This document shows positions 1 to 64,000 of a stretch of 64,000 nucleotides of DNA, one piece after another. The position numbers and the translations under genes were made by a program. The DNA is taken from the IMG/VR virus record IMGVR_UViG_3300005836_000011, positions 1-64,000 of that record; one strand, written 5' to 3'. This DNA comes from a virus (Duplodnaviria; Heunggongvirae; Uroviricota; Caudoviricetes). Numbering within the stretch: the first letter of the stretch is position 1; each line of letters opens with the position of its first letter. Below the pieces are notes generated by a model, which saw only the letters and a program-made list of their open reading frames with translations, made no database searches and was not told where the DNA came from.

Positions 1-285
1 GATGGAGTCGATCAGATTCTTCTTCGTGCTCTTTGTAGCCGACTCGTGTATGCAGGTTCGGCCTGTTGTCACCATGAGTTCATATTCGAGGACGTCACTA
101 TCGCCACGCTCGCGGCCATAGACAAAGAGTTTCGCAAGAGTGGTAAACGTCAGTCTAGGGGGCTGCTAAAAGGCGTAAAGCGCAAGCCGCTAGCAACTCC
201 TGCTGTATCCGAATACAGGGAAGGAAAGTACCTGACTGAGGTAGTATTGGACCTGTTCAACCCTGAAAGGAGCTCACATGGATAA
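1..285 (+). CDS. hypothetical protein, C-terminal fragment running in from upstream of the window
   Basis: Frame 1 is open from nt 1 to the stop at 283-285. The listed ATG at 46 is internal. Confidence 0.3.
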   Translation, partial: DGVDQILLRALCSRLVYAGSACCHHEFIFEDVTIATLAAIDKEFRKSGKRQSRGLLKGVKRKPLATPAVSEYREGKYLTEVVLDLFNPERSSHG

Positions 286-457
286 GCAACTTGAGGAAAC
301 CTTGGGGGGGTTCGCGCAAACGACCACTGATGCCATCCTTGCACTCGACGCGCGAGTGAGGGCGCTAGAAGGAATTGTCATAGAGATGGGAAATCTTCAC
401 GAGAAGTCGGCAGCAGCCATTCTTCAACTTCTCGAGGGGCGGAAGAAGCCAGAATGA
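278..457 (+). CDS. small hypothetical protein (59 aa)
   Basis: ATG at 278 follows 'gaaaggagctcac'. Stop TGA at 455-457 overlaps the next ATG (ATGA coupling). Below the ORF-track size cutoff. Confidence 0.35.
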   Translation: MDKQLEETLGGFAQTTTDAILALDARVRALEGIVIEMGNLHEKSAAAILQLLEGRKKPE

Positions 458-627
458 TCATCGCTGCCCTCCAACTAACCGAACCTAAGTCTAGGAACCT
501 AGACGAAGAGGAACGCCTCCGTGATCTACACAGAATCAACTACTATCTCCACTCATTGGCCGAGGATCTTCTCGATCTGCTGCCAGGAGAATGGGAGGTA
601 AAGGTCAGCGAGGCGCAGTATGAATAA
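454..627 (+). CDS. small hypothetical protein (57 aa)
   Basis: ATG at 454 overlaps the previous stop. It contains the CTAGGAACCTAG motif, which encodes SRNLD. It ends at TAA 625-627, overlapping the next ATG at 620. Confidence 0.3.
   Translation: MIIAALQLTEPKSRNLDEEERLRDLHRINYYLHSLAEDLLDLLPGEWEVKVSEAQYE
491..502 (+). promoter_or_regulatory. CTAGGAACCTAG dispersed near-palindromic 12-mer, copy 1
   Basis: Exact 12-mer; member of the repeat family described in the findings. Confidence 0.5.
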
Positions 628-973
628 GTGGAATGCCATTCTCTTCACCGTAGTCAGCATTGGTGTGACTGCGCTCTACACAACGTTGGCCTGGGGTGGC
701 GATCACTACGCGCTTCTAGCGCTGGCGGTACTTTCTGTCATCGAAGCTATCTTTGCTGGCCTCTTTCTGTGGGAGTGGAAGGTTGCTCTGAAGGGATGGG
801 GGAGAAGCACGAGTGGATGGGCTTCATCGCAGACATGGGCGATTCAGCAAAACATCATCCTTCGTGACACTCTCAACGAGCTACGCGCGTACGACGAGGA
901 AGCCTTCTCCATTCACAGCGGAAGAGCAACTTCCGCCAGTTTCGAATATCTCAAATCATCCGAAAGGGGGTAG
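620..973 (+). CDS. membrane protein with two predicted TM helices
   Basis: ORF track; hydrophobic segments FTVVSIGVTALYTTLAW and ALLALAVLSVIEAIFAGLFLW. Confidence 0.5.
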   Translation: MNKWNAILFTVVSIGVTALYTTLAWGGDHYALLALAVLSVIEAIFAGLFLWEWKVALKGWGRSTSGWASSQTWAIQQNIILRDTLNELRAYDEEAFSIHSGRATSASFEYLKSSERG

Positions 974-1176
974 TGATGGACGAAGCCTGTATTGCTACTT
1001 ACACTGTCCAGATCTTTGGGCCAGAAGACGACGAGGAAAAGCCTTACCGCTGGCTTGAATCTGACAAGCGCGTCCTGGCGGATCTTCCGGCCATGCTTGA
1101 ACATGCCGAAGAAAATATCCAAACGCTACTGCCCGAAGGATACAAGGCAGTAATCAAGGAGTGGGATGCTGTATGA
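973..1176 (+). CDS. hypothetical protein
   Basis: ORF track; start abuts the previous stop. Confidence 0.4.
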   Translation: MMDEACIATYTVQIFGPEDDEEKPYRWLESDKRVLADLPAMLEHAEENIQTLLPEGYKAVIKEWDAV

Positions 1177-1709
1177 CTGATGTGACATACGTTGGCACTG
1201 TGCATGGGCTAGTCGAGAAGAAGGGAGGCTGGCACTCAGTAGAGATAGCGGTGCCCGGAAAACAGTGGCCGATAAAGGCGGACACAAAGCTCGAACCTCT
1301 GCTCAAGCAGGTGCGCGAGATTCGCGACGGAGATCTCACGGCCACCTTCACCGTCTCAGAATCTGAGTCTGAGAACATCAACCCCAACAGCGGTAAGCCG
1401 TATATCGAGCGGCGCTTGGAGAAGGTGGAGCTAGGTGCTCAAAACGCTCCAAACGCGACCGTGAGTCCTTCTGCCTCCTCTCAGGATGTGATGTCCAAAG
1501 AGGAATGGGCGCGCAAGGATTCTGCCATCCACAAGATGGCGTGCATCAAGACGGCCGCTGATGCGCTGAAACACACACTCCCCTCCGATCCAACGACGGA
1601 AGATCTGAACACATTCAAGAGCCGTGTAATTGATCTAGCACTTGCGTGGCACCGATCAGTCCTGGCTGAGAGAGATGACCCGACCGGGGATGACATCCCT
1701 TTTGAGTGA
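1173..1709 (+). CDS. hypothetical early protein
   Basis: ORF track 1161-1709. The likelier start is ATG 1173 (MTDVTYVG), overlapping the stop of the previous gene. Confidence 0.5.
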   Translation: MTDVTYVGTVHGLVEKKGGWHSVEIAVPGKQWPIKADTKLEPLLKQVREIRDGDLTATFTVSESESENINPNSGKPYIERRLEKVELGAQNAPNATVSPSASSQDVMSKEEWARKDSAIHKMACIKTAADALKHTLPSDPTTEDLNTFKSRVIDLALAWHRSVLAERDDPTGDDIPFE

Positions 1710-1723
1710 AGGGGAGTCGGATA

Positions 1724-2122
1724 ATGGCTAAGCGCACGTGTGAATGTGGCAATTGCAAAAAGTGCAGACACCGCGAATACATGAATGCTTGGTACCGACG
1801 CCCTGGAAGCGCAGAGCGTGTTCGTAGCTGGGCCACGCGATATCGCGAAACAAACGCGGATAAGGTCCGAGAATATGACCGTGGCAGAGGATTTCGCGAA
1901 GGGGACAGAAATAAAATCAAAGCTCGCTATATCCTGAATCGAGCAATCGAGCGTGGGGATATCGTTCCTCCGGACATATGCGATGAGTGTGAGACACCGG
2001 GCCGAGAGTTTTCAGACGGACGGCGCTCTATCCAAGCACACCATGACGATTACGCAGAGCCATGTTCCGTTCGATGGCTCTGCGTGTCATGCCACGGGAA
2101 AACTCATCGCGTGATCGTCTAA
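1724..2122 (+). CDS. HNH endonuclease
   Basis: Cys clusters (CECGNCKKC, CDEC) and an HNH core IQAHHDDYAEPCSVRWLCVSCHGKTH. Start probably MAKRTC at 1724. Confidence 0.6.
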   Translation: MAKRTCECGNCKKCRHREYMNAWYRRPGSAERVRSWATRYRETNADKVREYDRGRGFREGDRNKIKARYILNRAIERGDIVPPDICDECETPGREFSDGRRSIQAHHDDYAEPCSVRWLCVSCHGKTHRVIV

Positions 2123-2370
2123 TGTCTGATTTTGCGCATCCAGAAACAGGTGAGATACTGCGCACACACAGCGAGTTCCTGGATGCCATACAAGAAATCG
2201 AGGAGCGCCTGGCGCCGCTATATGGCGTGCGCCGGGCGCTCAGGAAGGAAATGGCAGAACGCTTTCCTCCTCCCGAAATGCCTCGACCACGGGAGCGTAC
2301 TGCCACGCAAGACAAGGTCGCACGCTGTCCACGTTGCGGTGGACGTGTGGAAGACGATCTAAGAACCTAG
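2122..2370 (+). CDS. hypothetical protein with C-terminal Zn-ribbon (CPRCGG)
   Basis: ATG 2122 overlaps the TAA of the HNH gene (MSDFAHPETG...). The stop TAG at 2368-2370 lies inside a degenerate 12-mer copy. Confidence 0.4.
   Translation: MSDFAHPETGEILRTHSEFLDAIQEIEERLAPLYGVRRALRKEMAERFPPPEMPRPRERTATQDKVARCPRCGGRVEDDLRT
2359..2370 (+). promoter_or_regulatory. CTAAGAACCTAG, degenerate copy of the 12-mer
   Basis: One mismatch to CTAGGAACCTAG. Sits immediately upstream of the 2395 gene. Confidence 0.35.
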
Positions 2371-2394
2371 ACCCCCATCAACCGAAAGGAAGAA

Positions 2395-2967
2395 ATGAAG
2401 AGATTCGTTCTCTATCTCATTGCTGCATTTTTGCTTGTACCCGCCATTGCGCTCGCTGGCGGAAGCTCTGCAACTCAGAACGTCTGCTTCACAGATGTCA
2501 CAGGACCACCGATCGAAGGTAACGGAAGCGATAACAACAACGGCCACACTCACAACGTCACGCTCTGCGGAGACGTTCCCGTCGGTGAGCAAGGCCCTGC
2601 TGGTCCCCAGGGACCCGCTGGTCCTGCTGGTCCCGCCGGCCCTGCTGGTGCAGCTTCAACGGTTCCCGGACCCGCCGGTCCCGCAGGCCCTAAAGGCGAC
2701 ACCGGTCCCGCCGGTCCCGCTGGTAGTGGCGTAGCTGGTCCCGCAGGTCCCGCTGGACCACAGGGTATTCCTGGTCCCCAAGGCCCGCAGGGTCCCGCTG
2801 GACTAGCTGGTGTCTCGCGCACCATCACGAGAACGGTGAAGCTAAAGCCGACAATCATCATCAAGCGCTACACGAAGGTGATTGTGAAGAAGGTGTACAT
2901 CTATGGGTGCCCGAAGGGGTACACAACCGATCCGAGCGGTAAGTGTCAGCCGCAGGGAAGCGGCTAA
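2395..2967 (+). CDS. secreted collagen-like (Gly-X-Y) repeat protein
   Basis: N-terminal signal-peptide-like [23 protein letters not shown], about 80 residues of [13 protein letters not shown] repeats, and a Cys-containing C-terminus. Confidence 0.7.
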
Positions 2968-2981
2968 GCCGCGCTGGCCAG

Positions 2982-3209
2982 ATGAGAAAAAAGCCTAACC
3001 ATCGCCGCAGTCATTTCGTGGAAGCGGCGGTTGAGAAAACAACCTGGTTACGTCAACAGAAAGGAGTAGATCTGGATGTCGTAGAAACAGTGGAGTTACT
3101 CGCTGAAGCACTCGTTCGGCTAGATGCGCGAGTGCGAGTAAGTGAGAGTCATACCGACAGGAAGCTCGCAAAACTACGAAAGGAATACGATGACCACCAT
3201 GACCGATGA
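2982..3209 (+). CDS. hypothetical protein
   Basis: ORF track 2943-3209. The preferred start is ATG 2982, after the stop of the upstream gene. Confidence 0.35.
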   Translation: MRKKPNHRRSHFVEAAVEKTTWLRQQKGVDLDVVETVELLAEALVRLDARVRVSESHTDRKLAKLRKEYDDHHDR

Positions 3210-3597
3210 ACTGCGCGGCATTCAGACCGTGCGCGTAGAGAAGGAACCACTCCTCAAGCGCATCAGGGCCAACAAGGAGGACCATCGCAAGATCTATGAG
3301 GAAGCGATGGAGGGCTGGAAGCGTTCAGTGATTGAGGAGTTGGAAAAGGCATACAACGACGCACTCACAGGTAAGGACTTCCGAGTCGTCGTTCGTCTTG
3401 AGCGTCCCGAGGATCACACGAACGAGTACGACACCGTGATCGAGCTGCTCAAGATGTCCGTGGATGAGGAGTTCGAGTTGACCTACGTGGAGTTCTCGAA
3501 CTTCGTACTCGACAAGTGGGGATGGCAGGCAGGGTTCCTGCGCACCGCTTCGAGCTACGGCTCGACGCTCGCCATGTCCAAGGGCGACATCGTCTGA
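3193..3597 (+). CDS. hypothetical protein
   Basis: ORF track 3142-3597. Likely start ATG about 3193 (MTTMTDELRG) after 'aaaggaatacg'. Confidence 0.5.
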   Translation, partial: TTMTDELRGIQTVRVEKEPLLKRIRANKEDHRKIYEEAMEGWKRSVIEELEKAYNDALTGKDFRVVVRLERPEDHTNEYDTVIELLKMSVDEEFELTYVEFSNFVLDKWGWQAGFLRTASSYGSTLAMSKGDIV

Positions 3598-3767
3598 GTT
3601 GCATTAGAGACGTGAACGTACTAATGTCTCCCTTGCTCAGGGCAGCCTGAGTTTTCTCTCCCCCAGGGCCACATCGGACGGTTCATGGTCCCGCCCGGTG
3701 TGGCCCACCCCCACAACCAAAGGAGGTGACGCCATGCGAATAGCCACCGCATAGGAGGTGATTTCAC

Positions 3768-3941
3768 ATGGCTGCATCCGGAGGGAAGGGCAAGGCCCGC
3801 TCCGACAAGGACAAGGACCGCGCCGCCTACATGAGGCGCATGGGTATCGTGCGCACGACAGGTCGCTGCGCCGTCTGCTACAAGATCGTTACGATCGACA
3901 GCTGGAAGTCGCGCTACACGCACCGCTGCTGGACGCACTAA
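3768..3941 (+). CDS. small Cys-rich (Zn-binding?) protein, 57 aa
   Basis: ATG 3768 with a strong RBS AGGAGG at -9. MAASGGKGKARSDKDKDRAAYMRRMGIVRTTGRCAVCYKIVTIDSWKSRYTHRCWTH. Not in the ORF track (<60 aa). Confidence 0.45.
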   Translation: MAASGGKGKARSDKDKDRAAYMRRMGIVRTTGRCAVCYKIVTIDSWKSRYTHRCWTH

Positions 3942-3984
3942 TATTCGAGATACCGGGATCCAGTGAGACCCGGTGGACAAGACG

Positions 3985-4026
3985 CAAACGCCCCCGTCCT
4001 GCGCTGCGGGGGCGTTTGTGCTTTCT
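3985..4026 (+). terminator. rho-independent terminator-like hairpin
   Basis: caaacgcccccg / cgggggcgtttg stem with a 10-nt loop, followed by tgctttct. Confidence 0.5.
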
Positions 4027-4036
4027 AGGTTCCTAG
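4025..4036 (+). promoter_or_regulatory. CTAGGTTCCTAG 12-mer copy
   Basis: Exact copy between the terminator and the RBS of the 4055 gene. Confidence 0.5.
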
Positions 4037-4054
4037 AGGAAGGAGGTAACCGAA

Positions 4055-4354
4055 TTGGCCTACATGAGAGACGACTACTACATCTGGTCTGACGGGGTGA
4101 ACGTCCACATCCATGACCGATCTCGTGGAGATGACGCAAGCGTTAGTCATGTATCAGTTCCCGAGGATACTTTCGAAGAACTGGCAGCGATGGTCTTTTT
4201 GCGCTTGTCAGAACAGGAACGCGAGAAGGCGATCAAGCGTGCATACAGGAATCACGGTGGCAACTTCGGCTGCGAAGGTGTGGCCAAGTATCTTGGCAAG
4301 CCTTCGGGGTACGACATGGTCAGCAAGATGGTCGAAGGAAAGGAGTCGTCATAA
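4055..4354 (+). CDS. hypothetical protein
   Basis: ORF track; RBS ggaaggaggt upstream. Its stop lies immediately before the SLOG-domain ORF, which is in the -1 frame. Confidence 0.5.
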   Translation: MAYMRDDYYIWSDGVNVHIHDRSRGDDASVSHVSVPEDTFEELAAMVFLRLSEQEREKAIKRAYRNHGGNFGCEGVAKYLGKPSGYDMVSKMVEGKESS

Positions 4355-4689
4355 GAGTTCTCTTCTGTGGGTCACGCGACTGGACGGATGCCGGCAAGAT
4401 CGCGGCAGAGTTCGACGCCGTTCAGCCCACCGTTGTCATCGAAGGGGAAGCCAGGGGTGCAGACACCCTTGCGCGTCTCGAGGCTGAGCGTCGTGGTATC
4501 CGCGTACTCCCATTCGAGGCTGATTGGGATATCTACGGAAGGGCGGCCGGCCCCATTCGCAATAAGGAGATGCTTGAGCTGGGTAAGCCCGAACTCGTCA
4601 TTGCCTTCCAGCTAAACGACAGCAAGGGAACGAAAAACATGATCCAACAGGCAGAGAAGGCAGGAGTACCCGTAAAACTCATCACCTGA
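4354..4689 (+). CDS. SLOG/DUF2493-like Rossmann domain ORF (YspA/DprA-related) with no start codon
   Basis: Frame-1 translation RVLFCGSRDWTDAGKIAAEFDAVQPTVVIEGEARGADTLA...GIRVLPFEADWDIYGRAAGPIRNKEMLELGKPELVIAFQLNDSKGTKNMIQQAEKAGVPVKLIT has DUF2493-type motifs. No ATG/GTG/TTG is in frame between the upstream stop at 4144-4146 and nt 4590. Confidence 0.55.
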   Translation, partial: RVLFCGSRDWTDAGKIAAEFDAVQPTVVIEGEARGADTLARLEAERRGIRVLPFEADWDIYGRAAGPIRNKEMLELGKPELVIAFQLNDSKGTKNMIQQAEKAGVPVKLIT

Positions 4690-4700
4690 AAGGAGCAAGA

Positions 4701-5624
4701 GTGAGTTATCTCGTTCTTACATTCATTCTGTTCGTGATCTGCGCGATCACGTTCGGTATAGGGAGGTCGTTCGCGAGTACACCGGACGACGCGTATGAAG
4801 CAAAAAGCAAGCAGTCCATAGGAAAGATCACCGAGTGGTCGGCGATCATCATCTTCGTATTGCTTTTTGTCCTCTGGACAGGAGCCAAGACATTCCATGC
4901 CGTCCCTGCTGGCCACGTCGGCGTCGTCTATCAGTTCGGGAACATCGTCGGCCAAACTGACGCCGGCCTCGTCACCACGGCACCGTGGCAGGACTTGAAG
5001 CAGGCAAACGTGCAGGTGCAGCGTGAGTCATTCGATCAGCTCGACTCGTTCTCGAAGGAGACGCAGGACGTATTCATCAAGGCGACCATCAACTATGAAG
5101 TTAGCCCCAAGGACATCCAGACGCTCTACCGCACAGTCGGACCAAACTACTTCGACAAGCTGGTCCCCACACGCGTCAACCAGTTGTTCAAGGACGAGAC
5201 GGTGAAGTTTGCGGCCGTCAACATCGCACCTAACCGAGAGGTCATCCGCAAAGAAGTGCTGGCTCGGCTAAAGGCCGAACTTGCCAGGTATTCGATCCAG
5301 GTCGACGATCTCCTGATCGACAACATCAAGTTCTCCAAGGAGTTCACGAAGTCGATCGAGGATAAGCAGATCGCTACCCAGGAAGCCAAGGCTGCAGAGA
5401 ACCGCGTCAAGACCGCACAGGCCCAGGCACAGCAGGCAATCGCCGCGGCCAAGGGGCAGGCGAAGGCGCAGCAGCTGCAGCGCTCGACACTCACCCCGCT
5501 GCTTGTTCAGAAGTATGCGATCGACAAGCTCAACCCGAACGTGCAGGTTCTCGTGGTTCCCTCGAACGGAAGCATCCTGCTGCCATCGTCGCTACTGAAC
5601 AGCCTGCAGACAGGGAGGAAGTAA
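4701..5624 (+). CDS. SPFH/band-7 (stomatin/HflC-like) membrane protein
   Basis: N-terminal TM helix, an SPFH-like core (HAVPAGHVGVVYQFGNIVGQTDAGLVTTAPWQDLKQANVQVQRESF...) and a C-terminal Ala/Gln-rich coiled coil. Confidence 0.75.
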   Translation: MSYLVLTFILFVICAITFGIGRSFASTPDDAYEAKSKQSIGKITEWSAIIIFVLLFVLWTGAKTFHAVPAGHVGVVYQFGNIVGQTDAGLVTTAPWQDLKQANVQVQRESFDQLDSFSKETQDVFIKATINYEVSPKDIQTLYRTVGPNYFDKLVPTRVNQLFKDETVKFAAVNIAPNREVIRKEVLARLKAELARYSIQVDDLLIDNIKFSKEFTKSIEDKQIATQEAKAAENRVKTAQAQAQQAIAAAKGQAKAQQLQRSTLTPLLVQKYAIDKLNPNVQVLVVPSNGSILLPSSLLNSLQTGRK

Positions 5625-5737
5625 TGGGCAGGGCAATCGAGTTGTCACTTCTTGCCATCATCGTCATCGTCGTTGCCTTCTTCGTGATCCCGAAGGTGCT
5701 CATCGAGATTCAGAAGATGCGGAAGGAGGATCATTGA
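5624..5737 (+). CDS. small membrane protein (37 aa), translationally coupled to the SPFH gene
   Basis: ATG overlaps the TAA of the SPFH gene. MGRAIELSLLAIIVIVVAFFVIPKVLIEIQKMRKEDH. Confidence 0.4.
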   Translation: MGRAIELSLLAIIVIVVAFFVIPKVLIEIQKMRKEDH

Positions 5738-5913
5738 TCAGCCCTTATGACAGATCCCACATCGGAGAAATCCTGGCTGGCCAAGGAGATTGGTTCACGG
5801 CCAAGCTCCTGCGTCTGTGCATGAAGGCGGATTCCAGCAACCTCGAGCGGATTCGTCTTGGCTTCCCCGAGGTCGTCGAAGCCTTCGAAGAGTGGAGATG
5901 GAGGACAGAATGA
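5734..5913 (+). CDS. small hypothetical protein (TTG start)
   Basis: Frame-1 ORF LISPYDRSHIGEILAGQGDWFTAKLLRLCMKADSSNLERIRLGFPEVVEAFEEWRWRTE reads as a real protein. The listed 5790-6059 ORF has a junk-like Arg-rich N-terminus. Confidence 0.3.
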   Translation: MISPYDRSHIGEILAGQGDWFTAKLLRLCMKADSSNLERIRLGFPEVVEAFEEWRWRTE

Positions 5914-6059
5914 TTACCTACTGGCTCACGCTCGCGATCACCGCGGAGGATCTCGCCAAGGCCCTCAAATGCGAGGAGGATGAAATCGAGACGCAGGACT
6001 ACATCGGCGCGATCCGTGATTTTGGGGAGATCGTGAAACTGGAGGAGGTCGAAGAGTGA
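5910..6059 (+). CDS. small acidic hypothetical protein
   Basis: ATG 5910 overlaps the TGA of the previous ORF. MITYWLTLAITAEDLAKALKCEEDEIETQDYIGAIRDFGEIVKLEEVEE. Confidence 0.35.
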   Translation: MITYWLTLAITAEDLAKALKCEEDEIETQDYIGAIRDFGEIVKLEEVEE

Positions 6060-6277
6060 AGTGCAAGAATCCACAACAGCGTTTCCTGAACAAGATGCGG
6101 AGACGCAGATGTGCGTGCGGTTTTCCGTTAAGGGCGTGGGATATGTCTAGAGAAGAGGTAGAGAAGATTCATTTCGGTGGAACCACAGAGTACATCGGAG
6201 GATCGTGGCGTGTCACGTGTGAATGCATCAATGGCCACGTCTGGTCCGAATCATATCCCGAAGATGCCGCCGCCTAA
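6056..6277 (+). CDS. small Cys-rich (Zn-finger-like) protein
   Basis: ORF track; GTG start overlaps the previous stop. Has CACG...CECINGH. Confidence 0.4.
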   Translation: MKCKNPQQRFLNKMRRRRCACGFPLRAWDMSREEVEKIHFGGTTEYIGGSWRVTCECINGHVWSESYPEDAAA

Positions 6278-6404
6278 GATCTATCGCTGCGCTGCCTGCA
6301 ATCGACCGCTGAAGAAGGATCGCTGGGTATACAGTCCATCCACGCGTGCACACTACTGCTTCCCAGGAGATTGCAAACTCGACAGAAAGAAGAAGAAACA
6401 ATGA
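6264..6404 (+). CDS. small Zn-ribbon protein
   Basis: ATG 6264 (MPPPKIYRCAACNRPL...CFPGDC) follows the end of the previous ORF. The listed ORF 6177-6404 shares this frame; the first 29 codons upstream of the ATG are not counted. Confidence 0.3.
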   Translation: MPPPKIYRCAACNRPLKKDRWVYSPSTRAHYCFPGDCKLDRKKKKQ

Positions 6405-6688
6405 AGATCACGGTCGATGGATCTGTCGTCTATCTCGGAAAATGCGAGACAGGCGTCTACGTGTACGTGGGAGAGCAGTCGCAGGGAGATTCACCGATTC
6501 CCGTGGATGAGACAGAATCCATCCTCAACGGAGTATTGGTCGACTACGCGGAATCTGGCGAAGTCATCGGCGTCGAGATTCTCGTTCCCACCGGAGACTC
6601 ACGCGCTGAATACCCATGCGAATGCTTGGATGGAGGACACAAAACAAGAGATGGAACCTGCATGTGCGGTGGCTTCATCCGTAGGTAG
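6401..6688 (+). CDS. DUF2283-like small protein
   Basis: ATG 6401 after 'agaaagaagaagaaacaATG'. The VDYAESGEVIGVEIL motif is typical of DUF2283. Confidence 0.5.
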   Translation: MKITVDGSVVYLGKCETGVYVYVGEQSQGDSPIPVDETESILNGVLVDYAESGEVIGVEILVPTGDSRAEYPCECLDGGHKTRDGTCMCGGFIRR

Positions 6689-6697
6689 GCGGTAACA

Positions 6698-6735
6698 GAA
6701 GGGCGGCCATTTTGTTTGCGGCCGCCCTTTCTGAT
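6698..6735 (+). terminator. rho-independent terminator-like hairpin
   Basis: aagggcggcc, an 11-nt loop, ggccgccctt, then a weak T tail. Confidence 0.45.
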
Positions 6736-6816
6736 ACCGTTGTCATTCTGCGATGACGATCTCACCTTATCAAGTCTGACGGATGTTCCGCAATCGAACG
6801 TCCGCAGGGTAATGCT

Positions 6817-6832
6817 TGGCTCATATGAGCCA
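6817..6832. promoter_or_regulatory. 16-bp perfect palindrome TGGCTCATATGAGCCA (candidate operator)
   Basis: Perfect inverted repeat in the 250-bp non-coding gap after the terminator and before the 6988 operon. Confidence 0.4.
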
Positions 6833-6915
6833 GCGTTGCGTCGGCTCCACGCGGGGGCGCGGCGTGTCCTATGCAGCTATGCGACGACGGCAAATGGTCG
6901 GGGTGGGACCGGGTC

Positions 6916-6959
6916 TTCTCCGCCTACGCCTTGCGGCTACGGCGGCACTCCGCCTACGG
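6916..6959 (+). repeat. direct repeat of CTCCGCCTACG(S)C, two copies
   Basis: tctccgcctacgcc ... actccgcctacggc, 30 bp apart, just upstream of the 6988 gene. Confidence 0.35.
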
Positions 6960-6987
6960 CGTCGTGCACTACGAAAGGAAGTGCGCA

Positions 6988-7350
6988 ATGACGGATGACC
7001 TTGAGCTCTTCGACTACGGCATCGAGAGAAAGAGCGGTGACGTAACTCCAGCAAACGCTAGGGATGTCGTGGCTACCGTTGTTGAGATCTTCGCAGAGGA
7101 AGGTGTCCCGCTGGCGGGAAGATTCCGAGGCATGATCGGGAGGCATGCGAAGGATCTCCTGGACTCGGGCTTCGATTACTCCACTGTCGTCGTCGCTGCT
7201 GTTATGGCGTGCAAGCGGGGAGTCCCGCAGCACCTCACCTTCATCGCCCAAGATTTGGTGATGGCGCGCGCAGGTGTAAGAATGACTCGTCGAGAATATG
7301 AGCGAGCCATCCAGGATGAGATGGAGATACGGAGGCTAGAGGGTCGATGA
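6988..7350 (+). CDS. hypothetical protein
   Basis: ATG 6988 after 'gaaaggaagtgcgcaATG'. Listed as part of 6871-7350. Confidence 0.5.
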   Translation: MTDDLELFDYGIERKSGDVTPANARDVVATVVEIFAEEGVPLAGRFRGMIGRHAKDLLDSGFDYSTVVVAAVMACKRGVPQHLTFIAQDLVMARAGVRMTRREYERAIQDEMEIRRLEGR

Positions 7351-7616
7351 ACGCGAGTGAGACGCAGGATGTATGGGTGGTGATACTCATCGTTGATCCT
7401 GAGCCAATCGAGGGGATGATGGAAGTATTTGGCACGCCGGTACGCGCGAGACACCAGCCAATGAGCTACCCGCAAATTGGCTACGTGCGTGACGATGGTC
7501 AGGGACCAGAAGCTGCAGCGCGCGCAATGCTAGAGACGCTGGATCCTTTAGAGCGCTTGCTCGTGCATGTGGCAAAGGTTGGGCGGATCGCAGAAATTGA
7601 GGAAGTGCGGCTGTGA
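7347..7616 (+). CDS. hypothetical protein
   Basis: ORF track; ATGA overlap with the previous gene. Confidence 0.45.
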   Translation: MNASETQDVWVVILIVDPEPIEGMMEVFGTPVRARHQPMSYPQIGYVRDDGQGPEAAARAMLETLDPLERLLVHVAKVGRIAEIEEVRL

Positions 7617-8080
7617 ACGCCAGAGAGACGCAGGAAATTACGAGGATGGTGGAATCTGGGTGGAGCTGTGACTTCGGGATGGAGGGGCGGAGGCTGTGGT
7701 TTCACATGCTCTCTCCTTATGACCCCGAGGTAGCCACCAAGGCCGTTATCGAGATGTCGAAGTTTCCCCTACCGAACGGTCGCTTCAAACCGCAGATATC
7801 GGATCTGCGCGCAATCATCGTCTCCCTTAACAATCGCACGGAGAAACAGCAAGAAGCTCTCACGGAGGGGAAGCGGGGAGTAGCCACGCCGGAGTGGGTA
7901 TGGGTGTGGTCGTGGTCGCGATTTATGAGGAATCCTCCCGAGCCTCGCGCGTTCCCGCAACAGGAGCATTACGCCGATCCCACGAAGATGATGTCGAAGC
8001 AGGAGTACGAGGGACTACGCAACGAGTGGATTACCCTTGGTTCTCCGAAGAGCGCAAATCCCCTACCGAGTCTTCCCTAG
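7613..8080 (+). CDS. hypothetical protein; N-terminus is a paralog of the previous gene
   Basis: GTG start overlaps the previous stop. N-termini MNASETQDVW and MNARETQEITRM share a roughly 25-nt direct repeat at the DNA level. Confidence 0.45.
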   Translation: MNARETQEITRMVESGWSCDFGMEGRRLWFHMLSPYDPEVATKAVIEMSKFPLPNGRFKPQISDLRAIIVSLNNRTEKQQEALTEGKRGVATPEWVWVWSWSRFMRNPPEPRAFPQQEHYADPTKMMSKQEYEGLRNEWITLGSPKSANPLPSLP

Positions 8081-8141
8081 CTGGCGGTAATGGTATAAGA
8101 TTCCTCTAGTCGCCCACGGACCCTACTGAAAGGAGCGCGAC

Positions 8142-8306
8142 GTGGAGATTAGGAATGGCTGCGGTTGTGTCATCGCCGTATATACGGGCAACGCAGTCGG
8201 GACTCCAAGAGAGAAGATTCGGATCGAACCTCTTGAGGTTCCGATTCCAAGGGAGGTTCCTGCGCCAGCTACCCCCGTTGAGGTGCCTGAGAAAGTGCCA
8301 GCGTAA
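8142..8306 (+). CDS. small Pro-rich hypothetical protein
   Basis: GTG 8142 with RBS gaaaggag at -6. The stop TAA overlaps the ATG of the 8306 gene. The alternative listed ORF 8155-8370 is Arg-rich and junk-like. Confidence 0.3.
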   Translation: MEIRNGCGCVIAVYTGNAVGTPREKIRIEPLEVPIPREVPAPATPVEVPEKVPA

Positions 8307-8884
8307 TGGCAAGTTTCTTCAACTGGCAGAGGTTCATAGGGCAGGGAGTGACGTCGCCACAGGCTTTTAGCAGTAGCGCCATGACTTATACGTTCTCCCC
8401 CCTGCATCTTGAGACTACGACTGAAATTAAGGATCGCGGTCTTGCAATCGAACCAATCGTGGGAATCAGAGAGTTCAGGGTCGACTTGGATGAAGAGCCG
8501 ACGATCTACTCCTTCAACGGCACGCCCTGGCCTCAGCGCCAGCCGTTGTATGCGTCCTGTGGTCATGATCTCTTCGGGGATCACGAAGTCCCAGATCCAG
8601 GTTGCTCCTGTGGAATCTACGCCTGGCATGAGAACCAGACGAGCGATGTAAACGGGAAGCTCTATGGAGAGGTGTACTTGTGGGGCGATGTGCTCATCTG
8701 CCAGGCTGGCTACCGCGCAGAAATCGCATACCCGAAGTCGCTGACCATTCGTGCCGTTTCAACACGATCTGCGCTACGTGTACGCGCAGGTCTGGAACTA
8801 GCTTATGGAGTTCCGGTGACTATCGTTGATCCCGTTCCTCCGATGGAAGGTACGTTCAATGACTTCAGCACGACTGATAAGTAG
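8306..8884 (+). CDS. hypothetical protein with Cys/His cluster
   Basis: ORF track; CGHDLFGDHEVPDPGCSCGIYAWHE. Confidence 0.5.
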   Translation: MASFFNWQRFIGQGVTSPQAFSSSAMTYTFSPLHLETTTEIKDRGLAIEPIVGIREFRVDLDEEPTIYSFNGTPWPQRQPLYASCGHDLFGDHEVPDPGCSCGIYAWHENQTSDVNGKLYGEVYLWGDVLICQAGYRAEIAYPKSLTIRAVSTRSALRVRAGLELAYGVPVTIVDPVPPMEGTFNDFSTTDK

Positions 8885-9055
8885 TGCGCTGTAATGCTCA
8901 GGTGCGTGCCCACGCGCTTACTCTTCGCTCCTGGCATAGTGAGGACGAAACGCCTCAGTGTCTTCGTCCTGCCAAGTACTGGGGCTACTGCTATCAGCAT
9001 TGGGCTGAACTTAGGCCACATCAGAGAGTTCTAACCCGGATTCTGGCGATACCCG

Positions 9056-9067
9056 CTAGGAACCTAG
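9056..9067 (+). promoter_or_regulatory. CTAGGAACCTAG 12-mer copy
   Basis: Exact copy immediately upstream of the RBS 'gaaggag' and the ATG at 9078. Confidence 0.5.
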
Positions 9068-9077
9068 AGAAGGAGTA

Positions 9078-9296
9078 GTGATGGGAAAGACGGAATACAA
9101 GGTGCTGTTCCGGGATGCAGGTAGTTGGATCGAGTTTGACGATACCGTGGAGGCAACGAGCGCCAAGGGCGCAATCCGAGCCGCTCTGAATGCAACAGAG
9201 GATTCATCAGGAGGAATCTTGTGGGCAGTACCACTCAGGAGCTTCAAGCCTATGCCCGTGAAGGTGGAGACAGAGAAGAAGCTCAAGATCGGGTGA
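9078..9296 (+). CDS. hypothetical protein
   Basis: ORF track; RBS gaaggag. Confidence 0.4.
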   Translation: MMGKTEYKVLFRDAGSWIEFDDTVEATSAKGAIRAALNATEDSSGGILWAVPLRSFKPMPVKVETEKKLKIG

Positions 9297-9796
9297 CCGC
9301 CCCGGCTAAGCACACGGTTCAACTTCTCGCGGAGTTGGAGAAGGTAGGAGCTGTCATTGACAACGGCCTCTTCCTTCCTGCCGACCTTGAGTACGACAGC
9401 TATGAGAGCGTAGGGGCAATGCTCGGCGCGCTGCATCAGGCAACAGGATTCCTGATCGGCGATTACCTCCTATATGGAGAACACACCTACGGAGAACGCT
9501 ACGCACAAGCCGCGCTGCTCTTGGGACTGTCTCCACAAACATGCGCGAACTACCAGTCGATCGCTAAACGCGTTCCTCCTGGTCGTCGCAAGGACGGGGT
9601 GAGCTTCTCTGTTCATGGCGAGGTTGCATCCTTGCCACCCGAGCTTCAGGAACACTGGCTGACCGTCGCTGCAAACGAGGGTCTCACAAAGCAAGAGATA
9701 CGAGACCGATTGCGTCCACCCAAGGAACTATCAGCAGCCGATAAAACCGTAACCTGCCCCCGCTGTGGATGTTCATGGTGGCCTGATGCAAAATAG
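9221..9796 (+). CDS. hypothetical protein, possibly DNA-binding
   Basis: GTG 9221 with RBS aggagga at -6. HTH-like segment LTKQEIRDRL and a C-terminal CPRCGC. Confidence 0.5.
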   Translation: MGSTTQELQAYAREGGDREEAQDRVTAPAKHTVQLLAELEKVGAVIDNGLFLPADLEYDSYESVGAMLGALHQATGFLIGDYLLYGEHTYGERYAQAALLLGLSPQTCANYQSIAKRVPPGRRKDGVSFSVHGEVASLPPELQEHWLTVAANEGLTKQEIRDRLRPPKELSAADKTVTCPRCGCSWWPDAK

Positions 9797-10211
9797 TGAA
9801 GCTCTATGTGTCTGCGGTTGTGGTCAACCCGTAAGCCGTGCTCTTCAGAACTTTCCCGAACGCGGCTATAAGAAAGGCGACTACTTTCGTTATGCCAGGG
9901 GTCATCGCGGCAAGCACCCTGCATGGAACAAGGGACATTGGAGCGAAGTAGTAAATGAGTTCTCAGCGAGAGTTCGGGCGCGTGGAATCAAGGGACCTGG
10001 TCTATGTGAACTAGTCCGCATTGGCGGATGCTCCCCAAGGCTCCACGTTCATCACATAGACGGAAATCCATTTAACAACGATCCAGCCAATCTTATGAGA
10101 CTTTGCATGTCCCATCATGCGCTTGTGGAGAGAGATCGCATTGACTTAGACAACCCAGTCATGCCACCATTCACTATCTCCAGTGGGAAACGGAGATACA
10201 GATATGGCTAA
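9786..10211 (+). CDS. HNH endonuclease
   Basis: CVCGCG Zn cluster and an HNH core LHVHHIDGNPFNNDPANLMRLCMSHHALV. Confidence 0.65.
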   Translation: MQNSEALCVCGCGQPVSRALQNFPERGYKKGDYFRYARGHRGKHPAWNKGHWSEVVNEFSARVRARGIKGPGLCELVRIGGCSPRLHVHHIDGNPFNNDPANLMRLCMSHHALVERDRIDLDNPVMPPFTISSGKRRYRYG

Positions 10212-10229
10212 CGGCGCATCGTTCTGGCC

Positions 10230-10547
10230 ATGAAAGGAGTTCGAATGACCGCATATCCCTATGCAGAGCGTATTGATCCAACGATCCGAAGTCAGATAGC
10301 TGTTCGTCTGGAGGCGGCTAACAGCGATTGGGAGTCTGGACGCGCGACTTCTCCTGATACCCTAGATTTCGTGAACTTCGCAGATCAGATCCTCAGCAAG
10401 CGGCTTGGTGACAAGTACATCGGAAGCACCGTCGAGGGACGCCAACTCATTGCGGATGCGATGTGGGAGATCCAATGCGAGGGGGGAAGATTGCAGGAGT
10501 GGGGCGACATGGCCGATTACCTCGTGGATCAGCTCGTCGCTGAATAA
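10230..10547 (+). CDS. hypothetical protein
   Basis: ORF track. Confidence 0.45.
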   Translation: MKGVRMTAYPYAERIDPTIRSQIAVRLEAANSDWESGRATSPDTLDFVNFADQILSKRLGDKYIGSTVEGRQLIADAMWEIQCEGGRLQEWGDMADYLVDQLVAE

Positions 10548-10548
10548 A

Positions 10549-10746
10549 ATGATTATCTGCAAGCTCTGTGGAAATCCGATCCATCAGCCACGACAGGCGT
10601 GGAAGGAACAGATTGGATGGGTTAGTCCACATGGTGCAAAGTCGATGACGGGGGCTTGGCAGACAGGAGAGTTAGCTCATCCGGAATGCATTAACCTCTT
10701 GCGCGCAAAAGTTCCGATCGAGCAGGAGTCCTTCGATGTGCTGTAA
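10549..10746 (+). CDS. small Cys-containing protein
   Basis: ATG 10549 just after the previous stop. MIICKLCGNPIHQ...HPECINLLRAK. Confidence 0.4.
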   Translation: MIICKLCGNPIHQPRQAWKEQIGWVSPHGAKSMTGAWQTGELAHPECINLLRAKVPIEQESFDVL

Positions 10747-10752
10747 GGATCA

Positions 10753-12354
10753 ATGCGCGTAGGCAGTCTCTTCTCCGGTTGCATGGGCTTCGATCTGGGT
10801 CTTGAAGCGGCCGGCTTTGAGATCGCATGGGCTTGTGAATCCGATGCGGCCTGCCGTCGAGTAATCGCACGACATCGTCCTGACCTTCCCGTATACGAAG
10901 ATGTACGTATGTTCTCCGAAGGCGAGAGCATTAAAGAGGTTCCCTATGTTGATGTAATCGCCGGAGGATTTCCATGCCAGGATCTATCGCAAGCAGGCTC
11001 AGGGGCAGGTCTCGCAGGTGAGCGCTCGGGACTCTGGTTTTCCATGCGAGATGCCATTCGCGCGCTTCAACCCGGATACGTCCTCATCGAAAACGTCCCC
11101 GGACTTGCAACCAAGATGGGTTCCCGCCCAGGAGAATCTGCTCTCGGAACAGTCATCGCTGGTCTGGCCGAAGCAGGGTATGTGGGATCTTGGATTCGCC
11201 TACGAGCTTCCGAAGTCGGCGCCCCCCACAAACGAGAGCGAATCTTCCTTCTTGCAGCTAGAGCCGACATTGACTCCGCGCGAACTGACTCCAGAGACAG
11301 CTTGGGCAGCCGGTCTGTTCGAGGGCGAAGGGTACTTCTGCAATCCAGAACGAAAAAAGCCACGACCTCGGATCATGGCTGGTCTGATCAGTACGGACGA
11401 AGACACGGTGCGCAAGTTCCACAAGATCGTCAGGATGGGGACAGTGGGGGGGCCATTCCCACAACAAGGGATAGGGAAAAAGCCTTATTGGAGATGGAAC
11501 GTATTTGGCCCTGTTGCTGTATCGGACCTGCTGGAGATGCTTTGGCTTGGCCTCGGGGAGCGAAGGCGTGCTACTGCTTCGGTGGTACTCGACCTTGTGA
11601 TTGCTGGCCGTCAGCAACATCCGCTCAAGGGAGACGTTCTCTTGCTGCCAACACCGAATGCATACGAATCGACACCCGCGCAGGATTATGTGGACGAGGT
11701 ACGCAAGAACCTAGACGATCCGCACAAACGCCTGTATCTACCGGGCCGGAAATGGCACGCACAGAGGACGCTATCGAGGATAGCCCCGCTTCTGCCGACA
11801 CCGGGAGCAAACGACTCCACGGGTCCGGAGAACGAGACGAGGAAGAAGCGACAGAAGAAAGGCACGGGGGGACCGGCTCTACGCGATCTGACGCATCTCC
11901 TTCCGACACCGACAGCGGGAGACGCGAACTCGTCGGGGTCGAGGAAGCTTCCGAGTTCGAAAGCGCACGCGGGGACGTCACTGACGGATGCGATCGTGAG
12001 AGAAAAGCTGCTTCCGACACCGACAGTGAACGACGCGAGAAACACCGGAGGCCCATCACAGCACACGAGAAACTCACTTCCGCTGGTCGAGATAGCGAGG
12101 GACGTGAGTGGGGCGTCTATGGACCAGCAATCAAGCGATGGACAGATGCCTTCGGGAGAGAACCCCCAAGACCAACTGATGATCGAGGGAGATTGAACCC
12201 CGCCTTTACGGAATGGATGATGGGATTTCCCGACGGATGGACGGAGGGCGAGAGCAGAACGCAAAGGCTTAAAATGCTTGGTAATGCTGTCGTCGTACAA
12301 GTGGGTGAGGTGGTTGGTCATATGCTCATGGAGGGAGCGATGCGTGGAGAGTGA
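10753..12354 (+). CDS. DNA (cytosine-5)-methyltransferase, Dcm-like, interrupted by a frame-shifted LAGLIDADG-like domain (possible pseudogene or recoded gene)
   Basis: Frame +1 carries motif I (LFSGCMGFDLGL), IV (GFPCQDLSQAG), ENV (LIENVPGL) and VIII (HKRERIFLLAAR), ending at about 11262. Frame +2 (11267-12100) carries a LAGLIDADG-like block and four LLPTP-x-A-x-D TRD repeats. Frame +1 resumes at about 12100 with motifs IX/X (WGVYGPAIKRW...RLNPAFTEWMMGFPDGW, GNAVV). Confidence 0.7.
   Translation: MRVGSLFSGCMGFDLGLEAAGFEIAWACESDAACRRVIARHRPDLPVYEDVRMFSEGESIKEVPYVDVIAGGFPCQDLSQAGSGAGLAGERSGLWFSMRDAIRALQPGYVLIENVPGLATKMGSRPGESALGTVIAGLAEAGYVGSWIRLRASEVGAPHKRERIFLLAARADIDSARTDSRDSLGSRSVRGRRVLLQSRTKKATTSDHGWSDQYGRRHGAQVPQDRQDGDSGGAIPTTRDREKALLEMERIWPCCCIGPAGDALAWPRGAKACYCFGGTRPCDCWPSATSAQGRRSLAANTECIRIDTRAGLCGRGTQEPRRSAQTPVSTGPEMARTEDAIEDSPASADTGSKRLHGSGERDEEEATEERHGGTGSTRSDASPSDTDSGRRELVGVEEASEFESARGDVTDGCDRERKAASDTDSERREKHRRPITAHEKLTSAGRDSEGREWGVYGPAIKRWTDAFGREPPRPTDDRGRLNPAFTEWMMGFPDGWTEGESRTQRLKMLGNAVVVQVGEVVGHMLMEGAMRGE
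11252..11600 (+). mobile_element. LAGLIDADG homing-endonuclease-like domain embedded in the methyltransferase gene, in frame +2
   Basis: TPRELTPETAWAAGLFEGEGYF...DEDTVRKFHKIVRMGTV...YWRWNVFGPVAVSDLLEMLWLGLGERRR is colinear with the free-standing genes at 17226 and 36670 (revcomp). It begins 5 nt after methyltransferase motif VIII, with no ATG (possible TTG at 11270). Confidence 0.6.
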
Positions 12355-12595
12355 ATACGAGATCAGAACCGCTGCCTATGAGGCGGTTGCAAACGGAGAG
12401 GCGGAGGTCGTTGGAGAAGAGGACGGCGAACCCGTGTTCAAGCTCACAGAAGCAGGTCGCACGCGTGCAGAAGAAATCATCGACGCTGCTATTAGACGCT
12501 GGGGTCACGAAGCTCCGGAGCAGCTAGCCAACGCGCTTGGTGTCTCTATCGAGATCGGCGAGGAACTGGTGGCGCTGAGAGAAGGTACAATCTAG
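12344..12595 (+). CDS. hypothetical protein (HTH-like C-terminus)
   Basis: GTG 12344 overlaps the methyltransferase stop. Same frame as ORF track 12278-12595. Confidence 0.4.
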   Translation: MESEYEIRTAAYEAVANGEAEVVGEEDGEPVFKLTEAGRTRAEEIIDAAIRRWGHEAPEQLANALGVSIEIGEELVALREGTI

Positions 12596-12597
12596 TC

Positions 12598-12927
12598 ATG
12601 ACCGCTATGTGTGAGCGTTGCGGTATGGATGCGCCAGCTCCTAATGACGACTGGTGTAAGGATTGCATCTTGGAGGTGGAGATAATCTTGGCCGAAATGG
12701 AGGAACGCCAAGAGCCAGACTTTCGCTGGCGAGCGCTCGGTAATAACGGGAAGTACACGTTCGAGGATCTTGAGATGCGAGTCGCTGAATACGAGGATGA
12801 ATACGGACTACCCTCTGATGCGCTCCTCGAGATGCATCGGGATGACCGCGCTCCCGATGATCTTACGAGCTTCGATCGTCATGTATGGCTAAGCCTCTAT
12901 CGAGAGATGCTGGAGCATAAGCAATGA
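12598..12927 (+). CDS. hypothetical protein with N-terminal Zn-ribbon (CERCG...CKDC)
   Basis: ORF track. Confidence 0.45.
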   Translation: MTAMCERCGMDAPAPNDDWCKDCILEVEIILAEMEERQEPDFRWRALGNNGKYTFEDLEMRVAEYEDEYGLPSDALLEMHRDDRAPDDLTSFDRHVWLSLYREMLEHKQ

Positions 12928-12991
12928 CTAAATTCCTCTTAGGGATTGGCGTCGCGTCCGTCGCCCTTATCAGTACTGGCATCGCGGTGGT

Positions 12992-13231
12992 TTGGCGTGG
13001 CCTTCAGTGGAAAGCGTGACAGAACAGAAATACGAATACGCCTACCATTGGAAAAACACACCAGAGCGCGAGAAGTTGTTTGGCAAGCGCTGTCGTGTAG
13101 TTACGATGGGCGGAGGGTTGCGCACCGTGCTCATCGAGTTCGAGGATGGAAACAGGATGGTCGTCTCACAACGCGCTATCAGGAGGGCAGATGGCGGCCG
13201 GCTCGGAGCAAATAAGCAAGAAATGGATTGA
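12992..13231 (+). CDS. hypothetical protein
   Basis: ORF track (TTG start); RCRVVTMGGGLRTVLIEFEDGNRMVVSQRAIRR reads as a real protein. Confidence 0.4.
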   Translation: MAWPSVESVTEQKYEYAYHWKNTPEREKLFGKRCRVVTMGGGLRTVLIEFEDGNRMVVSQRAIRRADGGRLGANKQEMD

Positions 13232-13421
13232 GGGCGCGGGGCGAATCTGCTGTAAATGCGGAGTCCAGATCACGAACATGGCAAAGCAGGTAGGTGAAGT
13301 GCGCACGCGCTATGGGTCGAAAAAGCATCTCCAACGAGAGATCGTCTGCATGGACTGCATGGCCGCAAGAAGTGCTGCGCTCGTGAAAGAAACACGCGCG
13401 CGCCTGGGACTTCCTCAGTGA
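13190..13421 (+). CDS. Zn-ribbon protein
   Basis: ATG 13190 after 'aggagggcag'. CCKCG...CMDC. Confidence 0.45.
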
Positions 13422-13696
13422 TAGTTCGTGTGCGTTTCATCGGCGGTCCGTTCGATGGACTAGCGCAAGGTTGGAATGTTCAACGCGCGCTTCCCGAGAG
13501 GCTAAGAATGTCTTACCGACTTGCCGATGCTCGGGGCGGCGTACGTATGGAAGTTACCGATCCTTCCGCCTGCGGCGCTCTGCTCTCCCATGAGCGTGAG
13601 TCGGATGAAGTCGTCTACCGCCAGCGTGAACTTGGAGAGTATTACTTCGATCCTATTTCCGATGACTTTGAGGTTATGGCAATTGGCTCAGCCTGA
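13418..13696 (+). CDS. hypothetical protein
   Basis: ORF track; GTGA overlap with the previous gene. Confidence 0.45.
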   Translation: MIVRVRFIGGPFDGLAQGWNVQRALPERLRMSYRLADARGGVRMEVTDPSACGALLSHERESDEVVYRQRELGEYYFDPISDDFEVMAIGSA

Positions 13697-14024
13697 TCCC
13701 AAACCACCACGCGTAGTTCGAAACAGGGAACTTCTGCGCCTCCTACACGGTCGCTGGAGAGAATGCGCTCTCTGCCACACAACCGCCAATCTGTCCCTCC
13801 ATCACATCCACAAACACCCCAGAGATGATGTGAAGGGAAATCTGGTAATGCTCTGCGGGGACGGCGTCCAGGGCTGTCACGGACTCATAGAGAGCAACGA
13901 CGCGCCCACTGTGAGGCGCCTGATGCAATACATCATGGATTCGCGCCCCGACACTATGGCATACCTCATGGTGAGATTCGGTCCGGTATCTGCAACGGAC
14001 TGGATCAGGCGCCAAATGTCCTGA
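13686..14024 (+). CDS. HNH endonuclease
   Basis: C-terminal part of ORF 13521-14024: CALCHTTANLSLHHIHKHPRDDVKGNLVMLCGDGVQGCHGLIE. The N-terminal 55 aa of the listed ORF are low-complexity. TTG near 13686 is the likely start. Confidence 0.6.
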   Translation, partial: AQPDPKPPRVVRNRELLRLLHGRWRECALCHTTANLSLHHIHKHPRDDVKGNLVMLCGDGVQGCHGLIESNDAPTVRRLMQYIMDSRPDTMAYLMVRFGPVSATDWIRRQMS

Positions 14025-14055
14025 GTGCACCCTAGGCTTTCAGTAGAGCTATGTC

Positions 14056-14274
14056 ATGGCCGTAAAACCTAAGAAGCCTGAGAAGGCCGTAAAGGAGTTC
14101 GATGAGTTCGAGCGCTTGACGCGCTGGCGCTTCCAGGCCCTTCTTCGAATCGGCCTCGCTCCCGATCAGGCGGTGACTCTTATCGAAACGGCCGACGTTG
14201 TCCACGCTGCGCAGGACCTCGCTGACCGGGGATGCCCTCCGGCGATCATCGCCTCGATTTTGCAGGGAGATTAG
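14056..14274 (+). CDS. hypothetical protein
   Basis: ORF track. Confidence 0.45.
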   Translation: MAVKPKKPEKAVKEFDEFERLTRWRFQALLRIGLAPDQAVTLIETADVVHAAQDLADRGCPPAIIASILQGD

Positions 14275-14313
14275 TCCTCGTGTCCGCTTGTAGCTAGTAG
14301 TATTCTTGCCATC

Positions 14314-14679
14314 TTGGAATACGACAGACGTCTTTGCAAGTGCCATGATCTCCCTATGTACAAGAATGGAGTCTCACCCACCGGGCGGCAAAGATACCGA
14401 TGCTCCGTTCAAGAGGTAATTAGGTGGGCGGAGCGTTACCGATCAGATTCGATATGGCGAGAGAAAGTTCGTTCCCGTAGGGAAAAAAACAGGCAGGCGA
14501 GACGCGCCGATGGGTTTTGTGCCGATTGCGGTAACAAGAGACTTTCCGACTGGTATTGCTGGGAGTGTCTCAATAGAAGAGACTTCGGCAAGATCGACAA
14601 GGAGGCACTTAAGTGGCAAGACTCTCAGACCACACTCTCCGAGATGCCCAACACGCTGCTCGTTCAGCTATCCGGGTAG
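14314..14679 (+). CDS. double Zn-ribbon protein (InsA/IS1-type transposase-like zinc ribbon)
   Basis: CKCHDLPMYKNGVSPTGRQRYRCSV resembles the C..C...KNG...G.QRY.C ribbon of IS-family transposases. Second ribbon CADCGN...CWEC. No transposase catalytic domain is present. Confidence 0.4.
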   Translation: MEYDRRLCKCHDLPMYKNGVSPTGRQRYRCSVQEVIRWAERYRSDSIWREKVRSRREKNRQARRADGFCADCGNKRLSDWYCWECLNRRDFGKIDKEALKWQDSQTTLSEMPNTLLVQLSG

Positions 14680-14702
14680 AGGTATCTCGCTACATAAGGA
14701 GG

Positions 14703-14864
14703 ATGGATGAGCTGGCGTTCGCTCACATCAAGTCCTGCATCGAGCGAGGAGAAGCCGTCGACGGAACCGAGCTCGGGCGAGAAGCTGGCACCCTTGCCAT
14801 TTCTACCTACATCGCCCCCGGTGAGCCACACGCGGCTATCGACGCTCCCGGAAATTCCTCCTGA
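14703..14864 (+). CDS. small hypothetical protein (53 aa)
   Basis: ATG 14703 with a strong RBS AAGGAGG. MDELAFAHIKSCIERGEAVDG... Confidence 0.4.
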   Translation: MDELAFAHIKSCIERGEAVDGTELGREAGTLAISTYIAPGEPHAAIDAPGNSS

Positions 14865-15423
14865 ATCAGTTACTAAGATCCTAGACTGGGACTGCGAAAC
14901 AATTGCTGCTGGTTTCGCTGATCCAGATTGGGTTCCCCAGAAGATCACCTGTGTAGCTTGGTCTTGGATTGGCTCTGATCAGATAGAAGCTCGTATCTCC
15001 ACATCTGAAGGATTGTTCTCCCAGCCCAGGAAGCGCTATGAGATGCTCGAGCCACTCCTACAAGCCATCGACGAAGCCGATATGGTAACCGGACACAATC
15101 TCCTTCGCTTCGACCTGCCGGTGCTTAATTCAGAATGCCTTCGACTAGGGTTTCCTTCCCTAAGAGGGATTCTCGTCCAAGACACAATGCGACTGGTTAG
15201 AACGAAAGGATTCAAGAAGGGTCAGGACAACATTGCATCTCTAGTCAAAGTGCCGATCAACAAGCTTTCATTGTCCTGGCAGCAATGGCAGGATGCTTAC
15301 GAGGAGCCGGGTTGGGAGACGGTGATTGAACGTTGCAAGAGTGATATAGCGAGTCACAAACTCATGCGCCAGGAAATGTTGGAACGCGGGTGGCTGAAAT
15401 CTCCGATCAAATGGAATCCATGA
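14821..15423 (+). CDS. DEDD-family 3'-5' exonuclease (DnaQ/RNase T-like)
   Basis: Exo I ILDWDCETIAAG, Exo II MVTGHNLLRFDLPVL, and His-containing Exo III near SDIASHKLM. The N-terminal 55 aa of listed ORF 14707-15423 are Ser/Pro low-complexity. GTG 14821 is proposed as the start. Confidence 0.65.
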   Translation: MSHTRLSTLPEIPPESVTKILDWDCETIAAGFADPDWVPQKITCVAWSWIGSDQIEARISTSEGLFSQPRKRYEMLEPLLQAIDEADMVTGHNLLRFDLPVLNSECLRLGFPSLRGILVQDTMRLVRTKGFKKGQDNIASLVKVPINKLSLSWQQWQDAYEEPGWETVIERCKSDIASHKLMRQEMLERGWLKSPIKWNP

Positions 15424-15716
15424 ACGAGATCGACCACGTCATCTTGGACGCCAAGCTCAAGCGCCATGAGGAGTGGACACCTAAGGCCGTCGAGATGATG
15501 ATTGCTTGGCTGCACGAGCACCCTGATGAACTTATCGCCATGGCTCGTGGCCGGCATGTGTGGGGGCACTTCAGATTCGGTGACCGTAATTACGCAGAGT
15601 ACGATCAGGATCGTCTGATCGCAGAAGCCGCTGAGGAACTCGCTGACTGCGTGAACTACTTGGCTCTCTACTTGCGCCGTCAGGAAGAAGCAAGGACTAG
15701 AGGAGATCTGCTCTAG
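15419..15716 (+). CDS. hypothetical protein
   Basis: ATG 15419 overlaps the exonuclease TGA (ATGA). ORF track 15390-15716. Confidence 0.45.
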
Positions 15717-15724
15717 GTTCCTAG
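15713..15724 (+). promoter_or_regulatory. CTAGGTTCCTAG 12-mer copy
   Basis: Exact copy overlapping the stop codon of the 15419 gene. Confidence 0.5.
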
Positions 15725-15776
15725 CGCTTTGGTTAGACCGAAGTTTTCTGTAGGCTTTCAATACTTACCTACAGCC

Positions 15777-15800
15777 AGGAAGGGGCTTTTGGTCCCCTTC
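15777..15800 (+). other. GC-rich hairpin (ggaagggg / ccccttcc)
   Basis: 8-bp stem with an 8-nt loop. No T tail on either strand. Confidence 0.3.
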
Positions 15801-15870
15801 CGTCCGAGCGTCGACAGGTTCGGCGCAGAGCGAGTAAGGAGGAACGCGTATCCGAGTTGGCATACTCGTT

Positions 15871-16542
15871 TTGTTTGCAATCGCAGTAGTAGTAGTATCT
15901 ATCGCAGTGACCAATTTCACGACAGCTTCGGGCGCGGCGTCCACATCATCGACGAGTGGCCTGCCAAGCGTCGCGCCCGTACATTCGGAGCGGGCGACGG
16001 TTCGTAAGCTCGCAAGGGCCACGACGGGTACCCGCGTGCGAACGGCCCGCTCCGGTTCATGTAAGAGCGCCCGCAAGGGCCTCACCTACTACCTACGCCA
16101 GGAAGCTCTCTGGCGCTACAAGATGGGGGCAGGAGTGTCCCGTGCGACGCGGGTATCGCCAGGAGAGGCGAGCACCTGCCCCCGTATTCGCTATCTCGCG
16201 AAGAAGTGGAAGGGCAAAGCAGCATCAGCGAGGGTTCGTTACCAACGCTGGCATGACTATCACTGGGCCTGGTCGAAGTGGCTTCCTGGTGAATGGCGAG
16301 CACGCTCTCGCTGTGAACTTGGGTATGACCTTCAGCCACGTTCGTGGCGTTCCAACGTTTTCACCAGAAATGGGAACTTCCAGGGCTTCGTAAACTTCTA
16401 CAACGGCACTTGGGATTCTTACCGTCAGTCGGGATTCCCGTCCGAGGCGTACCTCGCTACTCCGCGCCAGCAATACGTAGTTGCTGTCGCGGTCGCAAAT
16501 GACGTCGGTCTTGGTGCATGGCAGAGTTGTGCCTCACCGTAA
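15871..16542 (+). CDS. secreted or membrane-anchored Trp-rich protein (moron-like)
   Basis: N-terminal hydrophobic MFAIAVVVVSIAVTNF, then a basic, Trp-rich domain. Flanked by 12-mer copies, with its own downstream terminator. Confidence 0.5.
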   Translation: MFAIAVVVVSIAVTNFTTASGAASTSSTSGLPSVAPVHSERATVRKLARATTGTRVRTARSGSCKSARKGLTYYLRQEALWRYKMGAGVSRATRVSPGEASTCPRIRYLAKKWKGKAASARVRYQRWHDYHWAWSKWLPGEWRARSRCELGYDLQPRSWRSNVFTRNGNFQGFVNFYNGTWDSYRQSGFPSEAYLATPRQQYVVAVAVANDVGLGAWQSCASP

Positions 16543-16583
16543 TCCACTAGGTCAGCACCGCGGGTTGAAGCCCCGCGCACCAT

Positions 16584-16730
16584 ATGAGTAAGCACGACCG
16601 AGCACGGCAAGAGAAGGACCAACGTAATGCGCTCTACGCGGAAAAGTACCGCCAGCGCAAATGCCATCAATGCGGACACAAGAGTAGTCGCCGTGGAAAG
16701 TGCATTTTGTGCGGCGGAGAAATGAGGTGA
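16584..16730 (+). CDS. small Zn-ribbon protein (48 aa)
   Basis: ATG 16584. CHQCGH...CILCGG. Below the ORF-track cutoff. Confidence 0.35.
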   Translation: MSKHDRARQEKDQRNALYAEKYRQRKCHQCGHKSSRRGKCILCGGEMR

Positions 16731-16779
16731 TTGCCTCTGAAGCCTTACAAGTCTGACTTGCAAAAGGCATTAGAGTGAC

Positions 16780-16822
16780 AAAGCGGGGAGAGCCAACATC
16801 GGCTTTCCCCGCTTTTTGTCGT
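16780..16822 (+). terminator. rho-independent terminator
   Basis: aaagcggggagagcc, loop aacatc, ggctttccccgcttt, then ttgtc. Confidence 0.6.
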
Positions 16823-16823
16823 T

Positions 16824-16835
16824 CTAGGTTCCTAG
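16824..16835 (+). promoter_or_regulatory. CTAGGTTCCTAG 12-mer copy
   Basis: Exact copy directly after the terminator. Its second CTAG supplies the stop of minus-strand gene 16832-17191. Confidence 0.5.
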
Positions 16836-17191
16836 ATCGCTCCGCCGTTCAGCTTGTCCTTCGTACCTGCGAACTGGTAGACGAAGCCAGTGGCGACAAT
16901 GGCAGTTGCAAGAGCTGTCAGCTGTTCAGCTCGACTGACCGTGTTGTCATCAAGCGCAATGACGAGTGAGCCGATGCCAGCACTCAGGAACGCCATGATT
17001 GCTTTGATCGTAGGAGCAGCTGGTCCATTCTCCGACAACCACACCATGCCACCCGAGCCGAGCACAACGCCTGCGGCAATGAGCCAACTCTGGGTGGAGA
17101 TATCGCCGAAATCAGTCGCCCCGGTACCGAGCGCTACAACGAGCGCGCCAAGCGCCGAAACAACAACGGCCAAGATCGCTTTTGGATACAC
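16832..17191 (-). CDS. holin-like multi-TM membrane protein
   Basis: GTG start with RBS AAGGAGG (reverse complement of 17198-17204); three or four hydrophobic helices. Lies downstream of the lysin genes on the minus strand. Confidence 0.5.
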   Translation of the reverse strand: MYPKAILAVVVSALGALVVALGTGATDFGDISTQSWLIAAGVVLGSGGMVWLSENGPAAPTIKAIMAFLSAGIGSLVIALDDNTVSRAEQLTALATAIVATGFVYQFAGTKDKLNGGAI

Positions 17192-17225
17192 TACAAAACC
17201 TCCTTGCTATAGGGTGTGATGGACA

Positions 17226-17615
17226 ATGATACATCAGACCGATAGAGAATTACTAGCATGGGCAGCTGGTCTGTTTGAAGGCGAGGGGCATATTAAGCAT
17301 CGCCGTTATAATAGAAGCAGCCGACCGGGTGAAACTGCAATGCAGCGTGGCCTGACGCTCACAATGGCTGACGAGGATGTCGTGCGACGCTTCCATGAAA
17401 TTGTTGGTGTTGGGAGCGTTAATTTCTCTAAACGTGCGAGGCCACACTGGAGTGACCAATGGAGATGGGACTGTACAAGCTGGCCAGATGTAAGAACTCT
17501 TCTCCATCAATTTCTACCCTACCTTGGTAAGCGAAGAACTCTTAAGGCTCAGGAATTGTTGGCTGACCCAGCTCGCACATATACTAAGCGCAAAGTTACA
17601 ACGCGCGAAAGATGA
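17226..17615 (+). CDS. LAGLIDADG-family homing endonuclease (single-motif type), free-standing
   Basis: RELLAWAAGLFEGEGHI matches a LAGLIDADG motif. Plus-strand gene sits between minus-strand lysis genes. Confidence 0.7.
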   Translation: MIHQTDRELLAWAAGLFEGEGHIKHRRYNRSSRPGETAMQRGLTLTMADEDVVRRFHEIVGVGSVNFSKRARPHWSDQWRWDCTSWPDVRTLLHQFLPYLGKRRTLKAQELLADPARTYTKRKVTTRER

Positions 17616-17681
17616 GGATCACGAGTAGGATCACCAGCAGCAAGCCGATGATCCCACCCCCGATCAAGACATCTGCGATCA

Positions 17682-17921
17682 TTAGGAAACCGAAACCGTC
17701 CCAGAGTCGATGACCGTACCGTCCGCGGCGCGAATCTCGATAACCGAGTCGCCTGCGAAATCAGCCGGATAGAACAGGCCGGCTTCGCCGCTATTGGCTT
17801 GCGGGGCCTTGTTATGCACGTCGCCATCTTCGCCCGTGGCGTAGACGGTGATCTCTGAAGAGTCAGCTCCATCCCAGAGGATCGAGACGCCCTTGCGTAG
17901 AGAGTTAAGTCGAACTGCCAT
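17682..17921 (-). CDS. hypothetical protein
   Basis: ATG 17921 with RBS AAGGAG (reverse complement of 17928-17933). In ORF track 17682-17951. Confidence 0.4.
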   Translation of the reverse strand: MAVRLNSLRKGVSILWDGADSSEITVYATGEDGDVHNKAPQANSGEAGLFYPADFAGDSVIEIRAADGTVIDSGTVSVS

Positions 17922-18028
17922 GTGATTCTCCTTGTTAGCTTTCAACTCCATTGTAGTTGGACGTGGTGTGAGCTGGATTTATTCCTAAATGAATAGCCGA
18001 TCTTGCGCCTATCCTCTCGCCCCTAGAG

Positions 18029-18409
18029 GTGATGTCCACATTACGGAAACTAGAGACGGAGAAGAACCGCTCGAGAGTCATGAGGAAATCGGCAACTCGG
18101 CCGAGGGAAAATATCACTCTCCGAGAGCTAGAGATCATCGCGCTGATCGCGCTCGGCTACTCCAACTTGGAGATCGGGGTAATCCTCTACATCTCCCACG
18201 AGACAGTCAAAACGCATGTCCGACATGGACTTGCAAAGATGAGGGCGCGGACGAGAGCAGAACTCGTCTACCGCGCAATAACGGACGGGTGGCTCGCAAC
18301 GCCCTCACAGGAACCGACGAAGATCCCTTCCCAAAACTCCACCCAGATGTACGTAGAAGAGTGGAACGGTATACCGGAACAACTCTTGAGAAATCTTATG
18401 AAGGACTGA
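18029..18409 (+). CDS. LuxR/GerE-family HTH transcriptional regulator
   Basis: LTLRELEIIALIALGYSNLEIGVILYISHETVKTHVRHGLAKM matches a GerE-type HTH. Confidence 0.7.
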   Translation: MMSTLRKLETEKNRSRVMRKSATRPRENITLRELEIIALIALGYSNLEIGVILYISHETVKTHVRHGLAKMRARTRAELVYRAITDGWLATPSQEPTKIPSQNSTQMYVEEWNGIPEQLLRNLMKD

Positions 18410-18508
18410 CCGAGATGCTTCTGCGCGGTTTGCGAGCAGTTTGGAGAGAGGAAGCTCGAGCGGACAGGCCTGCCCTTCCTGCCCGCTCACACCGAAAGCG
18501 GGGGTTCT

Positions 18509-19228
18509 CTAAGGGGCGGTAGTAGTTAACGGCTGCGTCTGTGCGGTGATCGGACCTGGAGCGCTCGGAGGCGTCTTGTCACTTGCTCCTGCCAACGGTG
18601 GCGGACTGGCGGTGGGAATCGCCATTGGCCCATTGCCGAGCGCGCAGGCATAGGTCTGCACAGCAGCGAACAACGCCGCCCCGAACTGCGTCTTCATATC
18701 CTGGACGAGACCGGTCCCGTTGCCGCACAACGGAGTTGCCATGTGCCCGGATACGCAGACCTTAAGCGGTGGCCCAGTCGGATTGGCGGGGTCGGTGATG
18801 CTACCCATAACGCACATGCGCGCAAGTTCGCCAGGGTTCGCCTTCGCCCAGTTCTTATACAGCGTGGCATTGACGAGCGAATCCCAGAAGGAATAACGGA
18901 TCATGCCTGCGGCTGCATCACAGGGATCAGCCTTCGGTGGAGTGACCACGGAGCACTTTCCGAGATACTGCGTGTCAGCGTCATACGTTCCGGTATATGT
19001 CTGGATATTTAGAGCACGCAAGGCAGGGTTCGTGGTGTCAGGCGCGTAGTAGGTAGTGCCGTTAGCGACGCTTTGTACCGTCATCTGATCCGCCTGGAAA
19101 CCAGCTGCGGATGTGCTGTAGGTTGTGCTGGAGGAGTACGGATTTCCATTCAGCCAAATCGCTCCTCCAAGGCCGACCGCAAAGAGCACGACAGCTCCGA
19201 TAACGATGTATGCGGTTTTGCGTGTCAT
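18509..19228 (-). CDS. membrane-anchored extracytoplasmic Cys-containing protein (lysis-associated?)
   Basis: N-terminal TM YIVIGAVVLFAVGLGGAIW and a Pro-rich C-terminus. Adjacent to the endolysin genes. Confidence 0.5.
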   Translation of the reverse strand: MTRKTAYIVIGAVVLFAVGLGGAIWLNGNPYSSSTTYSTSAAGFQADQMTVQSVANGTTYYAPDTTNPALRALNIQTYTGTYDADTQYLGKCSVVTPPKADPCDAAAGMIRYSFWDSLVNATLYKNWAKANPGELARMCVMGSITDPANPTGPPLKVCVSGHMATPLCGNGTGLVQDMKTQFGAALFAAVQTYACALGNGPMAIPTASPPPLAGASDKTPPSAPGPITAQTQPLTTTAP

Positions 19229-20073
19229 ATCGCTAGCTCCGTAGAGACGATAGCGTCTGCTGGGATAGACGGATCGAGTCCTGGTAGCAGTTTGTCGAAG
19301 TCAGAAACTGTTATCCGGAAGTATCCACCGAGACCCCAGGAACTACCCCATGAATTGACGGCTAGATACGACTCGGTTGGCTCTTCCGGTTGGTGCGCAA
19401 TCAGCACATAGAAATGGCCACCTGCTATTGCTCCAGTGGGTCGCACATATCCAGTGGGACTTGGATTGAACATATCGTTCGTCCAATCGGTCCCGACCAT
19501 AACTGGACCCCGCGTTCGAAGCCAGTCAGTAATCGCATCTGTGCTGTAGGCAAATGCATAGGTCGAGAGTCTCCCGCGCGCTTTAAGCGCCTTGGCGACC
19601 CAGCGTGACTCGACTCCGTCCTCGTTACGTCCCCCCATTCCGATCTTCACCGCTTCGTAGTAGAGGTCGTGGGCATCAGTGGCCGTATAGTGATCATCGA
19701 CAGGAAGGGTGTTCCCCCAATGGCATCCACCAAATCCGCCGCAATGATTGGTGTTCTTTTGATCGAGCAAAGGATCATTCATCGCCCAATTCACGTTCTG
19801 CGGCACTGGAATAGGGGGGCTAAGTAGCGCCCGCGCAGAATCGAAGGCGTTCAATGCCTTCCACCAATGCGTGGTGGTCGGATCAGCGTACTTCGTAGCC
19901 GCCCACTTCTGGAACGTTACGGTGGTTTTCTTTAGCTCAGATACGCCAGCCTCGATCAGGAGACTGGGATCGGTTATCTCGAGCTTGTCCGTAACAAAGT
20001 TGTCCGCGCGGAAGTCGCGGTCATCCGGAGTCGTAGGACGCCGGCCAAGCAGATGTGGACCAATCTCAGCCAT
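19225..20073 (-). CDS. papain-like (C1 family) cysteine peptidase, putative endolysin domain protein
   Basis: NHCGGFGGCHW (catalytic Cys region) and NSWGSSWGLGGYFRI (papain-family C-terminal signature). Confidence 0.65.
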   Translation of the reverse strand: MAEIGPHLLGRRPTTPDDRDFRADNFVTDKLEITDPSLLIEAGVSELKKTTVTFQKWAATKYADPTTTHWWKALNAFDSARALLSPPIPVPQNVNWAMNDPLLDQKNTNHCGGFGGCHWGNTLPVDDHYTATDAHDLYYEAVKIGMGGRNEDGVESRWVAKALKARGRLSTYAFAYSTDAITDWLRTRGPVMVGTDWTNDMFNPSPTGYVRPTGAIAGGHFYVLIAHQPEEPTESYLAVNSWGSSWGLGGYFRITVSDFDKLLPGLDPSIPADAIVSTELAI

Positions 20074-20081
20074 TCTTCTCC

Positions 20082-20804
20082 TTAGTGTATGCCGCTTACA
20101 TGTACGTGGCCTTCATGACCACCATACGTATATGAATGCAGACCTTTTTCCTGGCTCCAGATCGAATTTCCACATATCACATACGAAACCTCCGGGCGCC
20201 CAACCATGCTGTTGAAAAACGCCTTCGCAATCTGATTGTTCATACCTGTCTGAGGAGTGAATCCAACATCAAAAGCGTAGGCTGGGAAATAGGCGTGATC
20301 AGATGGAGCACCGGACGGAAGTTTAGAAGAAGGATTATAAGTTCCTAGATCCGTAAGACCCATATTCCGCGCAAGAGAATAATCACCCCACAGCTCCTTG
20401 ACGAGTGAAGCCCATCCCTGTCTTGGCTCGACGAGAATGGGTGGCGGAGGTACCGGGACTTTGAACAGGAGATATCGGTATTTCCGATATGCGTCCAAGT
20501 AGTTCCAGACCACATCCCAGGTTGGCTGACCGACATTCCCCGTCGCGACCTTGATTGTGGTATTTCCTTTTCCACGTTCAAGCTGCTGCAATGTCTTAAC
20601 GGCCTGAGCTGTTACAGCGTTATAAATCTGATCATGCGGAGGAGGCTTAAAGAAGTTGTCCTCATACTTCCAGAGTCCCCACTTTAGGATCTGCACGTCC
20701 GCTCCCTTGGTTGGGCCACGCGGATCATCCGGACCATACATCTGGCGCTTAAGCTTCATAGGACATATTCTCCTAGGTAATCCACGCCTGGCCAATCCTG
20801 CCAT
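20082..20804 (-). CDS. peptidoglycan hydrolase: PG-binding domain plus M15 (VanY-like) peptidase-like domain
   Basis: GADVQILKWGLW (PG_binding_1-like), SDHAYFPAYAFD (SxHxxGxAxD-like) and GHEGHVHV. The start is more likely MKLKRQ at about 20760. Confidence 0.5.
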   Translation of the reverse strand: MAGLARRGLPRRICPMKLKRQMYGPDDPRGPTKGADVQILKWGLWKYEDNFFKPPPHDQIYNAVTAQAVKTLQQLERGKGNTTIKVATGNVGQPTWDVVWNYLDAYRKYRYLLFKVPVPPPPILVEPRQGWASLVKELWGDYSLARNMGLTDLGTYNPSSKLPSGAPSDHAYFPAYAFDVGFTPQTGMNNQIAKAFFNSMVGRPEVSYVICGNSIWSQEKGLHSYTYGGHEGHVHVSGIH

Positions 20805-21340
20805 TCCGCATAGGACGGAGCAGGAACACCACCGACTGGATAGACACCGAACACAGGCTGCGAAGTTGCCCAGCCTAGGTTCCTGGCGGTGAAGTTCATA
20901 GCGTCAGGAGTCATGCGCAGATCTTCATTCATATACGCCTCTGTAAGACAGGTGAAGCCAGCGTCGATCAAGGGTTTGGCATTGGTGCGATTCATGGTCG
21001 AGAAATTCGTGACGATCGCAAGAGGGCAAGTCGGAAGCGGACCACCTCCTACACCATTGATTACGTTGGTGACTCCTTCGAGATCTCCCGGTCCTTCTAT
21101 CTCAGCGATTGAGAAGGCAGCATCAGACGGTGTCTTGTGGATATCACCACCTCCGGTGAACCATACGCCAGGAAGGATGTTGTTAAGTTGGCAGTGATAG
21201 TGAAACTGTGGATACCAGTTCTCTGGGTCGAAATTAGGATCGTCGTACTCAAGTGCCGCCCATTCATAGCCTTGAGCCTCAGCGCGCGCCGCAAACTCAG
21301 ATGGAGAGAATTGACCCACCGAGAACATCCATGCGAGCAT
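20756..21340 (-). CDS. putative cell-wall hydrolase / lysin domain protein
   Basis: C-terminal 195 aa of ORF 20756-21466, starting at MLAWMFSVGQFS (ATG 21340). The N-terminal extension is Arg/Ser junk. The function call rests on context only. Confidence 0.4.
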   Translation of the reverse strand: MLAWMFSVGQFSPSEFAARAEAQGYEWAALEYDDPNFDPENWYPQFHYHCQLNNILPGVWFTGGGDIHKTPSDAAFSIAEIEGPGDLEGVTNVINGVGGGPLPTCPLAIVTNFSTMNRTNAKPLIDAGFTCLTEAYMNEDLRMTPDAMNFTARNLGWATSQPVFGVYPVGGVPAPSYAEWQDWPGVDYLGEYVL

Positions 21341-21347
21341 TACCCCC

Positions 21348-21659
21348 TTACGGAAAGGGGCGGGCTGCAGGTGCCTCCTTAAGCGCCTGCACGTCTGCAC
21401 GGAGTTCGATGATCGACTGACCGTGGGCGTCGAGGTCCTTCTTCTGATTGTCGAGCATGACGGCATTGGAGTTCACGACGTCGCGTAAGCCGCTCGAATC
21501 GAACTCAGCCTCTCCACCAATCCAACGCTTCCATGCCGGGAGTTTGGTAGCGCCAATCGGCAATGCCCCGAGACCAGCCTTCTTCGAGAGCGCATCAACG
21601 CGATTCACCAACACCGACATATCTGCTGCAGGCGGCTGGGTGGGTTTTGCGCTAGCCAT
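21348..21659 (-). CDS. hypothetical protein
   Basis: ORF track. Stop is 7 nt upstream of the next gene's ATG. A hairpin cccctt/aagggg lies at 21343-21360. Confidence 0.4.
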   Translation of the reverse strand: MASAKPTQPPAADMSVLVNRVDALSKKAGLGALPIGATKLPAWKRWIGGEAEFDSSGLRDVVNSNAVMLDNQKKDLDAHGQSIIELRADVQALKEAPAARPFP

Positions 21660-21687
21660 ATAGATTCAGTCTACGCGCGGCTTAGGT

Positions 21688-22701
21688 CTAAAGTGCTTCC
21701 CAGACCCATTGATTTATGTCTCCATCATCCAGTTCCACAAGCACGATCTTCAGGTAAACACCGCTTAGCCCACGGTCGCCGCCCGTGTTGTTGGAGACGT
21801 AGGGATCCAGGTGGTTATTGCCGTTGGAGAAAAGAATCCCTCCAACTCGCTGGTACGTGGAGCCCTGCATATCGCCGTCCCCGTCCGGGACGTTCCAGTC
21901 GGAGCCAACCTGGAACGATGGCAGTTCCAGATCAGGACCGAGGGGATCGAGAACACCGTCCAGCGTTATCCCTAGACGCACGGTGCCGATCCCGTCCAAG
22001 CCAGTATCGTCCCAGGAGACGACACAGTCGATGAGGTAGATGCCGGACTGAAGGATGCGTAGACGCAGGCGGTCGTTTCCGGTATCTCCAACGTCCGTGG
22101 TCGACCAATCGAAGTAGGCGTCTGCGGGATCGTGGTTCTTGGCGGCAATCGTGTAGTTGACGGGCCATGCGGACTCCCCGTCGGGAACTGTCGTGAAACC
22201 GTTTTCCACAAACGCCCAAGGAATACCAACAGCTGATGACCAACGAACAGTTACTTCTCCCGTTGTGTTATCAACGTAGGCCGTTGCATTCGTGATGCCT
22301 GTTTCATCTCCTGTTGTAGTAATGCGTAGAGAGAAAGAATCACTCCCAGTTCCTGGTGGAATTAAATCAACCTCTCCAAGAACCAGTCCTGGCATAATCC
22401 AAGCAACCGTTCCAGATGTCGCGCTACTTACATCAATAAATCCCTTGGTCTGTATAAGACCGTCTGTATTTAGACGGAAGGAAAATACTTCTAAGTTTCC
22501 CGTTGCCTGTGTAAAGCTATTTAGAAATGAAGGCTCATCTCCGCTGCAATCATTTGCGCAGTCTATCTCCCACCAGCGAAAAGCTTCTGGCTTCTGACGC
22601 ACATCCTTAGTCTGGAACTGGTTATGCCAGATCTCCTTATATTCATTTGGCTCGCCAAGCGGAACGGTCATCTCAAATTCCCTCCTGGTCAGGTGAGACA
22701 A
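21688..22701 (-). CDS. minor tail protein
   Basis: Thr/Gly/Asp-rich beta-type composition. Position downstream of the tape measure and other tail genes. Confidence 0.55.
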   Translation of the reverse strand: MSHLTRREFEMTVPLGEPNEYKEIWHNQFQTKDVRQKPEAFRWWEIDCANDCSGDEPSFLNSFTQATGNLEVFSFRLNTDGLIQTKGFIDVSSATSGTVAWIMPGLVLGEVDLIPPGTGSDSFSLRITTTGDETGITNATAYVDNTTGEVTVRWSSAVGIPWAFVENGFTTVPDGESAWPVNYTIAAKNHDPADAYFDWSTTDVGDTGNDRLRLRILQSGIYLIDCVVSWDDTGLDGIGTVRLGITLDGVLDPLGPDLELPSFQVGSDWNVPDGDGDMQGSTYQRVGGILFSNGNNHLDPYVSNNTGGDRGLSGVYLKIVLVELDDGDINQWVWEAL

Positions 22702-23923
22702 CGAGTTCGCTTAACTCCAGCACACTATCTCCAGTCCAATTCACCGTGAGTTCATAGATTCTTTGTATACCAGAGAATCCTCCACGAACGACTGGTGTAC
22801 AACTGACACGAATACGATCTCCGATTCCGAAGGCATTGATGCCATAATCTGAGATAGGAGTGACGTGATAGAGCTTTCTGGGTTCTACTCGTATCGCAGA
22901 TTCGCGATACCAGCGCACACGAAATAAGCTGCGTACAGGATCAAGGTACTCACATAAACCATTACCTTCCACGGTGCGCTCACGTGAAAGGGTGTCCACA
23001 TCATACTCTTGGATTTCCATGCGAACACCAAAATCGGACCTAGATTGCAGGCGCCGCGTCTGAAGATCTGCCATTTCTGTCGCGCCGACGGTATATGGAA
23101 GACAGGGATCATCACCTGTGATGTTGGCCTGATAGCGACGTATCGTCGGTTTCGGACCAAAGAAGTACTGAAGCTTATTTGTGACGTTGGCAAGATCTTC
23201 GTTCCAACGCAGATGCTTGATGTTATGTGCGCCTTGTCCGTATTCTAAATGAACAGATCCAGTTCGGTCAGCTCCATAGTTTCCGTTGTAGACATCTATC
23301 ACTCCCATGTTTCCACCAGAGTCGATCGGCGTGATGACAATGTCCATTTCTCCTGTGGAAACAAGCATGGAAGCCAACTCCGCAATGGTCATGGGCCAAT
23401 TAGTGAAACCACCGGAAAGGTTAACTCCGCCAGACTCGAATCCGCCGAATTGCAGAAAGAGTGGACCCTCTGCCGCTGTAGGAATATAGACCGGATTCTC
23501 GGACGCAAAGAGCACTTCCAGAAGCATCTGTGGACCAGAGTTTCCCAACTCCTCAAATCCTGGGAACCTGAGTCTAAACGGGAAATGAGGGTCGATCATG
23601 TTGCCTGGCGTGGGGCCGAGGAAATCTCGACAGGGACGCCAGCGCCACAACTCCATAGGATCCTCTGAGTTGTAGACGGTATAGCCGGTGTCCTCTTCGG
23701 CCTCCGTTTCGCACACGGTCACAAAACCGTGATGCCAGAGAGTGCCGTCAATCTCCACCTTGATGCGAGAACCAACTCCTCCAATAGCCAGATGCTGCGG
23801 CACCTTCACCTGGGTCTGGGAGGGAAGATTCAGACGGCGAGTAACCGATCCTTCGATCGCGCTCGTGCCACTTCCCGCTGGCGGTAGAAGCTCAATGCCG
23901 TCTATGAAAACTTTGGCGGCCAT
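22673..23923 (-). CDS. minor tail protein
   Basis: 416 aa. Position downstream of the tape measure protein, overlapping neighbours by a few nt. Confidence 0.55.
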   Translation of the reverse strand: MAAKVFIDGIELLPPAGSGTSAIEGSVTRRLNLPSQTQVKVPQHLAIGGVGSRIKVEIDGTLWHHGFVTVCETEAEEDTGYTVYNSEDPMELWRWRPCRDFLGPTPGNMIDPHFPFRLRFPGFEELGNSGPQMLLEVLFASENPVYIPTAAEGPLFLQFGGFESGGVNLSGGFTNWPMTIAELASMLVSTGEMDIVITPIDSGGNMGVIDVYNGNYGADRTGSVHLEYGQGAHNIKHLRWNEDLANVTNKLQYFFGPKPTIRRYQANITGDDPCLPYTVGATEMADLQTRRLQSRSDFGVRMEIQEYDVDTLSRERTVEGNGLCEYLDPVRSLFRVRWYRESAIRVEPRKLYHVTPISDYGINAFGIGDRIRVSCTPVVRGGFSGIQRIYELTVNWTGDSVLELSELVVSPDQEGI

Positions 23924-24261
23924 TAGCGCCTTATCTTCTTTAGGTAGTAGTTAGCCTGCCACTTATGTAGCGCGATCGCATAACTCGTTGCATGAGCTGG
24001 CGTGTCAAAGATTCCAAGATGACTTCTTGTCCGTTTGTAGTGAGACCAAGCAGATTGGTTGGACACAACCCGATCTCCAATTACCGTAGGAACGAGTACT
24101 TCTGCTCCCTTGGGTCTGTTTTGGAAGTTGTCGAGATGGAAGGAGACAGAACGTACTGTCGATATGGAACCATCTCTGTTCTTTACAACAGGACGAGCAG
24201 TAAGATCAATGTTCCCGCGTACCAACAATCCTGTGTGTGGGTTGATAACAAAGACTGGCAT
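23923..24261 (-). CDS. tail-associated hypothetical protein
   Basis: ORF track; start/stop overlaps with neighbours. Confidence 0.4.
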   Translation of the reverse strand: MPVFVINPHTGLLVRGNIDLTARPVVKNRDGSISTVRSVSFHLDNFQNRPKGAEVLVPTVIGDRVVSNQSAWSHYKRTRSHLGIFDTPAHATSYAIALHKWQANYYLKKIRR

Positions 24262-24264
24262 AGA

Positions 24265-24720
24265 TCACCAGTCCGGATCCGCTGCAACTAAGCCAAAGGA
24301 GAATGTTTCTACGAGATAGTCCTGGTCGTGACGAAACTCAAGCTGCACGTCGTGACGCACTGTGAGACTTCTTGCGCTTTGCCCCTGGGGAGTCCAAGCA
24401 AACGTTCCGTCAGCCTGCATGATGCTCTCGAGGTTGGTCCGCAAAGTTTCCTCGAACGTATTACGTATCACGACAATGTTGTCCTGAACGCGCGTCGAGA
24501 GGATGAGAAAGATTCCATCGACCACAATAGTGCGGGGTCCTTTCCAGGCGTTATGGACAATGCCACCATGGCCGAAAGGTACCGGATCAATAGGAGCGCG
24601 CACAGGAGGACCACCTAGACCCTCAATGCTCACGATATAGATCTGGTCGAGAGAATCGTCGTTAAAGTTGACGGTTCCCGCGGGAGTGGTAAGCGTATAA
24701 GGGACACCGATGTCAGCCAT
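24265..24720 (-). CDS. distal tail protein-like
   Basis: Immediately downstream of the tape measure protein; 151 aa. Confidence 0.45.
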   Translation of the reverse strand: MADIGVPYTLTTPAGTVNFNDDSLDQIYIVSIEGLGGPPVRAPIDPVPFGHGGIVHNAWKGPRTIVVDGIFLILSTRVQDNIVVIRNTFEETLRTNLESIMQADGTFAWTPQGQSARSLTVRHDVQLEFRHDQDYLVETFSFGLVAADPDW

Positions 24721-27700
24721 TTAGGTAGCCATCCCCCTTGCGGCCTGGCGTTGCTCATTTGTGCGCGCCCCAGGATGCTTGGTCGCACCACTTAGACTCT
24801 TAAGCACTTCTAGCATCTGCTTATTGATATGGATGAGCATAGACATCTGTCCTGCCGTGCTTCCATGTGGGCTAGACGTGGCTTGCGCTTTTTGTAGTTT
24901 CCCGCCAGGACCATAATCTCCACCACCATGGGCCATTCCAGATCCTACGCCTGGAATCGAAATTGCAGTTCCTCCGATGATTCCACCACCACCGCCGCCA
25001 GTCGCAATAGGAACACCACCAGCGCCACCAACTCCAGTAGGATTCGGGCTAGTCGGGAAGAGATTCCCAAGCAGGCTGGCTGTGAATCCCTGCTGTGCCT
25101 GTAGGAACTCGAACATGAGCTTGGACATGGCGTCGTTCTTCTTGGCCGTTGTCCCCTTTAGGTCATTGATTGCCTTGATCTCATCCTGTTCCGCTGCCTT
25201 GACGCGCAACCATTCCAGGCTGTTGCGACCATACTGCTTGCGCACTCGCTCAAGCTCCTTCTGAATAACTTGGAGCTTGGCACGATGGGCCTTAAGCAGA
25301 GCCGCGACATTCGCATTTCTGTCTGTGACGTGCGCTTCCGCGATCTGGATACGCAGGTCTGCCCTCTCTAGCGCCCTGTCTACGAGCGCCTGAGCCATCG
25401 CTTCCTGATTCTTTTTCTGCTCTGCAGCAAGACGCTTGATCTCTGTGGTCGTGGTGAAAATCAGATCGTTGATCTGTTTCATCGCTGCGCTGATCACAGA
25501 CTTCGCTGCACCGACGGCTTCAAGGCGCTTTCGAATGACATCTCTTGCGTGCTTTAGATAAACGATCCAGGCTCTATTAGTCTTGAGATCATCCCCGAGT
25601 TGTTCGTTTAGACCGGCGCTCGTGATCCGACGCTGCAGAATCGTCGCCTTCCTTCCCTGGAGGATCTGATCGACGATCTTCTGTCCTTCTTCGTTGTGCT
25701 TCGTCTGGGCATCCTTAATCTTCTGAGCAGCATCCTTGTTGGCTGAAGTGATTTCTCCCGAAAGACGTTCAACCTCAGCATTGGCTGCATTCAGTTCGTC
25801 TCTCGCATCTTCAAATGCTTTCTGTTGCGCGTCTCCTGTGAAGAAGGTTCCACCCTTCGTCGCAGTATTGATTTTGTTAAATGCTGCCTGCGCCTTCGCT
25901 TGGCTTTTCTTTGCGACTGAGAGCAATTCCGGAGTAGACGCTCCCTGCGCCATGGCAGTAGCTATGGCGTCGCTCACATTGAAATTGGCCTTGAATCCCT
26001 CGGAGGCACCCTTTCCAAGAGCCGCTCCGATATTGGTCCCCATATGCTCAAGCCATATGGTGTTGTCGTCAATGACCTTTTTGATATTTGGCTTTAGCTC
26101 GGCAAGCAACGCCTTACGAAGAGCGGGACCCAACCCAGAGAATTTCAGCAGACCTTTGATGAACTCCTCTCGCGCTGCAACTCCAGTAATTCCCATCTCC
26201 CTGATCAAGTTGGCGAGCGCAACTTTCAGATTGGGTGCTTTGAAAATCGCCTGAATAAGGATAGGCTTTACATTTACGTTTCGCGTCTGTAGGATTAGCC
26301 CACGGATAAGAGCTTGCTTTCGTCCGAGAGATTGCTGTTCAGCAGAATCCGACGCAATATTTTTCTGCGACAATTTGCCAATTGCGTCCGCAGTATTCTT
26401 TAGAAGCAATACCTTTCGTACTTCTTCTCCGAATGATCCCTTGTTCAGCTTAGAGCGAATCTGTTCAGTAATAAGCAATCTCTGAACCGCGACGACTTCA
26501 TCGAATCTGGCCTTCTTGATTGCGTCACTAGCAGCTGCCTGTTTTTCCTGCGTCGCCTGAAGATCTTTAATTGCCTTGTTGTAATCCTGTGTCGCAAACG
26601 TGACATCCTGCGTGGCAACGAGAACATCAAGTTCCTGTTGTCTGCGTTCGTTACTACCACGAGGAGCGTTGGATTGGGCGAGCGCTACTCGGGCACGCTG
26701 CTGATTGAGAACAGCCTGCGTGAGTCCAGTCTGAAGTTGCTGGACACTTCTCTTTCCCGTATCCAGAGAAGTAACAGCATCATTTAGCTCTCCATAAGCC
26801 TTGGCGAGTCGCTCGGTCGCTCCTTGCAGGCTGGCAGTTGCCTTTTCAGTCTGGCTTTGGCGAGTGAGCAGGTAGACCAAGCCACCAGCAGCTACGGCCG
26901 CAGCAATGGCATAGAAATTGAAACTCTTTGCGCCACTAGCGAGTAGGGTTCTAATACCAGCAACGCTCCGTATAGATACAGCGTTATTTGCTTCGAAAAA
27001 CTTTTGCGCTAGTGCCAATGACTTATAACCATCTGCAGCTCTCTTCAGAACTCCTGGGAGTATTCTGTATGCTGCAACAGCTGCAAGAATATTTCCAACA
27101 CCTATTCCGGTAGCGAGTCTCGCTAGGGCATTTACAGCTGGTAGGGCTACGGCCGATATGCCCTTCATAGCCGAACCGAGAAGGCTAAAGGTTTGGCCGA
27201 GCGCTGTCAGCGACTGATTAAGCGACAGCGCAACCTGATCAGATTGCGAGAGCGCGGTAACCCCTGCTGCCACTCCTCGCACCATGGTTGCGAGGGCAGG
27301 ACCAACATGACCAGCGGCAGTCGTGCCGACCGTTTCCAACGTGGACTGCAGGGCATCCATTGCTCCGTGAAGACCCTTTGTGCGTGCCGCAGCTAGCGCA
27401 GCTGCGCTTCCCTCTTCGCGTAGGGATTTGCGCAGAGCAAGGAAACTAGAGATCGACTGTCGGCCAAGGATAGTGACTGCTCGGAAGGCATCCTGTCCTC
27501 CGATCAGAGCGATAGTGGCATCACGTTGAGCTGGTCCAAGCTTCTCAGCGGCGTTTGCAATCTGAATGAAGACGTCGGGGCGAAGTTGTCCCTGAGCATC
27601 TCGTACTTGGATTCCGAGTTGCGCGAAAGCCTCCGCTGCCTTCTTACTCGGATTGACGAGTCGAATAAGCGCGGTACGCAATGACGTACCGGCGTCAGCC

Positions 27701-29415
27701 CCACGCAATCCATTTTTCGCGAGAATCGTAAGGAAGGTGGCGGTGTCTTGGAAACTCAGTCCTACCTGACGTCCGGCTGCAGCAGCCTGCTGGAACGCTG
27801 TTCCGATATCTGCAATCGAACCCTGGGCTAAGTTGGCTGCGTTAGCAAACGTATCTGCGACAGCCACGGCTTCTCTGCCCTGTAGGCCGAACGCATTGAG
27901 CGCATTAGCTACAAGCTGGGTTGCAGCTGCATTGTCGATTGCAGCCGCAGTTGCGAGTTCCAAGACACCACGTGCGGCCGACATAGAATCTGCAACCGAG
28001 AGACCTGCTTTCGCAAGCTCAACCATCGCGCCAGCAGCATCAGACGCAGATACAGAAGGCAGGGTGAGATCGGCTCCGAGTTTTCGGGCCTCCTCCCTAA
28101 CAGCCGCCATCTGAGAAGCGGTGGCAGAAGTCGTTGCCCGGAAGACATCCAGATTTGTCTCGAGGTCGGCGAACGATTTAACGGCCTTCGCAAAAACTGT
28201 GATCGCGGCAGCTCCGACGAGGAACGAGCGGCTCGCTGCCAGCGTCGCGCCGCGAATGCCTGCGAGAGAGAGAATAGAAGCCTGGCCACCGCGTGAGAAC
28301 TGTTCCGAAGAGCGCGCCTGTTTTGCAGACTCTCTCGTTTGCGACTTAATTGCCGCAACCTGATCCTTGGATGCCTGAACTTGCTGCTTCGCGAAGTCCA
28401 CGTTGCGCTTCGCGATGATTTTGAAGTTTTCACTCTGGCTCTTCTCTGCCTGCGTGAGAGCCTTGGCGGCATCCGAGGCAGCGTGGGAGCGTATTCTCAG
28501 AACGTCTTGTGCTCCAGCCAGATCCTTCGTGCTCTTCCCGAGTTTGTCTGATGCAGCCTGCGCTTCTTTCAGCCCAGCAAATGACCGACCGAGAGAAGTA
28601 AGTCCGGTGGCCCTCGCACTCGTAACCGTTCGGGGAAGTCCTGGAGCGACTGCGGGCGTTTGCGACGCAGCTCGCGCCTTCTCGGTCTCAAGCGCCCTAA
28701 CAGCTGCTATGGCCGCTTCTTGATCTGCTTTGATTTTGACAAATACCGCTCTTGTCGTTTTCGTGAGCGATGTCTCCAAGCCTTTCTCGGAGAGCGCATA
28801 TGCCTTGTTGATTGTGGCTAGGCGTGATTTAGCTTGAAGCGCAGGAGTTGATTTTGTGAGTGCCTCCGACTCAGCATTGGCTGCCAACTTAGTCGCCTGA
28901 GCGCTGAACTTCTCGGCACGAGCTTGTTGCTGGGCGCGAGTTTCACGCTGCTTACTAGCGGCATCTCCACGCTTTCTCGCTTGTGTGACTTTTTCTTCTG
29001 CTACCTCGACGTCACCAAGCAACACAGCTCCGCGAGCAAGACCGGCATTAATGCGCTCTTGATTTGCCGAGACATTCCCCGCAATTGGACCTAGGGGTGC
29101 AGCAGCGGATCCAGTCCTTCCCGCAACCGATACTGGTGCTTGTACAACATTGAGAAGCTGGCGCCGAGACGGCGATTCGATAACCGTCTTGATAATGATC
29201 GGCTTGACTCTGCTCTGCGCCTGAAGTACTGCTGCGTTGACTTGTCGCCTCAGATCTCCGACGAAGTTAGAGGTGAGCGCAGGAGCTATTTTTACTCTGT
29301 AAGGCTTCTCATTGACCTTCGCCATGATCGCCTTGAGTTGTTTCTCAAGGTCGGTCTTAAAGCCCGTTAGGCTCGGAGTAATACGAACGGTTGCTTCAGC
29401 GAAATGATCGCTCAT
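24721..29415 (-). CDS. tape measure protein (1564 aa)
   Basis: Length, Ala/Gln/Lys-rich coiled-coil composition and Gly-rich C-terminal stretches. Preceded by a G/G-T chaperone pair. Confidence 0.85.
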   Translation of the reverse strand: MSDHFAEATVRITPSLTGFKTDLEKQLKAIMAKVNEKPYRVKIAPALTSNFVGDLRRQVNAAVLQAQSRVKPIIIKTVIESPSRRQLLNVVQAPVSVAGRTGSAAAPLGPIAGNVSANQERINAGLARGAVLLGDVEVAEEKVTQARKRGDAASKQRETRAQQQARAEKFSAQATKLAANAESEALTKSTPALQAKSRLATINKAYALSEKGLETSLTKTTRAVFVKIKADQEAAIAAVRALETEKARAASQTPAVAPGLPRTVTSARATGLTSLGRSFAGLKEAQAASDKLGKSTKDLAGAQDVLRIRSHAASDAAKALTQAEKSQSENFKIIAKRNVDFAKQQVQASKDQVAAIKSQTRESAKQARSSEQFSRGGQASILSLAGIRGATLAASRSFLVGAAAITVFAKAVKSFADLETNLDVFRATTSATASQMAAVREEARKLGADLTLPSVSASDAAGAMVELAKAGLSVADSMSAARGVLELATAAAIDNAAATQLVANALNAFGLQGREAVAVADTFANAANLAQGSIADIGTAFQQAAAAGRQVGLSFQDTATFLTILAKNGLRGADAGTSLRTALIRLVNPSKKAAEAFAQLGIQVRDAQGQLRPDVFIQIANAAEKLGPAQRDATIALIGGQDAFRAVTILGRQSISSFLALRKSLREEGSAAALAAARTKGLHGAMDALQSTLETVGTTAAGHVGPALATMVRGVAAGVTALSQSDQVALSLNQSLTALGQTFSLLGSAMKGISAVALPAVNALARLATGIGVGNILAAVAAYRILPGVLKRAADGYKSLALAQKFFEANNAVSIRSVAGIRTLLASGAKSFNFYAIAAAVAAGGLVYLLTRQSQTEKATASLQGATERLAKAYGELNDAVTSLDTGKRSVQQLQTGLTQAVLNQQRARVALAQSNAPRGSNERRQQELDVLVATQDVTFATQDYNKAIKDLQATQEKQAAASDAIKKARFDEVVAVQRLLITEQIRSKLNKGSFGEEVRKVLLLKNTADAIGKLSQKNIASDSAEQQSLGRKQALIRGLILQTRNVNVKPILIQAIFKAPNLKVALANLIREMGITGVAAREEFIKGLLKFSGLGPALRKALLAELKPNIKKVIDDNTIWLEHMGTNIGAALGKGASEGFKANFNVSDAIATAMAQGASTPELLSVAKKSQAKAQAAFNKINTATKGGTFFTGDAQQKAFEDARDELNAANAEVERLSGEITSANKDAAQKIKDAQTKHNEEGQKIVDQILQGRKATILQRRITSAGLNEQLGDDLKTNRAWIVYLKHARDVIRKRLEAVGAAKSVISAAMKQINDLIFTTTTEIKRLAAEQKKNQEAMAQALVDRALERADLRIQIAEAHVTDRNANVAALLKAHRAKLQVIQKELERVRKQYGRNSLEWLRVKAAEQDEIKAINDLKGTTAKKNDAMSKLMFEFLQAQQGFTASLLGNLFPTSPNPTGVGGAGGVPIATGGGGGGIIGGTAISIPGVGSGMAHGGGDYGPGGKLQKAQATSSPHGSTAGQMSMLIHINKQMLEVLKSLSGATKHPGARTNEQRQAARGMAT

Positions 29416-29416
29416 G

Positions 29417-29428
29417 CTAGGTTCCTAG
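29417..29428 (+). promoter_or_regulatory. CTAGGTTCCTAG 12-mer copy
   Basis: Exact copy 1 nt upstream of the tape measure ATG (29415-29413). Provides the TAG stop of the G-T extension. Confidence 0.5.
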
Positions 29429-29758
29429 ACCGCCCATCATCGAGCTGAGTTCCCGTAGCGCAACTTCATTTTTGCGCGCGATTTCCTCTTCAGACGGCAC
29501 ATGCGCAGTCTGGGCTGCAGATGGATCTGAAGTTCCGCCGGCACGCAGATTGGCGGTTTGTTCGACCGCATCAAGCAAGGAAATGTTGACGCGCGTATAT
29601 TCCGCGATGAGCAATGCATAGGCAGCGTCAAGAAACTTTCGAAGAGTGAGCTTGTCAGGATCTCCTCCCGCTAGCGTTATGCGGCCTTCAATGAGCGAGC
29701 GGTTCTCCCAGGCCCAGAACCCGAGGGCGAGGGCGTCTGTGTAGGGCGCTCTGTCTGC
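29417..29758 (-). CDS. tail assembly chaperone -1 frame extension (T part of G-T)
   Basis: The -1 frame relative to G is open from 29758 to the stop at 29417-29419 and overlaps the 3' 80 nt of G (stop 29677-29679). Confidence 0.5.
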   Translation of the reverse strand, partial: ADRAPYTDALALGFWAWENRSLIEGRITLAGGDPDKLTLRKFLDAAYALLIAEYTRVNISLLDAVEQTANLRAGGTSDPSAAQTAHVPSEEEIARKNEVALRELSSMMGGLGT

Positions 29759-30114
29759 TCACCTACCAACCATTCGAGAATCGCATTGAGCTGAATGATC
29801 GTGATGGGATTCTCTTCTCGCTCGCGCAAATTCGTCCACCGCGCACGATCTTCGGGAACGAGGAAAAGCATGATCTGCTCATCGAGCTGCGCCCAGATAC
29901 CAGAGTTGTCATCTGGATCCTTCTCAGCATCACCGTTCTCGGAGGGCTTAAACGCGGTAAGGACCTCGGGACGAACGTCATTCCACGTAAACGTCTCACC
30001 TCGCACGACAAAGGTGCGGTCTTGGGAAATGAGATCGTCGAAATTACGGGCCACTACTCCTCCTTCGTTAGATGTCATCTCCATCATCGAGGATGAGGCG
30101 GTCTCCACGCGCAT
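29677..30114 (-). CDS. tail assembly chaperone G
   Basis: 145-aa acidic protein immediately upstream of the tape measure, with an overlapping -1 ORF. Confidence 0.55.
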   Translation of the reverse strand: MRVETASSSMMEMTSNEGGVVARNFDDLISQDRTFVVRGETFTWNDVRPEVLTAFKPSENGDAEKDPDDNSGIWAQLDEQIMLFLVPEDRARWTNLREREENPITIIQLNAILEWLVGEQTERPTQTPSPSGSGPGRTARSLKAA

Positions 30115-30173
30115 CGTTATGCTGCAGTTGCGGTACAGTTTCGTCTATGACTTTCAAGCATTCACCTCATATG

Positions 30174-30878
30174 AGCTATGGCGACCTACCTATCGTCTAC
30201 ATCGTCGACCTTGGCGGCGAAGAGTTCGTCGGACTCCGTGATACAGAGGGAAACTTCCAAGAGGTGGCATCTCTACGAAATGTCCCGGACACCGAATACG
30301 CACAGGTTGAGATGTTCGGTCCGAGTCTTGGCTTAATCGTGCCTTGCTCTATCGACATTCTCGATCAGCAGGGAAGCGCAATAGCCAAGATGACCATAAG
30401 GGTCACGAACAAAAAGGTCGGATGCAGGAGCATCTTCGCCGGGCCGAACTACGAACTCACCGGAACGCTCCTACGACAGGTTCCGTTCGCGCGTCTCATT
30501 AGAGAAGCTGCGCTCGCCAACACTGTCCGTGTCCTCGAAACCGAGGATGGCATCACCTTCGGCGCTCGTTATGTCGAAGGCGGACCCGGACTCGGGTCAC
30601 TCCATAGCGATCTTCGCCGCGAACTAGCGACAGTAGGCGATCGAGGACGGAGGCGCGTTATAGATGACGCTTTTCTGCAGCGCGTTGCTGGTGTCTATCG
30701 AGACGCCATCATCCAGGGATATCCCCCGGCACGAGCAGTCGAGGAACTTCTCGGTCCCACCACTCCGACAAACGCACGTCGCTGGATCGCAGCCGCTCGA
30801 GCCGATGGTTTCCTCGGACCGGCACCCGCACGAGGGAGAGCAGGTGAACTCGCTCACGTGGAGAACACTTCCTCGTAA
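30174..30878 (+). CDS. hypothetical protein on the opposite strand inside the tail gene block
   Basis: 234-aa ORF with balanced composition and GC-rich third codon positions. Antisense ORFs in the same span are Cys/Arg junk. Confidence 0.45.
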   Translation, partial: SYGDLPIVYIVDLGGEEFVGLRDTEGNFQEVASLRNVPDTEYAQVEMFGPSLGLIVPCSIDILDQQGSAIAKMTIRVTNKKVGCRSIFAGPNYELTGTLLRQVPFARLIREAALANTVRVLETEDGITFGARYVEGGPGLGSLHSDLRRELATVGDRGRRRVIDDAFLQRVAGVYRDAIIQGYPPARAVEELLGPTTPTNARRWIAAARADGFLGPAPARGRAGELAHVENTSS

Positions 30879-31444
30879 CCATCAAGCGCGACCTCGATGG
30901 GCCAGTACCAACCAACACAATTACCCTCGGGCTGAAGCGCAGTAAGCAGGCCCCACTTCACTTCGGAGCAGAAGGAAAAGAGGATGCCGTCTCTTACGAG
31001 ATTGAAGAGATGATTCCATAGCGCCCATCCATCTGCATTGACCTGCGCGGCGGCTGCTTCCAACTCCGCTTGTGCGGGCATGATCTTTTCCGTCGGTGCA
31101 CACCGGAAAAGCGTCATCGCTAGCGTCACTTGGTTCTGTCGTGTTGTCATAGCGCTCCTTCCCGGAACAGCCGCACCGAGCTGGTCTTCAAGAACACCGA
31201 CGGTGTGTACGGTGAGCTGAGGACAACAATCAGCCGCAGGGCGACCGGGAGCGACAAAGCTCCGCACAGGAGCTCCTTCAAGTCCTGGTATGAGAATGGG
31301 AATGGTGTCGAGGGCTTCCTCGCAGACTGCGAGAAACTCCTCGGCTACCAACATCAGGTCAGAAGGATCAGTCCCCATTACTTCAGCACTCGAACACGTA
31401 CGGGAAGACCTGGCATAACCGATCGCACAGCATCGCTCATCCAA
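30854..31444 (-). CDS. virion structural protein (head-tail / major-tail region)
   Basis: 196-aa ORF at the position expected for a tail terminator or major tail gene. Confidence 0.4.
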   Translation of the reverse strand: MDERCCAIGYARSSRTCSSAEVMGTDPSDLMLVAEEFLAVCEEALDTIPILIPGLEGAPVRSFVAPGRPAADCCPQLTVHTVGVLEDQLGAAVPGRSAMTTRQNQVTLAMTLFRCAPTEKIMPAQAELEAAAAQVNADGWALWNHLFNLVRDGILFSFCSEVKWGLLTALQPEGNCVGWYWPIEVALDGYEEVFST

Positions 31445-31980
31445 TGCGTCGCATCAAGAGCGGGGGCCTGCACTATCAGTCGCGGCCGATCCAGAGGAGT
31501 TGGATTGAATCCCTTAGACCGTGGACCATTGGATCGCAGAAAGTACCCACCTTTCTTCTTCCCTCGGTAGGGAAATTCTGGCTTGATGATATGCTCATCA
31601 GTTCCGATTTCTAGCCACTTTCCATGCTCAACAGTAGTTCCGACACCTACCTCCACATTCCCTCCCCTACCACCACGCACGATGGGAATGACAGAGGTAA
31701 TGAGAGAAGTCGTGCGCTGATTGAATAGCGCCCCAGCATTAAGTCTCGCCGCAAGTACCATGCGGGCAGCTAGCGCATTTGCGTCACCACGCGCGAATCC
31801 GCGACGAGCGCCCATGCTCGTGCCGGCCAGCGGCGAGGACTGCATGAAAGAACGGATGCCGCTTTCATTCAGAGTGACGCGACTAGATGCCAACTTTTCG
31901 CGCCTGCTTTTGCGCTCCGGGAACGTAGAGGATAGGACGCCGCTGAAGCCCCCTGGGGTTGTACGCATTGAGGAAAGCAT
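31378..31980 (-). CDS. head-tail connector-like protein
   Basis: ORF track. GKWLEIGTDEHIIKPEFPYRGKKKGGYF weakly resembles HK97 gp10-family motifs. Confidence 0.35.
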   Translation of the reverse strand: MLSSMRTTPGGFSGVLSSTFPERKSRREKLASSRVTLNESGIRSFMQSSPLAGTSMGARRGFARGDANALAARMVLAARLNAGALFNQRTTSLITSVIPIVRGGRGGNVEVGVGTTVEHGKWLEIGTDEHIIKPEFPYRGKKKGGYFLRSNGPRSKGFNPTPLDRPRLIVQAPALDATHWMSDAVRSVMPGLPVRVRVLK

Positions 31981-33019
31981 CGACGAGCGTCAATCCCGTG
32001 CGCCAGATACCCGTAAAATCGCGCCCCCAAGATATGAGTGCTGGCAACTCATATGTGATGCCCTGGCGCGTTACGCGCGTGACCCCCTCGGGAAGCTCGC
32101 AGTCTCCCTCTGTATCTGTCGCATCACAGGACTTATAGATCTCAAATGCGAGATCGCGTGCGGCCATCTGTCCGATCAGCGGAATTGCCTGACCGTATTC
32201 ATACGTCACGCTCCACGTTCCTACTTCAGTGTCCTCAAGATCGAGGCGCTGGCAGGCTGGCCAACGTCCTCCATTCATACGCACGAGATACTGCTGACCA
32301 TCGAGTCGATACTCACCGGGGTCAAGAACGACTCCGTCGATGACTACCTCAAGGATGTCACGCACGGGGCGCCCTGCCAACTCCACGCTCGAGAGTGGCG
32401 TGCAACCACAGTCCATACCCCAGCTCACTCCATTCCAACCCCAATCGGGCGGTAGGACGACGTAACCTCGGGATAGGGTCTGGATGCCGCAGAACATTCC
32501 AGCGGTCTGACAGGGCCGCACAGTGCGTTCGCAGAGACCTGGGAAGCGCCGCGCAGAGAGTTCATAGAGAATCTCGCTTGCAGCAGCGATGGCATCGTCG
32601 TAGACGTTCGAGTTTGGAACATCCATGCAAGCGGCGATTGCTGCGCTCGTAGTCCAGGCTGTACATGGGCCGGGGCGTATTCCGCCATCGGCTGGTGGTG
32701 GAAGTGGGGGAAGAACTCCCGTTGAGCCAACTGCGACGATGACAAGTTCGTCTGCCGTCGAGTTTGTGAGCGCGTTCCAAGACCCATCAGGAGACCAGAT
32801 GATCGTATACTGGCCAGTGCTAAGTGGCGCTCCTGGAGCGTTCCATGTGTACACACCGAGAGGGATGATCCCAACCATCTCTTCGGTGATATTGGCGGCA
32901 GTCGGACCGAAGACGATATTGCCATCTCCATCGAAAATGGCTACTTCAATGCCAGGGACGAGGCCAGATCCGCCGTGAGCGTAGACGGCCTCAAATGGTT
33001 GTCCAGCTTCTACATACAC
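31883..33019 (-). CDS. virion structural protein, 378 aa
   Basis: ORF track. Confidence 0.4.
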   Translation of the reverse strand: MYVEAGQPFEAVYAHGGSGLVPGIEVAIFDGDGNIVFGPTAANITEEMVGIIPLGVYTWNAPGAPLSTGQYTIIWSPDGSWNALTNSTADELVIVAVGSTGVLPPLPPPADGGIRPGPCTAWTTSAAIAACMDVPNSNVYDDAIAAASEILYELSARRFPGLCERTVRPCQTAGMFCGIQTLSRGYVVLPPDWGWNGVSWGMDCGCTPLSSVELAGRPVRDILEVVIDGVVLDPGEYRLDGQQYLVRMNGGRWPACQRLDLEDTEVGTWSVTYEYGQAIPLIGQMAARDLAFEIYKSCDATDTEGDCELPEGVTRVTRQGITYELPALISWGRDFTGIWRTGLTLVDAFLNAYNPRGLQRRPILYVPGAQKQARKVGI

Positions 33020-33078
33020 CGTTATCAGTCTAAGACCTGATGCGGTCCTTGCTCTAGCAGTAGATTCCTACCGCTTCC

Positions 33079-33789
33079 TTACGGTCGAGCAAAGGCCAAT
33101 CCGCTCCAGGAGAAATAACCACCGGGTGTGAACGCTCGAGCCGTTGTGGTGAGACCGAGATCGAAACGAAATCCTCTCTCCTCTATGACTGGTATCCAAT
33201 AGTCATCTGTCTGGCAATTCACATGGTGATGTCCACCTTGACCAGGAACGGCATGGGTCATCAGGAGCAGTCGGCCCCGCTGGAAGGCGGTGAGATAATT
33301 CTCCATGAACTCGTGCGCGACGTGCTCGACGAACTCGCAGCACCAGACGAGGTCGAAATCACGACCTGGGTCGTAGGGGCCAAGCGTGAAGTCATGTTGT
33401 TGAATCAGCGGGTCATGCGGTGGCAGCCCATCCACTCCATATGCCTCACATCCCAGACTCTTGAAGAAATGCACAGTCTTTCCCGCTCCGCATCCAACGT
33501 CGAGGATTGATCTGACATCACAGGTGTCTCGGAGCCACGTCCACAACTCGGGGTAGTAGCTCAGCGGATCCCCGTCGGGAAAATAGCCCCCGAGCCAAGG
33601 TCGTTCCGAGTCCACAACCTGTCCGTACTCAGAGAGCTCGCTCATGCCGAGAAAACGCCGTAGAACGCCCGACCGGATGCACCGCTTTCGTCGATCTGCG
33701 CCACGAATCCGGAAGAGCCGAGCCATTCCTCTAGCTCGTCCTTGACGAGCATGTGCGGGTGACCTGGATATGGAGGGATGTCGATCCAC
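33079..33789 (-). CDS. class I SAM-dependent methyltransferase
   Basis: Motif I ILDVGCGAGKTVHFF. Real start probably MSELSEYG at about 33645. Confidence 0.6.
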   Translation of the reverse strand: MDRHPSISRSPAHARQGRARGMARLFRIRGADRRKRCIRSGVLRRFLGMSELSEYGQVVDSERPWLGGYFPDGDPLSYYPELWTWLRDTCDVRSILDVGCGAGKTVHFFKSLGCEAYGVDGLPPHDPLIQQHDFTLGPYDPGRDFDLVWCCEFVEHVAHEFMENYLTAFQRGRLLLMTHAVPGQGGHHHVNCQTDDYWIPVIEERGFRFDLGLTTTARAFTPGGYFSWSGLAFARP

Positions 33790-34292
33790 TCGAAGATCCG
33801 AATAGTCGATGCCAACTCACGAGCTCGAGTGATGACGAGGGCAGGATCGGTGACGTGTTGTAGGACGTTGTAGATCCAGGCTTCGTCCAGGGTGTATCCG
33901 GTAATCACCTCGCCGGGCATCTTCCAATACTCAATACCCTCCGCCTCGTATCGTCCCAGCACCCAGGTCGGCCATTCAGCCGGATCAGCCACGATCGCTC
34001 GCCCGCGGTTGACGCACTTGAGCAGCAGACTCACCGGACCGCCACCGATGTCGATGACTGACTTACCACCCAGATCAAACACGGGCGGATGCCCCACGCC
34101 CCACTGGGCATAGAGTCCCATGCGAGCGGCATAGACGAGTTGTTTCTGCTCCTCCTGCAACGTGTTCGCGCAGGTCCCCCACCAGTCGGTCTCATACTCG
34201 CTCACGTGGACCAGCCCTCTCTTATCGCTTGATTGGTGCGCCACAGATAGGGCACATCGGATGGGCAAGCGTTTCTGGGAACTCATGCCCAC
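33642..34292 (-). CDS. SAM-dependent methyltransferase
   Basis: Gly-rich motif VIDIGGGPVSLL. Confidence 0.55.
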   Translation of the reverse strand: MGMSSQKRLPIRCALSVAHQSSDKRGLVHVSEYETDWWGTCANTLQEEQKQLVYAARMGLYAQWGVGHPPVFDLGGKSVIDIGGGPVSLLLKCVNRGRAIVADPAEWPTWVLGRYEAEGIEYWKMPGEVITGYTLDEAWIYNVLQHVTDPALVITRARELASTIRIFEWIDIPPYPGHPHMLVKDELEEWLGSSGFVAQIDESGASGRAFYGVFSA

Positions 34293-34304
34293 GCAGACAG
34301 ACGA

Positions 34305-35435
34305 TTATGCGGACCAACCTTCCCCCCAAAGAGTGTCGAGCTGGTCGAACCAGCGTGTAAACTTTTTCCCGACCGCGTCGAAGCCGTAGCGGTCGATCGC
34401 AGCCTTGCGAATCTTCTTGCGGTCCAGAGTCTCGGCGTACTCGACTGCGGCCACGGCCTGACTCAAGGTACTGAAGCGAGCGCCCACGTCGGGGGTGACG
34501 ATCTCGGTGAATGATCCCCAGTCGCTCGCTACCACAGGGGTTCCGCTCATCATCGCCTCGACCGCGACGCCTCCGAATGGCTCAACGTAGAGCGTCGGAA
34601 CGATTACCGCCGCTGCGTCGGCCATGAGATCGGCGCGATCGGCGAAGCGCACCTCACCAACGTATTCGATCCCCGGCGCCCTGAGAGATACCTCGGGAGC
34701 ATTGATCTCACCCTTCTTCCAAGTTGAGGGACCTGGTCCAGCGACGAGCAGGCGCCTCCCCATGCGCTCGGCGATCGCTGCAGCTACCTGCGGCCCCTTG
34801 CGCAGCACCACGCGACCGATGTAGAGCAGGTAGTCATCGCTCTTTTTGCGCTTGCGCTTCGCAGGGTCATGAAACTGTGTCTGGTCGAAGAAGTTGGGGA
34901 TGACAGAATCGAAGGCCCGCCCGTTGCGAATCTCGCGCATCCCGTAGACGTGGTGCATCCAGGCGTAGCTCTCGAAGGCGCAGAAGGGAGAGAAGATTCC
35001 TTCGTACCCGACTGCCCACTCGACGGTGATCGGATTGATGAACCCAGGGCCACCGATCGCATGAGCGATGGGATGATGCGCCCAGCCAGCGGTAACGCAG
35101 AGATAGTCGCGTGGCTGCACGCGCTCGCGGAGTGCGTCAATCGCCCTAGTGTTCGCCTCGAAGAAGTACGGCTCAGAGGGGAGCCATAGGAACGGACTTC
35201 GTACCGTATCGAAGCCATCCCCAAAGCCCCAGCGATCGCGATCTGCCTTTGTCGTGATGACGACGTGTTCATCAGGCTCGCAGGCGATCTCGTCAGGTCC
35301 ATAGAGGATGACCTTGCAGCCCTGCGCCTGCATCATCGGTACGAACTTCAGAACTTTCATCGAGTACGCGCATGAAGAATCTTTCTCGGTTAGCGTCGTG
35401 TGTGGCAATGCCACAACATGGAGAACGCGAGTCAC
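34305..35435 (-). CDS. GT-B fold glycosyltransferase (GT4/GT1 family)
   Basis: VIVPTLYVEPFGGVAVEAMMSGTPVV is the E-x7-E donor-binding signature of retaining GT4 enzymes. Confidence 0.7.
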   Translation of the reverse strand: MTRVLHVVALPHTTLTEKDSSCAYSMKVLKFVPMMQAQGCKVILYGPDEIACEPDEHVVITTKADRDRWGFGDGFDTVRSPFLWLPSEPYFFEANTRAIDALRERVQPRDYLCVTAGWAHHPIAHAIGGPGFINPITVEWAVGYEGIFSPFCAFESYAWMHHVYGMREIRNGRAFDSVIPNFFDQTQFHDPAKRKRKKSDDYLLYIGRVVLRKGPQVAAAIAERMGRRLLVAGPGPSTWKKGEINAPEVSLRAPGIEYVGEVRFADRADLMADAAAVIVPTLYVEPFGGVAVEAMMSGTPVVASDWGSFTEIVTPDVGARFSTLSQAVAAVEYAETLDRKKIRKAAIDRYGFDAVGKKFTRWFDQLDTLWGEGWSA

Positions 35436-35484
35436 AATTGTGAAGCGTACACATCGGTTCCGACGGTATCTCTAGAATTATTCC

Positions 35485-35892
35485 ATGGGACCGGGAGATC
35501 GTTTCGGTCGCCTCGTTCTTTTGGAGCGAGTCTCAACTGACAAGAATTACAACGTTAAGTGGCGCTGTCACTGCGACTGTGGGCGCGAGACACTTGTGTT
35601 TAGGCAGCACTTACGAAGTGGACGCAGCACGTCATGTGGATGCCGACGTAGCGAGGTAACCTCTGCGCGAAATTGGAAAGGTGACCGAGCGAGTTACAGC
35701 GCTTTGCACAAATGGATCGCGAGTCGCAAGGAGAGGTCGGGAATATGCAGCCATTGTGGGAATAAACGTCGTACACAGTGGGCGAACATCGACCATCGCT
35801 ATCGCCGCGATCTTAGCGATTGGATAGAACTATGTTCACCTTGTCATTGGAAATATGATCAGGCAACCAAGACCATTATTTCCATGGGGTGA
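35485..35892 (+). CDS. HNH endonuclease
   Basis: CHCDCG and CSHCGN Zn clusters, then NIDHRYRRDLSDWIELCSPCH. Opposite strand to its neighbours. Confidence 0.65.
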   Translation: MGPGDRFGRLVLLERVSTDKNYNVKWRCHCDCGRETLVFRQHLRSGRSTSCGCRRSEVTSARNWKGDRASYSALHKWIASRKERSGICSHCGNKRRTQWANIDHRYRRDLSDWIELCSPCHWKYDQATKTIISMG

Positions 35893-36130
35893 TCATCACG
35901 CCAAGATGGACCTGTGCAAACGGGCTCCATCCGCTGATCGTTGCGCTCCTGTCGACCGCAGAGCGGGCAGCGATACACGAATCCAGATCCAGTCTCGAAG
36001 AGGCCGGTCTCGATGAGGGCCTTGGCCGAATCGTCCTCACCGTCGTAGGCTCGTCGTTCGCGCTTGACCAAATACGGCTCCTTATGAGTGGGAAGCCAAA
36101 TAGGAGTTCCCTCGGTATGCCGTAGTTCAG

Positions 36131-36673
36131 TCATTGCCACTCCTCCACTGGGCATGTGATCCCTGAGAGAATACTCTCTCGATCAGCCTCGTATCCATTC
36201 GCGTACTTTCCATTATGCCACTCGATGAGGATCTGCGAGAATCTATCCATGAGGCCGTTCTCGATCAGATGAGGAAGGAGCACATATTCGGCTCCCTCGA
36301 TGTCGACCTTGAGCACGATCCGAGCCTCGGGCAGAGTCCTGACCCAGGCGGAGAAATCGAAGGCCTTGGTCCGTTCTTTCTCGTCGAAGTCGACATGAGT
36401 ACAGTTGCCTTGCAGACAGAGGCCGACCTCAATGTCATCCGTCCAAGCAGCCCTCCGAGCAGTGATGACGGTGGTTCCGAAGACACTGCCGACGGCATCC
36501 GGCAAGCCTGGGTGAGGATCAAAGCCAAAGAGGACGGTCGGTGAGAAGCGCTTGATCAGTGTTTGGATTGAGTCCTCTAGCCGATTTCCTCGCTGATAAC
36601 TACAGCAACCGAGGTCGATGACAATGTCGGTCTCGAGCGACGAGACTGAGTGAACGGCGAGCGCGTTACTCAT
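36131..36673 (-). CDS. FkbM-family methyltransferase
   Basis: IVIDLGCCSY...KVDIEGAEYVLL is diagnostic of the FkbM family. Confidence 0.6.
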   Translation of the reverse strand: MSNALAVHSVSSLETDIVIDLGCCSYQRGNRLEDSIQTLIKRFSPTVLFGFDPHPGLPDAVGSVFGTTVITARRAAWTDDIEVGLCLQGNCTHVDFDEKERTKAFDFSAWVRTLPEARIVLKVDIEGAEYVLLPHLIENGLMDRFSQILIEWHNGKYANGYEADRESILSGITCPVEEWQ

Positions 36674-37260
36674 TGCATCATCTTGTCGTGCTCTGGCAAG
36701 TGACTCGGAGGACCCTGTGGCCCTTTCTTCTTCGCGCGGTGCCGAGCTTGGTACTCACGCATCTTCTCACGGCGGCGGATCTGCTGTTCGGTGAGTCCTT
36801 CGGTGCTGTATCGCGAGTGTCGGCCACAGGTGCATCCTGGGGAGCAGGGCTTCGTGCCTCCGAGTCCCTGGGGTGAAGGCTCTGGACGTTCGTCGAACTT
36901 CTCTCTCGCTATCAGATATTGCTCGCGCTTCGGATCGCAGAGCCAGGGCCAGAGAAGATCAAAAAGAGTATCCACAGCCTTCCCGGAGACCTGATAACTC
37001 CACTGAGGATTCTGGGAGAGCAGATTCTTTGTCGGGATGTATGGACCGTAGATCTTGCCGACCCCCACCGCGCGAACGAAGCGATCAAGAGGTTCTCGCC
37101 TGTTCTGATTCACGCTGGCTCGCAAGTAGATATCGCTGGCTACGCGCTTCCTGCCGTCGTTCTTTCCGTAGCACCCACAGGAGCCTTCTCCGTCCCAGAA
37201 TCCCGCGGCCCAAGCAAGCTCCTCACGATGATATGCCGCCTGTGCGCGTTCATCACCCAC
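36670..37260 (-). CDS. LAGLIDADG-family homing endonuclease, free-standing paralog
   Basis: REELAWAAGFWDGEGSC, LDRFVRAVGVGKIY and QWSYQVSGKAVDTLFDLLWPWL are colinear with the 17226 gene. Confidence 0.65.
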   Translation of the reverse strand: MGDERAQAAYHREELAWAAGFWDGEGSCGCYGKNDGRKRVASDIYLRASVNQNRREPLDRFVRAVGVGKIYGPYIPTKNLLSQNPQWSYQVSGKAVDTLFDLLWPWLCDPKREQYLIAREKFDERPEPSPQGLGGTKPCSPGCTCGRHSRYSTEGLTEQQIRRREKMREYQARHRAKKKGPQGPPSHLPEHDKMMQ

Positions 37261-37293
37261 ACAGGCAGCATATCAGCGTCAGTGGATACCCAC

Positions 37294-37629
37294 TTAGCTG
37301 AAAATGTACCCTCCGATCGTCAGCATAACGATCGAGCCTGTTGCCGTGTCACTCTTGTAGCCGAGCCACGACACGGTAGTCGCCGGAACGACCCACCACC
37401 CGTTGAAGATGGCAGGAACAAGCGCCGTCAACGCGTAGGCATCGAACAGCCTCGTCGCAGCCGCGTCCGCGGTACCGACCGTAACCGTGAACGAGTGCGA
37501 TGCAGCAGAACTCGATGCGTGAATCGTGCGTAGAACGCCGGTGTTCGCCGCGGTCGAGGTCTGATACGCCGCTGTCGACGTAATCGACGTCATTGCCGGA
37601 ACGAGTGCAGCTGGATTGTAAGCAGCCAT
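37294..37629 (-). CDS. hypothetical small structural-type protein
   Basis: ORF track; Ala/Thr/Ser-rich. Confidence 0.4.
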   Translation of the reverse strand: MAAYNPAALVPAMTSITSTAAYQTSTAANTGVLRTIHASSSAASHSFTVTVGTADAAATRLFDAYALTALVPAIFNGWWVVPATTVSWLGYKSDTATGSIVMLTIGGYIFS

Positions 37630-37633
37630 GTGT

Positions 37634-38365
37634 TTATTTCACCTCCTGCATCATCTCGCGGTTCAGTTCCTTTAGCTCGTCATCGAGTTCGACGAGATTG
37701 ATGTCTTCTCCGATCGCGTTACGAATCGAGCCATGCGGATAGACCACCATCGTCTTGTGATGGCCGGGGTTGCAGGCAGGGACGAGGATGGGCGTATAGC
37801 CCGCCTCGCGCGCGCGCCAGGAGAAGGAGAGGTCTTCGCCAGTTGAGCGCTCGTCATTGACGGGCCAAAATGCTCCTGGCCCAATCTCCTCGAACACCTC
37901 TCGATGGACAAGCGTAAAGCCCATTCCAACAACGCCGACCTCAATAGGCTTTTCTGGCAACTGCACAAGATTGTGGTAGACCATCGGCTCGTCGTCGTTC
38001 CAAACTCCCACGACCTGGAATCCGTTCTCGAGGACATACGTTCCCGCATACACGCCAGGTCCGCGCTTTGCAGCTTCGTCATAGAGCGCAAAAACGTCTG
38101 CTGGCGTGAAGACCATGTCGTTGTCGACGGAGAGCAGCCATTCACGACCGGTGTCCATGAACTGGTTCTGCAGCTGATTGCGGTTGGCGTGGATATAGGG
38201 GCCAAAGACCAATAGCCAATCTGAGTTGAACCGATTGTTCGGATCGTTCTTGAACAGGTTGAGCACCGAGTGCATGAACCAGAAGTTCACGCTGGGACCT
38301 GTGATGAAGCCGAGGATGGAGTCGGGTTGATTCATGGCGCGGAGTGTAGGGCTTGTCTCGGTCAT
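37634..38365 (-). CDS. GT-A fold glycosyltransferase (GT2-like)
   Basis: LLSVDNDMVF DxD-type motif. Confidence 0.5.
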   Translation of the reverse strand: MTETSPTLRAMNQPDSILGFITGPSVNFWFMHSVLNLFKNDPNNRFNSDWLLVFGPYIHANRNQLQNQFMDTGREWLLSVDNDMVFTPADVFALYDEAAKRGPGVYAGTYVLENGFQVVGVWNDDEPMVYHNLVQLPEKPIEVGVVGMGFTLVHREVFEEIGPGAFWPVNDERSTGEDLSFSWRAREAGYTPILVPACNPGHHKTMVVYPHGSIRNAIGEDINLVELDDELKELNREMMQEVK

Positions 38366-39729
38366 TACAGGCCCACTGCCCTTCGCATGCTACTGATCAA
38401 GCACATCGAGAGACCGGGCGCGAGCCTAGGCCGCCTCTCGCTCCACCACTCGCGCACCCACTTCATCAGCACGCCCGGATCGTTGAAGTTCACGAACCCC
38501 TGCTCCAGCACCAGCACCGTCGCGACGTACTCGGTCACTGACTCGGTCAACGTGATCCACGAGTCGCCAGCCGCGCTCGCGCTCGTACCGTTGTAGGAGA
38601 AGCGCAAGGTCTGCCCGGTGACCACCGCGCCGAAGCCGTCGTCATAGAACACACGAAGCCTCAACCGTTGACCATCGGTAACCGACACATCTGGCCCGAG
38701 GATCTGAAGTTGCCAGGTGGAGGTATCGGTGATCGTCAACTCGTTAGAACCTGCGGTTGTATCAAAGGCCATCGTGCACACCCCGAACAACGTCGCACCA
38801 CTGCCGTCGTTGTTCACGACGTGCAACTCGGCGTGCAACTTGGCGTGCACTGTAGTCGTGCAATAGGCGCGCAGATTTACAAGTACGACCCCTGAGAGTG
38901 TGAAGGCGTTGAGTTGCCGCGAGTACCACTCGATTGCGGTGCCGCCACTCGTCCACTGCGTCGGACTGACCGGCCCAGCCGCGCTCGTCATCGTGGCTTC
39001 GACCGAACCGGAGCCGCGACTCGTCCACATCTCCTTCTCTAGGTTCGCCCCGACATCTGGCCCGGCCGTGTCGGTCAGGAACATCTGCGTTCCGGCGGGA
39101 TCGCTCGTCACGACGGAGAACGTTTCGTTGAACTGGATGTAGGTGTCGCCGTCAGCCGCCGCAGTCGGTCCGTTCGTGTCCACTGTGAAGGTGAACCCGG
39201 TCCCCATCGTGGTCGAGTCGTCTCCGTAGATCCTCAGTCGGATACGGTCGCCCTTCTTCATATCCGTCGAAGTAGGCGTGACCGTGAAGTTCTGAACGGC
39301 TACCGACGTTCCCAACTCGGTCGTCCTCGCTGTCTGCGCGATAGTGCTCCTGGCAAGGGTCGTGCCGTCGATCCTTTCGATGATCGCGTTGATCGCGACG
39401 TTCGCGCTCATGTTGCTCTCAAGGGCCCAGAAGTTGAGCGTGATCGTTCCCGAGATGGTCACGTCCGCGGCCAGCGGATCGCTCACCCAGTCAACGCTTC
39501 CGACCTCGATCCCGTTCGTTGGCCCCGCGACGGTGTTGGACGTTTCGGCTTGCTTGGTCCACGTCCCGGTCGGCGACCCCTGTTGATTCAGCCGTCTCGG
39601 TCCAGACCAGTAGAGCGATGTGCCTGCGAGAGTGTTGCTCGGTGTCAGATGTACGCCGCCCTTTATGCACGCCGCCCCAGATGAAAGAGCGACACCGGGA
39701 TCGGTCACAGGATAGAAGCGGGTCGCCAT
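38365..39729 (-). CDS. protein with tandemly duplicated beta-sandwich-like domain
   Basis: Internal repeat: RIRLRIYGDD...FTFTVDTNG...AAADGDTYIQFNETFS versus RLRLRVFYDDGF...LRFSYNGTSASAAGDSWITLTESV. Confidence 0.5.
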   Translation of the reverse strand: MATRFYPVTDPGVALSSGAACIKGGVHLTPSNTLAGTSLYWSGPRRLNQQGSPTGTWTKQAETSNTVAGPTNGIEVGSVDWVSDPLAADVTISGTITLNFWALESNMSANVAINAIIERIDGTTLARSTIAQTARTTELGTSVAVQNFTVTPTSTDMKKGDRIRLRIYGDDSTTMGTGFTFTVDTNGPTAAADGDTYIQFNETFSVVTSDPAGTQMFLTDTAGPDVGANLEKEMWTSRGSGSVEATMTSAAGPVSPTQWTSGGTAIEWYSRQLNAFTLSGVVLVNLRAYCTTTVHAKLHAELHVVNNDGSGATLFGVCTMAFDTTAGSNELTITDTSTWQLQILGPDVSVTDGQRLRLRVFYDDGFGAVVTGQTLRFSYNGTSASAAGDSWITLTESVTEYVATVLVLEQGFVNFNDPGVLMKWVREWWSERRPRLAPGLSMCLISSMRRAVGL

Positions 39730-39953
39730 CTAACTCCTCCACCAGCGTCGCCAGGGTCGCCATGCTGGCCGCTCGGCATTCAGGTTGCGCTGGCCGGGCC
39801 AGCCGTCGAGGCGGAAGATAGCCCGCCGAAGGATCGGCGTCTGCAACGTGTCGAAGCGCTGCGCGTGGTCACGCAGATCCCGCTCGGCCTGGTCGATCCG
39901 CACCGACAACGAGGCGATGTGCTGTTCCGCCTCCTCCAACGAACGTACCTGCG

Positions 39954-40385
39954 TCATCCCGTGAAACTCACCACATTGGAGTCGGGGCGCGTGTAGTCGC
40001 CCGCCCCGCTCGGCTGGTAGACCCATGCTGAGCAGGCGACCCCAGGTCGCGCGAGGGCGGTGAGGAACGTCGGCACCGTCTGCCCGAAGTAGGGTGAGAG
40101 TGGGTCGGTGACGATCAAGCTGGTGACCCAGCCCGTGTCGCCCACGGTGGAGAATCCCTCGCAGCGCACGACGACCTGCGCGAGCCACCAGATATTCTGA
40201 CGCCGGTTTGACCGCTGCACCTCGACGGTCACGGTGTCGTAGGGCGAATCCGTCGCCACGCTTGCCACACGAACGGTGAACCCGTTGTCGTTGCCCTTCG
40301 CGGTCGCGCCCGCACTCAGGACGAGCCCCGCTACGAGCACGGCGGCCAGCGACGCAATCCTGCTCATCACTGCCTCCTTAGACAT
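39954..40385 (-). CDS. secreted protein (signal peptide)
   Basis: [23 protein letters not shown] looks like a signal peptide. Confidence 0.45.
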
Positions 40386-43300
40386 TCTTCCTCGTATAGT
40401 TGATCATCACGCCAATCAGCATCGCATCTGCCGCAAGCGTGTCAGAGCCGTCGGCAGGTACGCGCTTCACACGAATGAACACCGTTTCGCTGGCTGCGGG
40501 AGTTCCGCCAACCGTGATCGCGGGAGTGGATGCGCTTTGGAACTGGAGCAACGTCGTACCCGCGGTCGGTGTATCCGCGATCTGCTGCGCTGTGCCATAG
40601 GCGGAGGCCGTATCTGTGCCATCGCCCAGAGCGACCGCCTCCAACGCCCAGACAACCCCGCTCGTACTCGTGCCCACGCGCGTCCAGTCAAACTGCGCGG
40701 TGATCGTTCCACCATCCCAGTCCGACGGCATCCGCAGAGTTGCACAAGCGAACTCCTGTGTCGTCTGGTCGAAGTCGAGCGTGTAGTAGTTGTGGCTGCT
40801 CGTTCCAGCGACATTCTTGTTCTGAGCAGCGCCGTTGGTCGTCGCTGGCACCATGCCCGAAGCGGTGAGATAGAGCTGCCCCGCAGGTGCCGGGCCACGC
40901 TGCCCATCAAGGCCGTGGATGCCCTCTGGCCCGGTCGCACCTGTCGCGCCGGCTCCTGTCGCTCCCGAGACTCCCGTTGCCCCGGTAGCACCCGAGATGC
41001 CGGTCGCGCCTGTTGCGCCAGAGATACCCGTCGGCCCGGTTGCTCCCCTGTCGCCAGACGGCCCCTCCAGACCATCGAGTCCCTGTGCTCCTGTTGCACC
41101 ACTGATTCCGGTTGCGCCAGTTGCGCCCGATATGCCGGTCGGCCCAGTTGCGCCCGAGACACCCGTGGCCCCCGTCGCCCCACTGACGCCGGTGGCGCCC
41201 GTTGCTCCTGAGACACCCCTATCTCCCGACGCACCCTCCAGGCCGTCGAGGCCCTGCGGCCCAGTGGCTCCGCTGATGCCAGTAGCTCCAGTTGCGCCAG
41301 ATACGCCGGTAGCCCCGGTAGCACCAGAAACGCCCGTGGCGCCAGTGGCCCCCGACACCCCGGTGGCGCCCGTGGCGCCAGAGATGCCGGTTGCACCTGT
41401 CGCTCCGCTGACGCCCGTTGCCCCAGTCGTTCCCCGATCTCCCGAGCGACCTTCGAGACCGTCGAGACCCTGTGGGCCGGTTGCTCCACTGATTCCCGTA
41501 GCGCCGGTAGCTCCGCTCACTCCGGTAGCGCCAGTAGCGCCTGAAACTCCGGTTGCCCCAGTAGCGCCCGAAACACCGGTTGCACCAGTGGCGCCCGAGA
41601 CTCCGGTGGCTCCAGTAGCCCCGGAGACACCAGTGGCGCCAGTGGCACCCGACACCCCAGTTGCTCCCGTCGCGCCAGACACACCGGTCGTACCAGGCGA
41701 TCCATCGAGTCCGTCAATCCCCTGCGGGCCCGTCGCTCCCGAGACGCCCGTGGCACCAGTCGCACCGGATACACCAGTTGCTCCCGTCGCGCCAGACACA
41801 CCTGTGGCTCCAGTCGCGCCAGAGACCCCGGTCGCGCCCGTTGCGCCAGAAACGCCTGTCGCTCCAGTCGCGCCAGAAACGCCCGTCGCCCCCGTCACAC
41901 CCTTGTCGCCGGAAGCTCCCTCGAGACCATCGAGACCCTGGGGACCCGTCGCACCGGATACGCCTGTCGCGCCAGTAGCGCCGGAGACCCCAGTAGCGCC
42001 GGTTGCTCCACTGACTCCGGTAGCACCAGTGGCACCGGATATGCCTGTTGCACCCGTTGCTCCAGAGACGCCCGTCGCTCCAGTAGCACCGGATACACCA
42101 GTGGCCCCCGTAGCGCCCGAGATGCCTGTGGCACCTGTGACTCCCCTATCTCCTGATGCTCCCTCCAGTCCATCCAGCCCCTGCGATCCAGTAGCACCAC
42201 TTATTCCTGTGGCACCAGTTGCCCCGGATATTCCGGTTGCGCCAGTGGCTCCGCTGATGCCTGTTGCGCCTGTCGCGCCAGAGATACCCGTTGCTCCGGT
42301 GGCTCCTGAAATACCTGTGGCACCCGTAGCTCCACTAACTCCTGTGGCACCCGTTGCTCCTGAAACACCCGTAGCTCCCGTAGCCCCTGTGACGCCCTTG
42401 TCTCCCGATGGCCCCTCCAGCCCATCGAGGCCCTGCGCGCCGGTTGCGCCGGATATGCCAGTCGCGCCCGTTGCTCCTGATATTCCCGTGGCACCAGTTG
42501 CACCAGATACCCCGGTTGCCCCCGTAGCTCCGGAGACACCCGTGGCACCAGTAGCACCGGAAACACCGGTTGCCCCAGTGGCACCACTGATTCCTGTGGC
42601 ACCAGTGGCCCCTGAAACTCCAGTCGCTCCTGTGACTCCCTTGTCTCCAGAGGCCCCTTCTAGGCCATCGAGACCCTGTGGGCCGGTAGCGCCCGACACA
42701 CCAGTTGCACCCGTAGCCCCACTGATTCCCGTGGCTCCTGTCGCCCCGGAAACTCCGGTAGCGCCTGTGGCTCCCGAAACCCCGGTTGCGCCAGTTGCTC
42801 CGGATACCCCCGTAGCACCAGTTGCGCCCGATACTCCGGTCGGGCCTGCCGCTCCGGATATCCCAGCACTTCCATCAAGCCCATCCAACCCTTGCGGCCC
42901 AGTAGCCCCCGACACTCCAGTAGATCCGGTCGCTCCCGAAACCCCGGTTGCGCCTGTTGCCCCAGAAACTCCGGTTGCTCCGGTAGCGCCGGATACTCCA
43001 GTCGCACCCGTTGCTCCTGAAACTCCCGTAGCGCCTGTTGCACCCGATACGCCAGTTGCTCCAGTTGCTCCGCTGACTCCTGTAGCCCCCGTTGCTCCGC
43101 TGGCACCAGTTTGGCCCTGAGAACCATCAAGCCCAGGGATGGCCTCTGGACCAGTCGCACCAGAAATCCCTGTTGCTCCGGTAGCTCCAGAGATACCTGT
43201 TGCGCCGGTAGCACCGCTAACTCCGGTTGCTCCAGTTGCACCCGAAACTCCGGTTGCTCCAGTGGCGCCGCTTATACCTGTCGCTCCGGTAGCCCCACTT

Positions 43301-45180
43301 ACTCCGGTTGCCCCCGTGACCCCCTTATCACCCGAAGCGCCTTCCAGGCCATCGAGTCCTTGCGGGCCGGTTGCTCCACTAATCCCAGTCGCTCCAGTCG
43401 CACCTGATACACCCGTAGCTCCCGTAGCGCCCGAAACACCAGTAGCTCCAGTTGCACCGGATACGCCAGTCGCGCCAGTAGCGCCGCTGACACCTGTTGC
43501 TCCTGTAGCGCCGGAGACCCCGGTAGCGCCCGTGGCTCCTGAAATGCCTGTCGCGCCAGTAGCGCCTGAGATACCTGTCGGCCCCTGCCCTCCATCAATG
43601 CCATCGAGGCCAGCCGGCCCAGTTGCCCCACTGATTCCGGTTGCTCCGGTGTTTCCTCCCCCAGGACCAGTCTGGCCCGTGGGACCCGTGGCACCCGTGG
43701 CGCCTGACCCGGTGGCACCGATGCCTCCGTCAACGCCATCCAGTCCGGCGGGGCCAGTCGCTCCACTAACGCCCGTGGAGCCTGTCGCTCCCGAAACCCC
43801 CGTCGCCCCGGTGGCTCCGGAAATCCCAGTAGCTCCAGTTACACCCTTGTCGCCCGAAGGTCCATCGAGGCCATCGAGTCCTTGAGGACCAGTGGCTCCC
43901 GAAACCCCGGTAGACCCGGTAGCCCCAGAAATCCCTGTGGCTCCAGTGGCTCCGGAAATGCCCGTGGCGCCTGTCGCGCCCGACACTCCGGTCGCACCTG
44001 TTGCACCCGAGACACCTGTGGCACCTGTAGCTCCGGAGACTCCTGATCCGGTCGCGCCCGTCCCTCCAACAGCGCCATCAATTCCGTCAGTCCCCTGTGG
44101 GCCGGTCGCACCGCTTGATCCTGTGGCGCCAGATACACCAGTCGCTCCTGTTGCTCCGGAAACTCCCGTAGCGCCCGTCGCTCCGCTGACACCAGTTGCC
44201 CCAGCACCCGTAGCGCCAGTCGCTCCCGAGCTCCCGGTAGCACCCGAGACACCTGTCGCGCCTGTCGCGCCCGTGACGCCAGCGCCTGTCGGCCCAGTCG
44301 GGCCGTCTGCGCCAGATGCGCCATCGGATCCTGTGGCACCCGTATTGCCCTGCGCTCCCGCCGAGATCGGCGTCAGCACCGACGACGTGTTCACCGAACC
44401 CATGTAGTACGTCGTGAGGTCGGTAGAGCCGCCGCCCGAGTCCTTGACCGCGTAGAGCTTGACTACAAGCAGGTCGTCTACGAGAAGCGCTATTGGAGCC
44501 GCTTGCGAGTACGTCCAGATTGCAGACTGAACCAGCGTGTTATCGATCTCTCCCGAGTCCGACGTAAAGAGCAGCGTCTCGCCACCGCCAGCCGCGCGCT
44601 TGTAGACCTCGGCGCGCAGGTAGACAACGCCGATTGCGCTGTCCACGTCGGCGCTAATCGAGAAGCGCCAGAGGCCGACGGGAATCTCCTCGATGGCCGG
44701 TACGCCAACGATGGTCGAGAACTCCTCGATGAGAACCGGGCTCGTTCCGGTCGTGACGCCGGCGATGATCGTGTCCTCGGCATCTGCCGATGGAAACTTC
44801 CGCGCCTGTCCATACCCGCCTATCGTCGGGTGAGCCGTCGTCCATAGCCAGAATCTCGCCCCAGCCTCACCTGCTGGCCCAGTCGGACCGGTTGCGCCCG
44901 TCGCGCCAGTGACTCCGTCCGTTCCGATCGTGCCGGAAGGGCCAGTAGCGCCAGTCGCACCCGAAGGGCCACCAGCAGGGCCCGTGGCGCCCGTTGCTCC
45001 AGTCTGTCCTGCGCCCGATCCTCCGGCAGGAGGATCAACGTACTCGTGAATCCAGCCACCAGGGAAGCCAGGCTCGCCCAGTACCGCCGGGCGGGTCTGG
45101 AGCATCTTCTGGTCGCCGATGGCCGAGTCATCGACGTCAAGAAGCCTGCGAAGGAAACGTATTACGCGAACAGCGGCCAT
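40378..45180 (-). CDS. giant collagen-like triple-helix repeat protein (1600 aa), putative virion fibre
   Basis: About 1150 residues of uninterrupted Gly-X-Y ([13 protein letters not shown]..., punctuated by [19 protein letters not shown]). N-terminal 250-aa and C-terminal 230-aa non-collagen domains. Confidence 0.85.
40880..44350. repeat. nested tandem repeats (9/27-nt and about 300-nt units) encoding the Gly-X-Y region
   Basis: Repeats are visible at both nucleotide and protein level. The antisense strand carries spurious Pro/Ala/Val ORFs. Confidence 0.8.
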
Positions 45181-45260
45181 AGTGACCTCCGCAGCTCGGC
45201 ACCGCCCTCACTCACGAGGGCAGTGCCGTGGCCTAGCGGTAAACCTCCGAAGAGTTCAAA

Positions 45261-46091
45261 TTACGGTGTCCAGTCGACCAAGACGCCGACTTGAAGTGCA
45301 CCATCCCAACTCACATTGGCGAGTTTTTCTGCGCGGTAGATAACTTCGTTAGTTTCGTGATCGACCATTCCAGAGATCTCATCCGGACCCGCCAGAAGCT
45401 CAGAGAGACGCACCTGAACTGGGCCGGTGGCGAAGATCCAGTCATGACTTGAATCAGGACTCGCTTCACTCACAGGATCGGTGCCGATGTAGCCAGCCCC
45501 GATTACGACGCTGTTGCCCGTTAGCGTGGTGAGAACACCACTTCCGTTGTCGGAGAGGTTGGAGTCAAGTTGCGCGGCTACCGCTGGCGTTAGATGAATA
45601 ACGCCCCTCCGACCAGTAGCACCTATTGCGTTCTCTAGCGCACTAAGTGCAGCCGCTGGCCCACTCGCCGTAAGCGCAACGAGATCTGCATCCCCGAGAA
45701 ACTTATTATCGGGAAGACCTGGAACCCCCTGAGCGAGTGCCTTTTCGATTGCAAACGACTGTGTGGCTTCAAGAACTGCGTCAGCTCGCTTCGCCCAACC
45801 AGCAAGGTCATTAGCGATTCCGAGCGTGGAACAGAGTCCAGAAACGTAGATCACGAAGCTATCGAAGCCTTCGATCGGAACATCGCCAGACTCATCTTCC
45901 TTCGTTCTATACGTACCAGCAGAGCAGGCATCCCAGAGCGAGGGAAGACCATCTATGAAGCCCCACATATTGATGCCACCCTCCCAGCGTCCTCCGCTTT
46001 GGAGAACACCGGGAGTGGCGAGCAGATTATGAAGGGGGGCCGACGGGGTTGGCCCGTCGACCCTGATCCTTCCTACGGCGATTGAACTCAT
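45261..46091 (-). CDS. virion structural protein
   Basis: ORF track; lies between the capsid gene and the collagen-like gene. Confidence 0.45.
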   Translation of the reverse strand: MSSIAVGRIRVDGPTPSAPLHNLLATPGVLQSGGRWEGGINMWGFIDGLPSLWDACSAGTYRTKEDESGDVPIEGFDSFVIYVSGLCSTLGIANDLAGWAKRADAVLEATQSFAIEKALAQGVPGLPDNKFLGDADLVALTASGPAAALSALENAIGATGRRGVIHLTPAVAAQLDSNLSDNGSGVLTTLTGNSVVIGAGYIGTDPVSEASPDSSHDWIFATGPVQVRLSELLAGPDEISGMVDHETNEVIYRAEKLANVSWDGALQVGVLVDWTP

Positions 46092-46113
46092 GTTGAGCCT
46101 CCTCGCCTATGTC

Positions 46114-46773
46114 TTATGACGTTGCCGTGACAGCGGCCGATGCGCAGTCCGCAGTCGGCGGATCGACGTTGGTCTTCCACCAGCCACCTTCACTGATGTC
46201 CTGACCATCTGGCGGACCGTCCCCGTAAGGACCGTCGCCCCATTGCGAGTTCGTGCGCGAGAAGCCTTCCACCGTCGGGTTAGCGATTGCTTCCTCGAAG
46301 GTGTTGTCTCCCAGGCGCCACACGGTCTTTGGGAAGACCCAGTGGATCCAAGGATAGGTGCCGTCCTGTCCTGAACCGACGATGTGCTTCGTCCAGAACT
46401 CAAGTCCGACAGCAGGCTCAGCCTCGTCGCAGGCCAGTGCGCCAGCAAATGCCTGACCAACGACGTCGGCTCCATCCTCGATTGTTGGAGAACCAAGCAG
46501 CATGGACATCAACTCTGGCTCAAGAGCTGCCTGGGCGAGGGTGAACTCGAACCAGTTAAACGTGTTATTCGCCTTGAAGCGAGCGATGGAACAACCGCAG
46601 CCGTTACGGCTGGAGAAGGTTGCGCCATCCTCGATGTTGGGCCTCAGAGCAAGCGAAATGATGTTGTCTGAGACGTAGGAGTTGTTAGCTCCGGCAACTA
46701 CGTTCCCTGCCGCATCGACCACTGTCGCGCGGAGAGCGCAGATTCCGAAAGAAACACCACAATTAACAGCCAT
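46114..46773 (-). CDS. virion structural protein
   Basis: ORF track; immediately downstream of the capsid gene. Confidence 0.45.
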   Translation of the reverse strand: MAVNCGVSFGICALRATVVDAAGNVVAGANNSYVSDNIISLALRPNIEDGATFSSRNGCGCSIARFKANNTFNWFEFTLAQAALEPELMSMLLGSPTIEDGADVVGQAFAGALACDEAEPAVGLEFWTKHIVGSGQDGTYPWIHWVFPKTVWRLGDNTFEEAIANPTVEGFSRTNSQWGDGPYGDGPPDGQDISEGGWWKTNVDPPTADCASAAVTATS

Positions 46774-46879
46774 GTCTAGAGCACCTCCGGTGGCTCAGTG
46801 ACGGTACGGACGATGGAGAGGAGGCGGATATCGGTGATCTTTGTCTTCATCTCTATCCGCCTCTCTCCGTTGATTTCCC

Positions 46880-48619
46880 TTAGACCAGAGCCGGGAACTC
46901 GCCCGACGGTGTCACAGTGGAGGAGACCCACAACGCGGCCTGTGCTGGAGCGATGCGGATAACGTTCTCGAACTGCTCGCCGAAGATCTGGAAGTCGTTC
47001 GTCGAGTTGAGTGTCGAGTCACGGACGATCCCAAGATCAAGCGTTCCACCATCGAGATGGAGGAAGGCACCTTCGGGATAGAACGCGAACTGAATGACGC
47101 TTGGGAAGGCATCCACAGCGCCAGCACCCTGAGTGCCGAAGCCCTGCGATGTCCCACCAGCGACGTCGTCCAGGTAGTACGCGGCCGAGATGCCGTAGTT
47201 GTCAAGAATCGCAGCCAGCTGAGCCTGCGTCGAGAAACGAGCCTCGGCATCCTGCGTCTTGATCGTGTCCGAAACGAGCAGCTCAGGAACCCACGCGGGC
47301 ATAAGAACGCGGAAACGAGCGTCGCTCATGCGCAGGCGGTAACGCACTCCAGAGCGGAGTCGGACGATGACATCAACCAGGTCGGATAGGGCGCCAAGCA
47401 CCTGTGCCGACGTGACGTTGACAGACTGTGCCTTGATCTGAGACAGCAGATAGGACTCTGCTGTCCTCGCAAGAGCAGCCATTGTCAGGTCATTCTCGTG
47501 CGCGATCTTCTCAGGCCACGCGCGAGCATTGAGGTTTCCGTACTCGCGACAATGCGCTAGCACGGTCACCGTTGCGTCTCGATAGTCGGGACACGAGAGA
47601 TCCTGACAGGACTTCGTGTACGTCCCCGAGACATCCTCGTCGGCCGTAATGGTGGAGATGGCCTCGCTGATGTCTCCGATGATCGTCGCCTCGGGAACCG
47701 AGACGCCCCCGCGATCCGCCTGGAAGGACGGAAGCGCGTCGCGGACCGGTCGGGCGGTCACTGCGAAGTTCGGCATCGAATAGAATGGCTCGAGAGGAGC
47801 ACAGAGTCCACCGGAAGCGGTGAGCACCTTGTTCCCCTTCATGCCTGTGATGCCATCCGGAATGACGGCCTGGATTTTCTTTGCGTTTACATCTAGCTCA
47901 CCCGGCATGAGCCTCCGCTCGTCGGGATACGGGAAGTTCGCCTGCGCGATGAAGAAGCGCTGCTCGATCCCGTTCTCGCTCTTTGCGGGTGGGCCTAGCC
48001 GGCGGGCGACCGTACGCATCGCCTCGGCGAGCGACAGCCTGTCCAACGGCTGACCGCCCCTGATTCCATCAAGACCAGCGGCGGCAGTCAGAACTGCGGC
48101 CGGCTCGCTCGGGAGTCTGTTCGCGGATGGAGCAGGCGGTCGCCGAAGCTTGCGCTCTGCACGGTTTTGCACGACGTCGGCCGATGCGACAAGAACAGCC
48201 GTCTCTTCCTCGACCTCGTCCTTGCTCTCTACCTCGTCTTCGACCTCAGCGTCTTCTGTGGAGGCCTCAACAATTTCGGCCTCGTCCTCAGTTTTTGCCT
48301 CTTCGTCGATTTCATAGGCAGCCTCTTCGACCTCCTTGCTCTCCATGTGCTGCTTACGCCGCTCTGCAAGTGCTTCCTTGCGAGCCGCATACTCCTGCTC
48401 CTGCTCAACCCGACTGGCCTGCTCAGCAACGATCTGCTCGATCTGCTCGACGCCAGTCTCGAGGGCCATGAGAACCTCTTCAGGACTCATACCCTTCGTA
48501 AATTCCTCATCCTCAGACTCAATTAGCTCTGCGGTGATCTGATGCTCTTTTAGAAGATCAGCAAGCTCCTCGTCAGACAGTGAGGAGAAATCCTCTGGGA
48601 GCTCTGGGAAAAGATCCAT
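46880..48619 (-). CDS. major capsid protein (HK97-fold) with fused acidic scaffold-like N-terminal domain
   Basis: The N-terminal 170 aa are Glu/Asp-rich coiled-coil (scaffold/delta-like). The C-terminal 400 aa are of capsid-protein size. Sits after portal and protease. RBS aggag at -9. Confidence 0.65.
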   Translation of the reverse strand: MDLFPELPEDFSSLSDEELADLLKEHQITAELIESEDEEFTKGMSPEEVLMALETGVEQIEQIVAEQASRVEQEQEYAARKEALAERRKQHMESKEVEEAAYEIDEEAKTEDEAEIVEASTEDAEVEDEVESKDEVEEETAVLVASADVVQNRAERKLRRPPAPSANRLPSEPAAVLTAAAGLDGIRGGQPLDRLSLAEAMRTVARRLGPPAKSENGIEQRFFIAQANFPYPDERRLMPGELDVNAKKIQAVIPDGITGMKGNKVLTASGGLCAPLEPFYSMPNFAVTARPVRDALPSFQADRGGVSVPEATIIGDISEAISTITADEDVSGTYTKSCQDLSCPDYRDATVTVLAHCREYGNLNARAWPEKIAHENDLTMAALARTAESYLLSQIKAQSVNVTSAQVLGALSDLVDVIVRLRSGVRYRLRMSDARFRVLMPAWVPELLVSDTIKTQDAEARFSTQAQLAAILDNYGISAAYYLDDVAGGTSQGFGTQGAGAVDAFPSVIQFAFYPEGAFLHLDGGTLDLGIVRDSTLNSTNDFQIFGEQFENVIRIAPAQAALWVSSTVTPSGEFPALV

Positions 48620-48742
48620 GTTGGTAACTCCTGGTTTTTGAATGACTTAACCAAGGGAGTCCCCTGGACCCCTTTCCGAGCGCGCGACCTTCGTGCGCTA
48701 CTGAAAGCTAGTGTGAACTACCGCGCGGACATTGGGTAAGTT

Positions 48743-48754
48743 CTAGGAACCTAG
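48743..48754 (+). promoter_or_regulatory. CTAGGAACCTAG 12-mer copy
   Basis: Exact copy 125 bp upstream of the capsid start. Overlaps the stop of the 48751 gene. Confidence 0.5.
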
Positions 48755-49287
48755 ACAGCCGTCCAGTCAAGTTCGAGCGGATCAGAATCACCAATGTAAT
48801 TAAACGCGCGCCTTCGTTTGTTTTCTGTTCCGCTCGGAACATTGGAACCTTCGCTCCACTTCACGGAAAGTGTGTCGTCGGGATGCTCGACGATTGAAGG
48901 AACCGTTGCGAGCACGGTTTGACGAGTAAATTTCATCCACGATCCCACAACAGCATCATCAGATCGTGGATTCGGCAAACCCGGAAGCTTTGCGTCCTTC
49001 GACCACTCAAGAAATTCCTCAACCTTTGCGCGCGGCCAGAGAACGGCAACGACGGGAAGAAAGTCCTGAAACCAGATCGTGGAGTAACGATTGCCGTTGC
49101 GCGCAGCTTTCATATAGTGCTTCAGCGTCTTCGTTCTCGTGGCGCTTACGAACAGGCATACCGGAACATCTGGATGAACTTCAGCAATGACCTCTATCGC
49201 GGCAGCGAAGTTCTGACAGACGACGGCGTCGTCTTGGATGACGACCGCGTGCGAGTCCGATGTCTCGAGGGCTGTCTGTAAACACAA
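48751..49287 (-). CDS. putative glycosyltransferase-like protein
   Basis: VVIQDDAVVC acidic motif. Low-confidence call. Confidence 0.3.
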   Translation of the reverse strand: MCLQTALETSDSHAVVIQDDAVVCQNFAAAIEVIAEVHPDVPVCLFVSATRTKTLKHYMKAARNGNRYSTIWFQDFLPVVAVLWPRAKVEEFLEWSKDAKLPGLPNPRSDDAVVGSWMKFTRQTVLATVPSIVEHPDDTLSVKWSEGSNVPSGTENKRRRAFNYIGDSDPLELDWTAV

Positions 49288-49417
49288 GCGATAACCGCGC
49301 CAGGGACTCGGCGGAGGAGATCCATCGTCCTCGACCGTTACCGCTGGCGGGATATCCGCTAGAAGCCGTTGTCGAAGCTCCGCTCGACTAGGGACGCTCT
49401 GTACAACGTAAAGCAGA

Positions 49418-49906
49418 TCAACTCGCTACAATATAGCCACTAGCAGCACCGATGACATAGGTCGTCGTAGCTGGGATCAGATAGTTCCCGTTCACATCTC
49501 GTAGATCCCAAGCACAGACAGGAACAAGCGTGGTGTCTGTACCGCTAGTGGTATCGGGGTCATACGCTAGAACGGCCTTAGCCCAGGTTGCTCCTGCTCC
49601 AATTGCTGTGAACGTCTGATTCGGGAAGGAGAGAGTCGTCGTATGGGCGGCGCTATCAATTACAGGAGCGGAAACGTCCGCGTCGGTCAGGACCTTACGC
49701 GCATAGTTGGCATTCGCAACCTCATCATTGGTTGCCGCAAGTAGCGTTGAGATCAAGGCATATGTGCGCAAGACGGAATCTACTTCCAATCCGGCCAAGG
49801 CAAGTACTAAGAGAACGAACCCAGCGTTCGTCGGATCGTTGTCGTTCACTCGGTTGTGGAATTCAACCTCGCGTCCAAGAGCAATATCGAAAGAGAAGTT
49901 CGCCAC
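49418..49906 (-). CDS. hypothetical head-associated protein
   Basis: ORF track; between the protease and capsid genes. Confidence 0.4.
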   Translation of the reverse strand: MANFSFDIALGREVEFHNRVNDNDPTNAGFVLLVLALAGLEVDSVLRTYALISTLLAATNDEVANANYARKVLTDADVSAPVIDSAAHTTTLSFPNQTFTAIGAGATWAKAVLAYDPDTTSGTDTTLVPVCAWDLRDVNGNYLIPATTTYVIGAASGYIVAS

Positions 49907-50061
49907 TACTGCACCGCCGGAAGCTCAATGGTGACTGTTTCTCCACTAGTACTCACTGACATGGGCTGAACGGAACTCTGAATCGAGACAGGTGGAAGAT
50001 CAATATGCACAGGTGGATTAGTAACTGTGATAACGAGCGGAAGTACGATCGTCTTCGACAT

Positions 50062-51885
50062 CTACTTATAGTCGTCGAAAATCTTTCCGTTACAACGGAG
50101 CGATCGCACGCGCTTCTTGATGTGAGCGACAGCTGCAGCCTGATCCTTGGCCCTGCCTTGAGCATGAATGGCGTTTTCAGCATCAGCGCAGTTTGCAATC
50201 GGGAAGCTTCCATCAGGCATCGCCTGGCCCGATTTCGCCATTCTCTTGCGATCCTCTTCGCTATAGGCGAGCTCAAGTGAAGCGACAGCACGTCTTTCAA
50301 CGAGTTCTTGCATTCGCCGGCGGTAAGTCGGGACATCCATCGGGATGTATTCATCCTCGAGTTTGTATTCCTCGCTATAGCCACTTGCGATGAGCGTCTT
50401 AACCTCTTCCTCGCCATTCTCCGCGCTCGCAATCAGCGCTTCGATACGAGGGATCGGGAACCCTGGAACGGGGACGGATAGTACGGCTACCAATTCATCC
50501 TCTCTCCAGTCACCAGACGGCGGGTTGGCCCGTAGATCACGCACTTTCTCTGCCGGAGCGTCCGAACGAACAACTCCGGAGAGCCAAATGCCGTTTTTCC
50601 CATCTTCTGCACGAACGAAAGCGGCAACACAGCCTGTCTTGTCATAGTGCTCCATCGCACCAGGTCGACCTAGAACGACTGAGGCATGTCCACCCTTTGC
50701 ATTTCCACCCTGACCCACAGTGATGCGACCGACTGGAATGAGATCACCCTCTGCAGTCTCGATCTCACCCACATGGAAGTACGAATATCCACTGCGCGAG
50801 CGTGGGGCGCGCTCACAGCTCGCAAAAGCGGGGTGACATTGGTTCCAGAGCGCCAAATGTCCATACACGTGACCATCCGAGGTCACAGTCAGTGGCGTGG
50901 GCGTATCCGGCTCCTCCGTATAGAACCAGTCCTTCGGTGGCTCGAGGGGTGCAGCACCTGCAGCCGCGGCAGTAAGCACATCCTTGGGCTTCATTCGGAA
51001 CCCATATGCCGACGCAACGAGCGCATGGCCTGGAACGAGGACGATTGATGCTTGCTCGAAGGCTGGAATGGACACGATGGTTAGTGCGGCGATCTTTCCA
51101 CCGATACCGATGAGATAAGAGCCTTCCATCAATGCCTGGAAGTCGATCTCCTCCTCAGGAACCTCTTTGAGCGTTTCGGGGTCAAAAGCAGCAATACGAT
51201 CCGGCGGCATGTCAATGGACACTCCAGCACCGTTTTCCATCATGCGCTCAGCATCCTGCGCAAATTTCGATGTATCAAAGGTTCCTGTCGCCCATACGAT
51301 GACTGCTTCGTCTCGCACGTCCATGAGATTGAATTCGTTGCGCTGCGCAAAATCTGCGATAGGGATATAGTCGATCGACTCAATACGTCCGCAGCTCTCG
51401 GCTCCCATATGTCCCTGCTCTGTTGCTGTTTGCACCATGACTGGGATGGGCAAGTCGCGATTACTGATCTCGTCCGGAATGAGATAGCGACCATCACTGG
51501 TGGGTGAACCGATAACAGCGAGCACTCCCTCGAAGGCGGGTCCACGCTCAGCCGTATCAGTCCCACCTGGCGTGACCTGGAAGCTTCCGAGGGGATTGGT
51601 CACATAGTTCCAAGTTGTGGTGACCCCGGACGCGCTAGGCAGGAACCAGTATGTGGTTGGCACGGTCACTGTCGTGTTTGTTCCATCCATATTCATGATG
51701 GTAAAGGTAGCTCCTTCTACGGACGCTCCGTTTCTTCGAGCCTCTTCTGCGTAGAGCGCACTTTGTTGCTTACGTGCCCCTTCCTTCGAATCGTGACAAC
51801 CAAGCGATCGTCCACTAGCACGATTATTTACTTCACGATGGACGCACCATTGGTTTCCTTTCTTAACGACGACGTACGGCATCAC
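50062..51885 (-). CDS. capsid maturation protease-like protein with extra N- and C-terminal domains
   Basis: Position between portal and capsid. DGHVYGHLALWNQCH matches a prohead-protease-like His motif. The N-terminal MMPYVVVKKGNQWCVHR domain is DUF2188-like. GTG-ATG start with RBS ggagg. Confidence 0.5.
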   Translation of the reverse strand: MMPYVVVKKGNQWCVHREVNNRASGRSLGCHDSKEGARKQQSALYAEEARRNGASVEGATFTIMNMDGTNTTVTVPTTYWFLPSASGVTTTWNYVTNPLGSFQVTPGGTDTAERGPAFEGVLAVIGSPTSDGRYLIPDEISNRDLPIPVMVQTATEQGHMGAESCGRIESIDYIPIADFAQRNEFNLMDVRDEAVIVWATGTFDTSKFAQDAERMMENGAGVSIDMPPDRIAAFDPETLKEVPEEEIDFQALMEGSYLIGIGGKIAALTIVSIPAFEQASIVLVPGHALVASAYGFRMKPKDVLTAAAAGAAPLEPPKDWFYTEEPDTPTPLTVTSDGHVYGHLALWNQCHPAFASCERAPRSRSGYSYFHVGEIETAEGDLIPVGRITVGQGGNAKGGHASVVLGRPGAMEHYDKTGCVAAFVRAEDGKNGIWLSGVVRSDAPAEKVRDLRANPPSGDWREDELVAVLSVPVPGFPIPRIEALIASAENGEEEVKTLIASGYSEEYKLEDEYIPMDVPTYRRRMQELVERRAVASLELAYSEEDRKRMAKSGQAMPDGSFPIANCADAENAIHAQGRAKDQAAAVAHIKKRVRSLRCNGKIFDDYK

Positions 51886-53663
51886 GCTGCCTCCTTCATT
51901 TCAAGGTGCCCTGAAAAATGGGGAGGCACCTGCGGAAACTCGACGTTATACAGCGTGCGTGCGGCGAGTACTTCGATCATCTCTCCGACTGCATTGGCTG
52001 ATTCATCCGAGTATCCCTTGACTTTGAGAAGCGAACGCAGGTTGTCCGCTCCGCCCGCAACGAGTGCGAGCGCATTTGACAGACCCATCTCTTTCAAGAT
52101 CGTCTTTCCCAAGGCAGGAGCCACTTGCGCATAAGGCTCAGCCGCAACAGATGCGATGCGATCTGGGAACTGCTTTGCTTTCTGATGAATGCGAATGCCG
52201 GCCAGTTCTCTACAACGCATGAGCGCCAATTCAAACGCAGCGAACTCTCCATCAATAGATGCCGTTACCCTAGTCTTTCGGCCGGAGTCACCTTCGGGAC
52301 CCGGCAATGGGGGGCCTTGTTCGGCGACCTGCTGAGGCGGTGGTGCTATCTGCCCTCCATGCAGAAGTGATGGATCGCGCATCTTGACTGCAAGCCATAG
52401 ATCTTTCTCTTCCTCGCTTGGCTTGAAGTCCTTTGGAATATCTTTCATGGCTCTATAGCCATCATCAGAGATCTGACCACGATCCCATGCCTTGTCTGCA
52501 TCGTCGGAGCGGTCAGGTTTCATCACAACACCGGAGTCGTCATATGTCACAACGACAGATTCCCAATCGGCAAATCCCGCTTCGAGCAGAGCTGGCCGTA
52601 GATAGCTCGCGGTGATGTCATCACAGAACTGCTGAGCGATCGGCGCTCCATGCGACTTCCACATATCGAGCAAAATCTGCAAAGCGGCCCAATGGTTCGT
52701 ATGCCCGAGGCCAAGGAGCGCCTCGGGCGGAAAGTCAATGCCGCGCGCAATGCGTTCAACCGCTTCTTTGCGTAGCGCAGATTCCATGTAGTCGTTCTGG
52801 GGATCATGCATCTGCACCCAGCGAATGCGGTCGATGTAATCGTAAGCTGCTTCGAGTAGCCACGGGGCCACTGCGGCAGGTGACCCCGCGTTCTCTACCT
52901 GCGCTTCTAGGTGGCGGCCTAGATCCGAGATAAGACCCTGATCTTCAACTGAGTCGTCCGCCGTCTCCGCCTCTGGGGGACTGATCTCTGCCGGAATCAG
53001 CAACATGCCGCTCGTTGCACGCGTAGTCGCGGTGGACAAGACAGCGGTCGTGAGCTTAATGAGTTCCTCTGCTACATGTCCCTCAACGATCGGTCGCATT
53101 GGTGAATCCGCTTCACCTGTACGTCGGGGATGTGGGGTCCAGAAGCGATAGACGACAGCTTCATCCGGACCATACTCATGCTTCTCCCCAACAACTGGCT
53201 CCCAGGTGATCTTCTTAATTCGCATTCCATCGCGTTCGACATCCAGTTCGTCGTTCCAAACGAAAAGCCACGTCTCATCGGCTGAACCTAAGTCGTAGCC
53301 AAAAAGATTTCCTTCTCCCGTCGCGAACATCAGCCTGCCATAGTTGCTGAGGATCTGCGAATGTCGACCTCCCGGATCGCGAACCTGATTGAGAAGATCA
53401 ACTGGTGGTCCACTCGTAATCGGCTTCAGCTCTCCTTGGTCATCCAGATTTGCCGGAAAGAGCCGTATCTGCTTGAGCGTCCTGGAATAGAAACGTGATG
53501 CATAGTTCAGTTCCGGAACAAGGTCGATATAACGCAGCGCACGTCCCTGCCAGGACATGCTTTGGCGATCTTTATAGCCGCTATCTAGCGTATCGCCGCT
53601 CCCCAACTGGACAGCAGACGAGGTAAGAACACGCCTACGCCGTGCTCGAAGTGGGAGCGTCAA
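51882..53663 (-). CDS. portal protein
   Basis: 593 aa; located between TerL and the protease. Overlaps the protease start by 4 nt. Confidence 0.6.
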   Translation of the reverse strand: MTLPLRARRRRVLTSSAVQLGSGDTLDSGYKDRQSMSWQGRALRYIDLVPELNYASRFYSRTLKQIRLFPANLDDQGELKPITSGPPVDLLNQVRDPGGRHSQILSNYGRLMFATGEGNLFGYDLGSADETWLFVWNDELDVERDGMRIKKITWEPVVGEKHEYGPDEAVVYRFWTPHPRRTGEADSPMRPIVEGHVAEELIKLTTAVLSTATTRATSGMLLIPAEISPPEAETADDSVEDQGLISDLGRHLEAQVENAGSPAAVAPWLLEAAYDYIDRIRWVQMHDPQNDYMESALRKEAVERIARGIDFPPEALLGLGHTNHWAALQILLDMWKSHGAPIAQQFCDDITASYLRPALLEAGFADWESVVVTYDDSGVVMKPDRSDDADKAWDRGQISDDGYRAMKDIPKDFKPSEEEKDLWLAVKMRDPSLLHGGQIAPPPQQVAEQGPPLPGPEGDSGRKTRVTASIDGEFAAFELALMRCRELAGIRIHQKAKQFPDRIASVAAEPYAQVAPALGKTILKEMGLSNALALVAGGADNLRSLLKVKGYSDESANAVGEMIEVLAARTLYNVEFPQVPPHFSGHLEMKEAA

Positions 53664-53815
53664 TGTGACTAACCTGTCTTTTCCGGAGGTGGTGCCTTCG
53701 GAGCCTTAGGAACCCTGGGCAGTCTCTTACCCTTTTTACATCCGCAGGGGATCTTAATCGCCTCCTTATTTGCTCAGCGCTGAACGAAAGAGTAGGGACT
53801 AGTTCGGTCGTTACG

Positions 53816-54169
53816 TCATTCTGCAGGATCTAGCTTCGAACGAATGACCCCAACGACGCACGAAATAGCGAACCAAACACCGATGGCGGTAACGACTTGG
53901 CTCGAAGAGTGGGGGTGATCGCCAACCGTAAACATCCATCCCACATATACGAGAAGGCTTATCCAGAAGCCCATACACCATGCGCACGTTAGAAACGCTG
54001 CGAGAGAAGCTCGATAGGTGAGTGGAACAGGATCATTGTCTTCCCATGTCTGCGGAAGACGAACGATAAAACGGCGAGGGCGTTCAAGAATCTCATCCTC
54101 GGCAAGTAGACGCCACAGGCGATATGCCACGAGCGAAAGCAGGATGAATTGATAAATCGGAGGGATCAT
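53816..54169 (-). CDS. membrane protein (3 TM helices)
   Basis: ORF track; hydrophobic helices. First gene of the cassette between TerL and portal. Confidence 0.45.
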   Translation of the reverse strand: MIPPIYQFILLSLVAYRLWRLLAEDEILERPRRFIVRLPQTWEDNDPVPLTYRASLAAFLTCAWCMGFWISLLVYVGWMFTVGDHPHSSSQVVTAIGVWFAISCVVGVIRSKLDPAE

Positions 54170-54669
54170 TCTAAGTTCCTAAAGACTGCCAGAGATTCTG
54201 TGACCTCTACGTTCTCTACGTTCGTAACGGCAGCCAAACCACTTGTGACACCGAAGCGGCCATAATCGTGAAAGGCTATCCAACCTCCGGGCTTCACGAG
54301 ATCATGCGCGATTGCGTAGTGGCGTATGACTGAATCCTCGTCATGGGCGGCGTCGATGAACGCTCCATCGAAGTCGATGGGAAGCTCGTGGACGACTTCT
54401 TCAAACTTACCCACGATCGTGATGACGTTTGCGATCCCGTAGCGGTCGAGGTTGTAGTGATAAACACCAAGGGTTGGCTTAGCGCCAGCGTGAAAATCCC
54501 CTTGGTGCCAATCCACTGCCCACACCTTCTCGGCAACAGACGCTAAGCAGATCGTAGAACGTCCCCATTGCGATCCAACCTCCAGCACCTTTTGTCCCTG
54601 CGCCAGTTCTGCGAGCTTCTCACATTCTGCCTTCTCGACCGAAGAAGGAATCTCAGCCGCAAAGATCAT
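54166..54669 (-). CDS. class I SAM-dependent methyltransferase
   Basis: VLEVGSQWGRST motif-I-like sequence and ...WIAFHDY. Confidence 0.55.
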   Translation of the reverse strand: MIFAAEIPSSVEKAECEKLAELAQGQKVLEVGSQWGRSTICLASVAEKVWAVDWHQGDFHAGAKPTLGVYHYNLDRYGIANVITIVGKFEEVVHELPIDFDGAFIDAAHDEDSVIRHYAIAHDLVKPGGWIAFHDYGRFGVTSGLAAVTNVENVEVTESLAVFRNLE

Positions 54670-55304
54670 ATTTTCATCCCCCGATCCGCCCAGCTACGAA
54701 TGTAGTACTCATCATCTGGACTTTCAAATGCAATTGGCTGAATACATGGACTCTTCACGCGCGCCCAGGTATATCCCATTCTCCGGACGGCGGGAGAAAA
54801 GAGCGAGTCTTCGGTATAGCCCCTCCCATGAGCCTCGGCGAGTTCTGGCCAGGGGCGCTCGTCGTAGCGCAAGCCAGCATCCCATAGTTCTCGGCGAATA
54901 ACACAGTTTCCCCCAACATTCTGCGGGGAAATGCGTCCCTTGCCACACTCCTCCTCCGAAGTGCGTAGTCCTACCTGTCCAATCTTCTGTGTGCGGAATG
55001 TGCGCTCAACTTCCTCGCACCAGCCGGGAAGGAAGATGAAATCGTTATCTGCGCGGTGCAGGAAATCGGCGTCCATAGGAGCGCGCTCCCAGCCGTGATT
55101 AGTGGCAAATCCCGGATAGTGATTGCGCGTAAGCGCAATGTACGGATGATCCCATGTATTGAGCCACTCTTTTGTCCCGTCACCAGAACCGTTGTCGATG
55201 ACGAGATAGGTGAAAGGGACGGTTACGGTATCGAGGTAGGAAGCAATAGCTCGTTCAGTGAGTTCCCGCCGGTTGTAGGTAATGAAGACGGTGTGGATCT
55301 TCAT
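54666..55304 (-). CDS. GT2-family glycosyltransferase
   Basis: FITYNRRE...LVIDNGSGDGT...ADNDF. Confidence 0.65.
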   Translation of the reverse strand: MKIHTVFITYNRRELTERAIASYLDTVTVPFTYLVIDNGSGDGTKEWLNTWDHPYIALTRNHYPGFATNHGWERAPMDADFLHRADNDFIFLPGWCEEVERTFRTQKIGQVGLRTSEEECGKGRISPQNVGGNCVIRRELWDAGLRYDERPWPELAEAHGRGYTEDSLFSPAVRRMGYTWARVKSPCIQPIAFESPDDEYYIRSWADRGMKI

Positions 55305-55909
55305 GCCAAAACATCCGCGCGCGCAATCTCATATGCCTTCATGTACTCAGGGTGATCGCGTTGCAGCACATGATGCTTGGACTCCTCATTGTAGTGAGCC
55401 ACATAAATCGCTTTTGGCACCTTCACAATACGCGCTCCTGCGCGTACGCAGCGTGCCCAGTAGTTCCAGTCCTCGAGTCCATGTGGATGTTCACGAAACC
55501 CTCCAATCTTTCGATGCAATGCAGCCGGAACAACAGTTCCAATGATAAGCCAGTTGCCTGTTTCAAATGAGCATTCCGGGAAGAAGAACGCACGTCTCGA
55601 TTTTCCTCTCCGTATCTGTTGTACCGCCGGCGTTAGAAGAAGCGATCCACCCCCTTCTCGCTCGCTCGCTCGCTCTATAGCCTCCACAAACCCAGGAGCT
55701 AGTTCATCGTCAGCGTCGAGAAAACAGAGCCAGTCTCCTTTTGCTTTTGCAGCAAGTTCGTTCCGCGCAGAAGCAATCGTTCCATTGGGATCATGACCAA
55801 CAAGAATCTCTTCACAGGTAAAATTAATCACCGAGCGGAGCGCGCGCCGTCGAGCAAGTTTCTCCCAGTCTTCACTACCATAGGTTGCAATCAAAATCGA
55901 GAGCTTCAT
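55301..55909 (-). CDS. GT2-family glycosyltransferase
   Basis: ILIATYGSE...LCFLDADDEL. Confidence 0.65.
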   Translation of the reverse strand: MKLSILIATYGSEDWEKLARRRALRSVINFTCEEILVGHDPNGTIASARNELAAKAKGDWLCFLDADDELAPGFVEAIERASEREGGGSLLLTPAVQQIRRGKSRRAFFFPECSFETGNWLIIGTVVPAALHRKIGGFREHPHGLEDWNYWARCVRAGARIVKVPKAIYVAHYNEESKHHVLQRDHPEYMKAYEIARADVLA

Positions 55910-56706
55910 TTCTTCCTCTTTCTATTTCTATATTGAAAGAGCGCTTTGCGTCTCTCTTCTCGCATCGCAGCACGTTCAGCAATAACCGCTTCCCTGCGTG
56001 CCTTGCGATCAAGCTGAGTTCCTGAGCGCATACGCTTCAGATACAAATGTCCATCCGAACCTGTAGCCCGAAGAGCCTTCTCATACGTTGCATCTAATTT
56101 CGATTTATTCCAATTCGGATGAAGATGCTCTACTTTGGAGCGTTTCGAGAATGCCCATTGACCACGCCTGATCGCAGTCTGAACGAACTCATTGTCTACA
56201 AACTGATGGTCATAGAGTTCGCAGAAAACGAGGCCAGTGTTGTCGATTGTACCGCCGTACTGATTGATATAGGTACGACGGATGAGTGAGTGGGTAGAGT
56301 GACCGCCACGCTTCACGAGGGCATTACCCATATCGTCGGTTCCCACGACACCGACCTCGCGCCTATCCCCCAGCTTAATGGCATAAACATCCCAACCTGG
56401 ATGGAAGCGAAGATCGTCGGCAGCCTGAAAGACCCAAGGAGCATCTGTCTGTGGGAAGGCCCAATTAATCTTGCGCGCAAAATCCGCCTTTCCCGGTTGC
56501 CAGTTGGTGATCAGCGTTGTGGCGTCAGCTGCGCGACAAGTCTTGATCTGTTCCTTGTCCGAGGGTGAGCAGATAAAGAAGACGCGATATGAATGTGACG
56601 TTACCTTGACCGACTCCATGAATGGATGAACGTTCTGGGGACGTGCTAGAACCGGAACCAGGATGTCGATGTCACTCATAAGCTCGAGAGGTGAAACCCT
56701 GAGCAC
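55906..56706 (-). CDS. glycosyltransferase-like protein
   Basis: ORF track. Operon context with two GT2 genes. Acidic motifs YDHQFVDNEF. Confidence 0.4.
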   Translation of the reverse strand: MLRVSPLELMSDIDILVPVLARPQNVHPFMESVKVTSHSYRVFFICSPSDKEQIKTCRAADATTLITNWQPGKADFARKINWAFPQTDAPWVFQAADDLRFHPGWDVYAIKLGDRREVGVVGTDDMGNALVKRGGHSTHSLIRRTYINQYGGTIDNTGLVFCELYDHQFVDNEFVQTAIRRGQWAFSKRSKVEHLHPNWNKSKLDATYEKALRATGSDGHLYLKRMRSGTQLDRKARREAVIAERAAMREERRKALFQYRNRKRKK

Positions 56707-57059
56707 TCTGAACAGCGATATGCCGTCCTCTCATGCTTCGGGCGGCCCTTGCCGCCCTTGCGCTTCGAACGTAATTCGATCTTGGACAGTGCGATCATTG
56801 CCGACACCTTGTCTCGATACCGGATCTTTCCGGTCGAACAATTAGACAATGTATTCCTCCATTCGCGCTACTCCATATTCCAACTCTTGAACCATCTCAA
56901 CTACTTGCATCCTCGTATCATCGGTCACGGATTGAGGATCCTCGATGACGGTAAGCAATAAGTTCGCCAGCGAGAGGGTATTCATGTGTGAGAGGTGTAG
57001 TAGCTCTGCCCAGCCCATCCCATCAAGCATAAGTTCAGCCTTTCGTCGTCTACGAAAGA

Positions 57060-57422
57060 TCATTTCGGTTCCTCGACATTCAAACGAAGTCTCCAGGCAT
57101 AGATGTTTTCACGGTGGCAACCTCCGAACAAGGCTTCTGCCATCTCGGCAATTTCCTCGTCAGTATAACTTCGCAGCCAGAAACGGCGCTCAGCGTTGGT
57201 CGGAGGAATTCGACGAGCTGGAAACCGACAAAGGTTGCAGAGCGTCTTATGTGAGCTTCCCCGCCGCACATGGCGGTCGGTTAGCTCGCGTAGACGACCG
57301 CAGCCTGGACAGCGAACGGTTTGAGAATATGTTCGCCGCACCGATGCAGTTGCTCCCATGCGGTGATGATCGCCTTCGCTACGGACGGTAACCTCAACGT
57401 CTGGACACCAGTGACCGTGCAC
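57060..57422 (-). CDS. Zn-ribbon hypothetical protein (possible HNH-associated)
   Basis: CPGCGRL...CNLC. Overlaps the TerL stop. Confidence 0.35.
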   Translation of the reverse strand: MHGHWCPDVEVTVRSEGDHHRMGATASVRRTYSQTVRCPGCGRLRELTDRHVRRGSSHKTLCNLCRFPARRIPPTNAERRFWLRSYTDEEIAEMAEALFGGCHRENIYAWRLRLNVEEPK

Positions 57423-59019
57423 GGGCCGGTGCTGCCGACTTTGCTCTAAGCCAGTTCATAGCTTGCGACCATGCATCCACATCATCGTCATACATGGCAA
57501 ATGGGAAGGTGGCCATCGAATGTACGAACGCATTGATGTCCGCTGGCGTGCGTGCCTCGTCCATTGCAGGCTGCCAGGGAGGCCCATATCCAGGAATCCA
57601 ACAGTTGCCAGATTCGAGAACATCGGAGGCCGCTTCGGCTCGAGAGATCTTGTCACCGAGTGGCCCAGGAACAACCTTCTGCACACCGATGATCTCACGC
57701 TTCAGATCAACGATCAGCTCAATACCGTATCCAGCATTCTCGATCAAGACCGTTGAGTGGCAGTAGGGCCAGGTCTTGCGCGTCCACTTCGCCATCTCCA
57801 CGATACGGCGCTTGCACTTGCCGTAGTTCATCTTCCCCAGGTCGATGTCGAGGAGATAGCGATCTGCGCCGCGCACACCCCAAGCCTGAACGGCAACGTT
57901 GTCTGAGGATTCTTTGTCTTTCAATGGTGTATCGGCAGAGATAACGATTCGAGAAAACTTCGGAAGTTTTGTTGGATCACCGCGCCAGCGAGGGTCATAG
58001 AATCTCCACCAGTCGCGCTTGAGCAGGTTGCCTTCTCGAGGTGCGGGTCGCTGCTGCAACTGGCCAGCTGCACGGAAGGTTCCAAGCTCGGCCTCTAGGT
58101 TCCTAGACGCCTTTTCGTCTCGACGTGCTGGCCAGATGAGTTCTCCCTCAGCGCGTGGATCTCCGTACTCAAGAACTGGAGCGAGGTAAGGCTTTACCGC
58201 TGGATGTATGCGTTCTTTTCTCCAGGCATAAGGGTGACCTTCCTCGAAGCGTTCGGGAAGGCAGAGGATCGTCCAATCGTCTCCGCCTAGATCGAGCATA
58301 TGTGCAGCGAGATCATTCTCGTGAAGTCTCTGCATAACGAGAACGCGCGCGTGCTTGAAGTTCATATCAGCGTTGTCGACGTAGCGAGAAGAAGCGGTCG
58401 AGTCGTACCACTCGTTCGCTCGCGTCAACAGCGTACGCAGATCCATCACGGGGTCGCTCGAGTTATCAGCAGCCCGCGCCGGCACAGGATCGTCGATGAC
58501 GATTCGGTGGCCATGTTCTCCCGTTCCGGTTGACTGAGGGGTTGTTGCGAAGCGAGAGCCACCTTGTTTGTTGTTCCAGTAGGTTGCAGCCTCGAGGTTA
58601 AGTTCAGCTCCCTCGGGCCAGCGTTCCTTGTACCAAGGACTCGATACCACGGTTTGCGCGTCAAGTGAGAAGCGCTGCACGAGATGGATCTCATAGGAAG
58701 CTGTGAAGTAGCGAAGCCACGGCCTCATCGTCCATTCCCATGGATGCCAGTACACGGTGACCATTCCCGTCTTCATCGTTCCTGGTGGGATCCAGATCTG
58801 AAGACGATGAATCTCCCCACGTGTCACAGCCTCCAAGTGAGCGGCGATGGCTTCGAGGTGCCAGTTAGAGATGAACGGCTCGTGCTTTTTGACAGTGAGC
58901 CAGGCTTCCTTCACAAATGCCGAGAATGACTCGCGCAGTCGCTCGCGATCTTCCTGGGCCTTGGCCTGCTCTTGCCCCACCTTGAGGGCACTAAGAAGAT
59001 CAGCGTGGGTGATTGACAC
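57394..59019 (-). CDS. terminase large subunit
   Basis: 541 aa, first large gene of the late block. ATPase-like N-terminus and nuclease-like C-terminus (D/E-rich motifs). Confidence 0.7.
   Translation of the reverse strand: MSITHADLLSALKVGQEQAKAQEDRERLRESFSAFVKEAWLTVKKHEPFISNWHLEAIAAHLEAVTRGEIHRLQIWIPPGTMKTGMVTVYWHPWEWTMRPWLRYFTASYEIHLVQRFSLDAQTVVSSPWYKERWPEGAELNLEAATYWNNKQGGSRFATTPQSTGTGEHGHRIVIDDPVPARAADNSSDPVMDLRTLLTRANEWYDSTASSRYVDNADMNFKHARVLVMQRLHENDLAAHMLDLGGDDWTILCLPERFEEGHPYAWRKERIHPAVKPYLAPVLEYGDPRAEGELIWPARRDEKASRNLEAELGTFRAAGQLQQRPAPREGNLLKRDWWRFYDPRWRGDPTKLPKFSRIVISADTPLKDKESSDNVAVQAWGVRGADRYLLDIDLGKMNYGKCKRRIVEMAKWTRKTWPYCHSTVLIENAGYGIELIVDLKREIIGVQKVVPGPLGDKISRAEAASDVLESGNCWIPGYGPPWQPAMDEARTPADINAFVHSMATFPFAMYDDDVDAWSQAMNWLRAKSAAPARARSLVSRR
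58095..58106 (+). promoter_or_regulatory. CTAGGTTCCTAG 12-mer copy inside the TerL coding sequence
   Basis: Exact copy; encodes SRNLE in TerL. Confidence 0.45.
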
Positions 59020-59357
59020 GTTTCACCTTATCTACGAGGACAGTTCCAGGGAAGTGGTGGAATATGTCCGCAAGGACCATACCCTGTCGGGGTATAGAAG
59101 AAGAAAGGAGTTCCTTCATGAGCCCCTTCTCCTCCTTACCCATGCTCCTAGAGAGCTCGCCTAGATCGTAGATGGTTAGCTCTCCTGGCGCTTTCTTCTC
59201 AGCCATGGGACTCGTTCGTTTTCGATCGCTTCGATGTCGGCGCGAGAATACCGCCGGCCCCCATAGCGATCGGTTGTGGGATCGTTCTTGCGTAGCCTGA
59301 GATCGCTCTCGAATTCAGCGTCCTTTCGTCTGCGCTCTTCAATCCTTTTAATGACGC

Positions 59358-59786
59358 TCACGCGGCCACCGAGTGATCTTCGATCATGCGTTGTTCAACG
59401 GTTTCAATCAGGCGGTCGTAGTCCTCTGAGGGAAGGTACTTCGCGAGGACACCGGCAATAGCCTGAATCTCTACGGTGCCGCCAACTTCCACCTTCGCAG
59501 AGCGCGCCCATGCAAACGCTTCTCCATAGGTAGTGAGCATGAAGCGAAGCGCAGGCCAGTGGCCACCCATCGCTAGCTCTACCGCACAGCGCTCAAGGCG
59601 CTCGGTGAGTTCGCCGCGTCCCTCAACCAACGCCTGCTCATAGAGGCGATTGAAGGATGGGTCTCTATTGCACAGGAATTTAAACTTGGTGGCTGTCGAT
59701 CCAACTGCCTCTGCAGCCTGCTGACGGTTCATGCCATCGCGTATATGCGCGATGAACTCCTCCTGCTGTTCAACGGTTAGCTCCAC
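59358..59786 (-). CDS. terminase small subunit-like protein (N-terminal HTH)
   Basis: MNRQQAAEAVGSTATKF HTH-like. Position upstream of TerL. Confidence 0.4.
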   Translation of the reverse strand: MELTVEQQEEFIAHIRDGMNRQQAAEAVGSTATKFKFLCNRDPSFNRLYEQALVEGRGELTERLERCAVELAMGGHWPALRFMLTTYGEAFAWARSAKVEVGGTVEIQAIAGVLAKYLPSEDYDRLIETVEQRMIEDHSVAA

Positions 59787-59814
59787 ACTGTGAGTGTAGA
59801 ACTAATCGCGGCTA

Positions 59815-60189
59815 TTACGACAGACCAAGCTTGGCAAGAGCCTGCAAAAGAGAGTCTGGAGTAGCTTCTCTGTTCGTCGTAATATGAACTGGCTTCGTAA
59901 GCGGAGGGCCGAGTTCTTCCCAGCGCTTATCACTTTTCTTGAGCGCTTTGCTAGCAACATTAACTGCAGCTAGATCTCCAACCTCCATGACATTTTCTAG
60001 AGCAGACCGAAACTCTTTGGCATCTAGGTAGATGCGCTTGCGCTTTTGCCACAACCACTTTCCATATCCATTCTTCACGGCTTTGCGAGACCAAAGTTTC
60101 TTATTTTCTGGATCTGCGTACGGCATTTTATGCTCCCTCCTCGAGTTCTTCCTTATGTCGTAACCAAGACTCAGGCATGGGTTGAGCAC
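59815..60189 (-). CDS. hypothetical protein
   Basis: ORF track. Confidence 0.35.
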   Translation of the reverse strand: MLNPCLSLGYDIRKNSRREHKMPYADPENKKLWSRKAVKNGYGKWLWQKRKRIYLDAKEFRSALENVMEVGDLAAVNVASKALKKSDKRWEELGPPLTKPVHITTNREATPDSLLQALAKLGLS

Positions 60190-60331
60190 CGAGAGCTACC
60201 ACGCGATCTGTGTGCCATTTGGAAATCTCCTCGCGCACGATCGTTCTCACCCACTGTTGGATTTCACGACCTTCCGTTGCTTCGATGACGCGCGCATCTT
60301 CGGCGCGCACATATACGACGATTTTCGGCAC

Positions 60332-60667
60332 TTACACCTCCTCGCCTTGCTTGAGTGCGGCGCAAGCGGCGCAGGGATTCGTTTCACCGAACTCCTGGCA
60401 GGCCCCTATCCCGCCGTCGAGATAAAACTGGCAGCCTCCCTCCCGCAGCGCCGCCTCAAGTTCGCGCACGCGGGCTTCGGCGGCTTCGGCGCGGGCTACG
60501 GCTTGTCGCCAGTTCCAGTCTTCGGTTTGCTGCTCCTCGATGCGAGCTTCCAGGCGGTCGAGAGCGCTCCACGGGTCAGCCGTTATGCCAGTCAGTTCTC
60601 GTGGTTCTGGCCCCAGCGCCTCCCTGACAAGCTGTACGTCGGAGGCGGTCACGCCCAGATCACCCAC
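60332..60667 (-). CDS. hypothetical protein
   Basis: ORF track. Confidence 0.4.
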   Translation of the reverse strand: MGDLGVTASDVQLVREALGPEPRELTGITADPWSALDRLEARIEEQQTEDWNWRQAVARAEAAEARVRELEAALREGGCQFYLDGGIGACQEFGETNPCAACAALKQGEEV

Positions 60668-60725
60668 CCGGCGAGCAGGCCCAACGCGAACGGGAGCAGC
60701 ACCACGAAAGCGGATTCAGCGAAGT

Positions 60726-61013
60726 TCACGGCTTGCGCTCCGAGTCAGCGGGGGCGGGGCGGCGACGAAGATCGAGCGGCGGATACGTCCCCGGCTTGTC
60801 GTGGTCGCGTGAGGCCCGGAACATGTTCATGTCCTTCAGTTCTCGCTCTCCGAGCGCCTTGCTCACGTAGTCGTAGAGCCACTGGGCGCGGGCGAGTCGC
60901 CAGGCGTCGTGGTCGCCCTTCACGACTCCTCGCTGGGACGGATATGTGAACTTGCCGGGGAGGAGCAGCCGCTTGGCGTCCTTGAATGCTCGCTCGTAGT
61001 CTCTGCCGCTCAC
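60726..61013 (-). CDS. hypothetical protein
   Basis: ORF track. Confidence 0.4.
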   Translation of the reverse strand: MSGRDYERAFKDAKRLLLPGKFTYPSQRGVVKGDHDAWRLARAQWLYDYVSKALGERELKDMNMFRASRDHDKPGTYPPLDLRRRPAPADSERKP

Positions 61014-61198
61014 CGCTCTCCCTCCAACGCAGCACGAACGTGGGTTTCAAGGTAGTGGGCGCGGTAGGAGTCATCCCGCCAGAATCGCCGTCCGCATTGA
61101 CCACATCGCCTCCACCACCACACATACAGCGGCAGCGGCACGGCGGGCGTCCATCCGCGCTCGGGGTGCTTTGGGTCGAACTGCATGGGGTGATTCAC
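61010..61198 (-). CDS. C2H2-like Zn-finger protein
   Basis: CGQCGRRFWRDDSYRAHYLETH. Confidence 0.4.
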   Translation of the reverse strand: MNHPMQFDPKHPERGWTPAVPLPLYVWWWRRCGQCGRRFWRDDSYRAHYLETHVRAALEGER

Positions 61199-61599
61199 TG
61201 CCGCTCTCCCTCCAACTCAGTCTCAAGGGCGGCGAGGGCGCGGAAGGGAGTCAGATCAGGCCACTCTTCATCCGCGAGCATCGCAGCGAGCCGCGCGCAG
61301 TTCGGCTTGTGTTGACCGCAGTCGTCGTGGAAGGTGTTGAGGCAATCCGCGCAGTAGTGACTATTGCCGACGAAACCGAGAGCGCGAATCACAGCAACAC
61401 CAGATCCTTCTCGCTCCGCCGCCTCGGTGAGCGCGATCAGGGCGGGGAGGGGCACCGAGGCAAGTAGCGAATCTTGCGGCGTCCAGTCTCCTTCGCCAAT
61501 GAGTTCCAGCGAAGCACGAACCGCCGCGTCCAGCGCCTTCAAGGATTCCGAGGCGGTCACTGAACGCTCCACCAGCCAGCCATGCCGCCGATCAGCCAT
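61195..61599 (-). CDS. hypothetical protein
   Basis: C-terminal 134 aa of ORF 61195-61761, starting at MADRRHGW. The upstream part of the listed ORF is Cys/Arg junk overlapping two small TM genes. Confidence 0.4.
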   Translation of the reverse strand: MADRRHGWLVERSVTASESLKALDAAVRASLELIGEGDWTPQDSLLASVPLPALIALTEAAEREGSGVAVIRALGFVGNSHYCADCLNTFHDDCGQHKPNCARLAAMLADEEWPDLTPFRALAALETELEGERQ

Positions 61600-61688
61600 A
61601 CCGCCAGCGTGATCATCAGGAAGCACGTCGAGAAGGCGATGACGCCCATCGTCACCATGAATACGAAGAATGCGCGATCGTCGTTCAT
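61556..61688 (-). CDS. small TM protein (43 aa)
   Basis: MNDDRAFFVFMVTMGVIAFSTCFLMITLAVWLIGGMAGWWSVQ. Its ATG overlaps the TGA of the upstream small gene. Confidence 0.4.
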
Positions 61689-61780
61689 GAGAGCCACCAA
61701 GCAAGCAACGCGATGCCAATAGCCAACAGCACCATAGAGCTAAGAAACACTGGCAACACAACCCACGGTGGCATCATGAT
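61685..61780 (-). CDS. small TM protein (about 30 aa)
   Basis: MMPPWVVLPVFLSSMVLLAIGIALLAWWLS; RBS ggagaaatc. Confidence 0.35.
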   Translation of the reverse strand: MMMPPWVVLPVFLSSMVLLAIGIALLAWWLS

Positions 61781-61947
61781 TTCTCCTTCAGCGCATCTTC
61801 CATAGCGGCCATCGCATTTCCGAGATCGTTGGAGATCGCTTCTGGCTCGGATGACTTCACCGCATCTATGAGTTCCTGGGCGAGACGCTCTAGTTTCAGT
61901 ACGCGCATACGCGCTCTACGTAGACGTAAATAGTCAAAGGTTTTCAC
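61775..61947 (-). CDS. small hypothetical protein (GTG start)
   Basis: VKTFDYLRLRRARMRVLKLERLAQELIDAVKSSEPEAISNDLGNAMAAMEDALKEKS. Stop overlaps the next ATG. Confidence 0.3.
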
Positions 61948-62408
61948 TTAGGGGCGGTCAGTCGCTTAAACAGCGGAACCGGCTCCATGCCCATCTGCTC
62001 GGCATAAAAATTGGCAACTCCCCTAAGTGCGCGATGAAGATAGCGACCAGAAGGCTTCCCATCTTCTCGATACCACTTGGTCGAGGTGGCGTAGCCGTTG
62101 GTGAATCCATACCAGGGCTGCCAGCCGCGACGGTCATAGAGACTTCGCGCTCTCGACAGATTCTCGGGAACTCCATACAGCTTGCGCTCGGCCGCAGTTC
62201 CCACTTCCTCAAAGGGAATGTTGATCTGAAACAACCCGACATCCCGCGACGGCTTATCACCGACGTTGTCGTGATAGGCAAGTGGATAGCCATTCGACTC
62301 AGAGAGACACACCGCCACTGCCTTCACAAGTTCAAAGTCTTTCCAGCCAGCGGCATGACACAATCGTGCCAACTCCCGTGGCTCCAGAGCTTTCCCAATG
62401 AGCGGCAT
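61944..62408 (-). CDS. lytic transglycosylase (Slt/lysozyme-like) domain protein
   Basis: ESNGYPLAYHDN...DVGLFQIN resembles the E...S...GLMQ signature of Slt-family transglycosylases. Confidence 0.5.
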   Translation of the reverse strand: MPLIGKALEPRELARLCHAAGWKDFELVKAVAVCLSESNGYPLAYHDNVGDKPSRDVGLFQINIPFEEVGTAAERKLYGVPENLSRARSLYDRRGWQPWYGFTNGYATSTKWYREDGKPSGRYLHRALRGVANFYAEQMGMEPVPLFKRLTAPK

Positions 62409-62680
62409 CACACCTTCTTCCAATCGTCAGGCAGAGGAACATCCTTCCGCGCTTCAGGTGGAAGCTGTAAAGCAAGCCAGCGCGCTAGAAGCTCAGCGGC
62501 CCCTTGCACATCCCGTGACACATCAGCCAGCTTCTTCAGTTCATTAGAGTAGTCGGGTGGCTGTGGGATCTTATGAAAGCTGCGATAAGAATAAACACCC
62601 AGCGCAACCTGAATGTTGTTAAGCGCCTGAATCAGCTCCTCGTGGCGTTTCTGACTGCCCGTAAAAATTCTGATTTTCAA
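62408..62680 (-). CDS. hypothetical protein
   Basis: ORF track. Confidence 0.4.
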   Translation of the reverse strand: MKIRIFTGSQKRHEELIQALNNIQVALGVYSYRSFHKIPQPPDYSNELKKLADVSRDVQGAAELLARWLALQLPPEARKDVPLPDDWKKV

Positions 62681-63006
62681 AACCGCCCTTTCTTCTTCGC
62701 CGGCACCGGTTTGAAGTCTGGCTTGAACTCCTTCACATACGACGCGGGGGAACTCTCGGAGCGGGACCGGCCAGTCATGGGTGTGTCATCCCGCATTTCG
62801 GTAGATTCCCCGGTGGGGTTGTCTGCCTTATGACCGTCGCCTGACACATAAGGCGGCGTGGTCGCATCCCGCTCCGACAATGCCTCCGACCTCTCGCGAA
62901 ACAGTCGATACACCATCTCCCTCTGAAGGGATCGCCTCGACCCGTTCGCCCACTTCTGTAACAACTCCAACTCCTCTTCAGTGAGTCTTAGATTGACTTT
63001 AGGCAT
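62677..63006 (-). CDS. ribbon-helix-helix (CopG/Arc-like) DNA-binding protein
   Basis: N-terminal MPKVNLRLTEEELELLQKWANGSRRSLQREMVYRL looks like a beta-strand plus two-helix RHH. First gene downstream of the repeat array. Confidence 0.5.
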   Translation of the reverse strand: MPKVNLRLTEEELELLQKWANGSRRSLQREMVYRLFRERSEALSERDATTPPYVSGDGHKADNPTGESTEMRDDTPMTGRSRSESSPASYVKEFKPDFKPVPAKKKGRF

Positions 63007-63200
63007 GGGGCCAGCCTATCACATTCTGGGGCCAGAATGGCCCTATAGGGCCAAGTATCAGATGTCACTGTAGTTGCCAGGAAGTGGTGCACTAGTACCC
63101 CAGTATAGCTGAATTTGTTATATACACAGGGCGGGACCTCGCGCCTGCCGGCGGCGGGTGGGGGTCGGCAATGGGCAGGCCGGTTCCCGCGCCCGAGCTC

Positions 63201-63480
63201 TCGCCAAGACTGGCAACGGGCGATGCCAAGACGGGCAACCTAAACCGTTGCCACTACTGGCAGCGCGTTGCTAGTGGCGACAACTAGTGGCCGGGACTGG
63301 CAACGCGTTGGCCGTTTCGCGAACGGGCAACGTCTAGGATCCTAGACCCTGCGACGTTGTCAGAATCGGACACGCTCCGCGCGGCGAATCCCGCCGGGAC
63401 GGGGAGAGAGAATCCCGCCGGGAAGTAGCGGCGTTGCCAAGCTCGGCAGCTAGATCGGCGTTGGCAATTAGGCTTACAGC
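63201..63480. repeat. iteron-like array of GGCAAC/GTTGCC hexamers, including direct repeat GCCAAGACNGGCAAC
   Basis: At least eight copies in 280 bp of non-coding DNA (63212, 63234, 63247, 63266v, 63301, 63327, 63433, 63469v), in both orientations, plus the palindrome-like ggcaacgcgttggcc. Confidence 0.6.
63334..63345 (+). promoter_or_regulatory. CTAGGATCCTAG, perfect-palindrome variant of the 12-mer
   Basis: Inside the repeat-rich divergent control region. Confidence 0.45.
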
Positions 63481-63725
63481 GCGAAGGGGAGTAGCATTAG
63501 GGGTGCAGTAGGAAGTAGGCGGCAGAACCGGAGAATACGGGGAGCGCGCCGGGGAAGCGGGGGAGATCCGTTTCCGCTCGCGAGAGAAAGACTCGCCGCG
63601 TGACACCATCCGATTGAAAGCTCGCCAGGACGGCAGCGACCGACCTACCCGCGAGCTTGAGAGTGTGGTCTTGGCTAATGCTCGAGATCCGCCGAGAAAC
63701 GGCGGAGAACGGAGAACCCAAGACC

Positions 63726-64000
63726 ATGAGTACCACCGCAGACAAAGCACAGGCACCAGTCAGCAACGCTAAGGCGATTCGTTCCGAGTGCTCGCGCGAG
63801 ATTGGCGCGGCGCTTAAGGATGAGGCCAGAGCGGCGCTTAGGATCGGCGTTGCGCTCAACCTCGCAAGCTCGACGTTCACCGTCGAGGAGAGGGAAGCGT
63901 GGCAGGCATGGGCAACGAGTGTCACCCGCAAGTCTTGGAAAACGTGCCAGTCGTATATGGCAGTCGCCAAGACCCACGGCAAGCTCACCCGGCAGGCCGA
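63726..64000 (+). CDS. hypothetical protein, 5' fragment continuing past the window end
   Basis: ATG 63726 after 'ggagaac'. Frame open to nt 64000. Divergent from the RHH gene. Confidence 0.35.
   Translation, partial: MSTTADKAQAPVSNAKAIRSECSREIGAALKDEARAALRIGVALNLASSTFTVEEREAWQAWATSVTRKSWKTCQSYMAVAKTHGKLTRQA

Follow-up and report, generated by a model that had tools for sequence, protein, structure and literature searches.

A two-gene unit with a predicted exported Rpf-like enzyme at the junction of the early and late arms of an actinobacterial phage

Introduction

The window analyzed here, a 64,000-nucleotide (nt) stretch of actinobacterial phage DNA, consists of a rightward replication/early arm and a leftward arm running from terminase through tail to lysis genes. 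The arms meet at positions 15390 to 17191, and the last two genes of the early arm, coding for an Rpf-like enzyme and then a zinc-ribbon protein, lie in this locus. An initial annotation had described the pair as a moron-like cassette: a self-contained transcription unit bracketed by two copies of a 12-mer, equipped with its own hairpin and terminator, and providing superinfection exclusion or another host interaction. Is this unit a recently inserted cassette, and what might its putatively exported product do during infection?

Results

The open reading frames (ORFs) on either side place the unit at the junction of the convergent arms, as had been proposed. Upstream lies a 108-amino-acid (aa) early-arm gene of unassigned function (15390 to 15716, plus strand), whose 12 homologues are 57 to 100% identical and anchor the syntenic relatives L127, L134, L135, L137, L138, and L140. 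Downstream, the last gene of the late/lysis arm (16832 to 17191, minus strand) codes for a 119-aa multi-pass membrane protein, in which a Kyte-Doolittle scan revealed two strongly hydrophobic segments, and there are probably more. This protein is 72 to 82% identical in 12 metagenomic loci and 68% identical in L099. It matched no family among the Pfam, NCBIfam, and PHROG profiles, and we call it holin-like by position only. The base composition of the unit is native, with a GC content of 0.587 for the enzyme gene and 0.537 for the zinc-ribbon gene, compared to 0.553 for the early arm; by contrast, a neighboring endonuclease gene has a GC3 of 0.41.

Neither megablast of the 14- to 20-kb region nor tblastn of the enzyme against GenBank phages returned a match. 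With a capsid protein that shares no more than 35% identity with those of known actinophages, the phage has no cultured relative. Scanning IMG/VR for exact 14-mers yielded 97 single matches, all compatible with chance, and no relative; a search of IMG/VR with the exonuclease flank found nothing. Within the 64-kb window, no integrase, repressor, or lysogeny module was found or recognized, apart from a below-threshold Arc-like match. Expression in lysogens and superinfection exclusion are thus without support.

The two 12-mers are real. The sequence CTAGGTTCCTAG occurs exactly at 15713 to 15724 and at 16824 to 16835, as the core of a first motif copy at 15712 to 15725 and within a second copy, TCTAGGTTCCTAGA, at 16823 to 16836. 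The TAG stop codon (15714 to 15716) of the 108-aa gene falls within copy 1, and copy 2 shares bases with the stop codon of the membrane-protein gene on the minus strand. The motif is, however, the top repeated noncoding 12-mer of the window, and its family consensus is a 6-2-6 palindrome, TCTAGG-WW-CCTAGA, with 8 exact and 3 to 4 near copies in 64 kb. At up to two mismatches, the whole window contains 25 matches compared to 2.9 expected, a number reached in 0 of 100 shuffles. Apart from one copy inside the terminase gene, the exact copies (7 of 8) are found at gene junctions, where they overlap stop codons or precede a Shine-Dalgarno (SD) sequence or start codon. With 8 to 11 sites per 64 kb, some pair falls within 1.1 kb in 65 to 88% of random placements, and the bracketing is therefore not above chance.

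The relatives gave a similar picture. The position of copy 1 is kept in L127 and L138 with a flipped center (TCTAGGAACCTAGA); the motif is missing from L134, L135, L137, and L140, in which an HNH-like gene occupies that spot. At the position of copy 2, L134 has TCTAGGAACCTAGA and L135 has CTAGGATCCTAG, the site is degenerate in L127 (CTACTTACTTAT), and the L138 contig ends earlier. Every relative read through both positions retains just one of the two flanking copies. The orientation of the motif is mixed within each arm, and at this locus its center has opposite orientations in the window and L127. We rejected the idea that the palindrome marks an insertion scar or a recombination border of the cassette, on the basis of the single flanking copy per relative and the chance spacing. 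A general role as a -35 element or promoter partner was likewise rejected; at 4025, 9056, and 29417, the SD or start of the next gene follows immediately. The 12-mers are genome-wide junction punctuation and not cassette borders. They may be protein-binding sites of the operator or "stoperator" type, and the copy at 15713 may regulate a weak candidate promoter of the two-gene unit. Candidates for the binding factor are a GerE/LuxR-type protein (18029 to 18409) and the zinc-ribbon protein.

Both ORFs of the initial annotation exist. The first is Trp-rich (10 of 230 residues), as had been remarked; it encodes 223 aa from a TTG codon at 15871 (15871 to 16542) and is intact over 230 codons from an ATC codon at 15850, our proposed start (15850 to 16542, plus strand). 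Its product comprises a predicted Sec-type signal peptide or anchor (approximately 15850 to 15939), a flexible Ser/Thr/Ala-rich linker, a helical hairpin (approximately 16060 to 16299), and an Rpf domain (approximately 16291 to 16539). The N terminus is very hydrophobic (Kyte-Doolittle 19-residue mean, 2.99), with a segment rich in V/I/L/F. The export signal, a family-wide feature, has an M/I-R start and an 18-residue hydrophobic stretch, followed by an A/G/S-rich segment.

Homology and structure searches with this predicted secreted protein identified an Rpf-type domain. The PF06737 match had an E value of 1.6e-8 and 35.5 bits, against a cut-off of 27 bits, and 19 of 35 family members match this model. 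In a profile search, RpfC, RpfB, and RpfE were matched with E values of about 1e-7, with the C-E-x-G motif and the C-terminal Cys aligned. The AlphaFold model, which has good confidence in its folded part (pLDDT of 73 to 90 over most of the Rpf domain), was matched by Foldseek to RpfB (4emn) and RpfE (4cge) with a probability of 1.00, a TM score (target) of 0.76 to 0.79, and an rmsd of 2.3 to 2.5 Å over about 80 residues. Numbered from TTG 15871, C148-E149-L-G is the counterpart of C-E-S-G in RpfC. Alignment A1 shows an invariant Glu and equally invariant C148 and C220, which align with the Cys pair that forms a disulfide in Rpfs. In alignment A6, C148 is nearly invariant and C220 is retained in most full-length members. 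Across the approximately 35 family members, the catalytic Glu (C-E-x-G) and two Cys pairs are conserved. The helical hairpin, which has two conserved Cys, is covered by no Pfam model and has about 28 matching cluster representatives among 1.84 billion proteins. The window's catalytic subtype carries the insertion LGYDLQPRSWRSNVFT. Judged by profile and modeled fold, the protein is a predicted peptidoglycan lytic transglycosylase and not an exclusion protein. In a scan of 185,579 representative bacterial genomes, the family was essentially absent, with only two tiny MAG contigs.

Comparison among homologues indicates that the coding start is most likely ATC 15850 and not TTG 15871. The ATC follows by 6 to 7 nt the SD sequence AAGGAGGA (15836 to 15843, plus strand), which is invariant in 6 of 6 related leaders. 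The relatives have AUU at this position, and the wider family has mostly AUC or CUG. TTG 15871, the first canonical start in the window, has no SD, and the codon is CTG in L127 and L138. About 13 IMG/VR homologues likewise have an SD with ATC-Arg or CTG-Arg after it. The L104 homologue has no ATG, GTG, or TTG across 202 codons, and the L108 to L110 homologues reach a canonical start only at codon 81. Even between lineages with many synonymous differences, the SD, the AUH codon, and the signal peptide remain conserved. A strong SD without a start codon proves little alone, as 29 of the 54 strong SD-like heptamer matches in the window have no start. L127 and L138 have a TTG in frame within the hairpin loop, which we rejected as the start: the window has it out of frame, with a TAA in the way, and L135 does not have it. 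The gene caller skipped the enzyme gene on the public contig L132, which is identical to the window. This proposed start, AUC/AUU behind an invariant AAGGAGGA, would probably keep production of the enzyme low.

The 133-nt leader upstream of the proposed start contains a weak candidate promoter read from the sequence (15729 to 15756, plus strand), with a -35 TTGGTT (15729 to 15734), a 16-nt spacer, and a -10 TAGGCT (15751 to 15756). Its conservation is partial: L127 has TTGGTT-N17-TAAGCT, and TGTAGGCT is conserved in L134, L135, and L140. A consensus sigma-70-type promoter scan of 15717 to 15870 called none, including TTGGTT-N16-TAGGCT. Possibly the unit is no more than the last part of the early operon, a caveat to the explanation that we favor below.

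The GC hairpin reported in the leader was confirmed, with a shift of one position, at 15778 to 15801 instead of 15777 to 15800. This hairpin (P2, plus strand) pairs GGAAGGGG with CCCCUUCC around the loop CUUUUGGU, has 8 G/C-rich pairs and a folding energy of -15.8 kcal/mol, and lacks a U-tract on its downstream side. P2 is kept in L127, L138, and L135 with three compensatory pair changes, a conserved loop, and pairing in all cells (100%); its covariation score was reached in 0 of 500 shuffles. The loop sequence occurs once in the window. A second hairpin, P3 (15809 to 15825, plus strand), consists of CGUCG, a 7-nt loop, and CGGCG. The P3 arms are kept in 6 of 6 leaders, the loops vary, and L127 and L138 share one compensatory G-C to C-G swap. 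Overall, the leader shows four compensatory pairs and 100% pairing, compared to 52 to 67% in slid controls, a result drawn from 3 to 4 independent lineages. The CGUCG/CGGCG pairing was adopted because the alternative of the minimum-free-energy fold, CCGAGC/GUUCGG, is not kept in L135. We also rejected a fourth helix (15828 to 15836 with 15863 to 15871) that would enclose the SD and start, its position shifting by 1 and 6 nt in L127. Rfam covariance models recognized no family in the window at the gathering score, and at E values up to 10 they gave only hairpin-type chance matches in 15600 to 16950; a ydaO (c-di-AMP) or other riboswitch upstream of the enzyme gene was rejected on this basis.

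The second gene of the unit (16584 to 16730, plus strand) codes for a small basic protein of 48 aa with a CxxC-N9-CxxC zinc ribbon. The ribbon gene proved to be real: it is the next gene after the enzyme gene in L127 (75% identity), L135 (81%), and L134 (68%), and its nucleotide alignment is 81% identical. A search of the word-indexed protein database for homologues was negative, and Pfam, NCBIfam, and PHROG profiles gave no informative match.

A strong bidirectional intrinsic terminator follows at 16780 to 16822, preceded by an A-tract and with a T-tract after it. Its stem (16780 to 16815) is followed by UUUUUG and has a folding energy of -32.3 kcal/mol (z = -8.9). L127, L135, and L134 have different stems at the same position and within the same flanks (ACAAAG...CTTTTTGTCGTTCTA), with energies of -25 to -32 kcal/mol. 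The terminators of the four lineages were folded singly; their stems are unrelated, and a joint automatic alignment was uninformative. The strength attributed to this terminator is thus confirmed, but it is common to both convergent arms and is not the unit's own. As for a self-contained transcription unit, the two genes, leader, and strong terminator are present, but the terminator is shared and no consensus promoter was called.

The unit is present in every close relative whose contig reaches the slot (L127, L138, L135, L134, and L140), whereas a moron would be missing from close relatives, with its flanking genes adjacent there. These relatives share the order 108-aa gene, motif or HNH gene, leader, AAGGAGGA, AT[CT] plus an Arg codon, export signal, and enzyme. 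In L127, L134, and L135, the zinc-ribbon gene, the terminator, and the convergent membrane gene come next; the L138 and L140 contigs end inside the enzyme gene. The leader and N terminus are constant and the helical hairpin is usually kept, while the C-terminal catalytic domain alone differs: the slot contains Rpf-like enzymes of two subtypes, a short Rpf-like variant (L135), or a differently built lysozyme-like enzyme (L134 and L140). More distant relatives (L139, L137, and L120 to L126) have other slot content. In L139 this is an unrelated secreted HExxH protein, and the short L137 contig has no enzyme gene in the sequence available. Such variability amounts to moron-like behavior of the slot. 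In the wider family, the enzyme gene is found at many genome positions, beside helicase, methyltransferase, integrase, or terminase genes and not lysis genes, and once directly beside an integrase (L102).

In the lysis cassette of the window, one protein has a papain-like peptidase domain, and its neighbor resembles an M23/PG_binding_1 protein of L134. Profile searches found no glycosidase domain in either of these peptidase-type proteins. A second lysozyme-like gene, SLT_3 (61944 to 62423), could provide the glycosidase of the lysis system.

Discussion

We favor, with a probability of roughly 60%, the explanation that the two genes form a conserved accessory wall-remodeling module, tightly throttled and located in a variable slot at the 3' end of the early arm, and not a recently inserted repeat-bounded cassette. 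According to this model, the enzyme would be exported and held at or near the outer face of the infected cell's membrane, where it would cut glycan strands. This would keep the wall in, or bring it into, a loosened, growth-like state during replication. A further task of the enzyme may be to provide the glycan cleavage that the two peptidase-type proteins of the lysis cassette lack, a lysis-partner role that is weakened by the helicase, methyltransferase, integrase, and terminase neighbors of the wider family.

Alternatively, the enzyme could be a true glycosidase endolysin, exported by Sec through a signal peptide or SAR domain independently of a holin, that lyses the host together with the holin-like and peptidase-type proteins. 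We consider this unlikely, although several observations are consistent with it. PF06737 is a known central domain of some Lysin A proteins (PMC3314691), and the catalytic domains of the slot are shuffled as in actinophage lysins. The gene has a predicted export signal, lies next to and convergent with the holin-like and lysis genes in the window, L127, L134, L135, and L099, and faces a cassette with peptidase-type or peptidase-related proteins only. However, it belongs to the early arm and is on the strand opposite to the holin-like gene, so the two are not cotranscribed. The conserved weak non-AUG start argues for a very low dosage, the enzyme has no cell-wall-binding domain, and its strongly hydrophobic N-terminal segment (2.99) is unlike the weakly hydrophobic, Gly/Ala/Ser-rich SAR domains. 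The nonlytic neighborhoods of the wider family and the separate SLT_3 gene also count against an endolysin.

Rpf-type enzymes control dormancy exit and wall turnover in Actinobacteria, and Micrococcus luteus Rpf acts at very low concentrations. A trace of the phage enzyme might make muropeptide signals or turn over the wall, pushing a slow or dormant actinobacterial host into an active state that supports replication. The Rpf fold and catalytic residues, the early-arm position, and a very low expression, as presumed here, would be compatible with such a wake-up factor. In addition, an Rpf-like motif enables the tape measure protein of TM4 to promote infection of stationary-phase cells (PMC1796659), expression of host rpf genes rises during Rhodococcus phage infection (PMC10986025), and, according to a meeting report, Rpf-deficient mycobacteria support some phages less well (PMC12908700). 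Nevertheless, we regard this explanation as improbable. Close relatives replace the Rpf domain with a short variant (L135) or a differently built lysozyme-like domain (L134 and L140), so that what is conserved seems to be a need for glycan cleavage in general. The very hydrophobic N terminus suggests tethering to the producing cell and not a diffusible factor, and the two tiny MAG contigs from the 185,579-genome scan do not identify a host. We give little credence to a more elaborate version, in which the module is a host wall and growth-state device whose output is set by host translation. The AUC/AUU start and leader would be disfavored at high IF3 fidelity and relieved in slow or dormant cells, so that the enzyme would be made when the host needs waking; the helical hairpin would target or gate the enzyme, and the zinc-ribbon protein or a palindrome-binding factor would close the regulatory loop.

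The classical moron, recently acquired, independently transcribed, bounded by the 12-mers, and expressed from a prophage with an exclusion or host-interaction phenotype, is quite unlikely. The unit is discrete, with a leader and terminator, and the content of the slot varies, as seen in L139 and L137. The many genome positions of the wider family, including the one next to an integrase in L102, and the documented indel of a gene flanked by direct-repeat copies in Cluster O mycobacteriophages (PMC4351075) also fit a moron. Against these stand the 8 or more junctions that carry the 12-mer, the expectation of such close pairs by chance, and the failure of any relative read through both positions to keep both copies. 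Moreover, the composition is native, the terminator serves both arms, and the protein is a predicted peptidoglycan hydrolase. With the whole unit conserved in all close relatives that reach the slot and no integrase found or repressor recognized in 64 kb, "moron" is only partly right. The family's near absence from the 185,579 genomes also means that it is not seen in prophages.

Finally, a decaying, nonfunctional remnant without a proper start codon is hardly credible: the sole canonical start (TTG 15871) has no SD and the gene caller passed over the ORF on L132, but the ORF is intact over 230 codons, about 35 homologues retain the catalytic Glu and four Cys, the SD, AUH codon, and signal peptide persist across lineages differing at many synonymous sites, and the folded part is predicted with good confidence.

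If confirmed, the wall-remodeling module would offer a tractable case of a virus that doses a potentially self-destructive wall hydrolase through start-codon choice, and the non-AUG start would explain the absence of the gene from automated annotation. It would also allow one to ask directly whether infecting phages manipulate the wall growth or dormancy of their hosts. The factor that binds the junction palindromes genome-wide is worth finding.

Comparison with known systems

The palindromes of the window resemble the 17-bp palindromes of Cluster O mycobacteriophages (TGTTCGG-N3-CCGAACA), which are also present in many copies, mostly at gene boundaries; both have invariant arms, a T/A-rich center, and no orientation bias relative to transcription (PMC4351075). 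The stoperators of Cluster A and the start-associated sequences of Cluster K are likewise short, conserved, repeated, and mostly at boundaries. The palindromes of the window differ from these actinobacteriophage repeats in sequence and geometry (6-2-6) and in their lower number (8 exact copies in 64 kb). Unlike them, they often hold a stop codon or directly precede an SD, and two directly follow terminators. Since stoperators are asymmetric and oriented, and the palindromes are neither, they are of the Cluster O and not the stoperator type.

The lambdoid morons of the HK97/HK022 type, in which a promoter, gene, and terminator lie between conserved genes, share with our unit the terminator, the variable slot, and the location at an arm junction. 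In contrast to these morons, the unit has no atypical composition, shares its terminator between both arms, has only a candidate promoter, is conserved across the clade, and is found in a window with no sign of lysogeny.

The AUU start of infC, which encodes IF3, leads to low, IF3-sensitive expression. Like infC, the enzyme gene has a conserved AUH codon well spaced from a strong SD; AUC/AUU initiation of the enzyme gene is predicted by comparison.

It is already known that phages borrow the Rpf domain inside tape measure proteins and some lysins. The PF06737 domain of Cluster A Lysin A and the Rpf motif of the TM4 tape measure protein represent the same catalytic family, directed against actinobacterial peptidoglycan (PMC3314691, PMC1796659). 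There, the domain is part of a cytoplasmic multidomain endolysin or a virion protein, whereas the enzyme of the window stands alone, is predicted to be exported, belongs to the early arm, and has its own leader and a zinc-ribbon gene partner. The C-terminal 80 or so residues share the lysozyme-like fold, the C-E-x-G Glu, and the Cys pair with the Rpfs, namely, RpfA to RpfE of Mycobacterium tuberculosis and Rpf of M. luteus, and an N-terminal export signal is common to both. The phage enzyme differs from the Rpfs in being phage encoded, in the extra two-Cys helical hairpin and the LGYDLQPRSWRSNVFT insertion, and in its probable non-AUG start; its family is virtually absent from representative bacterial genomes, and its gene has no ydaO riboswitch of the kind found upstream of rpfA genes. 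What appears to be new here is a stand-alone, predicted exported early-arm form of this enzyme, with an undescribed helical-hairpin module, a structured leader, and a probable, conserved non-AUG start.

A conserved unit encodes an Rpf-like enzyme and a zinc-ribbon protein

In the initial annotation, positions 15713 to 16835 of the window were described as a moron-like cassette lying between two 12-mers, with its own hairpin and terminator. Our analysis revealed a conserved unit composed of an Rpf-fold enzyme, which is predicted to be exported, and a zinc-ribbon protein, preceded by a structured leader and ending at a shared terminator. The larger open reading frame of the proposed cassette is present (15871 to 16542; 223 aa). 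Homology and structure searches, which had been suggested for its product, identified an Rpf domain by Pfam, profile, and fold. The C-terminal ~80 residues matched PF06737 (transglycosylase-like/Rpf) above the curated threshold. A family profile recovered RpfC, RpfB, and RpfE (E values, about 1e-7); C-E-L-G fell opposite the catalytic C-E-S-G, and the terminal Cys also aligned. The AlphaFold model resembled RpfB and RpfE with TM scores of 0.76 to 0.79 (root mean square deviation, 2.3 to 2.5 Å). The N terminus consists of an 18-residue, very hydrophobic segment followed by an A/G/S-rich stretch and would serve as a signal anchor more probably than as a signal peptide. Between the linker and the catalytic domain sits a two-helix hairpin with two conserved Cys residues (conserved patterns, C..AR.A..FY..R...W and CP.RYLA..W..KA.AAR..Y.RW..YH..W..WLP.KW), which is covered by no Pfam model. 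Used as the sole query, this hairpin matched only about 28 cluster representatives among 1.84 billion proteins.

Within a small Rpf-like family, at least four different lysozyme-like catalytic variants occur fused to the hairpin. We found this family on 19 IMG/VR phage contigs, and a set of 185,579 representative bacterial genomes is essentially devoid of it. The best protein-database match to the enzyme was 64% identical. The exact protein is missing from the database because the gene was skipped by the gene caller on public contig L132 (JGI 3300001372), which is 100% identical to positions 11893 to 19458 of the window; an antisense open reading frame was called instead.

The small zinc-ribbon gene was also confirmed (16584 to 16730, plus strand; 48 aa, CxxC-N9-CxxC). 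It lies directly 3′ of the enzyme gene and is kept there in the related phage contigs L127 (75%), L135 (81%), and L134 (68%); it is therefore a real gene. Family-profile and protein-database searches gave no informative match as to the function of its product.

The unit lies where the two arms of the genome converge

Gene order in the window supports the proposed location at the early/late boundary. The rightward arm (~0.5 to 16.7 kb) encodes a DNA methyltransferase, an exonuclease subunit, and HNH endonucleases. The leftward arm begins at ~59 kb with the large terminase, portal, capsid, tape measure, and minor tail proteins; its distal part encodes two peptidase-type or peptidase-related lysis proteins and then a membrane protein ending at 16832. 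The unit sits at the convergence of these arms. No close cultured relative was found: GenBank phages gave no match in megablast or in a tblastn search with the enzyme, and the capsid protein shares no more than 35% identity with those of Actinomycetia, Gordonia, Arthrobacter, and Microbacterium phages.

Past the end of the late arm that encodes the terminase, positions 61944 to 62423 (minus strand) encode a second lysozyme-like protein (SLT_3, E = 1e-12). The phage thus carries four wall-hydrolase candidates: the enzyme of the unit, the SLT_3 protein, a papain-like peptidase (19225 to 20073), and an M23-related protein (20082 to 20804). Between the tape-measure and capsid genes lies a 1600-aa open reading frame of short G+C-rich repeats (40378 to 45180, minus strand), in a region of 61 to 67% GC compared to ~55% in the rest of the genome. 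A smaller collagen-repeat protein is encoded at 2395 to 2967.

Close relatives keep the unit, and distant relatives carry other content

The 108-aa upstream gene and the conserved membrane protein served as anchors for recovering syntenic relatives. Contigs L127 and L138 share the order 108-aa gene, TCTAGGAACCTAGA, leader, and enzyme. After the enzyme gene, L127 also has the zinc-ribbon gene, the terminator, and, convergent with them, the membrane gene; L138 ends inside the enzyme gene. Their leaders and N termini are nearly identical, but their Rpf catalytic subtypes differ (L127, 6610 to 7227; L138, 976 to 1516), L138 having that of the window and L127 a GDGW-CPGP type. This indicates recombination inside the enzyme gene, with a breakpoint near the end of the helical hairpin. 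In L135, an HNH-like gene replaces the upstream motif and is followed by the same leader, a short hairpin-less Rpf-like enzyme, the zinc-ribbon gene, the terminator, and CTAGGATCCTAG. L134 and L140 have the HNH-like gene, the leader, and the signal-plus-hairpin region fused to a different lysozyme-like domain (SCSSGEGG...GWMQMF); in L134, the zinc-ribbon gene, the terminator, and TCTAGGAACCTAGA follow. The HNH-like gene (~100 aa) occupies the place of the upstream palindrome at 3005 to 3307 in L134, 2386 to 2703 in L135, 1830 to 2141 in L137, and after 1228 in L140, and that place holds a palindrome copy in the window, L127, and L138.

More distant phages share the flanks but differ in content: L139 has an unrelated secreted HExxH protein in the slot, and L137 has no enzyme gene in its remaining 170 nt. 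Beyond the membrane gene, L120 to L122 carry a convergent 890-aa protein and L123 to L126 carry same-strand small genes. In L099, likewise a more distant phage, an Rpf-like gene is the last on the rightward arm and converges on the same membrane gene, and both the zinc-ribbon gene and the motif are missing.

This comparison of presence and absence, which had been proposed as a check, bears on the reading of the unit as a classical moron or exclusion gene. Over long distances the content of the slot is variable, as that reading would have it. However, close relatives keep the unit as a whole, and its base composition is native. It is a LAGLIDADG/HNH-type endonuclease gene (17226 to 17615, plus strand), between the membrane-protein gene and an 89-aa gene, that looks like the recent mobile insertion at this junction, rather than the Rpf cassette: its GC3 is low (0.41), and it is missing in L124, L128, and L129, where the 89-aa gene adjoins the membrane gene.

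Palindrome and terminator are not private to the cassette

The 12-mer CTAGGTTCCTAG is exact at both flanking positions, 15713 to 15724 and 16824 to 16835. It belongs to a palindrome with the extended form TCTAGG-WW-CCTAGA, of which the window holds eight exact copies (491, 4025, 9056, 15713, 16824, 29417, 48743, and 58095) and near copies at 2359, 20875, 63334, and 14873. Gene junctions hold seven of the eight. Exact copies overlap stop codons at 15716, 16832 (minus strand), and 48751 (minus strand), and the near copy at 2359 does so at 2370. Those at 4025, 9056, and 29417 lie directly 5′ of a Shine-Dalgarno (SD) sequence or start, 29417 abutting the tape-measure start codon. Those at 4025 and 16824 lie directly 3′ of terminators, so that copy 4025 is placed between a terminator and an SD sequence. 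Copy 48743 is 124 nt upstream of the capsid gene, and copy 58095 is inside the terminase gene. The copies do not share one orientation, and the copy at this locus faces opposite ways in the window and in L127. Chance alone would be expected to bring two copies within 1.1 kb of each other (P = 0.65 to 0.88), and every relative read through both positions lacks at least one of the flanking copies. Bracketing by the 12-mers is therefore not a mark of a cassette. The motif is missing in distant homologues. At the site in L135 that corresponds to the degenerate copy at 14873, within the exonuclease gene, the sequence is an exact CTAGGATCCTAG (position 1372). In L134, a perfect CTAGGTACCTAG occurs within the enzyme gene itself (3660 to 3671), in the stretch that codes for the conserved A-R-Y-L-A motif of the hairpin.

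We infer that the 12-mer sites may be bound by a dimeric DNA-binding protein. A stand-alone GerE/LuxR-type helix-turn-helix protein (126 aa, E = 5e-13) is encoded at 18029 to 18409 on the plus strand, opposite to its neighbors. Dimeric binding to inverted repeats is common in its family, which makes this protein a candidate binder of the 6-2-6 palindrome; the zinc-ribbon protein is another candidate.

The strong rho-independent terminator after the genes was verified (stem at 16780 to 16815 plus UUUUUG; -32.3 kcal/mol, z = -8.9). The minus strand forms the hairpin as well, preceded by an A-tract, so that the terminator is bidirectional. The terminator flanks are identical in the window, L127, L135, and L134 (ACAAAG...CTTTTTGTCGTTCTA), and the stems differ, although all four are perfect hairpins, with energies from -25 to -32 kcal/mol. 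Rather than belonging to the cassette alone, this is a conserved terminator of both arms.

A structured leader precedes a putative non-AUG start codon

The leader measures 133 nt from the upstream stop to the proposed ATC start, and the 159-nt stretch from 15717 to 15875 folds better than shuffled sequences (z = -3.1). The GC hairpin reported upstream of the genes exists, at 15778 to 15801 instead of 15777 to 15800. This hairpin, P2, comprises GGAAGGGG, an 8-nt loop, and CCCCUUCC (-15.8 kcal/mol), with no U-tract after it. The window, L127, L138, and L135 all retain P2 and P3 (15809 to 15825) as well as the P2 loop. In this alignment, 100% of the P2 and P3 cells pair, with two-sided changes in four pairs; none of 500 shuffles reached the covariation score, and slid controls paired at only 52 to 67%. 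In L134 and L140, the corresponding position holds another, long hairpin, in which the two contigs differ by a compensatory change. A weak TTGGTT-N16-TAGGCT just 3′ of motif copy 1 is partly conserved in relatives and was not called by a consensus promoter scan.

The enzyme reading frame opens at 15838. A perfect SD sequence, AAGGAGGA, lies at 15836 to 15843, with ATC CGA GTT 6 nt farther on. No canonical start occurs before TTG at 15871, which is 28 nt from this SD sequence and has none of its own; the equivalent codon is CTG in L127 and L138. After AAGGAGGA, the L127 and L138 leaders have 7 nt and ATC AGA, and those of L135, L134, and L140 have 6 nt and ATT CGA. In the wider family, an SD sequence and ATC-Arg or CTG-Arg precede the hydrophobic segment in about 13 loci. 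The L104 homologue lacks ATG, GTG, and TTG over 202 codons, and in L108 to L110 the first canonical start is codon 81. Comparison of these loci suggests that translation starts at AUC 15850, and would therefore be weak. The whole Rpf-like family of phage proteins seems to avoid canonical start codons, with a strong SD sequence and then ATC, ATT, or CTG plus an Arg codon before the predicted signal peptide (window, 15836 to 15873; L104, 5992 to 6600; L109, 5893 to 6477; L127, 7227; L135, 2808; L134, 3425).

Possible role of the enzyme and comparison with known systems

According to our model, AUC or AUU initiation would yield the enzyme at a low level, and Sec export would place its catalytic domain outside the membrane. 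There it could cleave glycan strands in the wall of the infected cell itself. The most likely outcome would be a wall loosened or remodeled during replication, which may potentiate the two peptidase-type proteins of the lysis cassette, in neither of which a glycosidase domain was found. Alternatively, the enzyme could be a dedicated secreted endolysin. Against a pure lysis role, the wider family adjoins helicase, methyltransferase, integrase, portal, or terminase genes and not lysis genes, and the window encodes a second lysozyme-like protein. A resuscitation factor is a further alternative, but the swap of the Rpf domain for another lysozyme-like domain in close relatives argues against Rpf-specific signaling.

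The closest described analogue of the 12-mer sites is the 17-bp palindrome of Cluster O mycobacteriophages (PMC4351075). Bacterial rpfA genes have a ydaO riboswitch upstream, whereas no Rfam family, ydaO included, matches the leader of the phage enzyme. In phages, PF06737 is already known in Lysin A proteins (PMC3314691) and tape measure proteins (PMC1796659). What is new here is a stand-alone protein, predicted to be exported, that carries an undescribed helical hairpin, a lysozyme-like catalytic domain that varies between relatives, a structured leader with a putative conserved non-AUG start, and the fixed pairing with a zinc-ribbon gene.

Follow-up and report, generated by a model that had tools for sequence, protein, structure and literature searches.

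According to the accounts of Freeman et al. 2023 given in PMC11600133, PMC12363180 and PMC12619734, the mycobacteriophages Che8 (Cluster F, gp108-110) and Corndog (Cluster O, gp35-38) glycosylate their virions. Capsid and tail tube subunits are described as carrying the glycans at their C-termini (PMC12619734, citing Freeman 2023), and Che8 gp110 and Corndog gp38 are reported in these accounts to be essential in mycobacteriophage capsid glycosylation. In Corndog, an O-methyltransferase and three glycosyltransferases (GTs) are encoded between portal and protease (PMC4351075), with capsid and tail tube as their targets (PMC11600133). By domain content, Che8 gp108 combines GT2 and Methyltransf_24, gp109 is GT2-like and gp110 belongs to GT25, while Corndog gp35 is a Methyltransf_24/TylF protein.

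We analysed a window of 64,000 nucleotides (IMG/VR record IMGVR_UViG_3300005836_000011, positions 1 to 64,000) from an uncultured siphovirus that is related to actinobacteriophages and known from a metagenome. The host range of the related phages is actinobacterial. The late genes form an uninterrupted minus-strand block in which sugar- and methyl-transferring enzymes are set among head and tail genes, in two groups placed as the initial annotation had described: one from the terminase large subunit gene (TerL, 57394-59019) to the portal gene (51882-53663), the other from the capsid/tail-tube genes to the head-tail adaptor gene (31883-33019). Three GTs were solid by Pfam (GT4 34305-35435, GT2 54666-55304 and GT2 55301-55909) and three were probable (55906-56706, 37634-38365 and 48751-49287); two SAM methyltransferases were solid (33079-33789 and 54166-54669) and two probable (33642-34292 and 36131-36673). 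Sub-threshold family matches underlie three of these calls (37634-38365, 55906-56706 and 36131-36673). Of the at least five GTs first counted, the GT4 and the two GT2 enzymes thus passed the Pfam cut-off and 37634-38365 and 55906-56706 did not, and of the at least four methyltransferases the putative FkbM enzyme (36131-36673) was weak.

Junction analysis revealed four successive 4-nt overlaps from 55906-56706 through the DUF1360 gene (53816-54169), and additional overlaps at junctions within the island (33079-40188), in agreement with the start/stop coupling noted earlier. Promoter and terminator scans gave signals at chance level; strand and spacing suggest that the block genes may be co-expressed. 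The analysis supports an assignment of the block's enzymes to sugar or small-molecule types embedded in a phage structural operon. It is highly improbable that the GTs put sugars on phage DNA to evade restriction and that the methyltransferases have DNA or nucleotides as substrates: although DNA modification is the classical role of phage GTs and a range of glycan hypermodifications is known (Pyle 2024, as cited in PMC12619734), the window showed neither a hydroxymethylase nor any other gene for base modification, the GTs are homologous to Che8/Corndog protein-glycosylation enzymes, the methyltransferases match small-molecule/sugar O-methyltransferase families rather than DNA methyltransferase families, and a separate C5 DNA methylase is encoded elsewhere in the window (10753-12354), making the block methyltransferases unlikely DNA methylases. 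Virion glycosylation by this phage is a well-supported prediction from its genes. Our preferred reading, with a probability of roughly 0.6, is a two-layer virion-protein glycosylation system of the Che8/Corndog kind plus an accessory island that modifies a collagen-like fibre.

The TerL-portal cassette and the gp110-like gene

57394-59019, minus strand: terminase large subunit, upstream boundary of the cassette (phrog_38, 6.8e-74; weak Pfam Terminase_6C match)
55906-56706, minus strand: probable GT-A-type glycosyltransferase, first gene of a conserved trio (phrog_14945 glycosyltransferase, 2.5e-9; Pfam Glyco_tranf_2_3, 0.0011, below cut-off)
55301-55909, minus strand: GT2 glycosyltransferase with homology to Che8 gp108 in its GT2 half (PF00535, 2.2e-9, above cut-off)
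54666-55304, minus strand: GT2 glycosyltransferase (PF00535, 1.6e-10, above cut-off)
54166-54669, minus strand: SAM methyltransferase, Methyltransf_24 family, sugar O-methyltransferase type (PF13578, 1.7e-13; weak O-methyltransferase PF01596 match)
53816-54169, minus strand: small DUF1360 membrane protein, its gene in translational coupling with that of the methyltransferase (PF07098, 1.2e-7; phrog_781)
51882-53663, minus strand: portal protein (phrog_776, 1.6e-81)
50062-51885, minus strand: MuF-like/head maturation protease protein (phrog_859, 1.2e-72, and phrog_18402)
48751-49287, minus strand: Che8 gp110/Corndog gp38 homologue, GT25-like (phrog_854, 3e-17)
46880-48619, minus strand: major capsid protein with acidic N-terminal scaffold-like region (phrog_777, 1.8e-65)
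46114-46773, minus strand: major tail tube protein, candidate substrate for glycosylation (invariant C-terminal Ser, ...CASAAVTATS)
45261-46091, minus strand: conserved structural-block protein, present in all relatives (phrog_779, 7.9e-31)

The best-anchored enzyme gene is 48751-49287, initially listed as a weaker GT candidate. Its family profile matched Che8 gp110 (51 bits), Forza gp94 (44.7) and Corndog gp38 (38.9), its tblastn matches were limited to Cluster F mycobacteriophage GTs, and every relative compared has a homologue between its protease and capsid genes. We regard its product as a candidate initiating virion glycosyltransferase. The conserved frame extends upstream to approximately 49416, and its conserved N-terminal 43 codons have no canonical start codon, which counts against the preferred reading.

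Within the cassette, the family profile of GT2 55301-55909, which has the DXD motif LDADDE and 4-nt overlaps on both sides, matched Che8 gp108 (29.5 bits) and Forza gp93. The other GT2 (54666-55304) has homologues in related viral contigs (46-69% identity) and gave no tblastn match among isolated phages. Homologues of 55906-56706 (41-53% identity) occupy the equivalent location in L006, L008, L009 and L014-L018. The methyltransferase 54166-54669, a homologue of which is carried by L017, shares its Pfam family (Methyltransf_24) with Corndog gp35 and with the C-terminal half of Che8 gp108, and the DUF1360 gene lies just upstream of portal in relatives too (L014-L018). The trio and the gp110-like gene are kept in relatives with 40-77% portal identity. 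Synteny comparison found the TerL-portal cassette in at least nine related uncultured phages, and its location is therefore a clade trait; the position, at first thought unusual, is so only relative to model phages and resembles the portal-protease cassette of Corndog (PMC4351075).

The mycobacteriophage precedent cited in the initial annotation proved apt. As in Che8 and Corndog, the set includes a GT25-like gp110/gp38 homologue, a homologue of the GT2 N-terminal half of gp108, a Methyltransf_24 O-methyltransferase and one more GT2-like enzyme. A location within the head-gene block is shared with Corndog, and a major virion subunit again has Ser at its extreme C-terminus. Here, however, the set is split: one GT gene lies between protease and capsid, the others between TerL and portal. 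The GT2/methyltransferase fusion of Che8 gp108 is represented by two separate genes, and one additional GT-like gene is present. Neither Che8 nor Corndog has a counterpart of the second island (GT4, GT-A-like and three methyltransferases) or of the giant collagen-like fibre, and identity is low (23-27%).

Judged by homology, the clade-conserved enzymes would be expected to modify tail tube and capsid C-termini, instead of the collagen-like protein proposed earlier. The final Ser is invariant among the tail tube C-termini compared (the L013 homologue ends in ...VTPGS), and the Che8 capsid and tail tube and the Corndog capsid end in Gly-Ser. The tail tube protein (46114-46773) is the most likely candidate target. 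The capsid protein, 31-36% identical to actinophage capsid proteins, may be a target too, but it ends in ...FPALV, unlike the Gly-Ser ends in Che8/Corndog, which counts against the preferred reading. By analogy with these phages, the first, clade-conserved layer, consisting of the gp110/gp38-like GT (48751-49287) and the coupled cassette (GT-like enzyme, gp108-like GT2, GT2 and Methyltransf_24 O-methyltransferase), would act in the cytoplasm while virions are assembled, furnishing the exposed C-termini of major virion subunits with a short glycan that is O-methylated in part.

Some or all of the GTs and methyltransferases could instead remodel host envelope glycans, causing superinfection exclusion or preventing re-adsorption of progeny to lysed cells. 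GTs in the host-recognition clusters of phages are commonly read in this way (PMC7029224, PMC12801897), and such a role would fit the DUF1360 membrane protein coupled to the cassette and the UDP-glucose dehydrogenase and PAPS reductase found in the cassette of the relative L007. We nevertheless consider it distinctly unlikely, given that enzymes demonstrated to modify virion proteins are direct homologues (PMC12363180), that family scans of the GTs revealed no polyprenol-linked or membrane-GT features, and that the genes lie within, and are coupled to, head genes and not in a moron/lysogeny region.

The collagen-like fibre and the adjacent island

40378-45180, minus strand: collagen-like fibre, 1600 aa (Gly-X-Y repeat content)
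39954-40385, minus strand: 143-aa ORF with signal-peptide-like N-terminus, 8-nt overlap with the collagen gene stop (translation and junction analysis)
38365-39729, minus strand: 454-aa protein with two beta-rich halves of ~200 aa each, related to one another (27.5% identical across 138 aa as an internal repeat, E=3.7e-8)
37634-38365, minus strand: probable GT-A-fold glycosyltransferase, weak (phrog_1574, 1.8e-12; phrog_34859 glycosyltransferase, 9.5e-7; SVDNDM motif; Pfam GT2 models, 6e-4 and 3.6e-3, both below cut-off)
36670-37260, minus strand: HNH endonuclease within the island (phrog_5046, 1.7e-12)
36131-36673, minus strand: possible FkbM-family methyltransferase, weak (PF05050, 0.0074, and TIGR01444, 2.9e-4, both below cut-off; VIDLGC motif)
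34305-35435, minus strand: GT4 (GT-B fold) glycosyltransferase (Glyco_trans_1_4, 2e-15, and Glycos_transf_1, 4e-14, above cut-off; phrog_3408, 2e-51)
33642-34292, minus strand: class I SAM methyltransferase of the phrog_3603 family, paired with the GT4 (8.5e-53; VIDIGGGP SAM motif)
33079-33789, minus strand: Methyltransf_23 SAM methyltransferase (PF13489, 2.7e-8, above cut-off)
31883-33019, minus strand: head-tail adaptor, downstream boundary of the island (phrog_783, 9.8e-55)

The 1600-aa protein is collagen-like, as annotated, with 398 Gly-X-Y triplets (longest run 243) and Thr/Ser at 79% of its Y positions (316 residues). From the N-terminus it consists of a conserved region of ~50 aa, a short Gly-X-Y run, a 165-aa globular insert, ~1150 aa of Gly-X-Y repeats, chiefly Gly-Ala-Thr and Gly-Val-Ser with scarce Pro, and a C-terminal jelly roll of 165 aa that is CBM6/35/36-like; a BclA/C1q-like assignment of this last domain was rejected. 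The conserved N-terminus probably anchors the protein to the virion, and the CBM-like tip probably binds a host surface glycan. This combination of conserved N-terminus, variable stalk and CBM-like tip points to discrete host-binding fibres rather than the coat originally envisaged.

In the island, the stretch 33079-34292, formerly taken as one gene, comprises two coupled ORFs in different frames (33642-34292 and 33079-33789). The second of these weakly matched the sugar O-methyltransferase NanM and most likely starts at Met49 (33645), giving an ATGA overlap with the preceding gene, while a homologue of the first (L007:4012-4602) passes Pfam Methyltransf_23 and Methyltransf_11. The 454-aa protein had no match in Pfam/phrog family scans. 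The closest relative, L010 (portal 70-77% identity), has the collagen-like gene and no island, and its head-tail adaptor (79% identity) comes directly after a different three-gene set; the island is therefore accessory and the fibre independent of it.

In the preferred reading, the GT4, the probable GT-A enzyme, the three SAM methyltransferases and the HNH endonuclease immediately downstream of the fibre gene would form the second, accessory and variable layer, whose enzymes most likely attach O-glycans and methyl groups to the 316 Thr/Ser residues at stalk Y positions. Alternatively, tail tube and capsid would be glycosylated as in Che8/Corndog and the fibre would not, the island being a mobile accessory module that acts on something else, such as the 454-aa or the secreted 143-aa protein, or on a small molecule. 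The HNH endonuclease inside the island and the absence of the island from the nearest fibre-bearing relative agree with this, as do reports that unmodified bacterial collagens are commonly Thr-rich at Y (32-48%) and that prokaryotic collagens are mostly not glycosylated (PMC8968730). We consider this rather unlikely, since 79% Thr/Ser at Y is extreme and unrelated phage lineages repeatedly carry GT4-family genes next to collagen-like ORFs; fibre glycosylation is a plausible prediction.

GT4 genes beside collagen-like genes elsewhere

We found 35 viral loci with GT4-family genes. A collagen-like ORF was present in 13 of the 19 with sufficient upstream sequence, compared with 0 of 11 independent control loci. 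In the cyanomyovirus ACG-2014f, a GT4 and phrog_3603 pair adjoins a collagen triple-helix protein, and in S-CBWM1 the GT4 adjoins collagen-like gp121. The GT4 34305-35435 is 32-34% identical to the cyanophage GTs, and 33642-34292 is 48% identical to ACG-2014f gp018, the neighbour of the ACG-2014f GT4. The cyanomyovirus module (ACG-2014f_Syn7803C8 gp016-gp019; S-CBWM1 gp121-gp122) also shares with our locus a long Gly-X-Thr-rich collagen-like structural protein adjoining the enzymes on the same strand. It differs in belonging to cyanobacterial myoviruses, in lying among baseplate and tail-fibre genes, in being accompanied by a 2OG-Fe(II) oxygenase that is absent here, and in the unrelated non-collagen domains of its fibre proteins. 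This recurrence supports, independently, a link between the enzymes and collagen. In L041, 3 kb with a fibre chaperone and other genes separate the GT4 from the collagen-like tail fibre, so that the association could be mere co-residence in host-recognition regions, whose GTs have been proposed to alter host surface glycans (PMC7029224). The pairing of collagen with dedicated enzymes that had been claimed is backed by the GT4/phrog_3603 loci and weakened by the L010 fibre without an island.

BclA of Bacillus and C. difficile resembles the fibre in its N-terminal domain, Thr-rich Gly-X-Y stalk and C-terminal globular domain, with dedicated sugar-modifying genes close by, and its stalk is O-glycosylated, which is thought to help hydration and stability (PMC8968730). 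The earlier analogy breaks down at the C-terminal domain, C1q/TNF-like in BclA but CBM6/35/36-like here; moreover, the fibre is a phage protein with a Pro-poor stalk and no sequence homology to BclA beyond the repeats. Mimivirus, too, has genes of its own both for collagen-like surface proteins and for glycosylation, but it is a giant virus of eukaryotes whose glycosylation is hydroxylysine-linked and uses other enzymes (PMC9614988, PMC4691112).

The enzyme set inside the block matches the one with which mycobacteriophages sugar-coat capsid and tail, making this a variant of a known system, with an extra enzyme island beside a collagen-like fibre. If triple-helical throughout, this fibre would be ~340 nm long, and modification of its stalk would stabilise, hydrate or mask it.

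Gene order of the structural block and its enzymes

The structural operon of a tailed phage occupies the minus strand from about 18.5 to 60 kb of the window, and its gene order was obtained from PHROG and Pfam scans.

Genes of the structural block, listed in order
59358-59786, minus: TerS
57394-59019, minus: TerL
55906-56706, minus: glycosyltransferase (GT)-like
55301-55909, minus: GT2
54666-55304, minus: GT2
54166-54669, minus: Methyltransf_24
53816-54169, minus: DUF1360 membrane protein
51882-53663, minus: portal
50062-51885, minus: MuF/protease
49418-49906, minus: phrog_26662
48751-49287, minus: phrog_854 ("glucosyltransferase")
46880-48619, minus: major capsid protein
46114-46773, minus: phrog_792 (tail tube protein)
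45261-46091, minus: phrog_779
40378-45180, minus: collagen-like ORF, 1600 aa
39954-40385, minus: signal-peptide ORF, followed by small ORFs
38365-39729, minus: 454-aa protein
37634-38365, minus: GT-A-like
37294-37629, minus: 111-aa ORF
36670-37260, minus: HNH endonuclease
36131-36673, minus: FkbM-like
35859-36155, minus: 98-aa ORF
34305-35435, minus: GT4
33642-34292, minus: phrog_3603
33079-33789, minus: Methyltransf_23
31883-33019, minus: head-tail adaptor
31378-31980 and 30854-31444, minus: two small genes
29677-30114, minus: chaperone-like gene
24721-29415, minus: tape measure (PhageMin_Tail, 3.8e-41)

Megablast found no nucleotide match to positions 45-60 kb in isolated phages. The capsid protein, which had 822 actinophage matches in total, was 31-36% identical to those of DSL-LC01 (an Actinomycetia phage), of Forza-like phages of Gordonia and of large phages of Arthrobacter and Microbacterium, and the uncultured relatives form a clade in IMG/VR with portal identities of 40-77%. 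The order capsid, tail tube, phrog_779, variable slot, head-tail adaptor was the same in DSL-LC01, Forza and all uncultured relatives, and it follows from this order (45261-48619 and 31883-33019 in the window) that the tail tube gene lies ahead of the connector genes. A 739-nt gap between tail genes is occupied by a 268-aa ORF on the opposite strand (30072-30878, plus), the equivalent of which in the nearest relative, the uncultured contig L010, is a reverse-oriented 241-aa gene (15648-16373). The plus-strand region of the window encodes an SPFH/Band 7 protein (4701-5624), a C-5 cytosine DNA methylase (10753-12354) and a protein (15871-16542) whose domains include an Rpf-like transglycosylase. 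Between TerL and the first GT there is a 687-nt gap (56707-57422) with small ORFs only, including a 120-aa ORF (57060-57422) that carries zinc-ribbon-like CPGC...CNLC motifs and overlaps the TerL stop.

The initial annotation had proposed at least five GTs and at least four methyltransferases in this block, and both proposals held in part. Three GTs scored above curated Pfam thresholds: the GT4 gene (GT-B type) and the GT2 pair (GT-A type; 54666-55304 and 55301-55909, both PF00535), the DXD motif of 55301-55909 being DADD, inside LDADDE. Three further GT candidates (37634-38365, 55906-56706 and 48751-49287) are probable only, with sub-threshold Pfam/NCBIfam matches plus PHROG matches. Among the methyltransferases, 33079-33789 and 54166-54669 (PF13578, 1.7e-13) were class I SAM enzymes above cut-off; 36131-36673, with sub-threshold FkbM matches in Pfam and NCBIfam, is a possible methyltransferase. 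The stretch 33079-34292, previously read as a single methyltransferase gene, in fact comprises two ORFs that do not share a frame. Of these, the upstream 33642-34292 matched phrog_3603 (8.5e-53), contains a VIDIGGGP motif (the Gly-rich motif I) and, since its homologue in a related contig clears Pfam Methyltransf_23 and Methyltransf_11, was taken as the fourth methyltransferase; for the downstream one, Met49, in an ATGA overlap, is the most likely start. NCBIfam provided no specific enzyme names, only far-sub-threshold matches. Single-sequence searches against solved structures were uninformative for 33642-34292, 48751-49287 and 55906-56706, for the GT-A and FkbM candidates and for the C-terminal domain of the fibre, and the weak enzyme candidates were therefore not upgraded.

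The start/stop coupling noted initially was confirmed, as four consecutive 4-nt overlaps run across the GT-like gene, the two GT2 genes, the methyltransferase and the DUF1360 gene, and enzyme and structural genes share one strand. Because promoter and terminator scans of the window were at chance level and thus uninformative on operon structure, co-expression of the enzymes with the structural genes is something we infer.

Homologues of the Che8 and Corndog glycosylation genes

The candidate GT gene 48751-49287 was present between the protease and capsid genes in every relative examined. It matched phrog_854 (3e-17), and tblastn with it gave matches only to the right-end GTs of Cluster F mycobacteriophages. 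A family profile built from 10 clade sequences matched Che8 gp110 with 51.2 bits, Forza gp94 with 45 bits and Corndog gp38 with 38.9 bits, and the family profile of 55301-55909 (GT2b) matched Che8 gp108 with 29.5 bits and also Forza gp93. No match in isolated phages was found by tblastn with the other GT2 (54666-55304), and no direct pairwise similarity was detected for 54166-54669, although its Pfam family is also the one matched by Corndog gp35 and by the C-terminal half of Che8 gp108.

Pfam domains of the mycobacteriophage proteins
Che8 gp108: GT2 and Methyltransf_24/TylF
Che8 gp109: GT2-like
Che8 gp110: GT25
Corndog gp35: Methyltransf_24/TylF
Corndog gp37: GT2-like
Corndog gp38: GT25

The gp110/gp38 homologue, the GT2-type extending GTs (gp108/gp109 in Che8, gp36/gp37 in Corndog) and the Methyltransf_24/TylF O-methyltransferase are thus all found in the window, whose Pfam domain inventory is equal to that of Che8 and Corndog but differs in arrangement, being split. 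Che8 gp110 and Corndog gp38 are reported to be the two GTs essential for capsid glycosylation (PMC12363180), the glycans have been located on the C-terminal ends of the subunits of capsid and tail tube (PMC12619734), and the four Corndog genes sit between portal and protease (PMC4351075). Judged by sequence, virion-protein glycosylation is a well-supported predicted function of the clade-conserved set, that is, the gp110-like GT together with the TerL-portal cassette (54166-56706). GTs in phage host-recognition regions are usually assumed to modify host surfaces or DNA, and host envelope glycans and DNA are the two alternative targets to be weighed here. Against both speak the homology to enzymes that glycosylate proteins, methyltransferase families of the small-molecule type and the presence of the separate C5 DNA methylase.

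The location between TerL and portal, initially regarded as unusual, turned out to have a close precedent in Corndog. Moreover, the GT trio (55906-56706, 55301-55909 and 54666-55304) was kept just downstream of TerL in the related contigs L006, L008, L009 and L014-L018, so that by synteny this position is a trait of the clade and no oddity of the window genome. A variable insert separates the trio from DUF1360/portal in relatives; in the contig L007 it encodes a PAPS reductase, a papain-like protease, another GT2, two methyltransferases, a UDP-glucose dehydrogenase and Ro60. This sugar-metabolism cassette (L007 151-6830 and 8145-9770) is much larger than that of the window, and its Ro60/TROVE and vWA protein lies at 8145-9770 (E 1e-41 to 1e-48). 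Papain-family cysteine protease domains were found in the L007 cassette (1581-2399) and in the distal tail region of the window (19225-20073).

The gp110-like GT ORF begins with TTG, and the 43 in-frame codons upstream of it (49287-49416) are conserved with relatives and Che8 gp110. As these codons contain no ATG, GTG or TTG, the gene may use a non-canonical start or reinitiation, or may have lost its start codon; the stop of the preceding gene is immediately followed by a CTG (49416-49414).

By analogy with the mycobacteriophages, the tail tube protein is a lead as a likely substrate, which would be glycosylated via its C-terminal Ser. It ends in ...CASAAVTATS, the terminal Ser being invariant in 31 homologues, and the L013 homologue ends in ...VTPGS; the Che8 capsid, the Che8 tail tube and the Corndog capsid have a Gly-Ser end, unlike the window capsid (...FPALV). 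The tail tube was also much more conserved than its neighbours, with 76-89% identity in most relatives (55% in L013) versus 33-74% for the capsid and 40-77% for the portal of the same relatives. Metagenomes contained 531 tail tube homologues, the top 120 of which were all at least 69% identical. Unusually for a tail tube, six of its Cys residues are invariant (C5, C12, C59, C61, C115 and C210), among them those of a GCGC motif.

The collagen-like fibre and the accessory island

The collagen-like ORF contains 398 G-X-Y triplets, 212 of them with Thr and 104 with Ser at Y and 204 with Ala at X, and has only 51 Pro residues in total. Its N-terminal ~50 aa (...YVDPPAGG) and C-terminal ~165 aa are conserved in the relatives L007, L010 and L013, and stalk length varies from about 615 to 1600 aa across relatives. 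An assembly artefact such as repeat collapse was rejected, since near-identical peptide repeats are encoded here by DNA repeats with no more than 67-78% identity. At 0.286 nm per residue, the usual rise of collagen, the fibre would measure ~340 nm if fully triple-helical and would be longer than the tail, for which the tape measure of 1564 aa implies ~235 nm; both lengths are estimates from standard rise-per-residue values. The contig L041, where the gene after a collagen-like ORF of 1467 aa encodes a tail-fibre assembly chaperone, supports a role of such proteins as fibres. Homologues of ~155 aa of the C-terminal domain were considered as stand-alone decoration proteins, but one of them (P0054) proved to be a gene-calling fragment of a long collagen ORF, and further ones may be the same. 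A relationship between the internal globular insert of the fibre and the 454-aa protein was dropped (E=0.25, not significant).

Downstream of the fibre gene lies an island (33079-40188) that contains the GT4 and GT-A-like genes, methyltransferases and an HNH endonuclease. L010 has the fibre gene and, in place of the island, three unrelated genes, one with Laminin_G_3; DSL-LC01 has nothing in the slot, and Forza has a 985-aa non-collagen protein there, which defines the slot as a variable region. The HNH endonuclease (36670-37260) sits mid-island among GT and methyltransferase genes, and an HNH fragment 46% identical to it lies near the GT4 homologue of the contig L023 (2-316), hinting that the island may be mobile. 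The 143-aa ORF 39954-40385 has a signal-peptide-like N-terminus and an 8-nt overlap with the collagen gene stop; a secreted protein or lipoprotein is unexpected within a structural block. This ORF and a possible 75-aa ORF were preferred over the Arg/Trp-rich ORF 39730-40188 (152 aa), which was judged largely spurious. The 454-aa protein (38365-39729) had no family match and shows an internal duplication of a beta-rich unit of ~200 aa (27.5% identity over 138 aa, E=3.7e-8).

The closest isolated-phage homologues of the window GT4 were cyanophage enzymes. ACG-2014f_Syn7803C8 has the order collagen triple-helix gp016, gp017, gp018, gp019 (GT4), 2OG-Fe(II) oxygenase, with gp018 48% identical to 33642-34292 and gp019 32% identical to the window GT4, and in S-CBWM1 a collagen-like "tail fiber" (gp121) precedes a GT. 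Adjoining phrog_3603 and GT4 genes beside a collagen-like structural gene are thus common to the cyanophage module and the window, where phrog_3603 and GT4 (phrog_3408) follow the collagen gene within 5-7 kb and share its strand; BLAST matches of gp016 and gp121 to the window fibre, however, were confined to the repeats, with no homology outside Gly-X-Y. An ORF with at least 15 G-X-Y triplets was found in 16 of 35 IMG/VR loci with a GT4 homologue and in 13 of the 19 with at least 5 kb upstream. In the small set of control loci, one of 12 had such an ORF, namely the window relative L007 with its fibre gene in the same slot, and none (0/11) of those independent of the fibre clade had a collagen-like ORF.

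The window fibre shares a Thr-rich Gly-X-Y region with BclA and lacks the C1q/TNF-like trimeric C-terminal domain of that protein, whose glycosylation aids hydration (PMC8968730). This precedent, a Thr/Ser content that is extreme and the recurrence of the gene association make it plausible that the island enzymes modify the collagen stalk, although the close relative L010, with a fibre and no island, argues against a need for the island. It is possible, if rather unlikely, that the GT4 and phrog_3603 pair, accompanied in the window by additional GT and methyltransferase genes, constitutes a portable cassette which O-glycosylates and methylates the Thr/Ser-rich stalks of phage collagen-like receptor-binding fibres and is common to cyanomyoviruses and actinophage-like siphoviruses. 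Such a cassette would be the phage counterpart of the BclA nap and mimivirus fibrils, and the targets of many GTs encoded in host-recognition regions would then be fibres of the phage itself and not host LPS or DNA.

Predicted virion glycosylation as a trait of the clade

To our knowledge, a few mycobacteriophages are so far the only phages for which virion glycosylation by enzymes of their own has been demonstrated, and in them it reduces antibody recognition. By homology, the core of the window locus belongs to this known kind and is not categorically new; it is set apart by the splitting of the enzyme set, by the additional island and by a giant collagen fibre with a CBM-like tip. The mycobacteriophage enzyme set is seen in the window as part of the structural operon and is conserved in a widespread clade of uncultured environmental phages, which argues that the modification serves ordinary phage ecology, as in stability, adsorption or shielding, and is not a peculiarity of a few isolates. 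In addition, the recurrent pairing of GT4 and methyltransferase genes with very long, Thr-rich collagen-like fibres offers a testable alternative to host-surface or DNA targets for the GTs of phage host-recognition regions.

Follow-up and report, generated by a model that had tools for sequence, protein, structure and literature searches.

Results

A collagen-like gene in the virion module

The window, that is the whole 64,000-nt stretch of phage DNA analysed here, carries a contiguous virion module on its minus strand, in the order terminase, portal, MuF-like protein, capsid protein (phrog_777), phrog_792, phrog_779, fibre gene and, further on, head-tail adaptor and tape measure (Table 1). 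The fibre gene lies two genes downstream of the major capsid gene; one intervening gene, phrog_792, is a tail-tube homologue annotated as the major tail protein in cultured actinophages. The 1600-aa collagen-like protein predicted from this ORF is real: a ribosome-binding site precedes it, it holds 401 Gly-X-Y triplets (counted in runs of at least 3), and Pfam Collagen (PF01391; gathering cut-off 27.2 bits) matched both a 318-aa piece of the stalk, aa 683-1000 (172 bits, E=2e-51), and aa 58-108 (29.5 bits, E=6e-7). So is a second, small secreted collagen-like protein proposed at 2395-2967. By inspecting the sequence of the fibre, we found no hydrophobic signal peptide at its N-terminus.

The spacer of ~80-91 nt that separates the fibre gene from the phrog_779 gene is predicted to fold strongly (MFE -43.9 kcal/mol, z = -4.06). 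Its hairpin has no T-run and was not called by a terminator scan. This hairpin recurs in the closest relative (L211), where it differs by two compensatory pair changes, and is absent from the more distant L009 and L215. It is possibly an attenuator or an mRNA-stability element.

Table 1. Features of the fibre locus (window positions; aa, residues of the fibre protein)
Feature	Position	Strand	Extent	Basis or type
Complete fibre gene	40378..45180	-	1600 codons + stop	ORF list, triplet count, Pfam Collagen
Shine-Dalgarno GGAGG	45186..45190	-	5 nt 5' of fibre ATG	read from sequence
G+C-rich hairpin	45197..45228	-	13 bp	spacer between phrog_779 gene and fibre gene
N-terminal anchor	45010..45180	-	aa 1-57	conserved in at least 11 syntenic fibres (alignment A4)
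Proximal collagen segment	44854..45009	-	aa 58-109, 5 + 12 triplets	triplet runs, Pfam Collagen
Globular insert	44359..44853	-	aa 110-274	beta-jelly-roll, CocE/NonD / PepX_C C-terminal-domain type
Main collagen stalk	40888..44358	-	aa 275-1431, 1157 aa, 381 triplets	
Longest unbroken Gly-X-Y run	40948..43134	-	aa 683-1411, 243 triplets	
C-terminal head	40381..40887	-	aa 1432-1600, 169 aa	beta-sandwich, CBM6/35/36 (galactose-binding-like) type
Glycosyltransferase phrog_3408	34305..35435	-		PHROG E=2e-51; GT1-type in relatives

A long, proline-poor stalk

The protein is built, from its N-terminus, of an anchor, a short collagen segment, a PepX_C-like insert, the stalk and a C-terminal beta-sandwich. 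The main stalk has the roughly 380 triplets counted originally, yet it is not uninterrupted as was then thought, since seven register breaks divide it and the longest perfect run comprises 243 triplets. To call it one of the longest in a phage ORF is fair, but it holds no record: runs of at least 243 triplets occur in 4 of the 120 IMG/VR stretches listed with at least 65 unbroken triplets, and a 3193-aa protein (L172) with the same C-terminal domain has 723 triplets. Nonameric repeat units occur 75 times along the stalk, and 15 charged punctuation motifs are spaced by 45-84 aa, mostly 72-84. At the textbook collagen rise of 0.286 nm per residue, the stalk would measure about 331 nm (~0.33 micrometres) if it forms a triple helix.

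Glycine makes up 34% of the stalk, threonine and alanine 18% each, serine 10%, proline 2.3% and charged residues ~5%. In the longest run, X is Ala in 53% of triplets, and Y is Thr in 54% and Ser in 29% (Thr/Ser 83%). Because proline and charge, the usual stabilisers of bacterial collagens (PMC8968730), are this scarce, the stability of an unmodified stalk is uncertain.

Repetitive protein, randomised DNA

Repetitive genes are a known assembly hazard, and gene callers do split the orthologs (204-253-aa calls for ORFs of 616-1652 aa). We therefore considered whether the long repeat is an artefact or inflated by assembly, or the ORF no real gene, and judge this extremely improbable. The nested DNA tandem repeats noted originally are detected by TRF, but they are weak, with 60-88% matches, and the longest exact repeat in the gene is 29 bp. 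Among 27-nt units with the same encoded peptide, identity is 73.6%, and random synonymous choice would give 72.9 +/- 0.5%. In addition, a 4959-nt ortholog was recovered at the same length and with 1 mismatch in two independent metagenome assemblies, orthologs of 1570-1922 aa are found on several IMG/VR contigs, and the window frame, which has an RBS and conserved termini, stays open over 4.8 kb. Together, the short exact repeats, the units at random-synonymous identity and the agreeing ortholog assemblies make a collapse unlikely, contrary to the earlier expectation. A proneness to copy-number change, also expected, is seen over evolutionary time, since fibres of the clade span 440 to 1922 aa, but the gene bears no sign of recent slippage.

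A CBM-like head, an optional insert and a conserved anchor

The C-terminal domain comprises ~169 aa rather than the 230 aa first proposed. It passed the test for a galactose-binding-like beta-sandwich fold, and the match to CBM-like folds was rated confident, at sequence identities of 8-13% and with such folds being generic beta-sandwiches. A C1q/TNF-like head, one of the two options raised originally, was rejected by the fold and PF00386 test, and structural comparison gave the CBM6/35/36 type instead. No Pfam family, CBM included, matched the head at E<=0.01, nor did any PHROG family, and a profile of 89 head homologues retrieved no PDB relative. The head carries a conserved acidic/aromatic loop, MPSDWDGGT, with P66 and W80 invariant in alignment A1, which hints at a candidate binding site. 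The family, which has no Pfam entry, is present on 301 IMG/VR contigs. The same domain ends gp74 of EBPR siphovirus 2, adjoining tail genes, as well as L172 and L159, whose N-termini match PHROG tail-fibre families.

The N-terminal globular domain of the original prediction exists, but as an insert behind the 57-aa anchor and 17 collagen triplets. It passed the jelly-roll fold test for a CocE/NonD C-terminal domain, and PF08530 (PepX_C) matched neither the insert nor 25 of its homologues. This family, too, lacks a Pfam entry and counts 1355 representatives at 50% clustering. Since one ortholog does without it, the insert is an optional second module. One homologue of the insert (P0096) sits on a contig (L219) whose gene content looked giant-virus- or eukaryote-like.

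The anchor, presumed to be a virion-attachment peptide, matched no Pfam or PHROG family and gave no tblastn match in GenBank phages. An anchor-collagen-head gene occupies the same slot in at least 12 related metagenomic phages, and the same anchor bears other, unrelated heads in P0095 and L211/L212. Aligned with the L003 ortholog, the stalk is 86-89% identical at the amino acid level, the anchor 75% and the head 63%, and 42-64% of the codons for identical residues differ synonymously. These values show that the stalk is constrained by purifying selection and that the head evolves fastest, as would be expected of a receptor-binding tip. With a conserved N-terminal region, presumed to serve attachment, and a variable head, and encoded in a structural module, the gene product fits the architecture of a tail fibre or receptor-binding protein. 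The second of the original options for the C-terminal domain, a receptor-binding head, is thus plausible, a constant anchor, a variable stalk and heads swapped across relatives being phage-fibre architecture.

An unusual gene position and nearby glycosyltransferases

By siphovirus convention, fibre genes follow the tape measure and are grouped with the Dit/Tal tail-tip genes. Neither the window gene nor those of its syntenic relatives follow this arrangement: the former precedes the head-tail adaptor, with ~11 kb separating it from the tape measure further downstream; the latter likewise all precede the adaptor, 6-11 kb ahead of the tape measure, and none is in the block behind it. In the window this block is small (151, 416, 337 and 236 aa) and holds no long fibre gene. 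Among the relatives, fibre length does not track tape-measure length (616 with 1456, 963 with 1100 and 1600 with 1564 aa), so that no defined geometry can be argued from these lengths.

Glycosyltransferases are encoded at 37634-38365, 34305-35435, 48751-49287 and 55906-56706, and the module also contains two methyltransferase-like genes. Within +/-10 kb of the head-domain gene, homologues of the 34305..35435 enzyme accompany 13/43 collagen-bearing and 0/28 collagen-free carriers (Fisher p=0.001), and 7/29 versus 0/28 outside the syntenic clade (p=0.01), with p-values that treat carriers as independent and ignore phylogeny. The association suggests this enzyme as a candidate modifier of the Thr/Ser-rich stalk.

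Discussion

A probable long-reach adhesin

The gene product is probably a homotrimeric collagen-like fibre of the virion, which would serve as a long-reach adhesin of an uncultured siphovirus related to actinobacteriophages and bind a host surface glycan. We infer that the conserved 57-residue peptide at the N-terminus attaches the fibre to the virion and that the ~400 Gly-X-Y triplets build a thin stalk, roughly 0.33 micrometres in length. The seven register breaks would give this stalk local flexibility, and the 15 charged, Pro/Leu-containing punctuation motifs, every 72-84 residues, plausibly hold the three chains in register. The three CBM6/35/36-like heads may then bind cell-envelope polysaccharide weakly but multivalently, which would widen the capture radius and keep the virion on the cell until its small tail tip can engage a receptor of its own.

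Gene position mildly favours attachment of such a fibre to the head or neck, since the gene follows the capsid/tail-tube genes, precedes the head-tail adaptor and is distant from the tail-tip genes. Position guides only weakly here, because the tail-tube homologue phrog_792 also adjoins the capsid gene in this lineage. The original description, a candidate head or tail fibre, is retained for a collagen-like fibre of the structural module. A less probable alternative is a classical tail or side tail fibre, attached to the baseplate or distal tail, that would be the primary receptor-binding protein and happen to be encoded apart from the tail-tip genes. It agrees with the lack of any long fibre in the tail-tip module, with the occurrence of the head domain in tail-module proteins of other phages and with the collagen-type PHROG tail-fibre families that match the fibre. 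However, these matches are confined to the low-complexity Gly-X-Y regions, the anchor resembles no tail fibre, and every syntenic gene precedes the head-tail adaptor at a distance from the tape measure.

An improbable alternative, drawn by analogy with the BclA nap of Bacillus spores and with Mimivirus fibrils, is that the protein forms a "hair" on the capsid or neck with a main role other than host-receptor binding, that is a glycosylated shield or spacer, or a tether to biofilm or environmental polysaccharide. The Thr/Ser-rich Y positions resemble BclA (PMC8968730), four glycosyltransferases and two methyltransferase-like genes are at hand, a GT376 homologue is associated with those head-domain carriers that have collagen, Catovirus/Klosneuvirus collagen proteins end in a structurally similar domain (TMq 0.70-0.75), and glycosylation of actinophage virions has been documented (Freeman et al. 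2023, as cited in PMC11256854). But glycosyltransferases also occur in related modules without a collagen gene, such as that of Gordonia phage Mareelih, and their statistics do not account for phylogeny. Moreover, the swapping and fast evolution of heads on a constant anchor point to selection of the host-range type. A bolder version, which we regard as doubtful, combines several of these features: a head- or neck-anchored filament of ~0.33 micrometres whose Pro-poor Gly-Ala-Thr / Gly-Val-Ser helix would be stable only through O-glycosylation of Thr/Ser by the phage glycosyltransferases, a counterpart of the BclA nap and Mimivirus fibrils that would share its head and insert families with giant-virus collagens. 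Such a filament would be longer than the tail, which we estimate roughly at ~235 nm from a 1564-aa tape measure and an assumed 0.15 nm per residue, and would be the first glycosylated collagen described on a phage.

Comparison with known systems

For the adhesin that we favour, the nearest counterparts are the collagen-like fibres and receptor-binding proteins of lactococcal P335-type phages, S. thermophilus phages and E. coli O157 prophages (side tail fibres); CBM-type adhesion modules are also common in siphophages of Gram-positive hosts (PMC3368898, PMC7533335, PMC9692632). The window fibre shares with them a Gly-X-Y stalk, trimeric in the known ones, that links an N-terminus near the virion to an exchangeable binding domain at the C-terminus, and a stalk length that varies among relatives. 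Those fibres have tens of triplets. The window stalk is about ten times as long and Pro-poor, and its gene comes after the capsid/tail-tube genes and ahead of the head-tail adaptor instead of following the tape measure.

Accessory fibres encoded beside a capsid gene include SPP1 gp12, which is collagen-like, and phi29 gp8.5, both trimeric and proposed to aid host adhesion (PMC7602432). Unlike the window fibre, neither is known to have a CBM-like head, and we detected no sequence similarity between it and either of them. SPP1 gp12 has a few dozen residues and binds the centres of capsid hexamers; phi29 gp8.5 is a helical coil.

The BclA-type exosporium collagen glycoproteins of Bacillus and Clostridioides have collagen regions of polymorphic length (PMC8968730, PMC7157674). 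Like BclA, whose filaments project from the particle surface, the window fibre has a Gly-X-Thr-rich collagen region and glycosyltransferase genes nearby. They differ at position X, Pro in BclA (GPT) and mostly Ala here, and at the tip: BclA ends in a C1q/TNF-like trimeric head, and a trimerisation head of that kind was rejected for the CBM-like domain of the window fibre. Giant viruses (Mimiviridae, Klosneuvirinae) encode collagen-like proteins of 1000-2000 aa beside their own glycosylation enzymes (PMC9614988, PMC9546862). The C-terminal domains of Catovirus/Klosneuvirus collagens are structurally like the window head at a sequence identity of only 14-15%, and these viruses differ from the window phage in host domain and virion architecture.

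Implications

Collagen-like fibres with swappable heads are a known phage adhesion device, of which the window fibre is an extreme but not a unique case. Our analysis defines a family with a conserved anchor, fibres of 440-1922 aa, exchangeable heads and a fixed non-canonical slot in a clade of uncultured actinophage-like siphoviruses, and identifies two widespread beta-sandwich domain families without a Pfam entry, the CBM-like head and the PepX_C-like insert. It also shows that the DNA behind a highly repetitive protein can have fully randomised synonymous sites, so that such genes assemble reliably, and that long viral collagens are under-counted in protein databases because gene callers fragment their ORFs. 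Finally, a Pro-poor, charge-poor, Thr/Ser-rich collagen near glycosyltransferases offers a system in which to ask whether phages glycosylate collagen for stability, and the natural range of stalk lengths a series for the effect of fibre reach on adsorption.

Architecture of the collagen-like fibre

The fibre open reading frame contains 1600 open codons, with its ATG 5 nt 3' of a GGAGG, and encodes 401 Gly-X-Y triplets (counted in runs of at least three). A proximal segment (aa 58-109) contributes 17 of these, and the main stalk (aa 275-1431) contributes 381. A 318-aa piece of the stalk matched Pfam Collagen with 172 bits. The original prediction described this collagen-like ORF correctly except for two points: the stretch that it called uninterrupted has 7 register breaks in the main stalk, the longest perfect run being 243 triplets (aa 683-1411), and the C-terminal domain, given as 230 aa, measures about 169 aa. 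We also rejected the proposed C1q/TNF-like assignment for this domain (the head), whose fold is a CBM6/35/36-type beta-sandwich.

Nonamers, GATGSTGVS included, occur 75 times in the fibre. The stalk is composed of 34% Gly, 18% Thr, 18% Ala and 10% Ser, with only 2.3% Pro and around 5% charged residues; in the longest run, position X is Ala in 53% of cases and position Y is Thr (54%) or Ser (29%). Nearly all the Pro and charge of the stalk are held by 15 punctuation motifs, mostly spaced by 72-84 residues. Being the sole non-degenerate landmarks in an otherwise nine-residue-periodic stalk, these motifs could help to set the chain register or to nucleate folding. Antisense ORFs within the fibre gene, such as 40919-43120 (+) with its 733 aa of Pro/Val/Ala repeats, mirror the Gly-X-Y codons and are not genes. 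The fibre ORF itself is a real gene, notable for its length, module position, composition and unannotated domains.

The predicted second, small collagen-like protein was confirmed. Its N-terminus is signal-peptide-like, its repeats are Pro-rich and of the GPAGPQ type, and its C-terminal tail is rich in Lys and contains Cys. It differs considerably from the fibre in composition and is encoded on the opposite strand in the non-structural region.

Degeneracy of the repeats and rarity of the protein

The nested repeats had been considered prone to assembly collapse. In the fibre gene, TRF found only degenerate repeats (60-88% matches), and the longest exact direct repeat is 29 bp. The 50 units of 27 nt that all encode GATGATGVS have a mean identity of 73.6%, equal to the 72.9 +/- 0.5% expected from a random synonymous draw from the gene's own codon usage, which indicates equilibrium at synonymous sites; there are no signs of recent gene conversion or duplication. 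Moreover, a 1652-aa ortholog assembled independently from two JGI samples (loci L003 and L004) has an equal length in both, with 1 mismatch in 4959 nt. We therefore rejected an assembly artefact. Special codon diversification of the stalk was likewise discarded, since its codon usage mirrors that of the remaining structural genes and there is no sign of selection beyond mutational equilibrium.

By scanning IMG/VR with a threshold of at least 65 unbroken triplets, we retrieved at least 120 stretches; among the 120 listed, four have runs of at least 243 triplets and four have totals of at least 401. A protein of 3193 aa encoded at one locus (L172) combines 723 triplets with the same head, so that the window protein lies in the upper tail and is not a record. 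Gene callers split long collagen ORFs, calling only C-terminal pieces of 204-253 aa for ORFs of 616-1652 aa. Long viral collagens are thus under-represented in protein databases, and many heads are falsely listed as "stand-alone". Collagen-like phage fibres and collagen-like capsid decoration (SPP1 gp12) are already established (PMC3368898, PMC7533335, PMC7602432).

Genomic setting

With a GC content of 56%, the window is a genome of siphovirus type.

Coordinates of the features discussed, in the window unless a metagenomic locus is named
Feature	Location	Strand	Remark
Small collagen-like protein	2395-2967	+	190 aa
Tape measure	29415-24721	-	followed by four small tail-tip genes, then lysis genes (-)
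Head-tail adaptor	33019-31883	-
Methyltransferase	33079-33789	-	clear match
Glycosyltransferase	34305-35435	-	376 aa, phrog_3408
Methyltransferase-like	36131-36673	-	weak FkbM-type match
HNH endonuclease	36670-37260	-
Glycosyltransferase	37634-38365	-
454-aa protein	38365-39729	-
Signal-peptide-like protein	39954-40366	-	about 136 aa
Fibre	45180..40378	-
Hairpin	45197-45228	-	13 bp
phrog_779	46091-45261	-	next upstream of fibre
phrog_792	46773-46114	-	homologues annotated "major tail protein" in cultured actinophages
Major capsid protein	48619-46880	-	phrog_777
MuF-like protein		-	between portal and major capsid protein
Glycosyltransferase	48751-49287
Portal	53663-51882	-
Glycosyltransferase	55906-56706
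Large terminase	59019-57394	-
Fragmented collagen ORF	L003 5419-10377
Fragmented collagen ORF	L004 4724-9682
Fragmented collagen ORF	L008 7871-10762
Fragmented collagen ORF	L009 8765-10615
HNH-like endonuclease	L003 4818-5357	-	179 aa, antisense
HNH-like endonuclease	L004 4123-4662	-	179 aa, antisense
Hairpin	L211 ~8953-8984
Insert homologue P0096	L219 8001-9395

The major capsid protein begins with ~150 residues of strongly acidic, helix-like sequence (EELADLLKEHQ...EDEVEEE), and its alignment with the capsid proteins of cultured relatives starts only at about residue 150-230; a fused scaffold (delta-like) domain would fit these features. Searches with the capsid, phrog_792 and phrog_779 proteins against PDB sequences gave no informative match.

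A G+C-rich hairpin without a T-run lies in the 80-nt spacer directly 5' of the fibre Shine-Dalgarno, and the 91-nt spacer upstream of the fibre has a z of -4.06. The hairpin is also found in the closest relative (L211), with two compensatory base-pair changes, and is absent from more distant relatives. Its possible role is attenuation or stabilisation of the transcript at the passage from the abundant capsid/tail genes to the fibre gene.

At its 3' end the fibre gene adjoins the gene of a small protein whose AAGGAGG ribosome-binding site overlaps the fibre stop codon. The product has a Sec-type signal-peptide-like N-terminus, unusual for a virion module, and no match in Pfam or PHROG; the gene is absent from loci L003, L008 and L009, which have a conserved 248-264-aa gene instead. 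The following 454-aa protein shows by eye two similar beta-rich halves with the motifs GDRIRLRIYGDD and GQRLRLRVFYDD, and its stop codon overlaps the start of the next glycosyltransferase gene. Despite a weak PepX_C Pfam match, we rejected that it shares the PepX_C-like jelly-roll inserted in the fibre (aa 110-274), the hhalign probability being 2.7%.

An anchor-stalk-head family

Searching with the C-terminal domain, we collected 88 protein clusters and 301 IMG/VR contigs. In the syntenic clade (related metagenomic phages with the order capsid protein, phrog_792, phrog_779, fibre), the same slot holds the same N-terminal anchor, a collagen stalk and usually this head. Across this clade, where most fibres but not all have this anchor, the lengths are 440, 577, 616, 684, 832, 1204 and 1210 aa for the shorter members and 1307, 1570, 1572, 1600 (window), 1652 and 1922 aa for the longer ones. 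The parts vary among members: homologous protein P0095 and loci L211/L212 keep the anchor (88% identical in L211/L212) with unrelated C-terminal regions, the L003 ortholog is without the globular insert, and in L211 a different insert is found at a later point of the stalk. Compared with L003, amino-acid identity is 86-89% for the collagen, 75% for the anchor and 63% for the head, while 42-64% of the codons for identical residues differ synonymously. Purifying selection thus acts on the stalk, and the head is the fastest-evolving part. The anchor had no match in GenBank phages or PHROGs.

In L003 and L004, phrog_779 and the fibre gene are separated by an HNH-like endonuclease gene, which suggests homing-endonuclease traffic at this junction; an Endonuclease_7 gene occupies the corresponding place in a relative of homologous protein P0019.

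Outside the clade, proteins of between 190 and 3193 aa end in this head; some contain collagen and others do not, and some have N-termini matching PHROG tail-fibre families. The head is found in EBPR siphovirus 2 gp74, which adjoins tail genes, and in S-CRM01 g26, within a cluster of collagen-repeat genes; its profile had no informative match among PDB sequences. For the insert domain alone, a word-indexed homologue search gave almost nothing and an exhaustive HMMER search was needed, yielding 1355 representatives in collagen and non-collagen proteins. The domain has no Pfam entry, and a 642-kb uncultured megaphage is its only occurrence among GenBank phage records. The gene of one homologue (P0096) shares a 56-kb contig with genes of Rad50/SMC-like, lipase and GPS-domain proteins, a gene content of giant-virus- or eukaryote-like appearance.

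A megablast of 18 kb around the fibre gene against GenBank phages gave no match and, judged by sequence, the phage is without close cultured relative. The nearest ones, Actinomycetia phage DSL-LC01 and Gordonia, Arthrobacter and Microbacterium phages, have capsid proteins ~31-36% identical and keep the core order (capsid protein, phrog_779/phrog_792, adaptor, tape measure), with phrog_779 and phrog_792 reversed relative to the window. The collagen gene is absent from them. In Gordonia phage Mareelih, the occupant of the equivalent slot is a non-collagen protein of 985 aa, so the slot varies in content and is no reliable guide to function.

Possible glycosylation of the stalk

The stability of bacterial collagens normally comes from Pro at X together with charged or polar residues, and BclA is O-glycosylated (PMC8968730). 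In contrast, the window stalk has little Pro or charge and dense Thr/Ser. Virion glycosylation by phage enzymes has been documented in mycobacteriophages (Freeman et al. 2023, as cited in PMC11256854). In the window, four glycosyltransferase genes, the two methyltransferase-like genes and an HNH endonuclease gene are interspersed among the head and neck genes, giving the structural module a sizeable glycan-synthesis toolkit. Homologues of the 376-aa glycosyltransferase were found near 13 of 43 collagen-bearing and none of 28 collagen-free head-domain carriers (p=0.001, kinship ignored), and outside the syntenic clade near 7 of 29 and 0 of 28, respectively (p=0.01, kinship ignored). Glycosyltransferases also occur in related phages without collagen genes. 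These data are only suggestive of stalk glycosylation by the co-encoded enzymes.

Attachment site and proposed function

In every relative, the fibre gene lies upstream of the adaptor gene, a long way from the genes that follow the tape measure. This position mildly favours head or neck attachment, and is weak evidence because a tail-tube homologue is encoded there too. The lengths of fibre and tape measure do not scale together among relatives, an observation more in keeping with a loose "fishing line" than with a baseplate fibre under geometric coupling.

A trimeric fibre is the most economical reading. The collagen triple helix rises 0.286 nm per residue, and the 1157 residues of the stalk would thus span ~331 nm. 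The N-terminal peptide would dock the fibre on the virion, with the stalk as a long and thin spacer that can hinge locally. At the C-terminus, the three CBM-like domains would bind a cell-envelope glycan with avidity, and the particle would thereby make a first, reversible contact ahead of commitment by the small tail tip.
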